Positions 1 through 64,000 of a stretch of 64,000 nt of DNA are shown here, one piece after another (positions within the stretch are counted from its first letter, which is position 1; each line of letters opens with the position of its first letter). The notes beneath the pieces are model-generated. The model did no database searches, was not told the origin of the DNA, and saw only the letters and a list, made by a program, of their open reading frames with translations. A program made the position numbers and the translations under genes. Source of the DNA: Perkinsus olseni (taxonomy: Eukaryota); NCBI GenBank assembly GCA_013115125.1, contig JABANN010000030.1, forward strand, positions 1 through 64,000, in the 5' to 3' direction.

Positions 1-579
1 GACTGGAATAATGAGTGGAGTCGGAGCCGACAACGGCGTACGGGAGGATGCAATCAGCCTCTTGAGCTCAGCTCGAGAAGGCAGAACGCCGTCCTCTCGA
101 GGCAGTGCAGGCCAGTATAGTCGCTCGACAATGATGTCTATGAGACAGCGGACAATCCACTGGGAGCATGGGGTTACCCACGGCGGCACGTCACAGGCAA
201 GCAAGTGATCATCAGCAATGGCCACGCAGTAGTCAACACAGGCGTCGAAAGCTGTTCGAAGGGAAGTGTGACTATCTGACGGGACTGCATCTGTAGCTTG
301 GGTTGGTTGACCACCTTCAGTGGTATGACCCTGGCCGTGAACGCCGGATGTTGTTCCCTCCCCCGAAGCCTCAACAGGGTCGGTGTCGGGATGTGCATCG
401 ATGGCAATGGCCGCTACGCAGTCTCTCAAGACTAGCCTGTAATCTCCTTCTTCGCACTCGACGTGGACGAAGGTGTCCCCAATAGAACCACGGTGCCGTT
501 GTAAAGCTTCTCGGCATACAGACCCCAATATGTTGTAGTTCCATGGAGACCCTGTGTTGTTTGATGAACCCGAAGCCAT
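1..579 (-). CDS. Hypothetical protein, 5' part (runs off the window start)
   Basis: Stop-free minus-strand frame from ATG 720 (or ATG 579, MASGSSNNTGSPWNYNILGSVCREALQRH...LIIPV) to base 1; divergent from the DUF218 gene. No family recognised. Confidence 0.55.
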   Translation of the reverse strand, partial: MASGSSNNTGSPWNYNILGSVCREALQRHRGSIGDTFVHVECEEGDYRLVLRDCVAAIAIDAHPDTDPVEASGEGTTSGVHGQGHTTEGGQPTQATDAVPSDSHTSLRTAFDACVDYCVAIADDHLLACDVPPWVTPCSQWIVRCLIDIIVERLYWPALPREDGVLPSRAELKRLIASSRTPLSAPTPLIIPV

Positions 580-884
580 GGTGAGTGAATGATAACAGAT
601 TAATAGCAGCAATAATTGGTCGCAGTAGTTGATTGCAGTACCCCGCGAAACGCTTCTAGCCGTTTCGTAAGGGCGAATGAGAGATATACAAGATATCAAT
701 AGGAGTGCAAGAATCATCATAGTGAGGGATAAAAATTGAGTGATACTGAGAACAGTGAGATCACTGCAAGGGAGCAAGAGAGCAAGCGCGATGACTCAGT
801 TCTCACAACCGATGATATCGATCACTATGGCGTGCGCGAAGTGAAAACGTCATCATCTGACCGCTGGTATTGCGTACAGTAGTC

Positions 885-1776
885 ATGCTTGAGTTGGACT
901 TGGTAATAATCCTCTCTGGTGGCCTCGACTCGGACGGACTACCCCATCCCTGGGTGCTCAATAGGCTGGACTATGCTGCTGATCAATTCAATACTAATAC
1001 TAGGTACTTCCTTGTCACCAGCAGAGGTAGGCGACCATCGACCGTAACGGCTCCTACCGACCAGCAGGCACCCCGCACAAGGCCCCACCCCTCGATCCTA
1101 ACGCCTTCCCTATTGACGAGGCAACGGCTGGGGCCCGCTACCTCTGCCGAGTAGTGCTAGGCTAATGTGGGTTGTAGTAACCTCTCCTGATGAGCAGACG
1201 AAAGGAGTCCCCGCAGAGAGCATACTTCTAGACAGGTGGAGTATGGATACTGTAGGTAGAATCATCGAGTGTGGGAGAATGGAAGATGCTGCTGATGGTA
1301 GGCAATGCTTACTTCGCCCTAACTTCGCACTGCCAGCCAAGAGGGTTTACTCGAGTGGCCGTGGTGACTTCTCAATTCCACATGGACCGTAGCCGAGCCA
1401 TTTTCGACCACATGAGGATCGCTCTGAGGATGGAGGATGTCTCTATCAGGCAGCAGCCTACTTGTTACCAACGTGAAGGGCAGCGCTCATCACAGGTACT
1501 TCGCCGTAGCAGACGTTGGCATGACAGATGAGATGTTGTTTGCCCGTGCGGCCCGAGAGGGGGAATCCTTGGCCCTATTGCAGTCTGAGGTCCTACCTAA
1601 TATAAAGACTCCGGAGGTAGGCTCAAGGATCGATCCAGTAGTATAGCTAGACCGGCCAGGATGTCCACCGATGGATATTTGAGGAGCATAAAGCTTATGC
1701 ATTCGCTGATGACGGTCTTTGCGTGGACCCGAAGTTGGATCGTGCCCTACCCGACCAAGCCCGTGCTACGTACTGA
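885..1776 (+). CDS. DUF218/YdcF-like protein, multi-exon
   Basis: Spliced product has VIILSGG, RLDYA, VTSRGTPHK, DEA, GVPAESILLDRWSMDTVGNAYF and VVTSQFHMDRSRAIF, typical DUF218 motifs; ends ...DQARATY* at 1776. Confidence 0.85.
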
Positions 1777-1783
1777 GTGTCTT

Positions 1784-2470
1784 CTATCTCTTTTCCCCGT
1801 TTCTGCGTTGGGAGGGGTTCGCTTGGGGAGGACGGGTCATCTTCAATGCCTGCCTGCTTGAATGTTCTTTTGGTTCGCTCTGGGCAGGGAATGGGCTCCC
1901 GATGGGTTCAGCCAACGGCACAGGGGTGTTGCATGTCCTGGTAATACAGGGGGTTGGGCGTATTCCATATGATATTCTTATGGGAGAGTTGTCCGCGATT
2001 GCCGTATGCTTTGCTTCTCGGAAGGGCCCGTTTTTGCTGAACGAATTGAGCAAAAGATATCCCTCCCGGGTTCACCACATTGTGCCTTCGCTCTTCGATA
2101 AGTGACATGACTCTCAGCTGGCCTATCGAACACGGGCTTTTCTCGTCTTGGAGTCTCCATGAACTCTCGCTACGCACGATTGATCATCTTGCCACTCACC
2201 ATTATTCGCTCTGGTGTTGACGCTTTGTGGTTTATATTTAAAACGCCCTTTCGGATCAACCACTCGCCCCCGATGGCACCGCGTAGTTCTGGAGACAATT
2301 TGCTTGGCATGTGCCGCGGATCGTAGGTCCCAGCCTATTGCATACCTGCTGTGGTGACAACTGCTCCACGCTGCTTGTTTCGACCACGGTCCAGAAACGT
2401 GCGTCGGTAATACTCTACGGTCATAAGTAAAAATCACATACTCGTGCGCGAGCATAGCGCATCCTATGAA
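1784..2470 (-). CDS. Possible multi-exon hypothetical gene
   Basis: Segments join in frame through short GT-AG introns (DALCSRT|KYYRRTFLDRG...TTA|ELRGAIGGEW...ERIM|REFMETPRR). Start and stop uncertain; no homology recognised. Confidence 0.3.
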
Positions 2471-2876
2471 TTTAAGGTCTCTTTATCAAATCTCGTTGTT
2501 ACGGCAGCTGTTTAATGGTCTGTAGTTTACAGTTATGATATAAAGGTAGGTTATCATTAGCTACTGGCTGGGGGCTTCGATTTTTGGACCGCCGTCATCG
2601 TCGTGTGGTGGGGGCTTACGAGCCTTGCCTCTGTTGCTCGACGTTCCTTTATCTTATCAGAGTATGTCTGCATCCGGCGTCACCAGCATTTATATCTGAA
2701 TAAGTCCATGCCACGTCCTTGAGTCGCATCACAGTCATCTGTATGCGTTCCACGAGGAGGGGACCGTTGGTAGTACATGGGGGGGATGGCGAGGCCGACT
2801 GGTAGTTAGTTGAGGTTAGGCTTCATGCTGGGCAGTGCTCATTTTGTCGGGCCGTTAAACTCAACGTAGTCTTTCG

Positions 2877-4454
2877 ATGCGATTCTATAAATGTGTAATC
2901 ATACCACTTCTCTCTCAACTCTCGGCTTCATTCGACGGTCAAAGTGACCCGGCCACCGAAGAGTTTGCCGCGCGTATATGGGAAGACCCAGATTGCCTCA
3001 CCGGCAGAGCTCTCGACTGGGCGTCCATCCGACAAGCACTCCAACGAGCCCCGGCCAATGACCATCGTCTGGCAGCTTTCATCGAGCAGTTGTCCACCAC
3101 CATAGGATGGGACGATATCATCGAAGACTGTCTCTTCGGCGGTGTAACCCTTGTGTACTGGCATACGCGCCAGCTCCTCGAGTTGGGCCATCTAGAGGCA
3201 GCATCGCTCCACTTTTCTCTACTGGACTCCTACGCCTCTTCCTTCCACCCAGCTATCATGGCTCGAGGCAGCTGGGGTGTGTCGGACTGGAACCTGACGG
3301 TCTTGCGTCGGGATCTTGCCGCACGCAATGCCCCGTCAGATGCCCTGCCGGACTGTGGCAAGGTATATGTATATACAGAAGACGAGGCCCCCAGCCTACG
3401 GTACCTCACCCAAGGGGCAGCATTCTGTGGGAAGGGCCAGTGGGGTAGCGAAGTCCATATCCACTACTGGCTCCTGTCTTCGCCGTACAGGACTTTTGAT
3501 CCCGCTCAAGCTGACTACTTCTTCGTGCCAGGCTATGGCATATGTGTGTTCGAGGGGGGCTTCCTCAACCTCACTGAAATCAACGACATCTACACAGCCC
3601 TCATAGGGGAGCTTCCCCACTGGCAGGAGGGCGGTCGCCGCCACGTCTTCACCTTTGCCTCGGGCATGGCAGTTGGGGTCTTCAATGACTGGGAGAGGTA
3701 CATACCCAATGCTACGGTACTTACACCAGAGACGGGTATTTTCAATGATAACCGGTGGCAAAAGAAACCGTTCTTCGAACCCTGGAGGGACGTCGCCATA
3801 CCAGGACACCTTCATAGGAGTGAAATCATGCACTTCCTGCAGGTGGCTCGGCCCTTGGAAGACCGCAGGTATCTTGCGGTCTTCTTCGGTCGAGTCGATC
3901 CTTCTCGAGCTTCTCATGTAGCATCGACGGCTTTCGATGATGCTCCTCGGCAAGCTCTGTTTGAGATGATACGGCAGTACGGTCCGATGGAGGACGTCCT
4001 CTTCGGCTCCAATCTCACCGCCGAGCAGATGCGCTCCACCATGGGCGATTCTGTATTCTGCCTGGTCCCGCGTGGTAAGAGTGCCTGGTCTCTCAGGCTC
4101 TACGAGGCTCTCTGGGCTGGCTGTGTCCCGGTGATACTCAGCGACCGTTGGATCCTCCCCTTCGCCAGTCATCTGCCCGAGCATCGCTATGCCCTACGCT
4201 TTCCTATGAAGATGGCAGCTTCACCGCAGTTGCTACATCATCTCCGGGCAGTCCCATTGGAACGGGTCAGAGGGCTGATGGCAGGCGGTCGACAAGCGCG
4301 GTGTCTCTTCTCCTACGGCCTCGGCTCCATTTGGGGACCGATGAGCTTCCTACAGGAACGCCACGTCCCTCTCGATCACGATCTTTGCCCCGAGGCCGAA
4401 GCCTTCACCGGCATCTGCACCGCACTACGACTCATGTTTTCTGCTCAGCAATGA
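2877..4454 (+). CDS. Exostosin-family (GT47) glycosyltransferase, intronless
   Basis: 525-aa ORF with N-terminal hydrophobic segment and motifs KVYVY, KGQWGSEVHIH..LLSSPYRTFDPAQADYFFVP, GGRRHVF, FCLVPRG..AWSLRLYEALWAGCVPVILSD...LPF. Confidence 0.93.
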   Translation: MRFYKCVIIPLLSQLSASFDGQSDPATEEFAARIWEDPDCLTGRALDWASIRQALQRAPANDHRLAAFIEQLSTTIGWDDIIEDCLFGGVTLVYWHTRQLLELGHLEAASLHFSLLDSYASSFHPAIMARGSWGVSDWNLTVLRRDLAARNAPSDALPDCGKVYVYTEDEAPSLRYLTQGAAFCGKGQWGSEVHIHYWLLSSPYRTFDPAQADYFFVPGYGICVFEGGFLNLTEINDIYTALIGELPHWQEGGRRHVFTFASGMAVGVFNDWERYIPNATVLTPETGIFNDNRWQKKPFFEPWRDVAIPGHLHRSEIMHFLQVARPLEDRRYLAVFFGRVDPSRASHVASTAFDDAPRQALFEMIRQYGPMEDVLFGSNLTAEQMRSTMGDSVFCLVPRGKSAWSLRLYEALWAGCVPVILSDRWILPFASHLPEHRYALRFPMKMAASPQLLHHLRAVPLERVRGLMAGGRQARCLFSYGLGSIWGPMSFLQERHVPLDHDLCPEAEAFTGICTALRLMFSAQQ

Positions 4455-4538
4455 CGTTGTCCGTGGTTGTGTTATGGGCTGTAGGATGTATTCTCTCTGG
4501 ATTTCAGTCAATTTATTGAATTCTGGACTTCGTTATAC

Positions 4539-5230
4539 ATGGCAGTAAGAGAAGATGTGACAGACGGCGGAGGCCTCGACGTGCTTGAACGAGAACGTCG
4601 AGAGGCGGAAGAGCAGGAGCCTCCGATCATAGAGATGTTCAACATGTTCCCGCATGAGAGTGGCATAGTGATGAGGCGGGGAGTGGAGCTTGGCATGGTT
4701 TGCAGGTATGTTATCCGCGAAGGTTCAATCCCGGCAGCTTGTATTTCTCTCAGTGTCGTGCTAATCGCCCACTGCGCTTATCTCATTGCGTATAATTGGC
4801 CTACAGAAGGCTTACTTGAGAGCGACATGTCGTTCTTCGACAGGCTCCTTTTGCTCCTCTGTGTAAGACCACCTCTCAATGGTTTTGTCGCGGCCACCGT
4901 GTCCCCTCAGGTTATACGTGTAGTAGCTGCGGTCCCACGGCCCTTCTTTTGGTTCAAGACCAGGAAGCTCTTCGTCGAGGCGAGGTAGTGGGCTTCAGTG
5001 GATTCGGGCCCATCAGTCCATATTAAGCTCAGATACGAGCCGACACCTCAGTTGGTTGCTCAACGTCTTATCGACATTTACTTCCATCCCTTCCGAGTTG
5101 AACGCTGGTTGCTCTGGAGCTACTACATTTGGTTGGGCTTTACAACAGCCCTCCTCTGGCTCACACCTGGGTCCGTGTCGGGACCTTCAGAGCTGGCCAA
5201 AGTGAGCTCCATCCGCTACTACTCTGGCTC

Positions 5231-5263
<33 letters not shown>

Positions 5264-5864
5264 GGTGAATCTTTGGTTGGTCTGTAGGCTCTGTGGAAGC
5301 ACGTGATGATGAACCTTGCCTCAATCATACTCCATCGAGTCGCCTGCGTCAGCCTTTTTTATTGGCTCATGGAGTCTGACTTTAAGCGTGGTATCCCTGC
5401 TGATGTACTGGATAAATACAGCAAGGTGAAGCTACATCACGAGAGGAGGAGTGGCTGCCAAGGCTGTTGCATCTTAGGTTGAGACTTACCTCCCGGGTTG
5501 CCCGTTGTCGCCTTGTCGCTCCGCTAAGGATCATCATTTATATAATTCTGGTGAATGCTCGATTTGCTACTGCGCCTACGAGAAGGGGGAGCATATCCGA
5601 GTGCTGTGCTGCGGCCACTCATTCCACACAGATTGCGTTGACACGTGGTTGGTCGCCCATCAAAACAGGTGGGGTAGCTCTCGGTTGGTCTTCCGCTCCC
5701 GAACTGTGCGGCTTGCAGGTGCCCTCTATGTCTCGGTGTTGTTGGACCAGCATTCGACGATGGAGTCGAACGGCCAGTGTCCGACTGTCAGGTGAGAGCT
5801 TTCCCATCAACGGTGGTATCCGGCGACAGTGTGTTCCTTTCAGGCTGGCAGGCATGGCGACTAG
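4539..5864 (+). CDS. Multi-pass membrane RING-H2 E3 ubiquitin ligase, multi-exon
   Basis: Hydrophobic exons followed by CSICYCAYEKGEHIRVLCCGHSFHTDCVDTWLVAHQNR|CPLC, a RING-H2 pattern completed across an intron. Confidence 0.88.
5232..5261 (+). repeat. (TAC)10 microsatellite in an intron of the RING gene
   Basis: Direct reading. Confidence 0.95.
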
Positions 5865-7205
5865 ATGTGATTCGCGTCCACGTCTTAATGTTTGGCGTTT
5901 TTGTACGAGAGTAAAGACAGTGAATTCAGATTCATCATGATGGTGTTCGCGGCGGTTCGACATCACTATCAATGTTACCATTAATGTCCTATAGATCATC
6001 ATACTGACGACCTCGTTGCCAATATATTTTCGTTGTAGAGGTGCAGCGTGAGCTTATAATCTGAGAGCGCCTCATTTGGTTACACTGGTCGGGAACCTCG
6101 TAAGTCTTGAGTTGAAGTCCTCCGTTCGGAGTAAGTCAGGCCTTGGTGCGTGGAATTCGACTTGGGCAATATCAATCCGGCACGGGTGGGAGGTTGGTTT
6201 TGCATGGAGCCTCTCCTTCCAACCACGTGAGTGAGGGCAGTGAAAAATTCAGTGGTTCAGATTTGCGCGCAACGTCAACCTCGACTTGAGATTTTTAGGT
6301 CGTCGACTGCATCTCAAGATTACGCTTAGTTCGAACTTGAGATCTGACTTACGATCGTTCTTGAGGTTAGTTTCCTCTTAGGGCTGAGGGACTCGTGCAA
6401 CTTTCTTACAGGTGCCGTGAGTGCCTGTGGTGAGGGTTCTAACCTTAACAATCGTCATTCTTAGGGAGTTAGGGAATGAGGCCCACGGTTGCATTGTAGA
6501 TTTACCGTAGATTCGCCCAACGGTTCAGATCTGAATCCGTAAGATACAAAACCGCATATCGAGCGCGATCCAACTGGAGATGCGCCAACTAAAATGGCGC
6601 TTGAAGATAGACTCGCCCCGCTTTCCCATGTTACCACAACGAATTGCACGCAAACCATTTGGTTGCCATTCCCTGGCCGTCTCGTAACATCTACTGTATT
6701 CTTTCTGGTCATAATACATCGCGCAAATGCAAACGCGCACTATAGTGGCAAGAGAGTGGCGACTATACGCCATGTAGCAGCTGCCATCGACTTCACTAAT
6801 ACTCATCTGTTGGACTGTCATCGCTGCAACTACCTTTACTGCTACTGCGTATCATTAGTCTCAGATACCCGTCCAGCCTCCTTCTGCGCCTTGCACGCGC
6901 GTGCTTGGGTATGCGTTCTGATTTACGCTAGAGGTTCTCAATATCGATCAACTTTCCTGGAATCAGTTTTGCAACTCTTTGAGCACCGTCTCAAACAGCC
7001 ACCCTGTCCAAAGTTATACTGCAAAGGTCGCCAGTATGCGGGCTTAGTATGGAACGGATACTCTGCGTCGGGAGAGTCCTTCCTCCACAAAAGATGCGAC
7101 TTCTGCTGCTCAGCGTCTCGAGGATAGGAGTTCGACGTCGGGCTTTTTTGACTTCTCTTCGAGAAAGGCGCCTCTAGTTTCATAGTTCCTTCTTATTTCT
7201 TGCCA

Positions 7206-9229
7206 ATGAGAGCAGTGGTTTTGAGCTTACTCGGAGCCTTATCTGCCATAGAAGCTTATCGCTTCCCCGAAGAAGATCCTACTTACTACTGTCATTCTGA
7301 ACTGAAATGGGATGACGCCCCTTCAAGAGAGGACGTGTCTGGAGCCCGTTTAGTGAGGCCGTCGCTTTTGAATTTTTCTTCTGCCTCTCATTCTCTTCCT
7401 CCTTAGGAGAGAGTTCTTGTGTTTGCGCGCCATGGTGGCCGAACGCCCGTGAATGACATGACCTGCTGGGTCGGAGATGAGACAAGGTAACGTCTGATAC
7501 GAAGCGTGAACGCTTATGTGGCAAGCTTCTCGCTGCCAACTACTCATTGGTCCTGCTCAGATACACTTGTCCGACTCAGACCTTCTATGGTTTCACCAAC
7601 AGTCCTTCGGGAGGTCGATCACCCGGCTTTACCCGAGTTCGTGGCAAGGAGGGCGCGTTGCCAGGGGAGAACTGTGTCCTGGGTCAGTTATGTTTGCTTC
7701 GTCATTCCCTCGGGATTAACGTTCCTCAGGCCAACTAGTCGACTCTGGAGTCCAGATGCATCTGGATAATGGAAAGCAGCTTGGCGCGGCCTACAAAGCA
7801 GCTTTGGGTTTGGATGATGTACGTCTGCTATAACTGTGTCTTCCTCCTCGTCTGCTTCCCCCGGGGGGCCTTCCTCGTATTGCGTCTGTCCTTCTATCAG
7901 ATCCCAAGCGAGCCCGAGGTCATGTTCCGCTCGACTGATGTCCCTCGAGTATACCAAAGCGCTGAAGCCTTCGCCATGGGGATGTTCCCGGAGATCGTCA
8001 ATGGTAAGGTCCTCTGGATATACGCAAGTCGTTTTTACCGTTCGATCTTTTCGGAGTTTCCTCAGAGAATCCGTCGAATCTGAGGATCATCATCCCTGAC
8101 AGCCAAAGAGATACGATGACGCCTAGCGCTACGGTAGGCTTCCGCAGAAGCGTGATTGTTGTTAGCTTCATGCTCAGAAACCGTTACTTCTCAGGTTTGC
8201 CCTCGCCTCAATAAGGCTCTCGAAGAATTCTACGAGTCCCCGGAAGCCAAGGAGCGTGTAGAGCGAGCGAACTTCGAGCGAGCCTTCATTGGATTCGTGA
8301 CTGGTCGTTCCAAGGATTTCAGTACTAGCGACCCGAAAGATATGGTCAACATCTACGCCTCTCTTTATGTGAGTTTTTCTCGTTGGTGGCAGGATCTTGC
8401 TCCGACTTCCACGCATTTTTTGGATATCAGGACTGCATGACCGCCCACGTCTGTCCGACCGTACCTAGCGAACCGAAGAATGTACCGCTCGGACTTGGCA
8501 CATCGAGTCCTTTGTTCAAACGTGTCGAGGAGGATGCCCTGTAAGCCGGATTGCAAATCTCGAATATTGGCATTCCTCCCTCATGTTATCATCAGGTTTT
8601 GGATGAACAACCGTTATGGCCTTAGCGAAGAATTGCGGAAGTTCGCGTACGGGCCTCTGATCGGGGTAGGCATGGGATCGTGCCGTGACAGCGAGGTTAC
8701 ATCTGGCTCATTCTACGAGAAAATCTCCATTCATCTAATTTTTGGAACCCCCTCAGGATGTGCTTGAGGATTTGAGTATCCCCGAAAGACGTCTCTCGGT
8801 GTATCTCGGTCACGACACTGGTCCGGCTAACTCTCTTGCTGATACTCTCCAGTTGACATGTAGGAGCTTGAAAATGGCTGATGTGATCCTTCCACCTTCG
8901 CGCTTGTCAGGGATGGATTCTGGTAATGTTTGTGCGAAGACCTGGCCTCCATTTGCTACTACCATGGTGATGGAACTCTACTCCGACAATCAGGCCCGTT
9001 TTATCTATAACGGCAGAGTGGCCTCTGTTGAAGCCATCGAAGAATGCCGTGGCAAGTGAGTTATCCCCTGCGTTGAGGCTGTATTATGGCGTCGGTGGTT
9101 TGACATTAACTTCTCATCAGATCCCTTTGTAATTACGAGTCGCTCTATGAGTATCTCGAAACCGTTGTTCCTAACGAGTTCGAGTGCAAGGGCATCCCCG
9201 AAATCGAGCATGGTAACTTCCGTGCGTAA
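7206..9229 (+). CDS. Secreted histidine acid phosphatase, copy 1 (multi-exon)
   Basis: Signal peptide MRAVVLSLLGALSAIEA; RHGGRTP motif (VFARHGGRTPVND); GQL..SG..M; RSTDVPRVYQSA; GHD proton-donor motif; PPFATTMVMELY. Confidence 0.92.
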
Positions 9230-10119
9230 ACCTCATGTTATGTTGAGGACCGTTTCCCGCGAATTTCGGGGGCATGTTGCAAATATATTCTGTTCCTATA
9301 GAAAGTCATTCTGGCTGACCATGTGTACATACGAATCTCGCGGCTAAGACTCTTGCCGGTAAGACGCCAGTCTACCTTCTACTTTATGTCTTGCTTTCTC
9401 ACAGGACTGCTGTGAAATTTGAGTTGGATCTTGAGTTCAGTGAAGCTCTTCGGGTGTAAATGAATGGGGCGTTTATGCACTCTCTTGGAAGAATCTCTCC
9501 GTATGATCTGTTTTCGTGCAATGCCTGCGTGAATTCTGAAGCATCCTCGAAGCCTGATAGTCCCGGTTCTCCATAAGTTTCGGTTCGGACCAGCGAGATC
9601 CAGCGTATCATCATAGTCGATGGGTCTGCGAGAATATTGGGCAATCTGCTGATAGATATCGAATGGGTTTCATGTAGACCGACCTCTTACAATGCATATG
9701 GGTTAATGTCGTACGATAGCGACTGCTTCCGCCGTTGATCAGTCGGCCTGTCAGACGCGACCCCGTCACTCGTGTTGCTCTCGAAACCTGTCTCTGTATC
9801 GGAATGAGTAAGCCTGTGTCTCACCAGCCGCAGGAGAACCTTGTACTCGATGATCGTGGAGAGCTCACCACCGTAATGCTTTGGGTGGAATTTTCCCGGT
9901 GGTGGGTAATTCGGCCCAGGTTCAAATCCTGGCTCTGTCATTTTTCTGTATCGTAGATACCAGGGCTAGATACCAGCTAAGCTTAGCCATAGTGACGTTA
10001 GTAGCCGCTGTTCCTGGTCTTTCATAAGTGGAAGTGGTTCATCCATGTGATCTCAGCTCCTGTACTTTGGTAGGAATACATCTTCAAGTTTCGTAGTCGT
10101 TTATCCCATTTCATTCCTT

Positions 10120-12234
10120 ATGAGGGCAGCAGTACTGAGTTTGCTCGGAGCATTATCTGCTATCGAAGCTTATCGCTTCCCCGAAGAAGATCCTACTTAC
10201 TACTGTCACCCCGAAATGAAGTGGGACGACGCCCCTCCACGAGAAGACGATTCTGGAGCTCGACTGGTAAGGCTGCCCACTGTGGATTATCCGTTTGCTT
10301 CTTACTTTTCTTATCCTTAGGAAAGAGTTCTTGTATTTGCGCGTCACGGCGGTCGAATGCCCGTGAATGACATGACCTGCTGGGTTGGAGATGAGACAAG
10401 GTAACGTCGGATACGAAGCGTGAACGCTTATGTGGCAAGCTTCTCGCTGCCAACTACTCATTGGTCCTGTTCAGATACACTTGCCCGACTCAGACCTTCT
10501 ATGGTTTCACCAACAGTCCTTCCGGAGGTCGATCACCCGGCTTTACTCGAATTCGTGGCAAGGAGGGCGCGTTGAAAGGAGGCAGCTGCGTCTTAGGTGA
10601 GCTATCTTCGTTACAGTATGCATACGGTGAAGTCAATTCTGATTTATGTCTACCTCAGGCCAACTAGTCGACTCTGGAGTCCAAATGCATATAGACAATG
10701 GAAAGCAGCTTGGCGCGGCCTACAAAGCAGCTTTGGGTTTGGATGATGTACGTCTGCTATAACTGTGTCTTCCTCCTCGTCTGCTTCCCCCGGGGGGCCT
10801 TCCTCGTATTGCGTCTGTCCTTCTATCAGATCCCAAGCGAGCCCGAGGTCATGTTCCGCTCGACTGATGTCCCTCGAGTATACCAAAGCGCTGAAGCCTT
10901 CGCCATGGGGATGTTCCCGGATATCGTCAATGGTAAGGTCCTCTGGATATATGTAAGTCGTTTTTACCGTCGGAAGTTTTTTTCAGAGGATGCGAAGAAC
11001 CTGAGGATCATTATCCCCGACAGCCGAAGGGATACCATGACACCTAGTGCCACGGTAAGTGTTTGTAAGAGTCTTTATTCGGTCCTTGCTCAAGATACAG
11101 AGCTTGTTTTCATCTAGCTGTTTTGGTCCGACTTGGTCACTTCTCAGGTGTGCCCTCGCCTCAACGATGCCCTCAATGACTTCTACGAGACCCCAGAAGC
11201 TAAGGAGCGTGTAGAGCAATCCAGTTTCGAGCGACAATTCCTTGGAATTGTCACTGGTCGCCCGGACGATTTCAACACCAACGACCCGAGCGATATGGTT
11301 AACATCTTCGCTTCACTTTTTGTAAGTCGTTGAGGGGGATGGAACATTACTTCCGTCTATTGTGGTGACCTCAGTGGATTGAATGAATCTTAGGATTGCC
11401 TCTCCTCTCACGTTTGCTCAACGGTTCCCAGCGAGCCCAAGAATGTGCCTCTGGGGCTTGGCACGTACGGTCCCCTGTTCAAACGCGTCGAGGAAGAGGG
11501 CCTGTAAGTCCTGCGGCGACGGCGGACGTCTGAAAGATCCGAGCTCATCGTGATTAGGTTCTGGATGAACAATGTGTATGGTACTTCTGAAGAGATACGC
11601 AAGCTTGCTTATGGACCTCTCATCCGGGTGCGTTAGAGAGACAGCAGCTTCGTTTGCTCAGTGAGCAGTGTTCACATCTCTTCGCCTCTGCTGCTGTTGT
11701 ATTGTGCACATGTTCTTAGGATGTACTCGATGATTTGAGTATCCCCGAAAGACGTCTCTCGGTGTATCTCGGTCACGACACTGGTCCGGCTAACTCTCTT
11801 GCTGATACTCTCCAGTTGACATGTAGCATGAAAATGGCTGATGTGATCCTTCCACCTTCGCTCTTGTCAGGGATGGATTCTGGTAATGTTTGTGCGAAGA
11901 CCTGGCCTCCTTTCACCACCACCATGGTGATGGAACTCTACTCCGACAATCAGGCCCGTTTTATCTATAACGGCAGAGTGGCCTCTGTTGAAGCCATCGA
12001 AGAATGCCGTGGCAAGTGAGTTATCCCCTGCGTTGAGGCTGTATTGTGGCGTCGGACCGACACCGTCGGTGGATGTGCATCAAAGCCTCTTTCCTTCGAG
12101 TGGTTTGACATTAACTTCTCATCAGATCCCTTTGTAATTACGAGTCGCTCTACGAGTATCTCGAAACCGTTGTTCCTAACGAGTTCGAGTGCAAGGGCAT
12201 CCCCGAAATCGAGCATGGTAACTTCCTTGCGTAA
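10120..12234 (+). CDS. Secreted histidine acid phosphatase, copy 2 (tandem paralogue)
   Basis: Same exon structure and RHGGR.P / GHD motifs as copy 1; ends ...EIEHGNFLA*. Confidence 0.92.
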
Positions 12235-12851
12235 GCCGTATATAATACTGAGGACTTCATCGACCATTTCGGGGAGTTTTTCAACATTGGCCTGTTTCTA
12301 TAGGAAGCCATTTTGGCTTATCGTTTGTGCATATGAGCCTGGCGGTGAGATGCCAGTCTACTTTCTACTTTATGATTTGGTTTCTCACAGGATTTCTGTG
12401 GAACTTGGGTCGGGTCTTGAGTTCAGTGATACCCTTCGTGATTCCCAAATTGAGAGTGAATAAAAGATGTGACCCCTGGATCACCGAGTTGAAGCTCGCG
12501 TCATGTTCGGCAAGGTATGATGGCACTGCGATCATGACAGCCACAATGTCGCCTCAAAACTCTTTTGAGAACTGGGAACGCATTTTTTCCACCCGCCACG
12601 CGTTCGGGACATTCAAGGACGATATCTGTTCCGTCTACCGGTTAGACAGGAATTCCACTTGAGTTACCTGGCTGCACGGGCGCCTGCGAAGTACACGTTT
12701 GATGCAGTTTGGATCCGGGTCACACTTGCAGACGCGACACTCATTCTCCGTGATAACTTGGCTCATGGTGAGTAATGAATTACGTGATGTTACAAAACTG
12801 TGCAGTACTGCTGCAGCAGCATAGCAGACACGTAATCGGCCCAACCGTACG

Positions 12852-15800
12852 TTAGCTGTTCTTGGAAGTGAAATCGTCCAGCTGCTGCTGATGATGCTGA
12901 CCGATAATCGACTTCAACTCGGCGTTTTCGTTCTGCAGTTGAACGAGTGTTGAGTCCATCTCACCTGCCAGAACAGCAACCTGCCGTGGGACGATCCGCG
13001 TACCTCCCTACCGATGAGCTTATATTGCTGTTCAACAGTATCACACAAGCTGATGTACTCAGGATGTGTTTGTAAAGAAAAGCTAGAATCACTAGCTGAC
13101 GGATGCAATGGTGAAACAACTCCGATGGCGTGTCGCCGCCGTTGGTCGTTGAGATAGTCTTCCAACTGATGACTCCTACACAGACCACTCGGCCCAGCAG
13201 TGGTGCCACAGGCGCCCATTCATACCGATTGGATTCTTCGTGCAGGGCGTGGCGAGCCTCTCGAAGCTTCTCACTTAGCCGTTGATTCTCAGCAGTCACA
13301 GCCGCGAGCTGTGTCGCCAACTTGGCCGACTCTCGCGACTGATGGTTGCCTAAGATACACGTGAAGGGCGACCGAGGCTCTCGTCTTCACCAACCCGCGG
13401 TGCTAAGCTGCCGGCAAGCATCCTCCGCTCGATGTCGGTCCTCCCCGGCCACTGCCACCATCCGCCGCTGCTCCGCGAGAAGATCGTTCATCTGAGTGCG
13501 CAGCAGATACATTTCGTGGCGCGTGACGGTAAACCTCAAGTTCCCCCTCCATCTGCCTCACTTCCCTCAACTGCTTCAAAAGCTGCTGGTTCTGATCCTC
13601 AGTAGCATCGAGGTCGACTTGCAAACGCCGATTCTGCGCGGAGGGGCGGTCGAGCGGGCAGGAGGAAGGCCGGGGCCTACATGCTTGAATGCTTCGCTAA
13701 GGGACGCTTGGAACTTCTCATTCTCTTTCGTCAGAAGATCCAGACTCTCCTCCAGCTGATCACGCTCTTCCTGCAGTGTGCTGATGGATGCTGATCGCCT
13801 GAGAAGTACACCTGCGAAGTTTCCTCGACCGGGGATTGAACCTGTGCCCGTCGAGAGTCGCCTGATGGTACAGCTCTCTGACGTCATCCCTCTCTAGCTC
13901 TACCGCGCGAAGAGCCTGCAGGAGGATGGTATCTTTACCGATTTTGGATGTACCCCCTCACCTCCATTGTTGTTTGAGTGTCTCGTTTCTGATGGTCCAG
14001 AGCAGTCCTGAAATTGGAAGCCTCCCTCGAAAGGCGAATGACCTCGGCGTGAAGTGACTGAGGTTGGACAGCCATTACGCGTCGAGGTCAGGCAGAATCA
14101 TGAGCTCACCTGATTTTCCCGTGTCATGTGAGCGACGTCTTCGGTGATATTCCGGACCTCCTGCTGGGAGCCGTCCAACTCTGTCCGTAGCCGCACCTGC
14201 GGAAGCCCTGCGACCTGAGCTGTGCCGTGGTAGTGCTCACCGTCTCCTCTCGGAGTTGCTGTATGGTCTTCTGTAGTGCAGCACCCTCCTCATCCCTACT
14301 GTTAAGGTTAACCTAGTCGAAGGAAGCGTCATCAGGGACATCCTCGAGCCGCACCTGCTGGCCCTCGGCCTCCCGCCTGAGTTGCTCCACTTTACGATTC
14401 AGTTCTCCGACTCTGTCGCTCAGCTCTCTGTTAGTCGCTCGCAGGGAAGAGATCTCCTCAGACTTCTCGTCCACAGCCGATTGGAGCTCCTGGAGGGCGT
14501 TATGGATCACTATCTTCAGACGTCGGTTCTCGTTACGTCCCGTTCCCGGTCGAGGGTGAGCATAGCCGTACGCATGCGAACCACCTCCTGATGCTGCTCG
14601 GCCGCCTGAGCCAAACCCCGAGAGATGTTGAAGTAACGAGGAGTGGACCGGACCTTCCGCAAGGCATCGACATTCGTCTCCTCACTGGCAGTAGCACTCC
14701 TGCCAACGTCCGCTAGTTTAGCTGTTGTCGTCTCGAGCTCGCTCAGCAAGGAGCCTTGAGTGTCCTCTAACGTTCTGACCTAGACCAACACAGCTGCTGG
14801 GCCCGCATCAAGGGGACCGTCCGAACGGCGGCGGCGGCAGCTACCATGGCAATCATCTGCTTCAGCTGCCCCTCAGCTTTTTCCTTCTCCTTCTCCAACC
14901 GCGCTATCCTCTTATTCGCATCTTCTAGGCTTCTACTAGCTGTAGACTTATCTTGCCAGGGGAGTGTCCATTTCGCAACAAGTCATCGTCAACCCACCAG
15001 AGTTCTCAGTGACCACTGCCCCTCGCAGGGCCTCTACTGTAGCCTCTAGTTTGGCTCTGGCCTTCCGCTGAGCACCCAGGTCGGTCTTAAGAGCTTCCAC
15101 CCTCGACTGGCACCTGGCCTAAAGAATGGACCCCTATAGAAGTCTTCCTATCCCACCTATCCAGCTCCAACTTCATATCCTGCCCGGCCTTCCCTGAGGC
15201 TTCCAGATCCACCTGCAGGGCACTGGCCTTCCCTTCGGCCTCTCTGCAATCCTCAGTAGCGGTTGTGAGCTGAGCAGCAGGTAACGCTCCTCGACAGAAA
15301 GCCACCGCCTCCCTAGCTTGTTGCTGAAGGGAAGGGTACTCTACCTCGGTCTTCAGGCGTGCCATCTCCTCCTCTCCCACCTTCACTAACCGCTGTAGTC
15401 TGAGCACCTCATGCGCTAGCCTCTGGTTGTCTAAGGTGCTGCTCTCGACCTGAGCCACTCTATCGCTGCCATTAAGCAGAGAGCTGGGCAGCAGCCGCAG
15501 TGGGCGGCAGGAAACTACTGTACGGAGCACATCTCAAACTACAGACCTAGTACGGGAACGAGGGGTTAGTACGCCAGTAAATTGGAATTACTGCACCTTC
15601 CGTCGGAAGGGATGTGAGAATTGGAGACTACAGAGGCACGGTAGATTACAGTATATCGGTGCCCTTTAGATTCTTGCCACAAACAGATATCAGAGCCCCT
15701 GTAGTCCAACTACAGCATGGCTCTGCCCTTTGGTAAATAGTCGGGCACTACTGGCTAGCGTTCTGTGCTGGCACAGTCGCTCCGTACTTAGGAACGACTG

Positions 15801-16335
15801 TGAAGGTAGGACGATCATGGACCGTACCCATACTCGTACAGTACTTGGTACCGAGTCCTAGCCCTACTGCCGCATATCTAATTGAGCAGCAGGCCCTGGT
15901 ACCTCCTCCCTTATCTTCGACATCTTCCCTTCAAACTCCCTCACTCTCTGCAGCATGTCCCTTTTGGTGACCCCGATCTCCGCTTCGTAGTTCTCCTTCT
16001 CCGCCATCGCCTAACAGGTCACTGCCGGCTGGTCTGCCCGCATGAAGACCACACCTTCTCTGCCTCCTTCCGTGAGCTCTCCCGTGTCCGCTCAAGCTCA
16101 GCCTCCAGTTCCTGCTGCCGCTTCTTCAATGCTGTACACTCATCTGTGATATCCTGAGACGTCGTGTCGGGCGGCAGAGGACGGAGGGTGGGACTACTCG
16201 TCGAGCCGACTCCTCCTCTTTGATGACCATCGCCAGCTTTTCACACAGTGCCTTGAGGTCGTCCCTCTGCTGTGTAACAGCATCGACCTTCTCTGACAGA
16301 TCTTCTGTTGATTCAGGAGGTTGCTCAACTGCCAT
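12852..16335 (-). CDS. Long coiled-coil protein A, multi-exon
   Basis: Many E/Q/L/R-rich helical exons (MAVEQPPESTEDLSEKVDAVTQQRDDLKALCEKL; LQELQSAVDEKSEEISSLRATNRELSDRV...) joined by short GT-AG introns; final exon ...DDFTSKNS*. Confidence 0.7.
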
Positions 16336-16505
16336 ATCTACCACCCGCCACTGAAAGTCGGAACGAGCACTCCTCCTCGATGTCGATCCTTCGCGACTCC
16401 GCCTACGGCCCCGGGAGCTGATTGGCGCTATCGAACCCAAGGCGACGGAAAGCGTATAAAGGAAATTGGCATATCTTTGAGACCTATGGAGTGCAGTGGT
16501 GACCT

Positions 16506-18043
16506 CTATGGTGAAAATGATACGAGAGGGGATGGTAGAGTATTGAGTATTGGTGCTGTTGGAGAGCTCTTTGGCTGGATCAGGGTAGGGGGTGGCGCCC
16601 TCAGGCCACCGGGCCCCAGGAGGACAGTCGTAATGTGCGTACCTTCAAAGTGAGGCTGCTGGGCCCGTAACGAGCACACCGATCTCACTCCCCGCAGATC
16701 TTCGGAACTCCGATTTTGGTGGTGTTCATGAGAGGCGCTGCTGCGGGTTCGACGTAACTGGGCTCATCAGCCGGTGGCTTAGGTCGACACACCAATACAG
16801 TGTCGATCAACTTGCACTTGTTAGGCTGAGGGGGAGGAGGAAGACTCTAACGCGGAGGGCCGTCGATCGGCCGTACCCATATGCCGGCCAGGAATGAGGT
16901 AGCCTCCTTCTGCTGCTGCTGGTCGGGGAGGAAGCTGGGCTGAAGAGAGTGGTGCAGACTGAGTAGAGTAGGGGCCATCGAGGGAGGGTGTCGGAAGGGG
17001 CCAGCGGAGCTGAGTATATACTAACCCAACACTAGCTCAAGGTCACTGCTGTTGCTGCCAACTATCGTCATTGATAGGCACTTTGCCGTGCTTACTGAAA
17101 GACGCTTCGACTCGGCTACCTAGTGGGCCGCGGATGAGGGGTCCCCACGACTGTGGGAGCGGTAGTAGTACAGGTGTCCTCTAGTAGGGCTATGAGCTGC
17201 TCCTCAGCCTCCTCCCGCTGTCGACGCTCCTCTGCCATCTCCCCCTGCATCCGTCCACAGATCTCCTCTAGCTTCCTACCACTAAATGGCTACCAACAAG
17301 GGCCCAACCCATGAGCTCGGCGGCTCACTTGAGCATTCTGTCCTCCGACGCCGCCCGACTCTGCCGTTCGGCCGATACCGCCTCGCCTACCCTTGACAGT
17401 TCTGAGGGAAGGCAGCCACGTCCACTACGGCCGAGTCTTGACAGACCGACCAGCCTCGATGGCCTCCCTTATCTTATCTCCCTCCGCTGTTCGGGCTTGC
17501 CGTAGCCGCTCCTTCTCTGCCGTCAGCCGGCACACCTCCTCGGCCACCTGCAGAGGTAGTCGGGTCGACCCTGCCGAGTCCGTCAAGGTCTACCCGTCGG
17601 CAGTAGTCCTTCTTGCGTTGCCTTTGAGCCTGCCGTCTACTGCGATATTCCTGACGATTACCCCCACATGCAACACCGAGCAGGCCTGGAAGAGCCCCCG
17701 ACCTCAGTAATTTCTGCCACTGTATTGTTGAGTGCCTTCTCTAACTTGGCGAGGGAGTCCGTCCTGGCCTGCCGGAGGGCGTTGATGTCGAGGTCCGCTG
17801 ATGACTCAACCTGAGTGGTTGCTATCGGCGACCGAGGACGGAGTATCATCATCATCATCATCACCCTACCAATTTGAGGTCCTTCTGCATCCTTTCGGTG
17901 AGGAGCTCAGCGGCGACGGTATCGCTGTGTAGACTCTCTCGTAACTTCGTTATCTGCAGGGGAGTACGGCAAGTCTTCTCAAGAGAAGCGCTGGAGTGAT
18001 TGATAGCCAGAGTGCTGAGCTGGCCAGAGGTAGAGAGTCTCAA

Positions 18044-18082
<39 letters not shown>

Positions 18083-18531
18083 CAGGCGACGCACAGTCTA
18101 GGCCAGCCCTATCCTCGGTATGAAGGCGCTCCCTCAAAGGCCCAGGGAGTAGCATCACCTCGACCCACGACGAGCCTACCTGTTCCGAAATCAGACCTAT
18201 CTTGGCCTGGTCAGCACTTATGGTCCGCTGCACCCTATCGCCCAGCTGTCGTATCTAGCCAGACGTCATCGCCCAGTCGTCTGATCGCCGTCCTCACTTT
18301 CGAAGAGATCCCATCTTGCCGCCCCCGAGGTCCCCGCGCCTCCTCTATATTGGACTGAATTGCCGCTAGTTTCGCGGACACCTCCTGATAACACAACCAG
18401 CGGCCAAGTGGTAATAGTGCCGCTGAGACCCTCACCGATGACCGGCCTCGGTCTTCCCCCTTCCCTGATGGCAGTGTGCTCGTACTGCCCGGCCTAGAAC
18501 TGGCGGCGGATGGCGGGCGAGAGATCTGCAT
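16506..18531 (-). CDS. Coiled-coil / low-complexity protein B, multi-exon (limits approximate)
   Basis: Exons VSAKLAAIQSNIEEAR, ITKLRESLHSDTVAAELLTERMQKDLKL and SLAKLEKALNNTVAEITE with canonical splice sites; Pro/Ser-rich end. Confidence 0.55.
17845..17862 (+). repeat. (ATC)6 microsatellite, intronic
   Basis: Direct reading. Confidence 0.9.
18041..18080 (+). repeat. (CAA/CAG)n microsatellite, intronic
   Basis: Direct reading; it generates spurious polyQ/polyL/polyA ORFs. Confidence 0.9.
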
Positions 18532-18681
18532 CAGCCCGGACGAGCTACCAAGAAGGGTCAGCTCAGTCCACTACTTGGCCATTGACAACCCAAAGCGATG
18601 TGATCAGTACATGAATTAGAAAGGAGTACAAAGGCGTGGCGACGACAATATCGAGTATCTTCACAAGAGTGGCTATACAGT

Positions 18682-19014
18682 CTAGGAGGCAGCAGCAGGA
18701 TGGGCGACAGGCAGAGGCGACACCAGGGAGGGTCTGCCGCTGTTGCTGGGGTCCAAGTGGTCCTTGGGGGCCGAGGGATCCTCCTTCAACGAGCGGATCT
18801 GTGCAGTGATACCCACCCTACGAGCCTTAGTCAGCCCACTTTGTCCCTCAGGCGGATCCCTATTTTTCTGGTCTCCGTCACCAATGGTTCGAAGCACGGT
18901 CGAACTCGGTCGGGGAAGTAGGCGCCTGCCCTCAACAGTAAGGCCTGCAAAGCCTCTCCCTCTCCTCCCACCTAGCCCAGCTCCGACAGCCACTCCAACG
19001 ATGAGCTCAAACAT
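18682..19014 (-). CDS. ~80-aa three-exon microprotein with an N-terminal Gly-rich transmembrane helix
   Basis: Two GT-AG introns give MFELIVGVAVGAGLG|AYFPDRVRPCFEPLVTETRKIGIRLRDK|IRSLKEDPSAPKDHLDPSNSGRPSLVSPLPVAHPAAAS*. Confidence 0.65.
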   Translation of the reverse strand: MFELIVGVAVGAGLGGRRGRGFAGLTVEGRRLLPRPSSTVLRTIGDGDQKNRDPPEGQSGLTKARRVGITAQIRSLKEDPSAPKDHLDPSNSGRPSLVSPLPVAHPAAAS

Positions 19015-19134
19015 TACCAAGGCAGACCAACACTGAGAACCTTATCTCTCTGGACTGAACTCAACGACAACTTCACGATCAGAGAGGGATAAAAACTGCG
19101 ACGATACTTGCACGCTGGGCGGCTTCCCAAGTCG

Positions 19135-20735
19135 CTATAGGACTCCCTCTAATCCCTTGATCTGCTCCTCGGTCAGCTTCTCCGGGAACTCAACTCGGAA
19201 TTTCACGACCAAGTCGCCGGCCTCGCTCGGGACGTCCTTCAATGGCATCCCTTCTCCTGGGTACCGCACCACCAGCCCGGACTTAGTAACCTTCCCAGTG
19301 CGATCCAGAACTATCTCGTGACCGTCCAAGTGCTCCACCGTCTTCGTGAAACCCAGCAAGGACTCCCTCAGGCTAATAACATATTCCATGTGAAGGTCCT
19401 GGCCATCCCGACGCATCGTCGGATGAGGCATCGTGTGTATCACATAAGTGACAGCCCCAGCGGCCCTCTCAGGGCTCTCATCACCAGCATAGGGTATGCT
19501 TACCCTGTGCCCTTCAGGAACTCCCCTTTCTACTACCACTTCGTAGGTATCCACTCCCGGCACTACTCGGGCCCCGCCACACTTGGGGCATTTTCGAGCG
19601 GCAATTTTTCCTTTGCCGCCGCATCGACCACAAGGCTCGTGCAGCTGTTGGTACATCCCCGGGCCGAGCTGGACCATCCGAACTACAACGCCTTGCCCTT
19701 GGCAGTCCGGACAATCTTGAAAATCCTTCTTGGTGCGTGCTCCGGTTCCTGAGGGAATCTTAGGTTGACCCATGCTAACCATGGAATTACATTATCTCAC
19801 CTCTGCATCGTTTACATCGTTTCTGTTTAAAGGCGGTGAGTGTGAATGTCTTTCCTGAATACAGGTCGTTGAGAGACACGAAAAGTGGGATCTCCAGATC
19901 AGGGGCCTTATCGGACCGTCGCCTGAGAAGGGGCATCGCGTTTACAGAGAAGAAAGGTACACAGTGTTTTAGGATGTTGCACGAGCAGCTATATTTAAAC
20001 GGTTACCAACGTACCCTTCTAGCATCACGTTACCAACCATTCTCGTAACAGACAGGAGTATCGACAGTATCTTTGGTAATTGCTGAGAATGATACTGGGT
20101 GGGGAGTATGAACCCAGCTGAGGGTCGAAAGAGACCGTCACGCGCGGAGTCCAGTAGCGCCTTTTCGCCCTTCCCAAGACTACCTCCCTCCACCGCCACC
20201 GCCGAAGAAGCTGCCGAACATATCGCTGAATGGGTCATGGAATCCCGCCTGCCCCTGAGCATCCCTCTTAGCCAGCTCCTCCAGGCCATCGACACCATCA
20301 AGGTCGTATCTGATATTACCCAGACTGTTCCCTAGACTCTCTCAGCTGGCATTACACCCGACGCTTGTTGGGGTCGCTCAAAACTTCGTAGGCCTGTGAG
20401 ATCTGACAAGTACCAGCCTCGAGGACTCGGCAACAGCAGAGGCGCACCTACCTTCTGGAAGAGGTCCTCATCCCCTCCCTTATCGGGATGGTTCTTCAAA
20501 GACAACCGCCGATATGCCCGCTTGATCTCAGCTCCAGTAGCCTCTGGGCTAACCTCTAGTATCCCTGAGCATCCACACCCGTCGCCACCCCCTCCCTTTG
20601 AGTAATGTGGTTACTGTAGTAATCCTGAGCCTCGTCATCAAAGGGCTCGTCATCACCATCATCAACAGCCTTACTCCCGGACCACCAACTAGCATTACAA
20701 AGAGCCAGTAAGCCCAGTATGAGCAGGACTCTCAT
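19135..20735 (-). CDS. Type I DnaJ/Hsp40 co-chaperone with signal peptide (ER-type, ERdj3/Scj1-like)
   Basis: Signal MRVLLILGLLALCNA; J-domain with HPD (LKNHPDKGGD); G/F region; four CxxCxGxG-type repeats; C-terminal domain ...GDLVVKFRVEFPEKLT. Confidence 0.95.
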
Positions 20736-20796
20736 AGGGACCAAAAATTAGATAGTAGATGCTGATAGACTCGTGATGTTGCTCCAAAACAACTAT

Positions 20797-20812
20797 CCGG
20801 GCGCGCGCTTTT
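20797..20812 (+). promoter_or_regulatory. CCGGGCGCGCGCTTTT element in the divergent DnaJ/transporter promoter
   Basis: Exact reverse complement of the core of the element at 46345-46368; lies in the 152-nt divergent intergenic gap. Confidence 0.55.
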
Positions 20813-20887
20813 TACGTAGCAAGATCCGAAATTTGCCAATTAGTGCCATTCGCAGTGATTCCCGTATTCCCTCTGCCCTTTGTCGCA

Positions 20888-22638
20888 ATGACAGCGTCAC
20901 CAGCAGCTTGCCGGGCAGTGGATAATGCTGACATAATAATGTTCAGGTAGAAGAGGTTGGCTGAGGGGATTTCAGGGGGTTGGCGCTGGCTGCTAGGAAT
21001 TACGCGGGGTACGCCGAGACCCGACTGGAAGACAGCTGGAGGGCCGATGATGAGGCTGAGGAATCTTTGAAAGGTCACATGGTACCCTACTTGCGAAAAG
21101 CATGCTTCAACCTTAGATATAATAGAGGAGCCCTTGATAGGGAAACCCGCTGCCGAGCAAGCCAGCAGCTTCGTAACGTCAAGACACCGCACCAGCGGCA
21201 CGTCGGTTGGCATCGCCATCCTGAAGGCCAACCTAGGGTCCGGTATCCTGTACCTCCCCAGAGCCTGGGTGAATGGAGGTTGGCTGTTCTCAACACTCGT
21301 CCTGCCCGTCCTAGCCGTCATGGCGGCTACGTGCTCCCTAAGGTTAGTGGAGTGTCGCAGAGTCGTCCGGCAGGGCGGGTATGGTGATATCATGGAGAAG
21401 GCTACAGGATCGAGATGGGGAAGGTAGTCCCTCGCGATTCACTCTCACGCTACCCTCTTCCCATCAGGTTCATGATTGATCTCTCCCTATTAGCCCTTCA
21501 GTCGGGCATCTGTACCGGCTACTTCGTTTTCGTGGCCAACATGGCCTCGGACATCAGCCCTTGGATAGCCTCCCTCTCCTTCTCTACCAAAGTAAATCCC
21601 CATCCCTAGACAGACCTCCAGGAGCACTCAACACAGGTCGCCATCCAAGCCACGGTCATCGCTCCGCTGTGCTGGTTCCGACAGGTGTCGAAACTGTCAT
21701 TCACCAACTTCCTCGCTAACGTAACGACTTTCAACTATCATCAACAGCAAGAACAAGCCATCAGTGGTGCTCAGGTCCTCATCTTCTTCAGTCTGTGTGG
21801 CCTGCTGGGCTTCATCATAGCAGGCGGAGATGAAGCCTCTTCCCTTCACAAGGACCAGCGTACTTATCCGCGGATTAATTTTTGGGACGGCGGTTTCCTA
21901 GTATTCATGGGCACGGCACTGTAAGCTTCCCTTGGACCATGAAGGACTCCACCCTTCCTTCGACAGGTACGTTTTTGAGGGTATTGGCTTGATATTGCCC
22001 ACGTACGACTCAATGAGGGAGCCTGAGCAGTTCGGGAAGGTCTTCACTCGAGCATTCTCCATTACGACAGCATCATTTCTCTTCATCGGCCTAGCAGGTC
22101 AGCGCCTCCTCAACTCTGCTGCCCTACTCATTACACAGGTTATTTGGAATTTGGCCCGGACACGCAAACCATCGTTCTATCGAATTTGCCGCAAGAAAGC
22201 CTCCGAACGAGTGCTGTGAAGGCCATGTACGTGTGTTGCACAACGCGTGTCCCATTCCCTAGCAGGTACACTCTGGCTGTCTTCATTACTATGCCCTTCC
22301 AGCTGCTGCCTGCCGTCCGACTGGTCGAATACTACTCGGGATTTTTCCCAAAGCGGCGACACGTCTCTTTACGACGAAAGATGGTCAAAAATATTTTCAG
22401 GCTGGCTTATTTGTTCTTCCTTGCAGGCGTCGCTTTAGTAGCGGGTCGGGACTTAGACCATTTCATATCCCTCATCGGGTCCATGTGTGGTCTGCCCTTG
22501 GTCTTCATAGCCCCTCCTGTTTGCCACATGAAGCTGATTGGAGGCAACAGGAAGAGCGATGCATGCATACTCATATTCGGACTTACTGTTATGGTCAGTG
22601 CGACGATATCAAACATTGTCAATTTCGGTACTCATTAA
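20888..22638 (+). CDS. Amino acid/auxin permease family (AAAP, SLC36-like) transporter, multi-exon
   Basis: ILKANLGSGILYLPRAWVNGGW; QSGICTGYFVFVA; GTALYVFEGIGLILP; GYLEFG..TQTIVLSNLP; FISLIGSMCGLPLVFIAPP. Confidence 0.93.
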
Positions 22639-22647
22639 TGTGAATTG

Positions 22648-22788
22648 TTTCATTTTGTGATACAATTGCGTGGTTGTCATATCAATAGAAGGCTCCTATT
22701 AGAAGTTCTTGATAGAGGACCTAGAGGACCTAGAGGACCTTTAGGCTTTTTCATTTTGTGCTACATTTGCGTGGTTAACATATCAATA
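22648..22788. repeat. 40-bp imperfect direct repeat flanking (TAGAGGACC)3 between convergent 3' ends
   Basis: tttcattttgtgatacaattgcgtggttgtcatatcaata (22648-22687) versus tttcattttgtgctacatttgcgtggttaacatatcaata (22749-22788). Confidence 0.9.
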
Positions 22789-22836
22789 CAACAGAGCGAA
22801 GAATAAATGTTAACACCATTGAGTGTAATCATGAGA

Positions 22837-25800
22837 TCATGGCACATTATTATCCTCTTCGGAGGTCTCCTCCTCGACTCCAGCGCTCTCGAGCACCTAG
22901 TAAAGTGTTTCTGGGAGAAAAAAAAGAGCTACTGTACGTCCTATGTACCTCTTCAGCGTTCTTTTCGAGGTTCGTGTGGAATTTCCGCAAGGCTCCCTTG
23001 ATCCCCACCAGTTGGTCTGATCCAGACAAACATTCCTGCATTGTAGTTGTTAACTGCACTCCTTGGAATCACCTTTGTTCAGCTTGTCTTGTGATTTTTC
23101 TAACTCCTCGAGATCTCTCACTGACTCTTCCATAACCTCCTCCCTCTCTGCCTCTGTTTCTTTGTCTTTCTCTTCCAACTTCGCAACTTCTTCGTCGGCA
23201 TACCTGTACATGCTCACATCAAGAAGAATCCCCTTCTCAGCTAGTGGCAATACTCAGAGAACTCCTCAGCCTCCTTGTAGCCTTGGTTCAGCTGCCTGTC
23301 GTAATTTCTCACCTATAAGGTGAGAATAATCATATAGGGTGTCATAATGTTCTCATCATGCGCCCGGAATGATGTAGTAGAACACGTGCCCACCTTATCC
23401 ACGGCACGCTCGACTTTAGCACGAGTATCGGCCTGAGCCTTCTCACTCGCCTGGTCCAGCAGCTCTAGAGTTTCCATGTCGACCTACCAAGTGAGACACG
23501 TGGATCCCCATAATGACGATGATGATGCCCTACCTGATGGAAGCGGCCCAACTTCTTCTGCATGCTGCCAGCATACTCTCGCCATATTGCAATGAACTGA
23601 GCGCAGGCCTGTCTAACGAGACCTAGGCGGAAGGCCACATCAGCCTGGTCTTCCTTGTCCGATCGGTCGACCTGAACCGCTCGGCAGTAGTCGTCACACG
23701 CTGTGGGGTTAACCACACCACCCACCTGCGACTGTGCTTTGGCCAGCTCGCTCATGACGTTAGACATCCGAGTCTTCATGCCCTGCTTTATGTCGCGCAG
23801 CTCCTCTTGCCTGAAGAATCATATTACTTGTATTTGACCAGCTTCAACCTGCTCCCCTACACTTTCGTTATGTTATTTTTCTGAGCATGCTCCAGCGCGA
23901 GTAACTCCTGATTCTCCATAATAGAAATCCTCTTAGCCCCACTCGTGACAGTATTAAGCCGATCAAGTCGCTGCTTGTTCTCCAACTCGGACGTCTGTGT
24001 ATCGAACTGGGCACCGGTGAGCGCCTCTCGACGCTCCCGATCGAGCATGGACATTCCCTCCGTCATGGAAGCGCCCATCCCGCTGTAAAGACTTTCTATG
24101 CGTCGCTCCGCGTCTCCGAATTCTAGATTGAGTGTGTTGCTGTTGCCGTTGAAATGGCTCTCGATATTCCTGAACAGCGAGTCCTCGAGCTGCGGAGAAG
24201 AGGCATCTTACTCGAGATTGCCAAGGACGCTCTTCATTCCATCTTGCAGGGTGAGCATCTCATTTTCATCAACTTCTTCTCCTGCACGGAACAGCAAGTC
24301 CGGGAATTCTAGGTAATGCGACCGGCTGACCACCTCTCAGTATCTTCGCCTTCATAGCGTCATCCGCTTCTTTCACCTTCACGGCAAATTCCTTCATCCG
24401 CTCCAAAGCCTGACAATCCCCGTGACATCGTTACGACTACCGACAACGACATGATACCTCAAGATTCTTCTTTGCAGCCTCCCTCTCCTCCTCGCTCTCA
24501 GCGTTGGACGCTTGGTGACGCAACTCTGAGATCTTCTTGTCGATCGCCGCGTGTGACGCATAGAATCCCCTCTGAAGGCCGCACACATCCTCTTCGGCCA
24601 GGTAAATGGGAACAAACCGACCTGCAGTTCGTCCATCTTCGCTGCCACCGTCTTGGGGAGAGCATCTACTCGCTTCTTGAAGTTCTCTGTCAACCTATTG
24701 AGGTCGCCTTGCTCCTTCCCTTTCATCTCGCTAAAGGAAAAAACAGAGATCTCCAGACCGACGCTCCGCAGCAAGACTCAACTTTACCTGAACTCATCCA
24801 GGAGCCGCTTGTAGTCCCCCTTGAACTTATCGCCTTCGCCGTTTATACTCTTCGTGACGCTGTCAAGCTCTCCCTCACTACCCTCCTTATCCCTCTCGAA
24901 GCGATCAGAGTCCTCCTCGAGTTTGCGCTGGACGTTCTGAAATCAGCAGCCATGGTCAAGCACTCCTTGGCCCGTTGCGGGGCAAAGCACAGCGGGCAAA
25001 AAGTTGAAGGTTCGCCCTCAAACGCGCTATGAAGTGAACATGAAGGTGAATGATACTGAATGGTGCACGTGGTCATTCGCTATATAATTACAGCATCATC
25101 GGAGCGCTCAGCCTGTAGCCTTCTCTCAGCAGCATTGATTGCTCTATCAGCCTCCGACTCTCTCTTCCGAGCATCTTGCTCGGACCTCTGGGATGCGGCA
25201 TCCATCTGAGATGATACAGAAGACTCGACCACTACGTACCTCAACCTCACTGCCCCACCTGATCCCGCATTTCCCGCTCGATCTGTCCCTCATCTCCAAC
25301 CAGCTTAGCTCTGATGCCCTCAAGCTCAGCCCCTGCCTTGGCTGTGTTCTGCGACAGATAGTTCTCGTAAGCCTTCAACTCATCATCAAGGTTGAGCTGC
25401 TCTCCACGTTGAAGTCGCTCCATCTCCTCTTCAGTGCGCTTGAGGTCCCCTTCCAAAGCCCTAGCCCGGGCCTTCTCATTGCCCAGCCTACTCTGCAGCT
25501 CCGCATACCCCTCCCGGCCGGCACCTTCATAATCCTGCCATTACGAGACAAATGACCCCCGAGTAAAGGCCCTCGTGAATCCCAGCTCACCTTTATTCCG
25601 AGACCGTACTCTCCAGCTAGCAGCCCAAACTCCTTTCGAGCCTTCAACTCCTCGTTGTGCATGCTTGCCGCGAGACTGCTCTCCGAGCCGCCCAAGAATT
25701 GCATCAGTTGAGCACCCTGAGGGAAGATCCTCAGAGAACGCGACGGGTGTGGCAATGAGGTTACCAGCCCGAAGAGCGTCTGGGCGAGTTGCCTAGCAAG

Positions 25801-28800
25801 GCGCTGCTGGTTGGTATACACCCTACGCTCCCCATCCAGCGCATCACCCTTCAACTGGCTCTCATCGTGTGACAGCCCCATTATGCTTTGGAGCAGGCCA
25901 TTGGCTGAGCTTCCTACGCCTCCTATCTGGCTGAGGATGGCCTGCAGATAACACCAACACAATGACGATGCTGCTGCTACTGCGAGTACGTCGTCGAACT
26001 CACGTGAAGGCCCTGGTTCATTTTCCCAGCCGTGTCCTCTTCATCAGAGAGCATCGCGTGACTCAGTCCGGCCAATTTACCGTCCAGACCGTTCATGCCA
26101 GCATGCAGGGAGCCCTGAATACCACACATGGTCATGCGTCGCTCCGCTGAGACTCGGGAGGAACCCTATCCCCTCCTGCGGCTTCTCACCTCAATGTCCT
26201 TCTTAATGCCGTACGCCTGCAGACTGCTCCTCGCTGCATTCTGGTTCAAGCTGTCCACCAGATGCATGACACCGCCCTGTAGGTCATCACTAACCTTCCC
26301 CGTCTCGTGGCTGAACACGCTCACCGATCATCAACTACCGCAAGGACGCTTCACTTACTCTATACTCTTCAGCTTAGCCTGCAAATCTGCCGCTGTCGCC
26401 TTCTCGCCTTTGAGGACGCCATCGATGAACTCGCCCAGCACCTGCCCCATCTTGCTATTCTCCATGCCGTTCTCTTGCATCGTCTTTCGGATGTTCTCTG
26501 ATGAGAGGACACTCTCCTCCCCAGCAAAGCGTCATCATCAACAACAGTACTCAGAACTTCTTCCTTAGCCCCCTCAGAGGCTCCGTAGATGTCCTGCTCA
26601 GCACCCGCTAGCGCGGAGAACAGCGAGCCCAGGATATCAGCAACGCCACCGCCAGCAGCACCTGGCGATTCAGCAAAATAAGGAGTCATTGCAGACAACT
26701 TTCTCCGATAGCTCACTCATCTTCTCAGAGATCGCGTTCTTGATGCCGGCCTGGCCTCTATTGGCCTCCTCCCCCAGCTCATGGGCCCCCGTCTCGATCT
26801 CCATACCGACATTCTTCACCATCACTGAGGAGGGCGTCGTTCGAGGGTGGACGGGAGTCGTAGTGAGCTCACTTTCAAGCTCCTCTCGGGTCAGACCGAT
26901 ATCCTCGGCTAGCTTCTGGAACTCGCCCCACCTGCCCGCACGCTTCTCTGCAAGGAGCAAGCATCGATCAGCATGAATGGCGGCTCAAAGACTCACTCTG
27001 GAACTCTTGCTCTTGAAGGGCCGCCTTTTCCTTTGCGCTGGCCAAAGAGTTCGCCACCGATCCCTGAACAGAGAACGATAATAAACGGTTTATTATCACA
27101 CAACAGTAGAACAGCGAACGGCCGCAGCTTTTCCAGACAAGACTGGTTAGGTCTGTACTCAAGGAAAGAAAAAGATCAGAAACCCAAGACTAACGCGAGG
27201 GCTGAGCTCGACCATGTTTAAGGCGGGTACTTGACGACCCAGCTTCGAGCGTGCCATACGGCCAGCATAGTTGCCACCGGCTGGTCACCTGGGCTAGCTC
27301 CAGTTCTTGGCGTTCTCCTTGCAGTTTGGCATCCAATGACTTCCGACGATTATCCTCCTTGGCCTAGGGAAGGGCAGTCTCCACACAGCCATCGCGCCGC
27401 AGGTGAGTGCTAGAGCTCGGACTCCTACCTGCCAATCCGATGCTTGATTTTCTATCTGCTTTTTGGTCGCCTCCTCCAGCTGCTTCGTCTGCTTATTCGC
27501 CTTCTCTCTGAGAAGTAGCTGTAAAGCCCCGCTGAACCCCGCCACACTTACTCGTATCCAGCCACATGCTTCTTCAGCTCGGCCTCCCCCTCATCCTCCG
27601 TTTTACGCAGATCGCTACGGATCTCGTCCGCCACTTTGTCTCGCTCCTCTATGTCTTTCACCGGAACCTCCGCCAGCTCATCTGATCAACGACTCTCGCC
27701 ATTCGGCCACTCCGGACAGCGTGAGGGCGAGGGACGGCAAGCCAGCAACCTTACCGGCGATGTTGGTGAGAGTATCCTCGGCGTCCTCCAAGGTCTTCTC
27801 TGCTGTGGACTCGAGCGTATCTTTCTGATGCTCCACACCTCGAGCTGCGCGCTCTACCTTTACCTAACCATCACCAATGCTGCTGCTTCCACGACAGCAA
27901 ACTAGTGGCGCGATCAGTGTAATGAGAAGTAGTAGAAGTATGAGCGGCGCAGCATACTTGAATCTCGTTGATGCCCCTGGCCAACTTTGTTAGTTTATCA
28001 TTGGCATCTTGGTTGAGCCGAAGCTGATTCGCCATCTGGTCGTTGGCTTGACCAGCTACGACACTCTGTACGCCGGACACTAGCTGAAACCATGGACAAC
28101 AATCACATACCACTCCAATCGCTCCTCCTGCGCTCACCGAGTTGAAGGCCTTAACTGCACCGCTCTTGAGATCGTCTATGTCCGCCGCATATCCGAAGTG
28201 AATCTTATCGAACTCAGCCCAGATCTCATCGGCTGCCGTCACCTGAGCCCAGCTGTCACCATGCTGACCACACTGGCTGTAGTACTACCGTGGCAGAATG
28301 CAGCTCGTAGAGGGCAGCCGAGGCGAGACCAATCTTATGAGTCAACCCGTCCTTAGTCGACGGTTCCGCTTTAGTCCCTCCCTTGCCATCTGAACACGCC
28401 TGACTATCATGCAATTTGCATGATGCATGCATGATGCAAACCCAAGGCTCTCCTCTCCCTACAGGTGTATTGCATCAGCCGATCTAAGGTCGTCTCTGCC
28501 TTGTTCCAGTCCTCCGCCAACGTCTGATGACAACAGTGACGCACTGGCTATGGGAGGCAGCAGGTAGCCTACATTAGCCTTCACTCGCACGTCCTTCCCT
28601 TTGTCGTGGACCTCCTGCTCTGGTCCGAACTGCTCCCTTATCATCTTATACCTGACAAGCACACAATGTCGAGGACATCACTCAGCGAGTCCTCCTACCT
28701 TCGGATGTGGCAGTCGTAGTTGTCAGCATCGGAATACACCCCAAGCATCTCGCAGGCCCTCACCCCAGCAGGCTCCCCCCTCCGTCGTCTTGCTTTGTAT

Positions 28801-29421
28801 ATCAGCGCCATCTCAGCCCTAGCGTCGACTTTGCGGACCTGATGAGGAAGGTGTGGTATTGAAGGACAGGTGAGGGGCTCCTACGATCTCCATCAGCTCC
28901 TCCTCAGTGCCGAGGTCAGAATAGTCCGCGACAAGCCGACTTATCTGCAGTAGGAAGAAGCGGGGCAGAATCACAAGACGATGCACCAACACTAGAAAGA
29001 CTCCCCGCCAGCGGAATCGGTCCGAATTCATATGCTTGGCGGGTGAACAAGAGCAAACACTATCGATGATAGTGGCAAAAGCCGGGCGCTTGGGAAGTGA
29101 GAATTTATCCCAGCCGCTATGCCGTTAAGCGGAGTCTATAATTCCTTTCCAAGAGTCGGGCGAATCAAATATATGCCTGATGATTTGGTGCAGATGCATG
29201 CAGCTGTCTACCTCATCATCTCCTGCTCGCGGCCGGTGAGCCCGATGCGCCAGCAACGATGAAATATCGGCATCATCAACGTCTAGTGTGTCGTCCTGAG
29301 AAGGCTACTCACAATCAGAGGGAAGGCTCAGGCTCACCTCAGAGGCAGCCGTCGTCGCTACCACCGTACAAAGGGCTGTTGCTGTTCCAAGTGCTGTTAT
29401 TAGGCGGCAGCATTTTACCAT
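22837..29421 (-). CDS. Giant secreted coiled-coil protein C1 (paralogue family of unknown function)
   Basis: Signal MVKCCRLITALGTATALCTVVATTAASE|DVDDADISSLLAHRAHRP; LVADYSDLGTEEEL; RACEMLGVYSDADNYDCHIRRYKMI; WAEFDKIHFGY; dozens of helical exons; ends VLESAGVEEETSEEDNNVP*. Confidence 0.8.
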
Positions 29422-29607
29422 GCGCCTTGACAAGAGATGAATAGGTAATGGCTGCCGATGGATATAACAGCCCACCCAAACTCCCTGGCAATGACGAACA
29501 CAATCACGAATCATGACATCATCGCAACAACAGCAGCAGCAAGGCAGCATCGAGTGCTGCATGCCCATAAAGTGACGTGGTCACAAGACCAAGACCTCCC
29601 TTCCCAC

Positions 29608-32600
29608 TTAGCGCGCGTTCTGGAGCACCTAGGACGGCGAAAGCATGGCGACCACTGTGGCGAGCCCACCTTCCACCAACCTGATTGGCCTTCTTCGTCA
29701 TATCGTCCTCAAACTGCGCGATGTTATCCCGGACGTACTGTCGCTCCTCTGAGAACACCAACCATCGTCAACAACAGGAAGGCTCAAACCTGAACCCCCT
29801 ACCAGCGTCCATCTTCTCCTGTTTCCGTTGCAAGTCCGCAAGCTCAGCCTTCGCCTTCAGTAGCAGCTCATTCCGATTCTCATGGATAGCTCGTTGACGC
29901 TCCTGTAGTTTCGCTATGTGCTCCTGCATGTACCTGGGGCAGAGCTACACTGCCTTCATGCCAAGCCCCGGCCAGTGGGCTACTTCTCGAACGCTTCCTC
30001 CTCTTCATAGCCCTTATCAAGTTCCTTATGGACGGTATTGACCTGCCGAGAGACGTTGCCACACGCGCCCCGTCAGTGGACGCCCTTCACCTTCTCCATC
30101 GCCTTCACGACAACATCTTCGCTCTTCGCCAACTCATGCCGAACTTGTGCGTCGAGCTGCTCGATAAACTCAGCATCAGCCTGATCAACATTGACGCATC
30201 ACCTCCGAGCACACGAATTCTGTCCGAGCCTTACTTGATGGAAGCGTTGGAACTTGGACGACATAACGGCCGAGAAGTCCCTCCACAGACTGAGGAAGTG
30301 TCCAACTGCCTGCCGGACCAAGCCCAGTCGAACGGCGATATCCCCTTGCTCTCCTCTAGCCTCCGTCTCGACCTGCGGAGCACAACGGAGCGTCCCAAAT
30401 CGTACCAGTCACTGGGAGCCTACATCCGCTTGGTTCCTAGCGAGCTCCGACATCACTGCTCCTATCCGCTTCTCAATGCCCTCCTTCATGTCCCTCACAC
30501 CATCATACCTGACCACCCTCACTGCAGCGGCCCCTAACACAGCCTGCCAACTTACACCCTCGAGATGTTGTTCTTCTGGGCATGCTCCAACTTGTACAGT
30601 TCCATGTTCTCAACTTTTATCAATTTACCGGCCTTCTTCACCGCATTGGCAACTCCGTCGATCCGCCGTTTGTTATTGATCTCTGTTGTCTGACGGCAGC
30701 CAGGTTCATCGCTCATCGGCAGTCCGGCCGCCGCGTCCCCACCTGGATGGCAAACTTGGTTGAGAGCTCCGATTCTTTCTGTTCTCGATCGAGAAGAGCA
30801 TTGGTCTGATTCATAGCTGACTCCAATCCTGAGCCGACACCGCGGGTGAGCAGCAAAGCAGCAGCGACCGACGTCTCACCGTGAAAGAGCATGCTGGTCC
30901 GCTGTGCAACATTTTCCACCTCTCCCTGCAGGTGAGTCGTCTCACTGTTCAAATGAGCGTCGAGTATCCTAAACAGGGACGATCAACCCACACCGATTCC
31001 GAATCGCCGCCTACTCGAGGTTCCCTATCACACTCTTCATGCTAGTCTGCAATGCATCCACCTGTCGGTTGTCGATCTGTTCACCTGCCAACACGATGAA
31101 GATGAGCGAACAGCCTCGGAAGGCCGAGGTCACCATTTAGTATCTTCTGCTTTAATGCTGCATCAGCCCCTCGAACCCGTTCGGCCAGTGTGCGCATTTG
31201 CTCCAGAGCCTGCCGGAGATCGATCTCACTCAGATGAAGAAGAGTTGCCTAGCCACCTACCTGCACGGCCTGCATCGCCGCCGCCCTCTCCTCCTCCGTC
31301 TCAGCATTCCTTGCCTTATGTTGGAGCTCGCTCAGTCGGACCTCTATCTGCTGCTGGGATGCCGTAAAGTCACGCTGAAGACGATGAGAGTGAACACAAG
31401 AAATCAGCACGCATGCGCGGCGCTGGTATCTCCACACTCACCTCGATATCTTCAGCCGTCTTTGACATAAGCTGCGGTAACTTCCGAACCCGCTCCTCGA
31501 ACACTCTAGTAAGGTTACGTAGCTTCTCCGTCTCGTGATGGGACAGGACACTAACACACGCAAGAGGCCGATGAACGCCCGGCAGAAAGATGCCGCAGCT
31601 CACCCAAAGCGTTCCATCAAGTTCATCAGGTGGTCCTGGAAGTTTCGTTTCTGCGTCTCCGCTGAGCTGAGCACACCATCCAGTTGCTGCCTGTACCTGC
31701 CAGCGACACCCATCCCAACACGCCCTAGCCGCTACACCCTCACCCTCTCGACGCCCGGTCGAACAGCTCCCCATCATCCCGCAACTTCTTCTCCAAAACC
31801 TGAAAAGGTAAACATCATAGGAGAGCACACAAGCCAGTGTAAACCCACCGCCGAGTTTGTCTTCTCCGCCAAGTACTTCCGTCGAGCGCCGTCTATCTCC
31901 CCCTCAGCACGGCTCTCAACCTCATGCGCTCTCTTCTCTGCGCTCAGCATCCGGGATTCAAGCTGAAATAAAGACCCCCGTCAACAGCAGCAGCAGCGGG
32001 AGTAGCTGGATACTACCATGCTCTTCAAGCTCTCCTCCATCTTTCCCTCGTTACCAGCCATCTCAGCCTGCACTTGGGCCAGCGCCGCGTCAGCCCGAGA
32101 GTCGCTCTGAGCCAGTTGCTCCGTGAACAGATTCTTCTCCTTAGACAACTCCGCCTGCTGCGACTTCACCAAGCCCATGATGGAGGCATCGACGCTCTTC
32201 AGCTCTTGCTGCAGCGTCCGGGCCCTCTGCTGGTCCAGGCCGAGGCTAGAGGCCATATCCCCGGCTATGCGGTGGGCCTCCGCTTCGTAACTCTGAGCCG
32301 GGAATCCGCATCGAGCATGAGTCAACCTCGGCAGCTCACCTCAATCCCATGGCTGGCCTGAGCGGCCACGTCCTGAAAGGCTCTGTTTGCCTTGTTGTCT
32401 TCATCCTTCATAGCATCTTCCATTCCCGACCCAGAAGCTCTCACAAAGGCGTTCAACCTCGAGGCCTGTTGGAAGAAGGAGGAAAGTCCAATGGACGCTC
32501 AGGAGAGCCAGCCTAGGCAGTACCAGCTCGCTGTCCGTGGTCGATAACAGCTTGGCCAAACGCTGCAGACTCTCAGAGGACCGCCGCTTCTCAACAAGGA

Positions 32601-35600
32601 TGTCTCCCTTAAGGTTCCCTTCCTGTTGTGCCAGGCCCCTCAACGCCTTCACCAGGTCCTCAGCGCTGCCACCAGCATCAGTGACCATCTTCAGTAGGCC
32701 CTGTGAATGACACGGTTCGACCTAAGATACGCCCGTCATCAGCCTACCTGGAAGTTCTTCCTCATCTCCGTGTCTGCGCCCTGTATGTTCCCCTCGGCTT
32801 GCCTTTCCATGTTGCCCATTTTCCCTTCAAACTCAGCACGGTCACGATTGATCGTACCCTGACAAACTCGGTCTTCCCCCAGCCCCTCCTCATCGCCGCC
32901 ACCACCACCTACCTCCGCCGTTTCCTTGATCTTCCTAGATTTTTCGATATTTTCTCTGGCGGTCTCATCAAGAGTCGTCGACAGATCATCAAGGCCCTTC
33001 TGAAGCCTCTCGCCAACTCTCGCTGTTTCGGCCCTGCACAGTTGACCACCGATTCCATATCGTCCCAGCATCGACCTAAGATCCTCCTCCACATGACCTA
33101 CCCAACTTCCTCATTCTTCGACTTGACATCAGCCGACAAGGCCTTCTCTCCTTGCTCTATGCCATGCACCAGCTGACCCAGCACAGCCGCCATGTTAGCG
33201 CCTTGCTCGCCGCCTTCTCGGAAGGCATTCCGAATCATCGCTGAACGCCGTCATCACCATCACCAACTAGCAGCCTCTAACCTTACCCATCACTTTATCC
33301 TTGGCCTCGCTCGAACTAGAAAAGATGTCCTTATCGGCCGACGAGAGGGAACGATCCATCGACAGTAAGACGTCCGCTAGGCTCGCCCCGGCTCCACCTG
33401 AACATCCAGACCATGCATCACCGGAGGCACTGAAGGTAGCAAGAATAACATACTGATGGTCTCGGATATCTCCTTCTTAATAGCCGCCTGCTTCTGCCGT
33501 GCCTCCTCCGTCAACTCGTGAGCTTGCTTGTCCGTATTAGCCGCATACTCGTTCAGCATACCTACGGTTGCATGGATTCTGTTTATCGCCAGCATCAACC
33601 TAAGATTCCCTCACCTCGAAGTTCCTTCATAGAACCGGCCATATCAGCTGATACCTTCTCCTGGTCATCCCACTCCTTCTCGGTCTCACCTGAGACGAAA
33701 CCTCCAAACTAATAACCCCATGCCCACCCTCCACTCACGAGCAAAATTCTCAGCCGTCCGCTGAGACTTCTCATCAGCTGAGTCGAACTCTTTCCGGAAG
33801 GCCTCCTATAACCCACCGAAAGATGCCCCTCCGCAAGCAACGGCGCGTCTGCCCCTCACCTGTCGTTCCTCGACCTTCGCGCCCTCCTGGGAGATCTGAG
33901 ACTCCACCACCGCCCGGCGCTTCTTCTCCTCGCCCTAAAACGAGGAACCTCCCTTCTCCAACTCTCCCTTCCAACAGCCCGCTTACCTCCCACGCCTTGA
34001 ACTGATTGTCGATCGATGCTGCGCCGTCCTCGACGAAGCTGTCAAGTTTCTTATCTCCATCAGCCCTGCCACCGACTGTCCTCAGCAGCACAGTACTGAT
34101 GATGTCCGCCTACCTGTAGCCCTCCACCAACTTGTGCTGTTCCTCGGTTGCCTTCATCGCGGTGTCTTCGATCTTCTCCGAGAGCTGTCTGCGGACCTTC
34201 TCCCTCGCCTCCTCTTGGACCTCTGGCAGTTCCGCCACTTCGTCTGAAAATAGCAATGGAAGGCGGAGCGAAGCAACCGACATGATTCTCACCCGAGAGC
34301 CCAGCAAGGGCGTCCTCTGCATCATCTAACCCTTTCGAGGTAACTTGCTCCATCCGAGTCTTCTCCGAGTCAGCCTGCTTCACCTCGGCTTCCACTTTAA
34401 CCTTCACCAGCGACAGCAGTCCAAAGACCATAGTAGGCCTCCGAGCTACTCACCTGGTTGCTATTGATGGTATTAACCATATCATTGAGCTCCTTATTGC
34501 CATGCTTATTCAGTATGATAGTATTCCTCAGCTGCGCATCCGACTGCTTCCTAGCTAGCTGCGATATCCCCTTCAGCAACTGACGAGCCGACGACCTCCA
34601 CAACCCCAGGCACTCGCTGATTGCATTACATTATTGAGAGCCGTAGACATCTCCGACTTGTACTGGTCCACGTCCGCCACATAGCCATAGTGAATCTTAT
34701 CAAGCTCAGCCCAGAGTTCATCTGCGCTGGCAACCTGACAGGAAGGCCGATAGGTCGCTGCATTCCGACAAAAGGAGGACCCTTACCGCAGCAGAATTCA
34801 GCTCGTACATGGCCCCGGACAGGAGACCAATCTGATGAGTGAGCCCCTCAGTCTGACTAGGGGACTCTTTGGTCGAGCCTGGTCCGTCTGACAAGCATGG
34901 AGCGTAAATGATATCGCCGACAAGTTCCGATTCCCTTACAAGTGTAGCCCATCAATTTATCCAAGTTGGCCTCGGCTGCATCCCAGTCGGCTTGAAGCGT
35001 CTATAAGCGAGAAGGGGCCGTAACCACAGGCAATCCTCGCCAGACTACACGGAACACTCACCGACACATTGGCGTCCAACTTGCGAGATTTCTCATGCAG
35101 CTCTCGCTCAGGTTCGAAGAGCGCCTGTATCATCTTGTATCTGCGCATCGTTCTCACTTAACTCCGCCGCATTGATCAGGAGGCCTCTATCACCTCCGTT
35201 CGTGACAGTCGTAGTTGTCAGCATCGGAGTAGTAGCCTGTCTCCTCGCAGGCCCGGACTCCTTTGCCCTCCCCTTTACGCCGTCTGTTCTTATGAAAGAG
35301 GGAAAACTCGGCCCTCGAGTCAACCTGTAATGGACAGCGCATTGAGGACGGTCAGGACAGTCGTCCACTGCCAGGGTACTTTTGACAGTATTTGTATCAG
35401 TTCCTCCTCCGATCCCATATCGGGGTAGTCAGCGATCAATCGCTTAACCTGTAAAGAACCCAGTCACCTATGCGAGCACGTCTTTCATGAATGGTCTATC
35501 CCAATCCTCAATGATGCTTCAAGTAATATCACACCGCAGGAGGTCCACTAGCCGGTCCTCGACGAACCAGCCGATTGATCACGCATGTTGAATTCAGGCA

Positions 35601-35849
35601 GCACTTTCGTGTCCCCGAGCCAGCCCATCCCCAGCCTCCGACCATCAGTACCTCACTATCTTTCATGCTCGGCAATCGCGCCCGATGTGCGAGGAGCTCG
35701 TGGATGTTTTCATCATCCATGACGTCCTAAAAGAGAACTCTGACTTCAATCACTCCCACAACTACCCGCTGGCCCCGCCCGACTACTACATCATCGGCCT
35801 TTGTGATAGCCACTATGGCCAATAACAGTGAAGCCGGTCGCACTAACAT
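29608..35849 (-). CDS. Giant secreted coiled-coil protein C2
   Basis: Signal MLVRPASLLLAIVAITKAD|DVMDDENIHELLAHRARLP; LIADYPDMGSEEEL; RACEETGYYSDADNYDCHERRYKMI; WAELDKIHYGY; ends ...KKANQ|VLQNAR*. Confidence 0.8.
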
Positions 35850-35950
35850 AGCATACAAGGTAAAAAGAGGGAGTGTATTGGCTGAAAGGGGGAAGATGGT
35901 ACCCTCTGATCTACCGTAGATCATCTACGACCGTGCAGAGGGCCCAAGTT

Positions 35951-35973
35951 GCGCCGACAAAAGCGCGCGCCCG
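35951..35973 (-). promoter_or_regulatory. 23-bp conserved upstream element of C2
   Basis: GCGCCGACAAAAGCGCGCGCCCG (+ strand), identical to 46345-46367; 102 nt from the C2 ATG. Confidence 0.65.
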
Positions 35974-36287
35974 AAATTTGCCCGCGCGTTCGGTTCTTAG
36001 GTGGGAGAAGGAGTATCTCATGTTGCTTCAGTACGGATGTAGAACGCCTCAGCTCAATGTGCTACCCATCCGTACTATACACAGTCGAATAGCGGTGAGC
36101 GAGGAGGACCAATTCCGTCTTCCCGTCTCCGTCCCCTAGATAATTAAACTCATTAATCCGATAACTCAAAATCCGGATCCCGAGTTTCGTAATCTGTTCA
36201 TCGACCACCCCTTCTGTATCCGTCTTGTTAGGGAAAGAATGTCTCAGTGAAGTGTCTCCCATAGCGTGCCGACCGTTGACCAGTGAA

Positions 36288-37195
36288 ATGTCGACTAAAC
36301 GGACCATCATCGCAGCTGCAGCTGTATTCGCGTCCAAGCTTCCCTCTTGCAACGCAGTTTTGTGAACTCCTATTACTCCAACATAGTAAGATCATCTCCC
36401 GCGTAGCATTTGCCATGACGCTAAGGAAAATGTTGTTGGCGCGCAGAATGCTTTCTTGTGATCTGCCTTCGCTCAGGGCCTCCTCCCGCTCAGAGAGACG
36501 AGCCTGAGTACGGAGGACGCGAGTGTTCGTTGTTCATTCAGCGACACCCATAACGTGTTCATCTTCCGCGTGAGGCAGAACGGCCCGCCGCAAACGGAGG
36601 ATATTGTCTGTCGCGGTCCCGTACCGTTCGAAAGTGAATTGTAAGTTTTCTTGGGTTCTCTTTTTCCCTACGTCGTTCCCTCTACAGTTCCGGGCCTGGA
36701 AACACGCATCGAGCGTATCATTCCAACTACCCGAAGGAAGACCCTGACAACTATTTTAGATTCACAGCGCCTCCTCCCGGAGGCACTGGCAACGACCCAC
36801 TTAGATTCATCGGAATACCCGAAGTCAGCGGCCAACTGCATAGCCTGGGCGTGGCCATCGAAAAGTTGGAGCTCAAACGCGAGGAAAATGCGATTTTGAG
36901 TTCCGAGCTGAAATCTATGGGCAAGGCTGGGGCGGTCACTGTTGACATGATGGAGAAAGTCTGTTCGGCAACGCTGGGAGCTATAGGACAGCGGATTGGC
37001 AAAACCGTCGAAGCTGTCTGCAGTGAGTACCGCGAAACCTCCATTCGAGCCCATACTGCTGTCACAGACGATAGACGCTGGGCTAGCAGGAAAGTCGCGA
37101 GAAATCCTAAATACGATCTTAACTATTACTTGGGAATTACGAAGAGAGATTATTCAGAGTATTACCCCATGCCAACAATCACGATAATCCAATAA
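36288..37195 (+). CDS. Hypothetical multi-exon protein (5' limit uncertain)
   Basis: Long terminal exon FTAPPPGGTGNDPLRFIGIPEVSG...MPTITIIQ* follows a ttttag acceptor and precedes AATAAA; upstream exon-like segment GLLPLRETSLSTEDASVRC. Confidence 0.4.
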
Positions 37196-38302
37196 AAATG
37201 AGTAATCGAATTTGTTCAACGTTAACACGTAGAGAATGAAGCCATGAGAAAACGATGTGTGACTATGATGTCTGCTTGTGCCTCATTCTGCTGCTGTGTT
37301 TATCAAAGTCCAAATGACGGGCACAGGATCGCCATACTGCCATACCTTACGCCCTCAGCAACCTACGGGTCTCGCTGAGCAGCAAGCAGCGAGGGCCGAC
37401 TCGATATTGGTCTCCGTCGGAAAATCGCGAACTTCAGACCAGCTGCTGTTCACACGGCGACACTTCACTTAAAAGGTTTTCAGTCTTGGCTTACCCAGAC
37501 CAAGCAGGAAAGTGCGCTCCGGTCTCCGAAATTTTCCGCGAGTAGATGTCCACAAGAGTGAATAGTCGTACAAACTTCTCATTGCGATCGTACTACTGTC
37601 ATGCGGCACCATCTGTTCATAGGTTGTTGTTAGACTGCAACGAGAGGTCACTTAATGCCGTGCAACCGTCCTTGGCAGAGGACAGGGAGCATCCATAGAT
37701 CCCTGTGCTTACATCACTGAGGTCACCCATAAATTTGGATACTTCTACCGATCATGATGGAAGTAGATTCTAGCCTGTGAAAGCTTCGGTTCCGAGCAGT
37801 CTGTTGATGTCTTATTCTCGCACATCACGTGCCACGAATCAAAGCTGGGTTTCTAAGTTGTCGGCAATGAAGTCATTCTAGCATCAGAGTGGTGTTTGTC
37901 TTGATGGACTCGTATGAGTCTACCGTGCAGCTATTCTGGGACGACCTCCCACCATCTCCCTCGGGAACACTCGCAAAAGGTGAGAACCTCAACTGCGCAC
38001 TCGGTTTTCCTGCAAATACACACGAAAGAAGCGGTTCAGTGGCATCAGGAAGATGAGGACACGAAGCGGACCCGCGATATTCGCGACAACGTGGCTATTG
38101 ACTCTCGTTCACCAGACTCAAACCACAAATGGCTCCAGAGGGGAAGAACTACGAACACAGTGACGCCACTGATGGCATTTGACATAGACGAAAGACGAGT
38201 GGTAAGTTTACCAAGTATCATCAAGAAGCTCCTGGCAACCCGTTCAACGCGGGCGGCAACAGGCTCTCCTCGAAGATAGCACATCTCTAGTCGGTGAAGG
38301 AT

Positions 38303-39331
38303 TTATGCGAAAACCATGGCAACAACAGTGCCAACTAAAATGGAAGCCGCACTGCCGAAGCTATAAGCATTGCTGGTAGGCGCAGCGGTGGTGGAGGAAG
38401 GCTTATCAGAATCACTGGCAGGATCAATTGTCCCTCGGCTGCCGGGTGTGGTACTAGTGATGGTCGAACTGGTAGTGGTCGAAGTAGTAGTGGTCGAAGT
38501 GGCAGTGGTCGAAGTGGTAGTCGAGGTCGAAGTGGTAGTCGTCGAAGTGGCAGTAGTGGCGGACGAGGTTGTCGATGACGTGGTGGAGTTCTGTGAGGTT
38601 GTCTGAGATGTGGGGCTAGCGGTCGTACTGATACCAGAGGTAGCACTGGAAGTGGTAGCGGCGGGCTCAGTGGTGGTAGCGGCGGGCTCAGTGGTGGTAG
38701 CGGCGGGCTCAGTGGTGGTAGCGGCGGGCTCAGTAGTGGAAACGGCAGATGCTGTCGAAGGAATGGACGAGGAAGTCGCGCTTGCCGTAGTCTGAACTGT
38801 AGTAGTCGTCGATGTGGTCGGCGTGGTGGTGGTAGTAGTGGTCGGCATCATAGTCGTGGTGGTGGTCGTGGTGGTGGTCGGGGCGATGGTAGTAGTGGTG
38901 GCCAAAGTTGTGGTGGTGGGCGCTTGAGTCGTCTTAGGGAGAGGTGCCGTGTCGGTAGGCGGAGGAGGCATCTGGCTAGCTCCGTATCCAGTACACTGAT
39001 AGAGCTCAGGATTGCAGTCCGTCTTGCCGACACACTCCAGGCATTTGGCAGAAGCCGGTCCAGCCAAGCACTGCATCATGCAGTGCTGTCCACCGCAAGC
39101 CACTGAGGTCCCGAAGCACTGGGCGCAGCTCTCGGAAAGAGCACCATCAGTGCCACCGACCAAGCATTTGGTAGTTCCGGAAGCGGAACCGAAGGAGACA
39201 AGTCCGCAGTAACCCACGAAATTGCCGAAGGCCTGTCCGTACGACATCCACAAATCGTGATCGGCTTGCGTGCATTGGCCAGCTGCTGCGGCAACAGCGA
39301 CAACAGCAGAAACAGAGATGACAGAACGCAT
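38303..39331 (-). CDS. Mucin-like, probably GPI-anchored surface protein with an N-terminal 12-Cys domain, intronless
   Basis: 342 aa: signal peptide, Cys-rich domain, Thr/Ser/Pro stalk, C-terminal SNAYSFGSAASILVGTVVAMVFA hydrophobic tail with no cytoplasmic domain. Confidence 0.88.
   Translation of the reverse strand: MRSVISVSAVVAVAAAAGQCTQADHDLWMSYGQAFGNFVGYCGLVSFGSASGTTKCLVGGTDGALSESCAQCFGTSVACGGQHCMMQCLAGPASAKCLECVGKTDCNPELYQCTGYGASQMPPPPTDTAPLPKTTQAPTTTTLATTTTIAPTTTTTTTTTMMPTTTTTTTPTTSTTTTVQTTASATSSSIPSTASAVSTTEPAATTTEPAATTTEPAATTTEPAATTSSATSGISTTASPTSQTTSQNSTTSSTTSSATTATSTTTTSTSTTTSTTATSTTTTSTTTSSTITSTTPGSRGTIDPASDSDKPSSTTAAPTSNAYSFGSAASILVGTVVAMVFA
38652..38735 (-). repeat. 21-bp coding tandem repeat x4 (EPAATTT)
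   Basis: gtggtagcggcgggctcagtg units within the mucin stalk. Confidence 0.9.
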
Positions 39332-39920
39332 CGGTAAAGTTGTCCGAAAGACTATTGCACCAGGAGGGATACAAATCGTTAAGATTAGCGTCGAGGTAGG
39401 CCCTTTGTGTGCTACAGCCTCAGCCTTGTCCCCTTTCGGGATTCGCCCAAACAGAGCTTCTCCACATCACAAAGACCATCGAGCGTTTGTCTTAGGAGAA
39501 GTGGAACAATCGTTCAAGGATGGGCTTCGAAGTGGGGGCACGTGATTCGGCGCACTACGGCGGGGTAGACACTTCCTTAGCCGTAAGCTAAAACGTCATT
39601 GTGTCGGTCTCTGTGACAGGGACTCTGTCCCAATCCATCACATGACACAGTCACATCAGTCGAGCTCTCGATTAGACACTGATGACACGAAAAAACTACA
39701 TTGCTGATAATGTTTCGATAATGCTCAACGGGCGGTTCGAAGGAAGTCAGGTATACGAGCAGTAGTACAAACACTCTTGGACAGCTGTGCCAATAGTCCC
39801 CGTAGCCTCGAGAAGCGTTAAGATAGTCCTCTCGCACGCAGCTCTACTACTAGCAACTAATAACACAACGCTGAACTCATTTCCAACATCAAAGTAGCCT
39901 GTATCATGGTCATGACATAG

Positions 39921-42900
39921 TCACGGTGGACCACCGGGTCCACTTGGTGCAGCAGGAGGCGGAGTATTGCTAGGAGGAGCCGAGTTGTCGGCAAGGAGAC
40001 CTACGCTCACCAGCACTTGATCGGCCTTCTCTGTGATGTCCTCCTCCATCTTGTCGACAGTCTCTCTGGCATTCCTCAACGCCTCATCATCGAGCTCGTT
40101 CTGTTTTCTCTCCATCTCTGCTAACTTGTCTCTGACTCTCTCGGCGAGAGCTTCTGTGCGGTTCGACACTTTCGCCTCTTCAACTTTCATACGTTTCACG
40201 CTGTCCTCCATGTTGCTCTCAAATTCCTTACTCTGCACGTAGCCCATGTCCAGCTTCCTATGAAGCTTATTAACCTCATCCACGGACTTCGTAAGGATAT
40301 CCTCAGCCTTCAGCATGGCTTGATGCAACCTCATCGTGAGTTGCTCAATGAACTCAGCGTCGTCCTTCTGGAAGCGCTTGAGATTCTTGCCCATCACCTG
40401 CGAGTACTCATCCCAAAGTTGAAGGATGCTCTTCACAGCCTGTCTAGTGTGAGCCAGGCGGATAGCAATATCGCTACTATCGCCTGCCTCGGCACCTTCG
40501 AAGTCCATTTGGATCTTCCCAAGTTCACCCATCACATTCGACAGCGTCTTGGTCATCCTCAGTTTACTGTCTTGAGCCTTCTTAAACACGCCCGAGATGT
40601 TATTCTTAGCAGAATGTTCCAGCCCTTGGAAGATGGCTTCCTCATGCCTCGCTAGTATGGCCGCGTGATCCTTCTCAGCTTCCGTCTTCTCCAGCCGTCT
40701 AGCGTTGCCCATGTGAGACGTTTCAATATCAAACTTGTTGCCAGCCCTTCCCTCCTGAAGCTCCTTTCCAAGCATAGATTCAACCTGGACCACCGCTCCC
40801 TGTGCGCCCGAGAGTAAACCCGTGTCCCTCTGACCAAACTCCCTGACTTCATCACCAAGCTCATTATTCTCAGCGCCAACAGCGTCCTCGATGGCCTCGA
40901 GGTTACCGGTAACTCTCTTCATGCTCTCCTGGACCTCCTGAGTTCTCTCGTTGTTCACATCATCGCTCTTCAGCAGCACGCCTTTCATTTTAGTATCATC
41001 CGCGCGATCCTTGTTTGCCAGCTTTTTCAGTTGCTCCATGATTCTGATGCCCTCCTCAGCCTCGTCCTTCTCTTCCTCAGTCTCCTTCGTATTAGCTCTC
41101 TCATTCAGCTTAGTGATTCTGAGGTCGATGTCTTTGGTCGTGTCAAGCGCCTCCTTTTCGATCTGCTTCGCCGCCCTGTCGAAAACCTGTGGAATGTCCG
41201 CGAGCTTCTTCTCGAGCTCTTCAGTCCTATGCGACAATCTTCCAGCTTCCCCTCCAGACACTTTCCTGAAGACCAGAACCGACTACCCACAGAGTCAACG
41301 CGACCGTCGCCGTGACTCACGCAAACTTCGTGTTGAGACCTCTTGTCTCATCATCAAACTGACTCTTTGTGAACTCAATCCCTTCCAAGATCGCATCGAG
41401 CTCATCCTCGAACCTGCTCCACAAAATCATGACATGACGAAAATTCCAGAGGAGCTAGCAGGGAATCGTTTCTAACGAGCGGAGCCCGTCGCTCCGCTCC
41501 GGAGTCGCTTCGCTCCAATGGCGGCGCTCTCAGTCGAAACATTGTGCAGTTAGGCGTAAAGTGCAGGAAAGTGTGAATTTTTCACGCGCGTTGTAGTGAA
41601 TGAGTAGAGTTCGTGTGAGAGATGAAGGAAGAGGATGTGAACATACCGGCATGGATGAGGAAGCTGTGGCGTCGATTGAGACGCATGTCCAAGACGGGAA
41701 GAAATAGAATCAGAATTGTGACAAACTTGACAAATGTGAGTATTTCACGCACGATTATGGCCGCGTAGCATAAAAGTATTAATACTGGACCCACTTTTTG
41801 GTATGCTTGTCAAACCGTGTAGCATCCGACGTCAGCTTCTTGGTCATGACCTGAGATGGTGGTGCGAGTGGGTCTAGTGGTCACTAGTGCAGCGAAAGGT
41901 ATCAGAGTGAGCAGCTACTCACGCTAGAGCGGGTCTTGTCTTCCAGGTACTGCTTCTGTCCCTCATCCAGCTCAGTCTGGGCCTTTGCCAACACCTCCCT
42001 GCTACGCTGGCTGGTCATGTCCATGCCGGACTTCAGCTGAAACGCGACAAAAATTTGATCCTTCTTCAGCATCGGCAGGTGGAATCACCTCGCCCCGTAT
42101 TTCCTTCTCAAGGCCTCCCTGAATCTGCGAGAAACGGCCTCGAAGTGACTCCACTTCGTGCTCGTTGCTGATGGCCTGTTTGTCGAGAGTTCTCCTGAAA
42201 CACAACGGGAATTACATCCAGCGAGGCCAAGAGAAGAAAGAATGTGCCAGCTTTGTTCCGGACTCACGTGAACTGCTGCGATTCTTCGGCTAAATCTTGC
42301 ACCTTCTCGGCCATCACATGTTCCATATCTTTCTCAATCTGAGCATCGAAGGTTGGAACTCGGCGGTTACTATCTGTCTCACATCAGCAAGCTCCACTCC
42401 CAGCTCCTGCCCCCTTCGGGCACTCGAAGTCATCTTCGACCTCAGATCCCTTCCCGTACGGAAGTTCTCCGATTCGACGTTCTGAGGACGAGCATGCTGA
42501 GCGACCGAGACCATCAATTGCCGATGCACTTACTTGAATGTCACGAGAGGCATCTCCAGCCACCTCCCTGAAGCCCCTATTAGCCGCATTGGCCTCTTCG
42601 TCCACTGCCCTTCTCCCGTTAGAATGGGAGGTCGCTAGCGCTTTTGAGAGAGCGTTCAACTGGGAGAAGCACTCGTTTCATGAGGCTGGGCAGCTCCCCC
42701 AGGGCTTACAAATGCAGCTTCCTGCTTCGAGATAGAGGTACCAAGGCGGGCAAGGGTTGATCTAGAGTCGCGCTGCTGGGACATAAACTCCGACTTGATC
42801 TTATGCTCCTCTGGAGACAGGCGACCGTCACAGCCCATCACGCAGGCAAGTCCTCACCTCTTTCGATCCCAGCTAGTGCGGCATCAACGCCCTTAGCAGA

Positions 42901-45900
42901 CATCATAGCGTGTTTGATAGCATTGATGTGGGCCTGTCAAGCGGAAGATGTCTCGACCAAACCCGATCCTCCGTCACCGGGTTACCCTCTTGTTGGCGTC
43001 CATGGTCATCTGGACGTTATCCTCAGTGTGCTCGAGGTCACGGAGAGCTCCCTTCATCCTATTCTCGGTTTCCTTCACCCCTTGAGAGATTTCGCCCTGA
43101 AGTGGGACCCCGATCCCGTCGCCCTCAATTAGAGAGAAAAAACGCCTTACCCCGATTTTCCTCCCGGTGGCATACGACTCCGACTTCAACGCTGAGCCTT
43201 CCTGCTGCATCTTCAGCGCTAGCCCCATCATCGCCTCTTGCATGGCAGCACTCGTCTGCGTTATCTCAGCACTGAAGAAGGCAGGCTGTTTCCCGCCAAA
43301 GCAGCCCTCCACCGGCACTCACTCCAGTCCGTTGATCTGCATCTTCAGACTCTCGACCAAGCCAGCCTCTCCCGACCGCAGAGCATCTTGCAGCTGCATG
43401 ACCAAGCCTCCCATCTTGCTCTGCTGCATGCCGAGTTGTCTCTGCATGCCAATAACTTTACCTGAGAACTCGCGAGTGAGAGAGACTTACTGATGGCATC
43501 CAAGCTCACCCATGACATTCCTCATCTCCAGTCGGGATGCACTGTCCATATCCCGATTGGCGTTCGCCATTGAGCTGTCCATCGTCATGAATAGCTCCCC
43601 GAGATGAGAGCCCGATGAGGCTAATGATACGGAAGCCACGATTTTCGAGTGGCGAGGAGCCTTTCAGGTAGACCTTACCTCGTAGCTCGGAGACAGCTCT
43701 CTTCAATGGTGTCAGCTTCTCTTTCCTTTGCTGCTCTAGCCCAGATGAGCCCGTCTGCATCCCCTCCTCGAACTTGGCAAGCGTCGCTATGAGAATACCG
43801 ATGGCAACCATCATCCCCTGCAGCAGCAACGACCTACCCTCAACTTTCTTCATAGCCTCATTCAGGTCACCAGACATGTTACTATCGTGGGAAAGAGGAG
43901 CCTCTGTTTCATCTGGCCGGACCAATGGTGGACCATGCTCGCCACGGTCGATTCAGCTTACTCCTAAAACGCTCCATGCGCTCATCAGCTTTGTTCTCAG
44001 CGCTGTCATATTTATGCTGCATCTCCTCCTGAATCACACCAAGAGGGTTAGCTTCTTAACGCACTTAACAAGGATTCGGTCGTACTTGCAATGATTCCAC
44101 GTCCTCGGTCTGTTGTTCCACCTTCATCTCTCCATCTTTCCGACGGGCCTCTTCGCGCTCCTAAAAGGGATACCACGACCTTGCATGACACAGGGTCGGA
44201 AGATACTCGCTTACATGTGCCTCGGCGGTCTGCTCTTCAATCTGCTTCTCCCCGGACTCCATCAGTTTATCAGTTCTTCCATCAGTTTGCTTCCTGACAG
44301 AGGGAAGTATCAGCCACACCGATGCAGCCATCAATGACTCACGTGAACTCGTTGAGAGTATGGTCAGCAGCAATCTCCAGTTCGTCCCTGACTTTGTCGA
44401 CTTCCTGCTCAGCCTTGTTCTGGGCCTTTTCATGAGCTTCGAGTGAAACCTCAGGTACTTCCTGTATCTCGTCTAAATAGCACCAACACTTGAAAGATTT
44501 CAACCCTCGCCAGCGATGCTTACCGGAGAGATCATCTAAGAGGTTCTCCGCGTCTTCTAGGAAGCCTTCAGTGCTTCGCTCCATCGTCTCCCTAGCGCCC
44601 ATAGTCTGCCTCATCCCTTGCTCCACGGGAAGCTAATGAGGCCCAATATCAGAGTGGATAGCGGAATACTCTAGGCGTCTCCTCCCCACCTGTCCCTTGT
44701 TGATAGAGCCAACCGCCTGCTGCATGTACTTGTTGCCGAGCTTATTGAGACTGATCATATTCTGCATCTGCGCCTCCGCTTGCATGCTGCTCTGGAACTG
44801 GATGCCCTTCACCAACTGGAAGCAAACAACTCACTCGGACTGAACCTTTATTCTCCTTACCGTGTCGAGTCTCTTATCTGCCTCTCCCTTCATAGTGTCC
44901 ACATCAACGATGACGCCGTAGTGAACCTTGTCTAGCTCCGCCCAGGCCTCATCGGCAGCCGCGATCTACAGAAACAGGGTCTCGCAGTCACAAGAGCGTA
45001 GCTCCGTAGCAGGGCGGTCGTCCAGCCACAAAAAGCACTCACCGCAGCATCCTTAAGAGATAGGAGGGAGCCAGCAAGGAGGCCGAACTCGCTAATTAGT
45101 CCCGTGTTCTTGCTCGGATTGTCCTTGCTGAACCCAGGCCCATCTGAAAGGAGCGATAACAACAACCGACGAGGAGAGGGAACGCAAAGCCTACAGGTGA
45201 GCCCCATAGCTTCCTCCAGCTCAGCATTGGCGAGCTTCCACCTCTGCTGCAGACTCTGAAGGGCAAGAAGGAGTTGTATACCCGACCGAGACAGACTGCT
45301 GCTGCTGCTGCACGCTGTCTTACGTTCGATTCACTCTGAAGCTCCGTGTTGTCCTGGTGGAGTTCCTTCATCGGTTGGAGCATGCCTTTGATGAGTTGAT
45401 ACCTGTTGGAGTCATGAGACCGGGCGAAAGGAGGGATCAGTGTCACCCTACCGCCGCCTGTGGCAGTCATCATCATCACCATCCGGGTCGCTGCCGCGGG
45501 ACTCGCAAGCCCTTGCTGGACTATCATTCTTTCTCCGACGGTTCTTGTGGAACAGAGTCATCTCAGCTCGAGAGTCGACCTGCAGGGAGGAGGCCAGTAG
45601 ATGAGTATCCAAGGTTGATGCTGGCAGTTCATACCTTGGACAGCATCTCGATGAGTTCAGATTCCGAGCCCATGTCAGGATACTCGCTTACCAGCTGATG
45701 AACCTGCGAGCAAGCAGCTGGGAGACCAGTGGTCGCAATCCTGGGCTGATACGGAAGGCTCTGATACCCCAGGAAAGGGGGCAGAGATTGTGCACTGGCG
45801 GAACGCTGCTGCGACCGACAAGGGAAGCATCGTCCCGCAGCAGTGGGCACGGCACCCTAGAGAGCAGTCTAAAGCCGCTCAGGCAGACCCCATAGAAGGG

Positions 45901-46241
45901 CTTGAATGATCCCTCAAGGAGCTCGATTAGACGTCATCCACGCCTACAGACTCTGGTGGGGAGGGGAGGGAGGGGAAAAGGGAGCGATGCCAACCGCTGT
46001 GACGTACTGGCCCGTGGTTACCTCGTCTTCCCAGCCGGGGGCCCGAGCACGATGAGCTAATAGTTCATGAATGTTCGCATCATCCACTACATCCTGAAAG
46101 GCATTTGTCGCATTGAGAAGGCCAACTCCTGACTTATTCCGCATCTTCCATGCTCAACCCCGAGATACGCCCCTCCCTTACATCTTCCGCGTTCCCGATG
46201 GCAAAGCAAGCCCAGACGAAGAGGGCCGACCGTACGATCAT
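39921..46241 (-). CDS. Giant secreted coiled-coil protein C3
   Basis: Signal MIVRSALFVWACFAIGNAED|DVVDDANIHELLAHRARAP; LVSEYPDMGSESEL; RACESRGSDPDGDDDDCHRRRYQLI; WAELDKVHYG; single 1345-nt terminal exon 39921-41265. Confidence 0.8.
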
Positions 46242-46344
46242 TACTATTCTAGATTTAAAAATGGTAATGGCTAAAACGGGAACAATGAGAAAGTCCATCA
46301 AGCGAGAACCCAATCATGCGACCGTGGGCGACCCGACCCAAACC

Positions 46345-46367
46345 GCGCCGACAAAAGCGCGCGCCCG
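46345..46367 (-). promoter_or_regulatory. 23-bp conserved upstream element of C3
   Basis: Identical to 35951-35973; 104 nt from the C3 ATG. Confidence 0.65.
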
Positions 46368-46489
46368 GAAAATCAGCAATTTCGAGCGGCCGTGCTGGTC
46401 CGTCCTTCCATGCCCGCGCTTACACTTACAAACTCAACTGGCTCCGTGCTAGACAGAAACAGTAAAACACGAATGATGATAACGTAGAG

Positions 46490-49400
46490 TTAGACTGCCG
46501 TTTCCTCTCCCTCCTGCTGACTATCAGCCAGAGCATCTTCCTCCTCCTTGTTGGCTGCTGTGGTCCACAGCTTGTTGCACTCGGCTGTGAGGACCTCCCT
46601 ATTGAAGTCGCAAATGTAGCGAGCGAAAGATTCGTCTGTAAAGTAGGGGGGAGGAAGGACGTTGGGGATGAAGCCCCCACGAGCTTCAGTCATAGTCGTC
46701 GCGTCGTAAAGACACTGCAGGAACTGACGGCACGCTCTGTAGGGTACGGAGTCACGTATGTTCTGATAGAAAAAGGGGAAAATCCTTCAGCTATGACCAC
46801 GTAGCCTGTGCTGACCTCCTCGTAGCCTCTATGAGTGCAGATGATCCATGCTCCCCCGGTGACAGGGTTCTTAGGTGTCACCAGCTGCGTGTGATAGAAG
46901 GCCAACGACAGTATTTGCAAGATGCCAGCCGACCACCTGTCCAGGAAACCCATCATCCTCGCCCGCTCCCTTACTGTCGTCAGTGCTCACCGAGTCAGCA
47001 GTGTACTTTGCGGCAAGCCGATGATGAGTGCTCGACGTGGGTGGCAGTTGAGCGCAGCTATAATAGGGCCCAGCCACTCTCGGCGATGCTTCAGCTCGTA
47101 CTCTGTCAACTCTACTGGATAGGGACACGTGCTATCTGACGACCAAAGGAGCATACAGTAACCAAGACGAACTGACTCCGAGTAGTACCTCGACAGATCC
47201 TCACTAGGATGGTGTCAATAGTCTGCGATGTCGCCTCTGACGGCAGCAGTGCGACCACCTCCTTATGCCTGTCCGGCAGCCGACTCGAAGTTGACGTACC
47301 CAGCTCGGATCGAATGATGTGTTCACAATCGACCACCGACTCAGTGGAGCTCGCCGGGTTGATTTCGAGGACACTCCTGCAACAGCACTCAGCCGATTCA
47401 CTAGCGCGACAGAAGACCTACTCTCCCAGAGGGACCTCTACAAGGCCCACCACCCTCCTTATCTCCTCGAGTGCATTGTCGTCCTCCTTGGGCCTCGGCA
47501 CTTCTACTCGGCCCTCTTCCCTCTCCCATGCAGCATTAGTACGATGATACACAACTCTGTCGAGGACGTCCGAGTCAGCAAACTTGGACAACCTCACTTC
47601 GTGTGGCTTTAAAGGCACCCCACACTCAGTGAACCTGAAAGGCTTCTGCCATACCATCTCTTCCCCCCATCACCCACCACGCCTCTTTCAAATAGTCGCC
47701 ACTGCTTATCTTGCCCAGTAGAGTGTTCTCCAACTCCCTTGTCACCTGATCCGACACCACCATCACCCCTGAGTCAGCCGAGGTCTCCCCACCTTCATCG
47801 GTGCCTTCGCTCGCATCATAGGCCCGCTAGCAGCCCCTTCCACCGAGCCATGACCAAGGCCCCGGCGATCAGTCGGACGCCTATTCTCAACCTCAATCAC
47901 TGGGTTACCATGCTCCAGTCCCCTGAGAAGTCCACTGTTACCTCCACCCCGCCGACCCTCCCCTCACTCTCCGGTCAAGCCTGACTTCTCCAGGAGTGCT
48001 TTGCTCAGACTGCTGCCAATCGCCGGTGCCGCCACCTTCTCTCCTGACCACCAACCACAAATGATAGCACGCCTCCAGCCACCCCTCCTGCACACCAGCT
48101 CCCTCTGCCTCATTGCCCCTCCTCGGCGGTGCGATGCCATCAGTCGGTACGAAGCCAGCGTGTGGCTTCTCCCGAGCAAGGTCAGCCCGTCGGGTCTGCG
48201 TCTGGTCGTACAACCTTCGGAACTCAGCTCTGGACGACTGAGTGCCGCTCTTGTTACCTCGCCCACCCGTCGGGAAGGACCTGCTCACCCGCCATCCACC
48301 ATGCCCTGCCTCTATCAGCGTCCTACCTGGTACTGTTGATGTTACCCCCCTTATCCAGAGGAATGGCCGGCGCAGGGACGATCCTGTCCTCCTCCTTCAG
48401 ACGCCGCAAGTCCAGCTTCTCAATGAACTCCATCGGATAGCTGAGCACGCAGGCCACCTCCGTCGCCCCCTCCCCAACAAGCCAATGTACCTCCTCTTCC
48501 TAGCATTGATCAACTGCTTCTCCTCGAACGGGAAGTTCTCAAAGAGCCGCAGGTTGCGGTCGATGTAGTCGGTCTGCTGCGTCGAGAAGTACACCGAGCA
48601 CTTAGTGAAGGCCTCAGTGAATTCAGCCGACATCCACCCGTCTGTCAGTACCATCTACCACTACCCCGTAAGCCGGCCTTCCTACCTGGGACAATCGCCC
48701 TCTCAAGCTGCTGCTCATCACCAGCCTCAATGCCCGACCATACATCGTCGTCCTCCATCAGGGCCATCAAACGATTGAGTATTGCGGAGCGGATAAAGCC
48801 GAAGCCCAGGCCAACCACGTAGACCTGCACGGGCGGTGCCAGGGAGGGGCCCTACTCGCCTTCGTACCTCGGAGTTCCCTGGTTTGCTCATCTCTGGCTT
48901 GCACACGATACAGCGATCGAACATGGCTCTCACCAGCCATATAATGGACTTCGAGGCAGGCTCGAAAAGGGTAAACATTTTCAACACCTGCAACAGCAGA
49001 GGTTCTTCCCTCCCCCAGGGGTATCTACAAACCAGGGATCCTCCAGTCCGCAGCAGGCCGAGGGCAGCCACCAGCTCCGAGAAGTGCAAACGAGTCGTTA
49101 TCCGCTCCTGGTTGTTGGCATCGAATCTGTGTGCAACCGATCTACTTGGAAAGGAGGGCCGCACTGCGATGAACCCTACTGAGTGTCCACTGAGCCATCT
49201 GCTGTTACTATGTCGCATACTTGCTGCTTCCTCTTTGCTCTATCGACCAGGTCTCGGACATTACGGTACGCCTGAATATGACCGGACTAGCCTCATGAAA
49301 GTGAACTGCATACACCTAGGAGGTGNNNNNNNNNNNNNNNNNNNNNNNNNNNNNNNNNNNNNNNNNNNNNNNNNNNNNNNNNNNNNNNNNNNNNNNNNNN

Positions 49401-51561
49401 NNNNNNNNNNNNNNNNNNNNNNNTGCTACTACTGTCACTAACACCTACTACATAGACCAAGGGGGTGCTACTACTGTCACTAACCCCTACTGCAAAGACC
49501 AAGGAGGTGCTACTACTGTCACTAACACCTACTACATAGACCAAGGGGGTGCTACTACTGTCACTAACCCCTACTGCAAAGATCAAGGGGGTGCTACTAC
49601 TGTCCCTAAACCCTACTGCAAAGACCAAGGAGGTGCTACTACTGTCACTAACCCCTACTGCACAGAGGAAGGACAAGGGGCCTACCATGATGTTGCCGCT
49701 GTCATCGACCCCCGTACTCCACTTGAGATACGTCTCTCGATAGAAAGCATCATCATCGATCATAGCAGTGAGGCTGTTGCCCTCGAAGTACCTATCCCAA
49801 GAATTGCCTCCCCACCAGCCCCTCCGCAAGACGACGCTTACGGGTTGAGAGTGATGGCCATCCACTGCCAGTTCTTCATATTAGGATGCTTCGTACGTAG
49901 ATGATGGTTAGTGGCTGATATGAAGCCTCCCGGGCACTCACAAAGATGCATGGTCCCTGACGGTCAACTTTACTCCGGCTCCATGCCTTGCCCGTAGTAC
50001 TTATATCGCCATCAACTCCACCGTCTCCTCCCTCCCCAACACCCTTACAGACCTCCTTGGGGACCAGGGGCATGGCCTCTAGCATCTCCATCATCTTGCA
50101 CCAGGCGTTGGTACACAGCTCTGCCTGGGAGTAGTCCCGCACTTCTCGTACCACAAACGATGTGACCTGCATTACAACCAAGTCGAGAAGTACCACTCCA
50201 TCCACGAATCGTCAACTAAGGCGAGAATGAACGCTATCGCTCAACAAATTTTGCCGAGACCCGGCTTGCACGAGGCTGCCTCTTGAAGGCGCATCCTCGA
50301 GTGATACGAAGAAGAACCGAGACCATCGCGTGACAGGTAAGCCACGAGAATCGTTCTTAGGTAATCTAGTGCAGCGAGAAGAGCTCTTCACTTCCCCAAG
50401 TAGTACCAGTGTGCTTCTAGTGTGAGGCTTCCACGACTCCAAGGCTAGGCCGTCAAGCTTGCACTTTGTCTCGTTCAGCTTCCTCTTCGCCTCCTGAACA
50501 TCCTCAGATATCCTGAACAAGCCATAAACTTCCACTATCATCCACACTGACTGACGCCCCTACCCAGCTTCCCGAGGATGGGAGGTAGCGCCTAACTTGT
50601 CCGCCACTTCACAGATGCACTGCCTTCGCTCCGCCCTGCATTTCTCACAGGGTTCCACAGATGGCGGCAAGTTCCTCATAAAATCTTTGTCAGGATTCTC
50701 AGCGCGGGGGAACTCGAAAAGATGCTTGATGATATCAGTCTTCAATAGATTTCTATCGGGGAAGTACTGCGGCAAAGGCTTGTTCTCATCATAAGCATCC
50801 TGCCGCTCTCCCCAGCCCCTCCGACCTCCCCAACCACCCTTCCCCTTCCCGTATCGTGGCTGCTTGTTCTGATGATAGTAGTCATTATTCCTTGGTCTCT
50901 TATAGCCCGACCGGGAATGGTAATCACCCCCACCGGCACCACCCCAGGAGTTGTTCCACCTCCTACCATACCTCCCACCTCCGCCGCCCTTCCCTCCGCT
51001 ATCACCGTACCAGTCGTTTCTCTCCCACTTGTCGTTTCCTTGCCTCCAATTTTGCCAAGAGCCCCCACCGCCATCATTCCTCTCAGCCCCTCCCTGCCCA
51101 CTACTATCCCAAGATCCGTCTTTCCAGCTAGACCACCGCTCATTGCTCCCCCAGGATCCACCTCCGCTAGAATAATCCCACCCATTCCAGTAAGAGTTGC
51201 CACTCGACTCTACCGCGCTCTGCTCCTTATCGGGCTGAATGGAAGATACCGCGCCGCCCTCTACATTATAACTACCATCCACCGCTTTCTCTGAGGACGC
51301 TCCGCCCTCCTCATTACTACTAGCATCCACCACGTTCTCCAGGGTAGCGCCATTGCCCTCCTCATTATGACTACCATCCACCACTCCCCCTGAAGGAGCC
51401 CCACCTTCCTCATTCTGACTACCGTCTACCACTTGTCCTGAGGGAGCTCCACCCTCCTCATTATTTATACTACTATCCACAACATTCCCCAGGGGAGCGT
51501 CACTGGCCTCCTCCATCCCCGTACTCATGGCACCCTCATCAAGCTGCTGAGGATCAGACAT
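46490..51561 (-). CDS. CMTR2: Cap-specific mRNA 2'-O-methyltransferase 2 (FtsJ-type) with long N-terminal extension, multi-exon
   Basis: AELCTNAWCKMME; LHLCECPGGFISATNH; WMAITLNP|YFEGN; DIVTADGSVD; VLKMFTLFE; KPEMSKPGNSE|VYVVG (K-D-K-E tetrad context). The 50560-51561 exon splices in frame to the core (PREAG|ISEDVQEAK). Confidence 0.9.
49326..49423. other. Assembly gap (N run)
   Basis: Run of n abutting a minisatellite inside a CMTR2 intron. Confidence 1.
49424..49661. repeat. 42-bp intronic minisatellite with two unit variants
   Basis: tgctactactgtcactaacacctactacatagaccaaggggg / tgctactactgtcactaacccctactgcaaagaccaaggagg, about 5.7 units visible. Confidence 0.95.
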
Positions 51562-51749
51562 GCAGCACAGTCAACTCTGTCAGTAACCGAAAAGTACAAC
51601 CCCACCGCAGAGGGGCAGGTGATGACTCCATTCGCTACGCCCACCACCACCTATACCACCCCCTCCCCTCGGGAACTACTACCGAACACGACACTGTGTG
51701 AAGGTAGTGCAGCACTATAAGAAACAATAGACTTCGTAAGGGCGGGCTT

Positions 51750-54700
51750 CTACATTTTCCTCTCAGCCAAACTGTTAATCCACTTCCGGCACACCTTGGC
51801 TGCCTCTCTCATTGCTCGGGTCCTCAACGCCTCCACCTCGCAGACAGCAGCGCCTACCGCTCTTCCCAGACCATAGGCGGCTATCTGCCTCAGGGCAGGA
51901 CGGCTCAACTCGAGACTCTTAGAACAAGTCGTGAGCATCTCCTGGACCTTATGAGAGAAATGCTTCACCAGTTTACGCATGGGGGACTTCTTCGATAGCG
52001 TTGAAGTCGATCGAATGACGAGCCCAAGAATGGCTGGTGCAACGAATTCGCCAAAGTAGAAGACCTCCTCTACAGCCCTACGGCAATCCACGTCGTCTGC
52101 CCCTGCCTTGTGCAGCTTCATCCCATGCTGTAAGTAGGTCTCATCAACTTCCTTCGCTACTTGTTCTAGCAAGTCCTCCGCTTCCTCCTTCGAGTCTTCA
52201 TCAGGAGATGCCATGAGGCTCTTCTCAGCTCGGTAAAGCAATGCAGGTAAGGCAGCCGCTGGCTGACTGGAAGGGAGCATCTCTCCAGCCAACTCGATAA
52301 ACTCCTCCCGCTGGGCCCGTTCAAGGGGCGGCAGATCGACTTTCTGTCGCATCTCCATGACAAGCCTTCTCATCGGGTGCATGGAGGAAATATCCTCCCT
52401 CGGCTCTACTTGGGGGTGAGGGCTCAGGTCCTCAGTACCGATAATGGACCCCAAGGCCGTCAGAGGCTCCTCCAATGTTCGCGAGGAGGTCAGCACGGCT
52501 GTGCTGCCATCCACCTTCGGGCCGAGGATGGCAGGTGGTATCGCGAAATGAATCGGAGTAAGGTCCTGGTCAACGCCACCAGGACCTCCCATCACACTGC
52601 TACACTCAGTCCGGCACCCAGCTCTGAGGTACTCTTCCACCCTTCCCCAAAGGCCCTCCTGAAGGGTCAGTAAAACAGTGTCGCTCATGTCCGAGTCGAA
52701 GTCCCGGACATGGGCCACTGCCGCTGGTTTGTTCCCGGTCAGCCAAAGTAGCGTTCGGTGCTGAGCGTTCTTCAGATCACTCAAAGTCTGATGGAGAAAG
52801 CATCACTAGCTCGTTCCGCTCGGAGAACGCCAGGGCCCTGGATACTACCTCCTGCCTCTCTTCCCCAATATCCGTTACTCCGAGACCTCCCTTGAGGAGT
52901 ACTATCTCCAATACCGATAGATGATCACAATTGGGATGGCGTAGTCTAGCGGCCCGGCACACAGCAAAAGCTGGTATCGGCTCACCACGGCCGATGAGGG
53001 CCTGAAGTTGTCCAGTCACTCATGATCAGCAATGGCGGACTGCTTACCACAATAGCACAGATTATGAGCATTCTTCCAATAGAGCATTCCTCTCCTTCCT
53101 CCTGCAGTTCGCTCTCCTCCTCATCCCAACTTTTCCCGAACTCAAGCAACTGCTCTACTGGTACCTCCTTGGGCACCAACGCCGAGGCTATGCGAGCCCT
53201 AGTCAACATGCGCTGACGGAAAGGCTTCCCCGTCTGCGAGGAAGTGCTGTCACCGTTGATGCTCATCTCGGACAGTTTCAACATCCGCCTGCCCAGGTCC
53301 TGCGCTTGGTCGGTGGTAAGAGCGGACAGGTACGGCCGGACGGCGAAGTAGCAAGGCGACGTGTGACCGAAGGACTGCAGAGGGGAGAGGGGGGTGGGTG
53401 AGAATTACGACACGATAAGTTAGAATACCTCGACGTAACCCTCCAAGTCAGCTACGAGATTGTCAGTATCACCACTCGAGGCGGAAAGGAGCATGAGCCC
53501 TAGCCTGGCCAAGGACGCGCAGGGCACACCGCCATAGCGGACCGAGTTATCGTGCCTGACAGATGCAGTTGATCGAAGGCAGCGTCCCTGCCAGGATGCC
53601 ACCCTCACTACTCTGGAATATCATTTTCAGACTGAGGTCGTTCCCCGATGGAAGCCTCCTGCAGCCACTCCCTGACCACTGTTATGTTGCTATCAACACC
53701 ACTAGAGGCAGCCAGGGACACAGCCTTCCTGATAGTACTCATGTCTGGCTCAGAATCTGATACGGCAGAATTGGTCTAGCAGTAGGAGGACCATCATGCT
53801 CCTCACCTGCAAGTACGGCAGTCAAGGCGTTATCTAGCTGACCGGCCGTCTCGTAGATCTCGGCACGCAGCCTGCACTTCTGCCCATCACTGGCGAAGGC
53901 TCCCAACTTGTCCACAGTAGTGATGGCCTCTTCCCACTCCTCATGGGCCACCAAAACACTCAACCAGAGGAGCTGCTTGGATGCCTCTCGACGAGGGGTG
54001 GTGTCCTCGGGCGGATTGGCGAGAACCTGACGACAACGCCACCATCCCTACGCTTCCCAAGAGCACACTGGACCTACCTTGCTCAAGGAAGCCTTGGCAA
54101 GCCTCAATACGGGGTCTGTCGGGTTGGGACGAGACAGCAGGACCGCCAGTACGTAGCCGCAGAGGAACTGCTGCGACTTGCCGGGAATTGCCTTTGCCCT
54201 GAAAGATCCCTTTCGACCCTCATAGTGTGCTTCGCTATCCTCATAGTACAATCTCATAGCAGCTTGCTGGGCCGCTGTCCAGTCGGAAACTCTCAAGGCC
54301 GCGACGTAAACAGTCGTAAGACCTTCCTCGAGCTCAGGGCCATCCTCTGCCCCCACCGCCTTCTGGTACATTTTCAATATGGGTTGATAACAAGAATTAG
54401 CACGATACACCTGCAAGGCCGCCAATGCACCTCCCTCTACTACCACTGCCCTCCTTACCACTGCCATTGTCGATATTAGAGTATCGTCAGTAGGAGGCCC
54501 TTCCTTTAGGAGCTCATCGCATAAGGCCAACGCCTCAGAGTGCCGACCCAGACGATCTAACGCCACTGATGCTAGGGCCCTGACGACGACAAGGAGGACG
54601 GCTATGGTGGCTCCAAGGAGAGTGCTAGGAGTACTTTATTATTTGATTATCAGGTGTTAGGGATAGTTGGGCATTAGCGAGCTTTAATGCTTGCTTGTTG

Positions 54701-54777
54701 TTGCCCCCATCCAAGGCCTCATAAATAGCCTTCAATTTCCTCGTAACCGAGGGGGTGTCGTGATTCCCTTTGGCCAT
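51750..54777 (-). CDS. NAA25: NatB N-terminal acetyltransferase auxiliary subunit (NAA25/MDM20), multi-exon
   Basis: RKLKAIYEALDGGNNKQALKLAN...ALDRLGRHSEALALCD..PPTDD; RVSDWTAAQQAAMRLY; YVEVFGHTSPCYFAVRPYL. Confidence 0.85.
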
Positions 54778-55106
54778 TCAGTAATGATAAGGAACTGAAT
54801 ACAGAGGACGTAGACTCGGGAACGAAGACCAGCGGAGAGTGTTGTGAGAAGATCCAACATGGGCCAGGACAAGCCATTAAGCGACGAGCACCTGACTAGA
54901 CTTTCTAAACCCGCAACCATCAAACACGCGAAGGTTCGAGCCCACCCGTGCCACTTTTTAGCACCCACATGCCGTGCGTGGCGTGTATCTTGAGCATTCC
55001 TCGCAGTGACGGGATAAAGTGGAGTTCCCTTCCCCGTAGACCGTCGTGTCCAGGGCAACCGTGTGTTGTGACGCAGATCATCATCAATGCCCCATCTGCC
55101 TTTACT

Positions 55107-58100
55107 ATGACCGACGACAAAAGGCAGGCATCCAATAGCGGAACAACGACATCAAGAGGGGAGCTCTCCGACGCCAGCCTTCCCCTATTACAGGACTTAC
55201 CGCAGGATGGAGGAATGCAGCAGGAAGGAGTCTACAACCGAGGTACTGCCGTCCTTTTAGCGTACTAGGGGACTCAAGGCTCTCCCGTTAGGGTCAGTGA
55301 ACAGCACGGCTCGTCGACCGGGCCTAGGCGCTGTGCCGCAGTACAGCCCGTCCTATCGGGTACCCAATGGTGGATCACCTCGGAAGAATATTATGGTAAT
55401 GCATGGGATTCGTTACTGTATGACGTTAGACGGATCTCTATCGTATAGGAAGCAGTAACTTTTATTAGTCACCAGGACTTTGCTGTCGAATGGCGTAGGT
55501 TGGCGAATCCTAGGTCGAACCGCGAGAGCCACTTGAGATACAACATAAGACTGTTGATATTTCGTGACGAGTTTGCCGCCAAAACCTGTCTGTGTGTATC
55601 CGAAAGGTGTGCTTGGCTTCGCTCATAACGGAGGCCAGGTATCCCAGCGTGAGGAGCTGTCTCGTCCTTCACGGAGGAGCTACTCTGGCGACCCCGAAGC
55701 GGAGCGGAGTAGTTACCCCTACTCCCCTGTCAAGCCCACTGCGACTGCCCAATCATGGTTCACCGTATCGGGCCCTATGGGTCCCCAGTCAACTCCAATC
55801 GACCATGATCAACGATCAACAGATAGCAGGTCACAGGGGCCTGCGTGTGGTCCGACCAATTTCTAATATTCTTCCTTTTAGAGTCAATGGCGGGAGGTCC
55901 TCTTGGCAACGTCAGAATCTGAAGATGTTCATACAGGGTGGACGACGAAGTCTCATCTCTCATAAGGGAGAGCTCAACGTCCACCGACTTATACCCAATC
56001 GGACCAAGGCAACCAATTTCCTTTCCCCGTCAATCTTGTGGACTTTCCTTCGCGTCAGGTGTATCTCAACTGGCTGTATGACACCTTCCCATCTATCATC
56101 AGGCTCCACTACGGCACTCTCTTCTTTGCAGTCTTTGTCGTGTAATTATCACCGCCCATTCGCTCCGGGCACTCCTGTCCCCCATCAGATACGTTGTGGC
56201 GATCTTCATATACGCGTCATGCCTGCAAGTGATAGATCCCCACTACGTCTGTGCCTCAAGCGTCCACTGCTTTTCTGATTATTACTTTTTTGTGGTACTT
56301 GAAAGGGAGCCTGCTGGCCATTTCCGCCTGACCCCCGTCCCTACTCAGGTCCAGACGATATTCACTATTGGCTATGGTGGTAAGGAGCCCCTTTGTTTCG
56401 GTACTAATGTTGGCGTTACTATTATATCCATTCTGGGCATGATCATGCACACCGCCCTCACCGGGATTGTCTTCGCCAAATTCACTCTTGACAGTAGGGG
56501 AGGCCTCAGCGCGGCCTTTTCTAGATGATCTAGCTGTCCATTTTTAGATTCCCGGAATGTAGCTTGTGCCTTCTCGACTCGGGTACTGGCGATACCACCA
56601 CCATCAAGCGGGACCTCATCAAAGTAATACGGGCGCATAGCTTCTCACAGAAAGTTCGGCTGTTAAAATATATGCCTTGCTGCGATGGTGACAATAGATT
56701 CTGTTGTAGCATCTTCAGCCCGTGCGTTAAGCAAGGGCGCTATGAAGATACCTCTCAACGCGTAGGGCCGAAGTCCGCAGGGCCCGCGAGTCGCGCTCCG
56801 ATGTTTTCGAGCAATTCCTTTCAGTGATGATGGTAACACTGGTATGGCATCAGATGATCATCTCAGGCTATGCTTCCGCTTTGTCAATGTAATAGCCCCT
56901 TTTTGTCATCTCTCCACTTAACGCCCTATGCCGCATATCCATAGGTATTCCACCGTCATTTCTTTCACGTTAATATGCGTCTTTTCCTAGTAGAGCACGT
57001 CTCGGCCGGGGACGGATGGAGCTGTCCTACAGTACAGGTATTTACATACCGCTCCAAGCCCAACTCATCTTACTTTTCTTCAGGAGGTGCATTACTTCGA
57101 TACCTCCATTCCGTTGGAGTTCATGAGTTTACCAGTGGAAGTCTGCGCGTATATACCGCTCGACAGGCTATTGATGATGGATACTGAGGAAGAGGAGGGG
57201 AATGGCAACTTCCTCCAGGAGGCCTCTATGGCGGACCTTACCTGCGCCAGTGCTGACAGTAGTAACTGCGGTGGTCGCCGGGAGCTTTAGTTCGTCATGA
57301 GGGAGCAGCGGAAATAGACTCTGGTTGCTCTTCAAGAGACACTTCCTTAATTTCATTAGCGATCCCAGGATTGAATTTACCATGTGAAAGATGGTACCGG
57401 GAGCGCTCTTGAAATATGGGAGAGCTCAGTGTCACACGCACACCCTCTGGTGATGGACTTGCATTCGAGTGGGGTTCATTTCAGGCGGACTGTCTAACCC
57501 TTCATGTCCATCGGCAACGCGACGACGACTCAATCAGGCTGACATCAACCGAGCTTTTAATATGAACACTATCACAATGGGAAGGCAGAATTGGATACGA
57601 CATTTCAGTGACCAGTACGAAAGATCTCACCGCGTCGGCCTCTCCCGTTACCACTGGTGTTCGGCAGGTACAAGCATGCGGATGCTGATGTGAACACTCG
57701 GACGCTGCCGCCCTTGCCGCGGGGGAACTCAGTGGAGATGCCTCGGCCTCGGGCGACGACTCATTCAGCATACGGCATCTCGAGTGGAGGGCACTCCTCG
57801 TAGTGATGGGTTGTGGGTTGAAGACTCGGGTGGTCTCTTACGAACCTACGAACTTTTCGTGGATTATCCTTGGAATGTAGAAATACTCCAGTATCAGTAT
57901 TTGGCGACGGGGCCTAGTCTCTCGAACAGATCCAATAGTAGAACATGCGACCTCTTTCATCATGGTTGGGTGGCCCCGTCAATGGCCTGTGGTTTTCGTG
58001 ATCGCTCGTTACCATCGGCGCACTAGAGTGATCTCTGTCGCTTGTCGAAGGAGAGCTACGGCATCGCTTCAAATCTTTCCGAACCGTCAAGTTGTGTTAT

Positions 58101-59262
58101 GTTTCAGACGGCTGCGGCGCATGAAGACCATAACCAGCAGTAACGAGAGGGCTAGTAGTTTCGAGCTGGTCTGCACTATTGAGTTCATGGATGCCACCAC
58201 GGGTAGGGAGCCTCGTGTAAGTAGTGCTCGAGTCCCTACTGGCTCAGGGAACGAGATTAACGCGAGGAAGTCCTGGCCGTTGTCTGACGTCACGTGGCTG
58301 CCAGCGGGAACGGAGAGCTCACTGTGCTGGGACAAGATTGTGCAGAGAGTCGGTGATAACGGCTCCTATGATGTTGATGTAATGTGGGCCCTCTGGTTGT
58401 CGTCTCTCGCTGGTTGTTGGTATCATTAACGGTCAGGTGACCAACCTTGATGCCATGACGGACGAGGGGTATGACCTTGCCGAGATGAACTGTGCTGCTG
58501 GCGATGGTGATGAGGATGGGAATGCCCCAAGAGTACTACACGCTTTCGGTACAGCTGCGAAAGTCAGTTTCCATGGTAGATGTACTGGTCTGAAGGAGGC
58601 GACCCGAGAGTTCATATGGCTGCTGGTGGCGGGGACAGCTCCCCTAGCCGGTAGTAGTGCGGGGGGAGTTGTGGGTTATCCGACACCCAAGGGGAGTCAT
58701 CGTGTAGTAGTGTACCGCATTTTGTAGAAAGAGTGCCTTCTGATCAGCATTGGAAGTTTAACGTCGTGCGGCCGTGCCTGGCAACAGTCCTTTCTCTTGC
58801 AGGAGTCCTCGCACATCATCGAGAGGTCGCACATTCTCTGATTGGGGTATTGAATTCAAAGGCAGTGCATTGCCGATGGAGACGAGCGAGTAGTATGGGT
58901 CCTTCCTAGCACGTGCTGCTTAGCATTCTATTGCCAACCTGAAAGGCTGACTCTCCTTTGAGTGTTGAAACTCAACTATGCCTGCAGTGTTACTTCCGAG
59001 CTGAAGGCGATGATGGATCCGCGACATAACGTTGTTGTTGTTTCCCTTGCTCAGGTTAGCCCAAAGTACGGAGTCACCAACGGCCGGGCCTGACAAGGAG
59101 AGGGCCTCAGTTGACCTCGAGGATCCCCCGCTGAACAGCGGTAATGCTAATACTGCCAAGACTACTCCGGGTTCGACGCATTTGTCCCCTCGTACGCCTC
59201 GCCCCCGGAACCCGTTCCTGCGGCCCCGAGCTTTCAGCACTGAATTGGTGGACAGCCTGTAG
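55107..59262 (+). CDS. Inward-rectifier K+ channel (Kir) paralogue 1, multi-exon
   Basis: LYDTFPSIIRL, M1, YVC, FFVVQTIFTIGYGG..C, M2 GIVFAKF, CFRFVN, FELVCTIEFMDATTGNEINARKSW; end ...ELVDSL* inferred from similarity to paralogue 2. Confidence 0.88.
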
Positions 59263-59702
59263 CTGGGAGCTGAGCTTTTGGGGACTCCCGAGGTCCTCCT
59301 CGGCAGCAGTAACGTAGCGATGATGTATAATATGAATCGGGCTAGGCCATTCTCTTTTTTTATGGACATAAAGTTCACGCTGTATGGAATTTGTAAAGTG
59401 ACAAATGTGATAATTATTGCCACATTTATCGAGACGAGGGTGTCCTCCCTTTCCTGTTCGTTATCACCATTCTGAACTCTACTTTCTCTGGCCACGGCTC
59501 CTTGGTACGATTCACTTGGTACATTATGAGGAGACCCTGGTTTAGAAGACGCTCTGGCTTCTGGTTCAATGCAGTGTTGGGTTCGCGGACTGCGGGTCAG
59601 TCAATGCGGTAGTGGGCGTTGTAGAGAGAACCACGCTGGTGTGGCAAATGAGCCTAGGCAGAATCGTCCAACGGCCGTGCTTGTCCTGAGATACCACTTT
59701 TA

Positions 59703-62700
59703 ATGAATCATGCACTATCCCAGTCATCCAGCAAAGCGTCTCTGACATCCCGGGGAAGGACGCAGGTCGAGGAGCCTCTATTGTCCTCTACTAGGCGCGG
59801 TGGGGAAGAGCAGCACCATGAGAGAGGCGTCAGTGGTAGTCGTAAGGGGGGCTCGTTGGTCTCAGATCCCGCATGGGACGGTGGCTGTGGATGGATCGAG
59901 TTCAGGTCCTGCATCCCCTGGGTTAGCAGCATTGGGTAGGGTACCGCAGGGCGCTTCCTATAGACGAAACGACAGCGATATGGTAGATAGTAGTTGGGAG
60001 GGTGTGGGATATGGTAGCGTCCCTTGTGGTAGGAGACCTATGGTCGTTGGAAGGAGCAACAACAGCGCATTGGCCAGCGTGGTGAGTCGGAGCCCAATCT
60101 CGCTCGGATCAGATCAACCCAACACGGTGCATTGGGGCCCGAACGCTGTCAGACTGCCGCCCTTGATGTCCCTCTGTGGGATGAGGATACCACCAGCCAC
60201 AAGAGCAACAGGTAGTAGAAGTACCAACGTGCATAAGCCCCAGTCATCGCTAGAGGGGGAGATAGTGGCTTGAGAGGCTGTATCATTCTCGATTGCCGGC
60301 AGCAGGCTCTCCTCGTGGATGCGGGAATGGTCGTGACCTGCTCAACTCGCCTCCGCCGACGTTTGGTGTAGACGGACGATGTCCCGACGCGTTTCGTCTG
60401 CACTTTTCCGACTACGGAATCATCTCTCGCGCGCCACGAAATCTGAGACACGCCAGTTATAGCGATTAATAGTATCGTCAATGCGTCCTTCTGCATCAGT
60501 CGTTTTCTCAGTGGCAGCAGGAGCAGCTCCTGGTTCGATATGAGGGTCTTCATGCGAGGTGGGCGGAGGAGTATCATATCTCCTCGAGGAGAAGTCAACG
60601 TCCATCGACTCATTCCCGAAGGGACTAAGGTGAATCTTCCCGCTCTGCGTAGCACATGCTTCAACCTACTGCTCTTCGCAGTTGTACTTAAATTGGTTCT
60701 ACGATGCATTCGCTTGCATCATACGACTGCCTTACAAGAAGCTGTTTCTCTATATAACAATAACGTAGGATAACAGTCTCTTGGCCATCTTGTCCGTGAG
60801 CGCCGTACCGCTCCTTTCGCAGATATGTGCTGACTATAGGGCTATACGCCGTGGGACTGCAGATCATCGACCCTCACTATGTCTGTGCTAGTAGCGTTAA
60901 CAACTTCCCAGACTACTACTTCTTTGTCGTAGGAGCTGATGCCGATGTTCTATCTATTTCCCTGACCCTCGTCTCTACTCAGGTCCAGACGATATTCACT
61001 ATTGGCTATGGTGGTAAGGAGCCCCTTTGTTTCGGTACTAATGTTGGCGTTACTATTATATCCATTCTGGGTATGATCATGCATACCGCCCTCACCGGGA
61101 TTGTCTTCACCAAGTTCACTCTCGACAGTAGGGGAGGCCGCCGTGAGCTGCTGTGGTATCCTCGACTCTCTTTCGTTCTCAGATTCACGTAATGTCGCTT
61201 GCGCCTTCTCCACGCGGCTTCTCGCGATACCCCCTCCTGGCTACGATCATGAATTCCCCTCAAGCGAGTCCAGCGAGTAATATCGATCGTGTGAGCCCGA
61301 TGGCAGTGATCCGCGAGTGTTCTCAGGGAAGGCAAAGACAGAGCGGTGCGGAAAGAGGATGAGGTCGTTGAGGGCGAGGATGAGCAGTTGGACAAGCATC
61401 TTCGACTATGTTTTCGCTTTGTAGATGTAGCAGCCCAGCTCCTACCAGGCCCGGCTTCCTCACACCGTTCACCCCTGTAGGTGTTTCATCGGAATTTTTT
61501 CCATGTTGACATGCGGCTGTTCCTTGTCGAACATGACACCTCTCTGGACGGTTGGAGCTGCCCCACAGTGCAGGTGAGCAGCCTTACTGCTTAGCATTCA
61601 TCAACGCTCTCTCGAGGATCTTGAGAGAACATTCAGCATTACCGATTGAGTCCGCACTGGAATCAGTCGATGTAGCTATATTTACCGGAATTTTCGCTAA
61701 GTATGAGTACAGTAGAACATGAGTAAGAACCTCCGAGACAAGCGGTCCTTGATGCCTGGATACTTCGTATCGCCTCGGAGGGGAGCGAGAATCGAGAGAC
61801 GACGACTGCTGCTGCAGCTGCCGGTGCTCGCTGCGTATCAGTGAACGGAGTGTGGTGATCGAAGCGCTCGGGATGGCATCGGTCTCCCAGCCAGGAGGTT
61901 TACGACAGCGCCGGACGAATTGAGATACAGTGGAGTTGTCGTTTGGTTGGGTAGTTCGCTTCGGTCCTTCAGGAACTGCACTTCTTCGACACCTCGATGC
62001 CGCTAGAGTTCATGAGCTTGCCCGTGGAAGTCTGTGCCTACATACCCCTCGACAAGCTCGCCGTTATCGCTGATATAGATGATGAGGCTGACGCAGACAG
62101 CAACAGCAGCAGTTGTGATGACGTGCCAGGAGGTAGGGGGCGCACACCAGCCGGGCTTGGGCTCGTTCGGGCAAGCCTGATCGATGTAGGTGAATCGAAT
62201 CCACTGAGCTGCTCCAACGCGCCCTCTCCATCGCTGGCCGAGGATGGTAAGTTGCCTACGGAGCAGCCATACGACAACACCAACACCATCACTCTACGAG
62301 AACGGAATTGGGTGCGTCATTTCAGTCCGGGGTGAGACTTTACCGGCCAGCGAGTCTTTTGCTGAGTGTTGCACTTCAGATTCAACAATCACATCGAGGC
62401 GTTGAACCACAGGACCTTGCCGCCGATTCCGAAGTCAGTCAAGGGGCCCGCTGCAGCTTCTCTAGTCCAGGACAACCCCGGCCGAGCTGTCAGCCCTGAG
62501 AGGTATCGCAGCTCCTCGGATTAGTGGGACCTCCCAGGTCTTATGAACCTCAGGCGTTTACGGCAAATGCAATCAACTACCAGCAAGAGCAGCAGCAGTT
62601 TCGAGCTCGTCTGCACCGTAGAATTCACGGACGCTACCACTGGTAGAGTCTCCATCCCGTCTCGTGGTAGAAGAGGCTTCCCTGCATCTCCCAGGTAACG

Positions 62701-63456
62701 AGATAAACGCCCGGAAGTCGTGGCCGTTGTCGGAAGTCACTTGGCTGCCGGCGGGGACGGAGGGCTCACTGTGCTGGGCGCAGATTGTGAAGAGGATCGG
62801 TGACGATGGTTCTTATGATGTTGATGTGAGTGGCCTCTGCCTGGTGCGTCCTTGCATTCCCCTTGTCCCCCAGGTCAGCAACCTCGACGCCCTCACCGAC
62901 GACGCCTACGCTCTTGTAGAGGCTAACCGAGTGGAGTCGGCCAATGACTTTACCGTAAGTGCTATGTTCAGATTCACACTAGCTATGGCAGTCTTCGTTC
63001 CCCTCTCCAGGTTTGCGGGGAATCGCCTGACTCTACCGGTTGTGATGACTCGGAGGGACCGACGACAGGCACACGGCACAGGCGAGCAGCGTATGCCCAG
63101 TAGGTCTCTCTGGCGGTCCGACGCATCTCGGTGTCAGGCAGTGTCGAAGTCACACCCTCTCCGACTGGGGCATCAAGTTCAACAGCAGCAGCGAGTCCTC
63201 AGAGAGCACAGTTGTTCCCTCCGGGGGAACCAAGTAAAGATCGACTGTGCCTCGGACGTTTGCTCATGGTTGGAGGTTCAGGTCCAGTGCTGGTGATGAT
63301 CACGACATCGAGAATCCCCGAGACAAGGGCGCCACCCCCCATGACGTGTCCGCATCGAGTCCAAGCCACGAGAAGAAGAAGCGCAGGAGTGTCTCTCCGC
63401 GATGGCGCAGTCGATGGCGGAAACTGAGATCGAGACTAGTGGACAGCTTGGTGTAG
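59703..63456 (+). CDS. Inward-rectifier K+ channel (Kir) paralogue 2, multi-exon
   Basis: Same exons: QTIFTIGYGG, GIVFTKF, CFRFVD, PLEFMSLPVEVCAY, FELVCTVEFTDATTGNEINARKSW; ends ...RLVDSLV*. Confidence 0.88.
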
Positions 63457-64000
63457 CTGCCACGGTTCTGTCCACAACAGCAACAACGACAGCGGCGGCG
63501 GCGGCATATTACGGCCATTTGGCCTGCCCCCGATCGTTAATAAACCTCTACTAGCTTGTCATGAACAATCGATATTAGCTATTTGCAGTTTACTGAACCC
63601 ATTTGTTAATTACTTTTTCCTTACATACACAGTCACTGTGGACAGACGGTGCCGATGGTATCTTTCCAGTCCGTCGGTTACCTGTGTTTCCCTCGTCATT
63701 TTCTCCACCCTATTGGGTCTCGACTTTGAATTTCTTCCGCGCAATTCTGGGTTGTTGGTTTGGTCAATCAGTCAGTACGGTCGGGGGAAGGCACCCCTGA
63801 TAGTCCAGCCGTCGCGGAGTTTCCGATTATCGAAAGCTCGCTTCGTGTAATCAACGACGTTGTAACGCTCCGCCGTGCCCAAGGCCAACGCTGACTGTAG
63901 AGGCTTCTGTACCCCAGCGCGATAGTTTTTCTTCCAACAAGGTAACCGCTTAGTGCGGCACAAGATGCAGTCCACTCGACCCGACGTCCCAAGACTACGG

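What the first reader, a model, noticed from the sequence alone, without database searches (positions are those of the whole stretch)
22837..46241. Three-member cluster of giant secreted coiled-coil proteins with an unrecognised conserved N-terminal domain
Seen: C1, C2 and C3 (each about 6.2-6.6 kb, same strand, roughly 1,300-1,500 aa by estimate) begin with a signal peptide. They then share D-V-x(0,1)-DD-x-[DN]-I-xx-LLAHRA, L[VI]xxY[SP]D[LM]G[ST]ExEL, a basic RRR[RK] cluster, RACE-x(11-12)-DCH-x-RRY (two conserved Cys), W-A-E-[FL]-DK-[IV]-H-[FY]-G, and a C-terminal block (D[IV]AxRLxxxRQA...W.[ED][YF]...RF). Long helical rods lie between these blocks. Automatic pipelines would probably mislabel them myosin-like. 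Inference: a dedicated extracellular structural system (wall, sporangium, extrusome or filament), possibly a hetero-oligomer, with proprotein cleavage at the basic cluster.
Basis: partly seen in the sequence, partly recalled or inferred. Interest (0 to 1): 0.8.

Follow-up and report, generated by a model that had tools for sequence, protein, structure and literature searches.

The report
Three giant secreted helical Perkinsus proteins
Three neighbouring genes of the shellfish parasite Perkinsus olseni encode about 1,350-residue, almost wholly helical secretory proteins of an uncharacterised family, otherwise seen only in unnamed environmental sequences, and they look like building blocks of an extracellular or organelle matrix whose role is still unknown.

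Summary
On the minus strand lie three intron-rich paralogs: C1 (29421-22837, 1371 aa), C2 (35849-29608, 1347 aa) and C3 (46241-39921, 1370 aa). The organism is Perkinsus olseni. C3 and C2 are spliced in RNA contigs, and C3 carries the Perkinsus spliced leader.

GenBank calls them hypothetical proteins and fuses C2 and C1 into one model.

The conserved "N-terminal domain" is not a separate domain. Homology runs the whole length. An N-terminal profile finds 38 proteins (E<=1e-3), most of them 1,144-1,406 aa from unnamed, intron-free metagenome contigs; only the Perkinsus proteins carry an organism name.

The family signature is:
- a signal-peptide-like start and a variable leader;
- an invariant RRR followed by an acidic C-x12-13-C loop;
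- a body of about 1,250 residues with tightly conserved length.

The body is not a heptad coiled coil. Its apolar stripe repeats every 3.6 residues, and AlphaFold gives a confident long antiparallel hairpin.

No Pfam or PDB family is met. Apolipoprotein matches stay far below threshold.

Best reading (about 0.4): a pro-protein-processed structural matrix protein of the secretory pathway. Cleavage, location and hetero-oligomers are untested.

The parts
22837..29421 (-). C1 gene: ATG 29421, stop 22839-22837; 37 exons, 1371 aa. First exon 29421-29338 encodes a signal-peptide-like start (MVKCC...AASE).
   Evidence: My splice model is 99.6% identical to residues 1314-2663 of GenBank model P0050. 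The first exon and start are inferred only. No spliced RNA contig was shown for C1.
29608..35849 (-). C2 gene: ATG 35849, stop 29610-29608; 40 exons, 1347 aa. Signal-peptide exon 35849-35790.
   Evidence: Model. It is 100% identical to P0048 residues 1-1341. Introns 30373-30423 and 30509-30555 are confirmed by RNA contig joints. The last exon (VLQNAR*) matches the ends of orthologs P0002 and P0003.
39921..46272 (-). C3 gene: spliced-leader acceptor AG at 46272-46271, ATG 46241, stop 39923-39921; 30 exons, 1370 aa. The last exon, 41264-39921, is intron-free.
   Evidence: It equals P0001 (FOZ61_005944) with one difference, T447 versus M. 11 of 11 displayed RNA joints match model introns. A loose end at 46272 reads as the 3' end of the Perkinsus spliced leader.
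45451..45576 (-). C3 exon with the family signature: FHKN-RRRK, then C-x13-C acidic loop (RACE...DDDDCH). Equivalent sites: C2 RRRK 35274-35285 and RACE 35244-35255; C1 RRRR 28779-28790 and RACE 28749-28760.
   Evidence: The motif RRR..C-x12-13-C is present in 35 of 38 family proteins examined.
46019..46093 (-). C3 leader exon with DVVDDANIHELLAHRA. C2 equivalent LLAHRA at 35679-35696; C1 at 29239-29256. The leader (residues 21-81) is the best conserved part among the paralogs.
   Evidence: Leader identity is 55-73% between paralogs, against 21-29% in the central body.
44915..44944 (-). WAELDKVHYG block of C3 at the start of the second, very long helix. C2 equivalent 34684-34713; C1 28192-28221.
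   Evidence: The AlphaFold hairpin consists of helices at model residues 85-138 and 153-283, with pLDDT 85-94 over residues 90-240.
40371..40472 (-). C-terminal conserved block of C3 (DIAIRLAHTRQA...LWDEY...RF). C2 equivalent 30241-30342; C1 23540-23641.
   Evidence: The same block (D..TRLALVRMAM..FLGLWNEY..RFH) occurs in the metagenomic relatives.

Best explanation
C1, C2 and C3 are tandem duplicates of one lineage-restricted protein family. The family is found in Perkinsus and in unnamed, probably alveolate, environmental eukaryotes.

Each protein appears to enter the ER through a cleavable-type signal peptide. It then carries, in order:
- an acidic, well conserved leader;
- an invariant RRR cluster;
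- an acidic loop closed by the only two conserved cysteines (C-x12-13-C);
- an all-alpha body of about 1,250 residues whose length is held nearly constant across the family.

The body has a narrow apolar stripe repeating every 3.6 residues and folds back on itself in very long antiparallel helices. It is not a heptad coiled coil.

My committed reading is as follows. These are pro-proteins of the secretory pathway, cut at RRR by a kexin/subtilisin-type convertase. The mature rods then self-assemble, possibly as mixtures of paralogs, into a lumenal or extracellular lattice such as the cell or sporangium wall, or the matrix of a vacuole or secretory organelle.

Shown: gene structure, transcription and splicing of C3 and C2, family membership, all-alpha nature, periodicity, length constraint, motif invariance. 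Inferred: ER entry, disulfide, cleavage, assembly, location.
For: **Organism and models:**

**RNA:** spliced contigs and the spliced leader 30 nt upstream of C3's ATG (PmaSL1 sequence read in a passage of PMC3101222).

**Signal-peptide-like starts:** a basic residue before and acidic residues after a 12-16-residue hydrophobic run in C1-C3.

**Family:** 38 hits to the N-terminal profile, 26 of them at E<=1e-10, most of them proteins of 1,144-1,406 aa. They are collinear over the whole length: C2 against P0010 gives one HSP, 52-1341 versus 19-1310, E 9e-62.

**Signature:** RRR..C-x12-13-C in 35 of 38 proteins. The distance from RRR to the C-terminus has median 1249 and IQR 1230-1266 in 33 full-length proteins, while the leader before RRR varies from 31 to 156 aa.

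**Composition:** only two conserved Cys and 7-8 Pro in about 1,350 residues in three of the five proteins examined (C1, C2, P0003); C3 and P0005 have 21 and 14, partly in their proline-rich C-terminal tails.

**Fold:**
- All-alpha, with a confident N-terminal hairpin.
- About 90% helix in a full-length relative.
- Periodicity 3.60-3.64.
- Apolar face about +/-45-60 degrees wide.

**Several paralogs kept side by side in both lineages:**
- Three here, sharing 24-35 intron positions.
- Four on contigs of one size, 28,015 nt.
- The duplications were independent in the two lineages.
Against: - No localisation, proteomic or N-terminal data exist, so cleavage at RRR is not shown.
- The leader is the most conserved part among the Perkinsus paralogs (55-73%). 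That is unexpected for a discarded propeptide, though sorting or chaperone pro-domains can be conserved.
- In 11 of 33 relatives a 17-50-residue G/A-rich hydrophobic stretch lies directly before NSHKD-RRR. It reads like a membrane anchor followed by a stop-transfer cluster, which would put the rod in the cytosol.
- The tertiary fold of the body is unknown: the full-length model has mean pLDDT 39.6.
- N-glycosylation sequons are not consistently enriched; z ranges from -3.8 to +5.4 and is -0.7 to -2.1 in the Perkinsus clade.
- C1 expression is not shown. The only listed C1 contig is unspliced and overlaps a predicted intron.
- No signal-peptide predictor was run.
Confidence: 0.4

Rival explanations
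1. Giant apolipoprotein-like proteins. Secreted amphipathic helices coat or carry lipid, for example to scavenge host lipid or to cover a lipid or membrane surface, opening from a helix bundle as exchangeable apolipoproteins do.
For: - Pfam Apolipoprotein A1/A4/E (PF01442) matches 10 of 36 family members (best E 8.3e-9), and ApoLp-III matches 3 of 36.
- A profile of five relatives hits apolipoprotein A-IV in the PDB at E 2e-6 and apolipophorin-III at E 0.02.
- Periodicity is 3.6-3.64 rather than 3.5.
- Secretory signal plus a basic processing site.
- Low AlphaFold confidence for a fixed tertiary fold.
Against: - All scores are far below Pfam's cut-offs: best 35.8 bits against 90, and 25.3 against 36.3.
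- 0 of 4 Perkinsus-clade proteins match either apolipoprotein family (PF01442, PF07464) at E<=1; the only matches are two weak, below-cut-off hits to unrelated families (SNX17-31_F2_FERM in P0003, DUF2786 in P0002).
- The apolar face is narrow (about 90-120 degrees), and Lys/Arg are not concentrated at its edges as in class A lipid-binding helices (the class A pattern is recalled).
- There are no proline-punctuated 22-mers, since Pro is nearly absent.
- A strict length constraint is not expected for a lipid carrier.
Confidence: 0.2
2. A membrane-tethered cytosolic scaffold. The N-terminal hydrophobic segment is an anchor, RRR is its cytosolic stop-transfer flank, and the 1,250-residue rod lies in the cytosol on an organelle or cortical membrane.
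For: - In 11 of 33 proteins a hydrophobic stretch of 17-50 residues ends a few residues before RRR (...GVFNSHKD-RRRK).
- In P0025, P0038 and P0026 the N-terminal hydrophobic run itself reaches to within about 10-15 residues of RRR.
- Basic residues after a membrane helix usually stay cytosolic (positive-inside rule, established knowledge).
Against: - C1-C3 and their nearest relatives have no hydrophobic stretch near RRR. Their only hydrophobic run is at the extreme N-terminus, with a basic residue before it and an acidic run after it, which predicts translocation of the body.
- The stretch varies from 14 to 50 residues and comes and goes across the tree. That would flip the topology of a conserved domain.
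- The two invariant cysteines flanking an acidic loop fit an oxidising compartment better.
Confidence: 0.15
3. The family is of giant-virus origin or is carried by giant viruses. The environmental members would be viral genes and the Perkinsus copies acquired ones, so the function would be viral (for example a virion or factory structure).
For: The environmental contigs are intron-free and very gene-dense, with spacers of 46-100 nt in L001. They carry several paralogs in a row.
Against: - A scan of the viral contig collection found no relative (80 pattern matches, 0 confirmed).
- The conserved neighbours are a USP14-type deubiquitinase, whose best named relatives are dinoflagellates (37-39%), Amoebophrya and Cryptosporidium, and an RRM protein.
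- The Perkinsus genes hold 29-39 spliceosomal introns at shared positions.
Confidence: 0.05

Closest known systems
Exchangeable apolipoproteins (ApoA-I/A-IV/E, Pfam PF01442; apolipophorin-III, PF07464)
   Same: Secreted, almost purely helical, with amphipathic repeats of non-heptad periodicity (3.6-3.67). Weak profile matches in 10 of 36 and 3 of 36 family members, and to ApoA-IV in the PDB.
   Different: Scores are far below family cut-offs, and there are none for the Perkinsus proteins. These proteins are five to eight times longer, lack proline-punctuated 22-mers, have a narrow apolar face, and carry the RRR/Cys-loop and C-terminal block that apolipoproteins lack.
Ciliate dense-core granule lattice proteins (Paramecium trichocyst matrix proteins, Tetrahymena Grl proteins). 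Recalled from memory, not fetched.
   Same: Signal peptide, pro-protein processing before assembly, multigene families whose members co-assemble, and predicted helical content. This is the model for how the Perkinsus family may work.
   Different: Those precursors are about 40-45 kDa (recalled), not 150 kDa. No sequence relation could be tested here because no such sequence was held. The cleavage sites are not polybasic as far as I recall. Perkinsus is not known to me to have trichocysts.
   Same: Long, charged, proline-poor helices. The structural aligner's best matches are generic long helices (myosin, tropomyosin, ATP synthase stalk) at Z <= 7.9.
   Different: Periodicity is 3.6-3.64, not 3.5. 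There is no Pfam coiled-coil or myosin-tail match at E<=1. The chain folds back on itself in a confident antiparallel hairpin, and the proteins have secretory signals.
Granins (chromogranin A/B). Recalled analogy only.
   Same: Acidic secretory-granule cargo with an N-terminal disulfide-closed loop and basic processing sites.
   Different: No sequence or fold relation was tested or expected. Granins are largely disordered, not 1,250-residue helical rods.

Membership tests
Apolipoprotein A1/A4/E domain (PF01442) | Score at or above Pfam's gathering cut-off (90 bits) | tested here: not met
   Best 35.8 bits (P0015). 10 of 36 members match at E<=0.01, all below the cut-off. 0 of 4 Perkinsus-clade proteins match at E<=1.
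Apolipophorin-III (PF07464) | Score at or above the gathering cut-off (36.3 bits) | tested here: not met
   Best 25.3 bits; 3 of 36 members at E<=0.01.
Class A lipid-binding amphipathic helices | Wide apolar face with Lys/Arg at the polar-apolar boundary (definition recalled) | tested here: not met
   Helical-wheel averages of C1, C2, C3 and P0010 show that large apolar residues fall below 45% beyond 45 degrees. K/R are commonest at 105-180 degrees, not at the boundary. This is my own script, not calibrated on known apolipoproteins.
Heptad coiled coil / myosin-tail-like | Hydrophobic periodicity of 3.5 residues; match to coiled-coil families | tested here: not met
   Power at 3.5 is 1.5-1.8 times shuffled, against 5.8-6.2 times at 3.60-3.64, in C1-C3. 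No such Pfam family at E<=1.
Any solved structure (by sequence or fold) | Significant sequence or fold match | tested here: inconclusive
   phmmer of P0001 against PDB gives 0 hits at E<=1. Foldseek of the N-terminal model gives a best E of 3.9. The wide structural scan gives best Z 7.9 with generic long helices. Only residues 20-346 of C3 were modelled with usable confidence.
The new family itself (RRR / Cys-loop, ~1,250-residue helical body) | RRR followed within 3-12 residues by C-x12-13-C with an acidic loop | tested here: met
   C1 RRRR...C-x13-C, C2 and C3 RRRK...C-x13-C. 35 of 38 family proteins have it. The misses are P0034 (Cys pair, no RRR), P0036 (N-terminally cut) and P0009 (fragment).
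The new family itself (RRR / Cys-loop, ~1,250-residue helical body) | Length from RRR to the C-terminus about 1,250, and the C-terminal block D..[TA]RL..VR...W.[ED][YF]...RF | tested here: met
   C1 1279, C2 1266, C3 1290, against a family median of 1249 and IQR 1230-1266. The block is present in all three.
Ciliate trichocyst/mucocyst matrix proteins | Sequence relation; location in dense-core granules; processing before lattice assembly | not testable with these tools
Location and processing need experiments.

The most novel reading that the evidence does not exclude
A family specific to Perkinsus and its uncultured relatives, made of length-calibrated (~1,250-residue) secreted helical rods. 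The rods are matured at an invariant RRR site beside a disulfide-closed, possibly calcium-binding acidic loop. Tandem paralogs co-assemble them into a so far unrecognised extracellular or organelle lattice, for example the parasite's wall, its vacuole body or an extrusome-like matrix. This would be analogous to ciliate trichocyst lattices but unrelated in sequence.
Probability: 0.3. Interest if true: 0.75.

Novelty: new variant of a known kind. Interest (0 to 1): 0.55.

Why it matters
Perkinsus species are major pathogens of clams and oysters. The molecules that build their wall, vacuole and secretory structures are almost unknown.

This work gives:
- corrected gene models, separating C1 and C2, which GenBank fuses;
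- a clear sequence signature for the family;
- about 30 environmental relatives.

Together these turn three "hypothetical proteins" into a testable family. Its near-constant length, invariant RRR/Cys-loop and repeated retention of several paralogs side by side point to a defined assembly rather than generic filler.

If the proteins are abundant and extracellular, they could also serve as stage markers or antigens for diagnosis.

By sequence the family is an orphan. By likely mode of action (processed, self-assembling helical secretory cargo) it resembles known kinds, so I rate it a new variant rather than categorically new.

Tried and rejected
**No family or fold found**
- Pfam on exon pieces and on whole proteins gave nothing above cut-off.
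- PDB by sequence found nothing for P0001.
- The ESM Atlas gave no usable hit for P0001 or P0014, and it holds no models of them.
- Foldseek and the wide structural scan of the N-terminal model returned only generic long helices.

**Structure**
- The full-length AlphaFold model of relative P0025 is too uncertain for tertiary structure (mean pLDDT 39.6).
- Internal repeats: profile-profile comparison of 140-column segments gave at best 61.7% probability, at shifts near 140. This is too weak to claim a repeat.

**Glycosylation**
- N-glycosylation sequon counts against shuffles show no consistent trend.

**Binding**
- Complex prediction on the C-terminal parts of C2 and C3 gave 'no answer' (score 0.00; controls not run). 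It is no evidence either way.

**Expression**
- No RNA holder was listed as such. One run, guessed to be RNA and kept as contigs, was laid. It did not cover 22837-26299, and for C1 the rows listed showed no spliced contig (64 contig pieces and 20 joints were not listed).

**Other collections**
- No whole genome is held for this window.
- Prokaryote genome contigs and viral contigs hold no relative by pattern-seeded search. The first attempts, with a 15-sequence alignment, failed for lack of a conserved stretch.
- No USP14 homolog in the window, so there is no synteny with the environmental loci.
- Earlier findings of this scan: nothing.

**Literature**
- Seven searches: Perkinsus with coiled-coil / signal peptide / cell wall; with proteome / secreted / trophozoite; with cell wall / mass spectrometry; with spliced leader / trans-splicing; with PWP-1; Perkinsea genomes; Perkinsus with apolipoprotein.
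- None of the listings showed a paper on this family. Only listings were seen, apart from passages of 10.1101/2025.09.30.679562 (an unrelated dodecapeptide glycofibril) and of PMC3101222 (spliced leader).
- No supplementary files were opened. Proteome tables there could hold these proteins.
Full report
**What is there**

The region has no long bacterial-type ORFs, only many short open segments on the minus strand. That pattern indicates an intron-rich eukaryote.

The C-terminal block is located.

The largest open segment (39924-41282) is 100% identical to a 1370-aa GenBank protein, 'hypothetical protein FOZ61_005944 [Perkinsus olseni]' (P0001).

Mapping P0001 back gives C3: 30 exons, 29 GT-AG introns with a median of 52 nt, ATG at 46241 and stop at 39923-39921. 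There is one residue difference.

**How C1 and C2 were modelled**

I trained a small splice/codon Viterbi model on C3. It recovered 28 of C3's 29 introns, but that is its own training set.

I then used it, with two forced corrections based on homology, to model C2 and C1:
- C2: 35849->29608, 40 exons, 1347 aa.
- C1: 29421->22837, 37 exons, 1371 aa.

The models are 100% and 99.6% identical to the two halves of deposited proteins FOL46_004972 (P0048, 2685 aa) and FOZ61_005941 (P0050, 2663 aa).

Those deposited models fuse C2 to C1. They skip C2's last exon (VLQNAR, stop) and C1's first exon. I read them as two genes for four reasons:
- Orthologs P0002 and P0003 end at VLQSAR and VLQSAAR.
- C1 has its own signal-peptide-like first exon.
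- Each half is collinear with C3 from end to end.
- Most other long family members are 1,144-1,416 aa.

**Transcription**

One public run, kept as contigs and guessed to be RNA, was laid on 26300-46299.
- 34 contigs were laid, 33 of them at >=99% identity.
- Of the 15 joints displayed, 11 lie in C3 and all 11 coincide with model introns. A single 1,947-nt contig supplied several of them.
- 2 joints lie in C2 and both coincide with model introns.
- 2 joints belong to a plus-strand gene at 36016-36880.
- 20 more joints were not shown.

A loose end at 46272 reads, on the gene's strand, CTTGGCTCA followed by genomic AG. That is the 3' end of the Perkinsus spliced leader PmaSL1, ACCGTAGCCATCTTGGCTCAAG (passage of PMC3101222).

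So C3's mRNA is trans-spliced 30 nt upstream of the ATG at 46241. This supports that start and the signal peptide it encodes.

C1 has no spliced support among the rows that one search listed (64 contig pieces and 20 joints were not shown).

**The three proteins**

- They are 28-36% identical over about 1,350 columns with almost no gaps.
- C1 and C2 share 35 intron positions. C3 shares 24-26 of its 29 with them.
- C3 has lost every intron 3' of residue 923, where C1 has 11 and C2 has 14. This is classic tandem duplication followed by 3' intron loss.
- Each starts with a basic residue, a 12-16-residue hydrophobic run and an acidic run.
- The leader, residues 21-81, is the best conserved part: 55-73% identical against 21-29% in the central body.
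- The mature parts hold two conserved cysteines. Proline is scarce: 7-8 in about 1,350 residues in C1, C2 and P0003, but 21 in C3 and 14 in P0005, partly in their proline-rich C-terminal tails.

**The family is wider than Perkinsus**

A profile of the N-terminal 328 positions, built from C3, the P. chesapeaki ortholog of C2 and an unnamed transcript-like protein P0005, was scored against 1.84 billion representatives. It gave 38 proteins at E<=1e-3 and 26 at E<=1e-10.

About 27 of them are 1,144-1,406 aa long and match at their N-termini. I looked up 30 of the 38. Only the Perkinsus cluster carries an organism name; the rest come from unnamed metagenome or run assemblies.

The relatives are homologous from end to end. 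They share the RRR/Cys-loop, an LKIPQ block, an EEE[KR]E.A block and the C-terminal LTRLALVRMAM..FLGLWNEY..RFH block. C2 against P0010 gives a single HSP over 1,290 residues, E 9e-62. An occupancy plot shows nearly all members collinear.

Across 38 proteins, RRR followed by C-x12-13-C occurs in 35. The leader before RRR is 31-156 aa, while the distance from RRR to the end has median 1249 and IQR 1230-1266 in 33 full-length proteins.

**Who carries the environmental members**

The environmental loci are intron-free and gene-dense. They are followed by an RRM gene, an unknown gene and a USP14-type deubiquitinase.

USP14 relatives sit on contigs of the same sizes as five family-bearing contigs. 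Their best named relatives are dinoflagellates (37-39%), Amoebophrya (34%) and Cryptosporidium (36%). The carriers are therefore probably uncultured alveolates, but this is not settled.

Four members (P0014, P0025, P0038, P0084) are reported on contigs of one size, 28,015 nt. That suggests tandem clusters there too.

A quick FastTree places C1, C2 (with P0003), C3 and P0005 in one clade (support 100). The Perkinsus triplication would then be independent of the environmental paralogy. The tree has only a midpoint root, and long branches and composition bias were flagged.

Pattern-seeded scans found no relative in prokaryote genome contigs or viral contigs.

**Fold**

AlphaFold on C3 residues 20-346 with a 36-row alignment gave mean pLDDT 69.7. 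In model numbering, which equals the protein residue minus 19:
- short low-confidence helices in the leader;
- a low-confidence RRR/Cys-loop (pLDDT 43-56);
- a helix at 85-138, a turn at the invariant TYGPG, and a 131-residue helix at 153-283 packed antiparallel, with pLDDT 85-94 over 90-240.

A full-length model of relative P0025 is about 90% helix but too uncertain for tertiary structure (mean pLDDT 39.6).

Hydrophobic periodicity peaks at 3.60-3.64 residues. It is 5.8-6.2 times shuffled in C1-C3, against 1.5-1.8 times at 3.5. The apolar face is narrow, about +/-45-60 degrees, with charges on the far side.

This is the pattern of nearly straight helices packed in bundles, not of a left-handed heptad coiled coil.

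**Comparison with known families**

- The Perkinsus-clade proteins have no Pfam match above cut-off at E<=1 (only two weak, below-cut-off hits: SNX17-31_F2_FERM in P0003, DUF2786 in P0002), and P0001, the one searched, has no PDB sequence match at E<=1.
- Among 36 family members, 10 match Pfam Apolipoprotein A1/A4/E and 3 match ApoLp-III. The best scores are 35.8 and 25.3 bits, against cut-offs of 90 and 36.3.
- A five-sequence profile hits apolipoprotein A-IV in the PDB at E 2e-6.

I read this as shared amphipathic periodicity and composition, not membership. It is the basis of the lipid-binding rival, which the narrow apolar face and the absence of any such match in the Perkinsus proteins weaken.

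Fold searches returned only generic long helices.

**How it most likely works**

Shown:
- an expressed, spliced, trans-spliced gene family;
- signal-peptide-like starts;
- an invariant RRR at the border between a leader of variable length and a body of constant length;
- two invariant cysteines around an Asp-rich loop;
- a length-locked all-alpha body with long antiparallel helices;
- several paralogs kept side by side in two lineages.

Inferred:
- entry into the ER;
- a disulfide closing the loop, possibly binding calcium;
- cleavage after RRR by a kexin/subtilisin-type convertase;
- assembly of rods, perhaps mixed paralogs, into a lumenal or extracellular lattice (wall, vacuole body or secretory-organelle matrix).

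The model for this is the ciliate dense-core granule lattice proteins, which I recall from memory and did not test. I give it about 0.4.

**What does not fit**

- The leader is the most conserved part in Perkinsus.
- In 11 of 33 relatives a G/A-rich hydrophobic stretch of 17-50 residues lies directly before NSHKD-RRR. It looks like an anchor plus stop-transfer signal and supports a cytosolic-scaffold rival (0.15).
- The stretch's variable length, and its gain and loss across the tree, argue against a simple membrane helix. I cannot explain it.

**Surroundings**

- Between C2 and C3 lie a plus-strand spliced gene (36016-36880) and a minus-strand gene for a Cys-rich, Thr-rich mucin-like protein with a signal peptide and a hydrophobic C-terminal tail (39331-38306).
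- Downstream of C1 (lower coordinates) are an amino-acid transporter, a DnaJ, histidine phosphatases and a GT47 exostosin-type glycosyltransferase.
- None of these defines a pathway.

**Verdict**

This is an uncharacterised, lineage-restricted family with a sharp signature and an unusual length constraint, and its function is open.

A binding prediction for C2 with C3 gave no answer.

Noticed in passing
window 22837-35849 (minus): GenBank models FOZ61_005941 (2663 aa) and FOL46_004972 (2685 aa) fuse C2 and C1 into one protein. They splice from C2's penultimate exon to C1's second exon, which drops C2's stop exon and C1's signal-peptide exon.
   Followed up: yes
window 39921-41264 (minus): C3's last exon is intron-free over residues 924-1370, where C1 has 11 introns and C2 has 14 at shared positions. 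This is 3'-biased intron loss in one paralog.
   Followed up: yes
window 46271-46272 (minus): An RNA contig continues beyond 46272 with letters that, together with the genomic AG, spell the 3' end of the Perkinsus spliced leader. This marks the trans-splice acceptor 30 nt upstream of C3's ATG.
   Followed up: yes
window 38306-39331 (minus): A gene between C2 and C3 encodes a protein with a signal peptide, a Cys-rich domain, long Thr-rich mucin-like repeats (tandem DNA repeats at 38461-38919) and a hydrophobic C-terminal tail that looks like a GPI-anchor signal. No Pfam match.
   Followed up: partly
window 36016-36880 (plus): A plus-strand gene with two GT-AG introns (36386-36476, 36641-36687) is covered by the deepest RNA contig in the stretch. 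It has no Pfam match on the open segments tried.
   Followed up: partly
window 27094-27347: A low-depth contig of the same run is colinear with the genome across part of a predicted 225-nt C1 intron (27064-27288). It may be unspliced RNA or DNA carry-over, so C1's expression is not established.
   Followed up: no
window 49326-49666: An assembly gap of 98 N (49326-49423) is followed directly by a 42-nt tandem repeat of 5.8 copies (49424-49666).
   Followed up: no
window 2859-4451 (+), 7739-11114 (+), 19138-19791 (-), 21071-22635 (+): Neighbouring open segments match an exostosin GT47 glycosyltransferase, histidine phosphatases (branch 2), DnaJ (central and C-terminal domains) and an amino-acid transporter.
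   Followed up: partly
L001 2416-4944; L003 1381-2424: In the environmental relatives the family gene is followed by the same RRM gene, an unknown gene and a USP14-type deubiquitinase, without introns and with spacers of 46-100 nt. USP14 relatives lie on contigs of the same sizes as five family-bearing contigs. The window holds no USP14.
   Followed up: partly
relatives P0013, P0017, P0018, P0020, P0023/P0064, P0028/P0075, P0030, P0031, P0032: A G/A-rich hydrophobic stretch of 17-50 residues, beginning with SLVE.xPL and ending GVFNSHKD, sits directly before the invariant RRR. It is absent from the Perkinsus proteins. Its meaning (anchor, hairpin or pro-region) is unexplained.
   Followed up: partly
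window 43786-43838 (C3 residue 447): The window encodes Thr where the database protein P0001 has Met. This is the only difference between C3 and P0001, and the RNA contig joint at this intron agrees with the window.
   Followed up: partly
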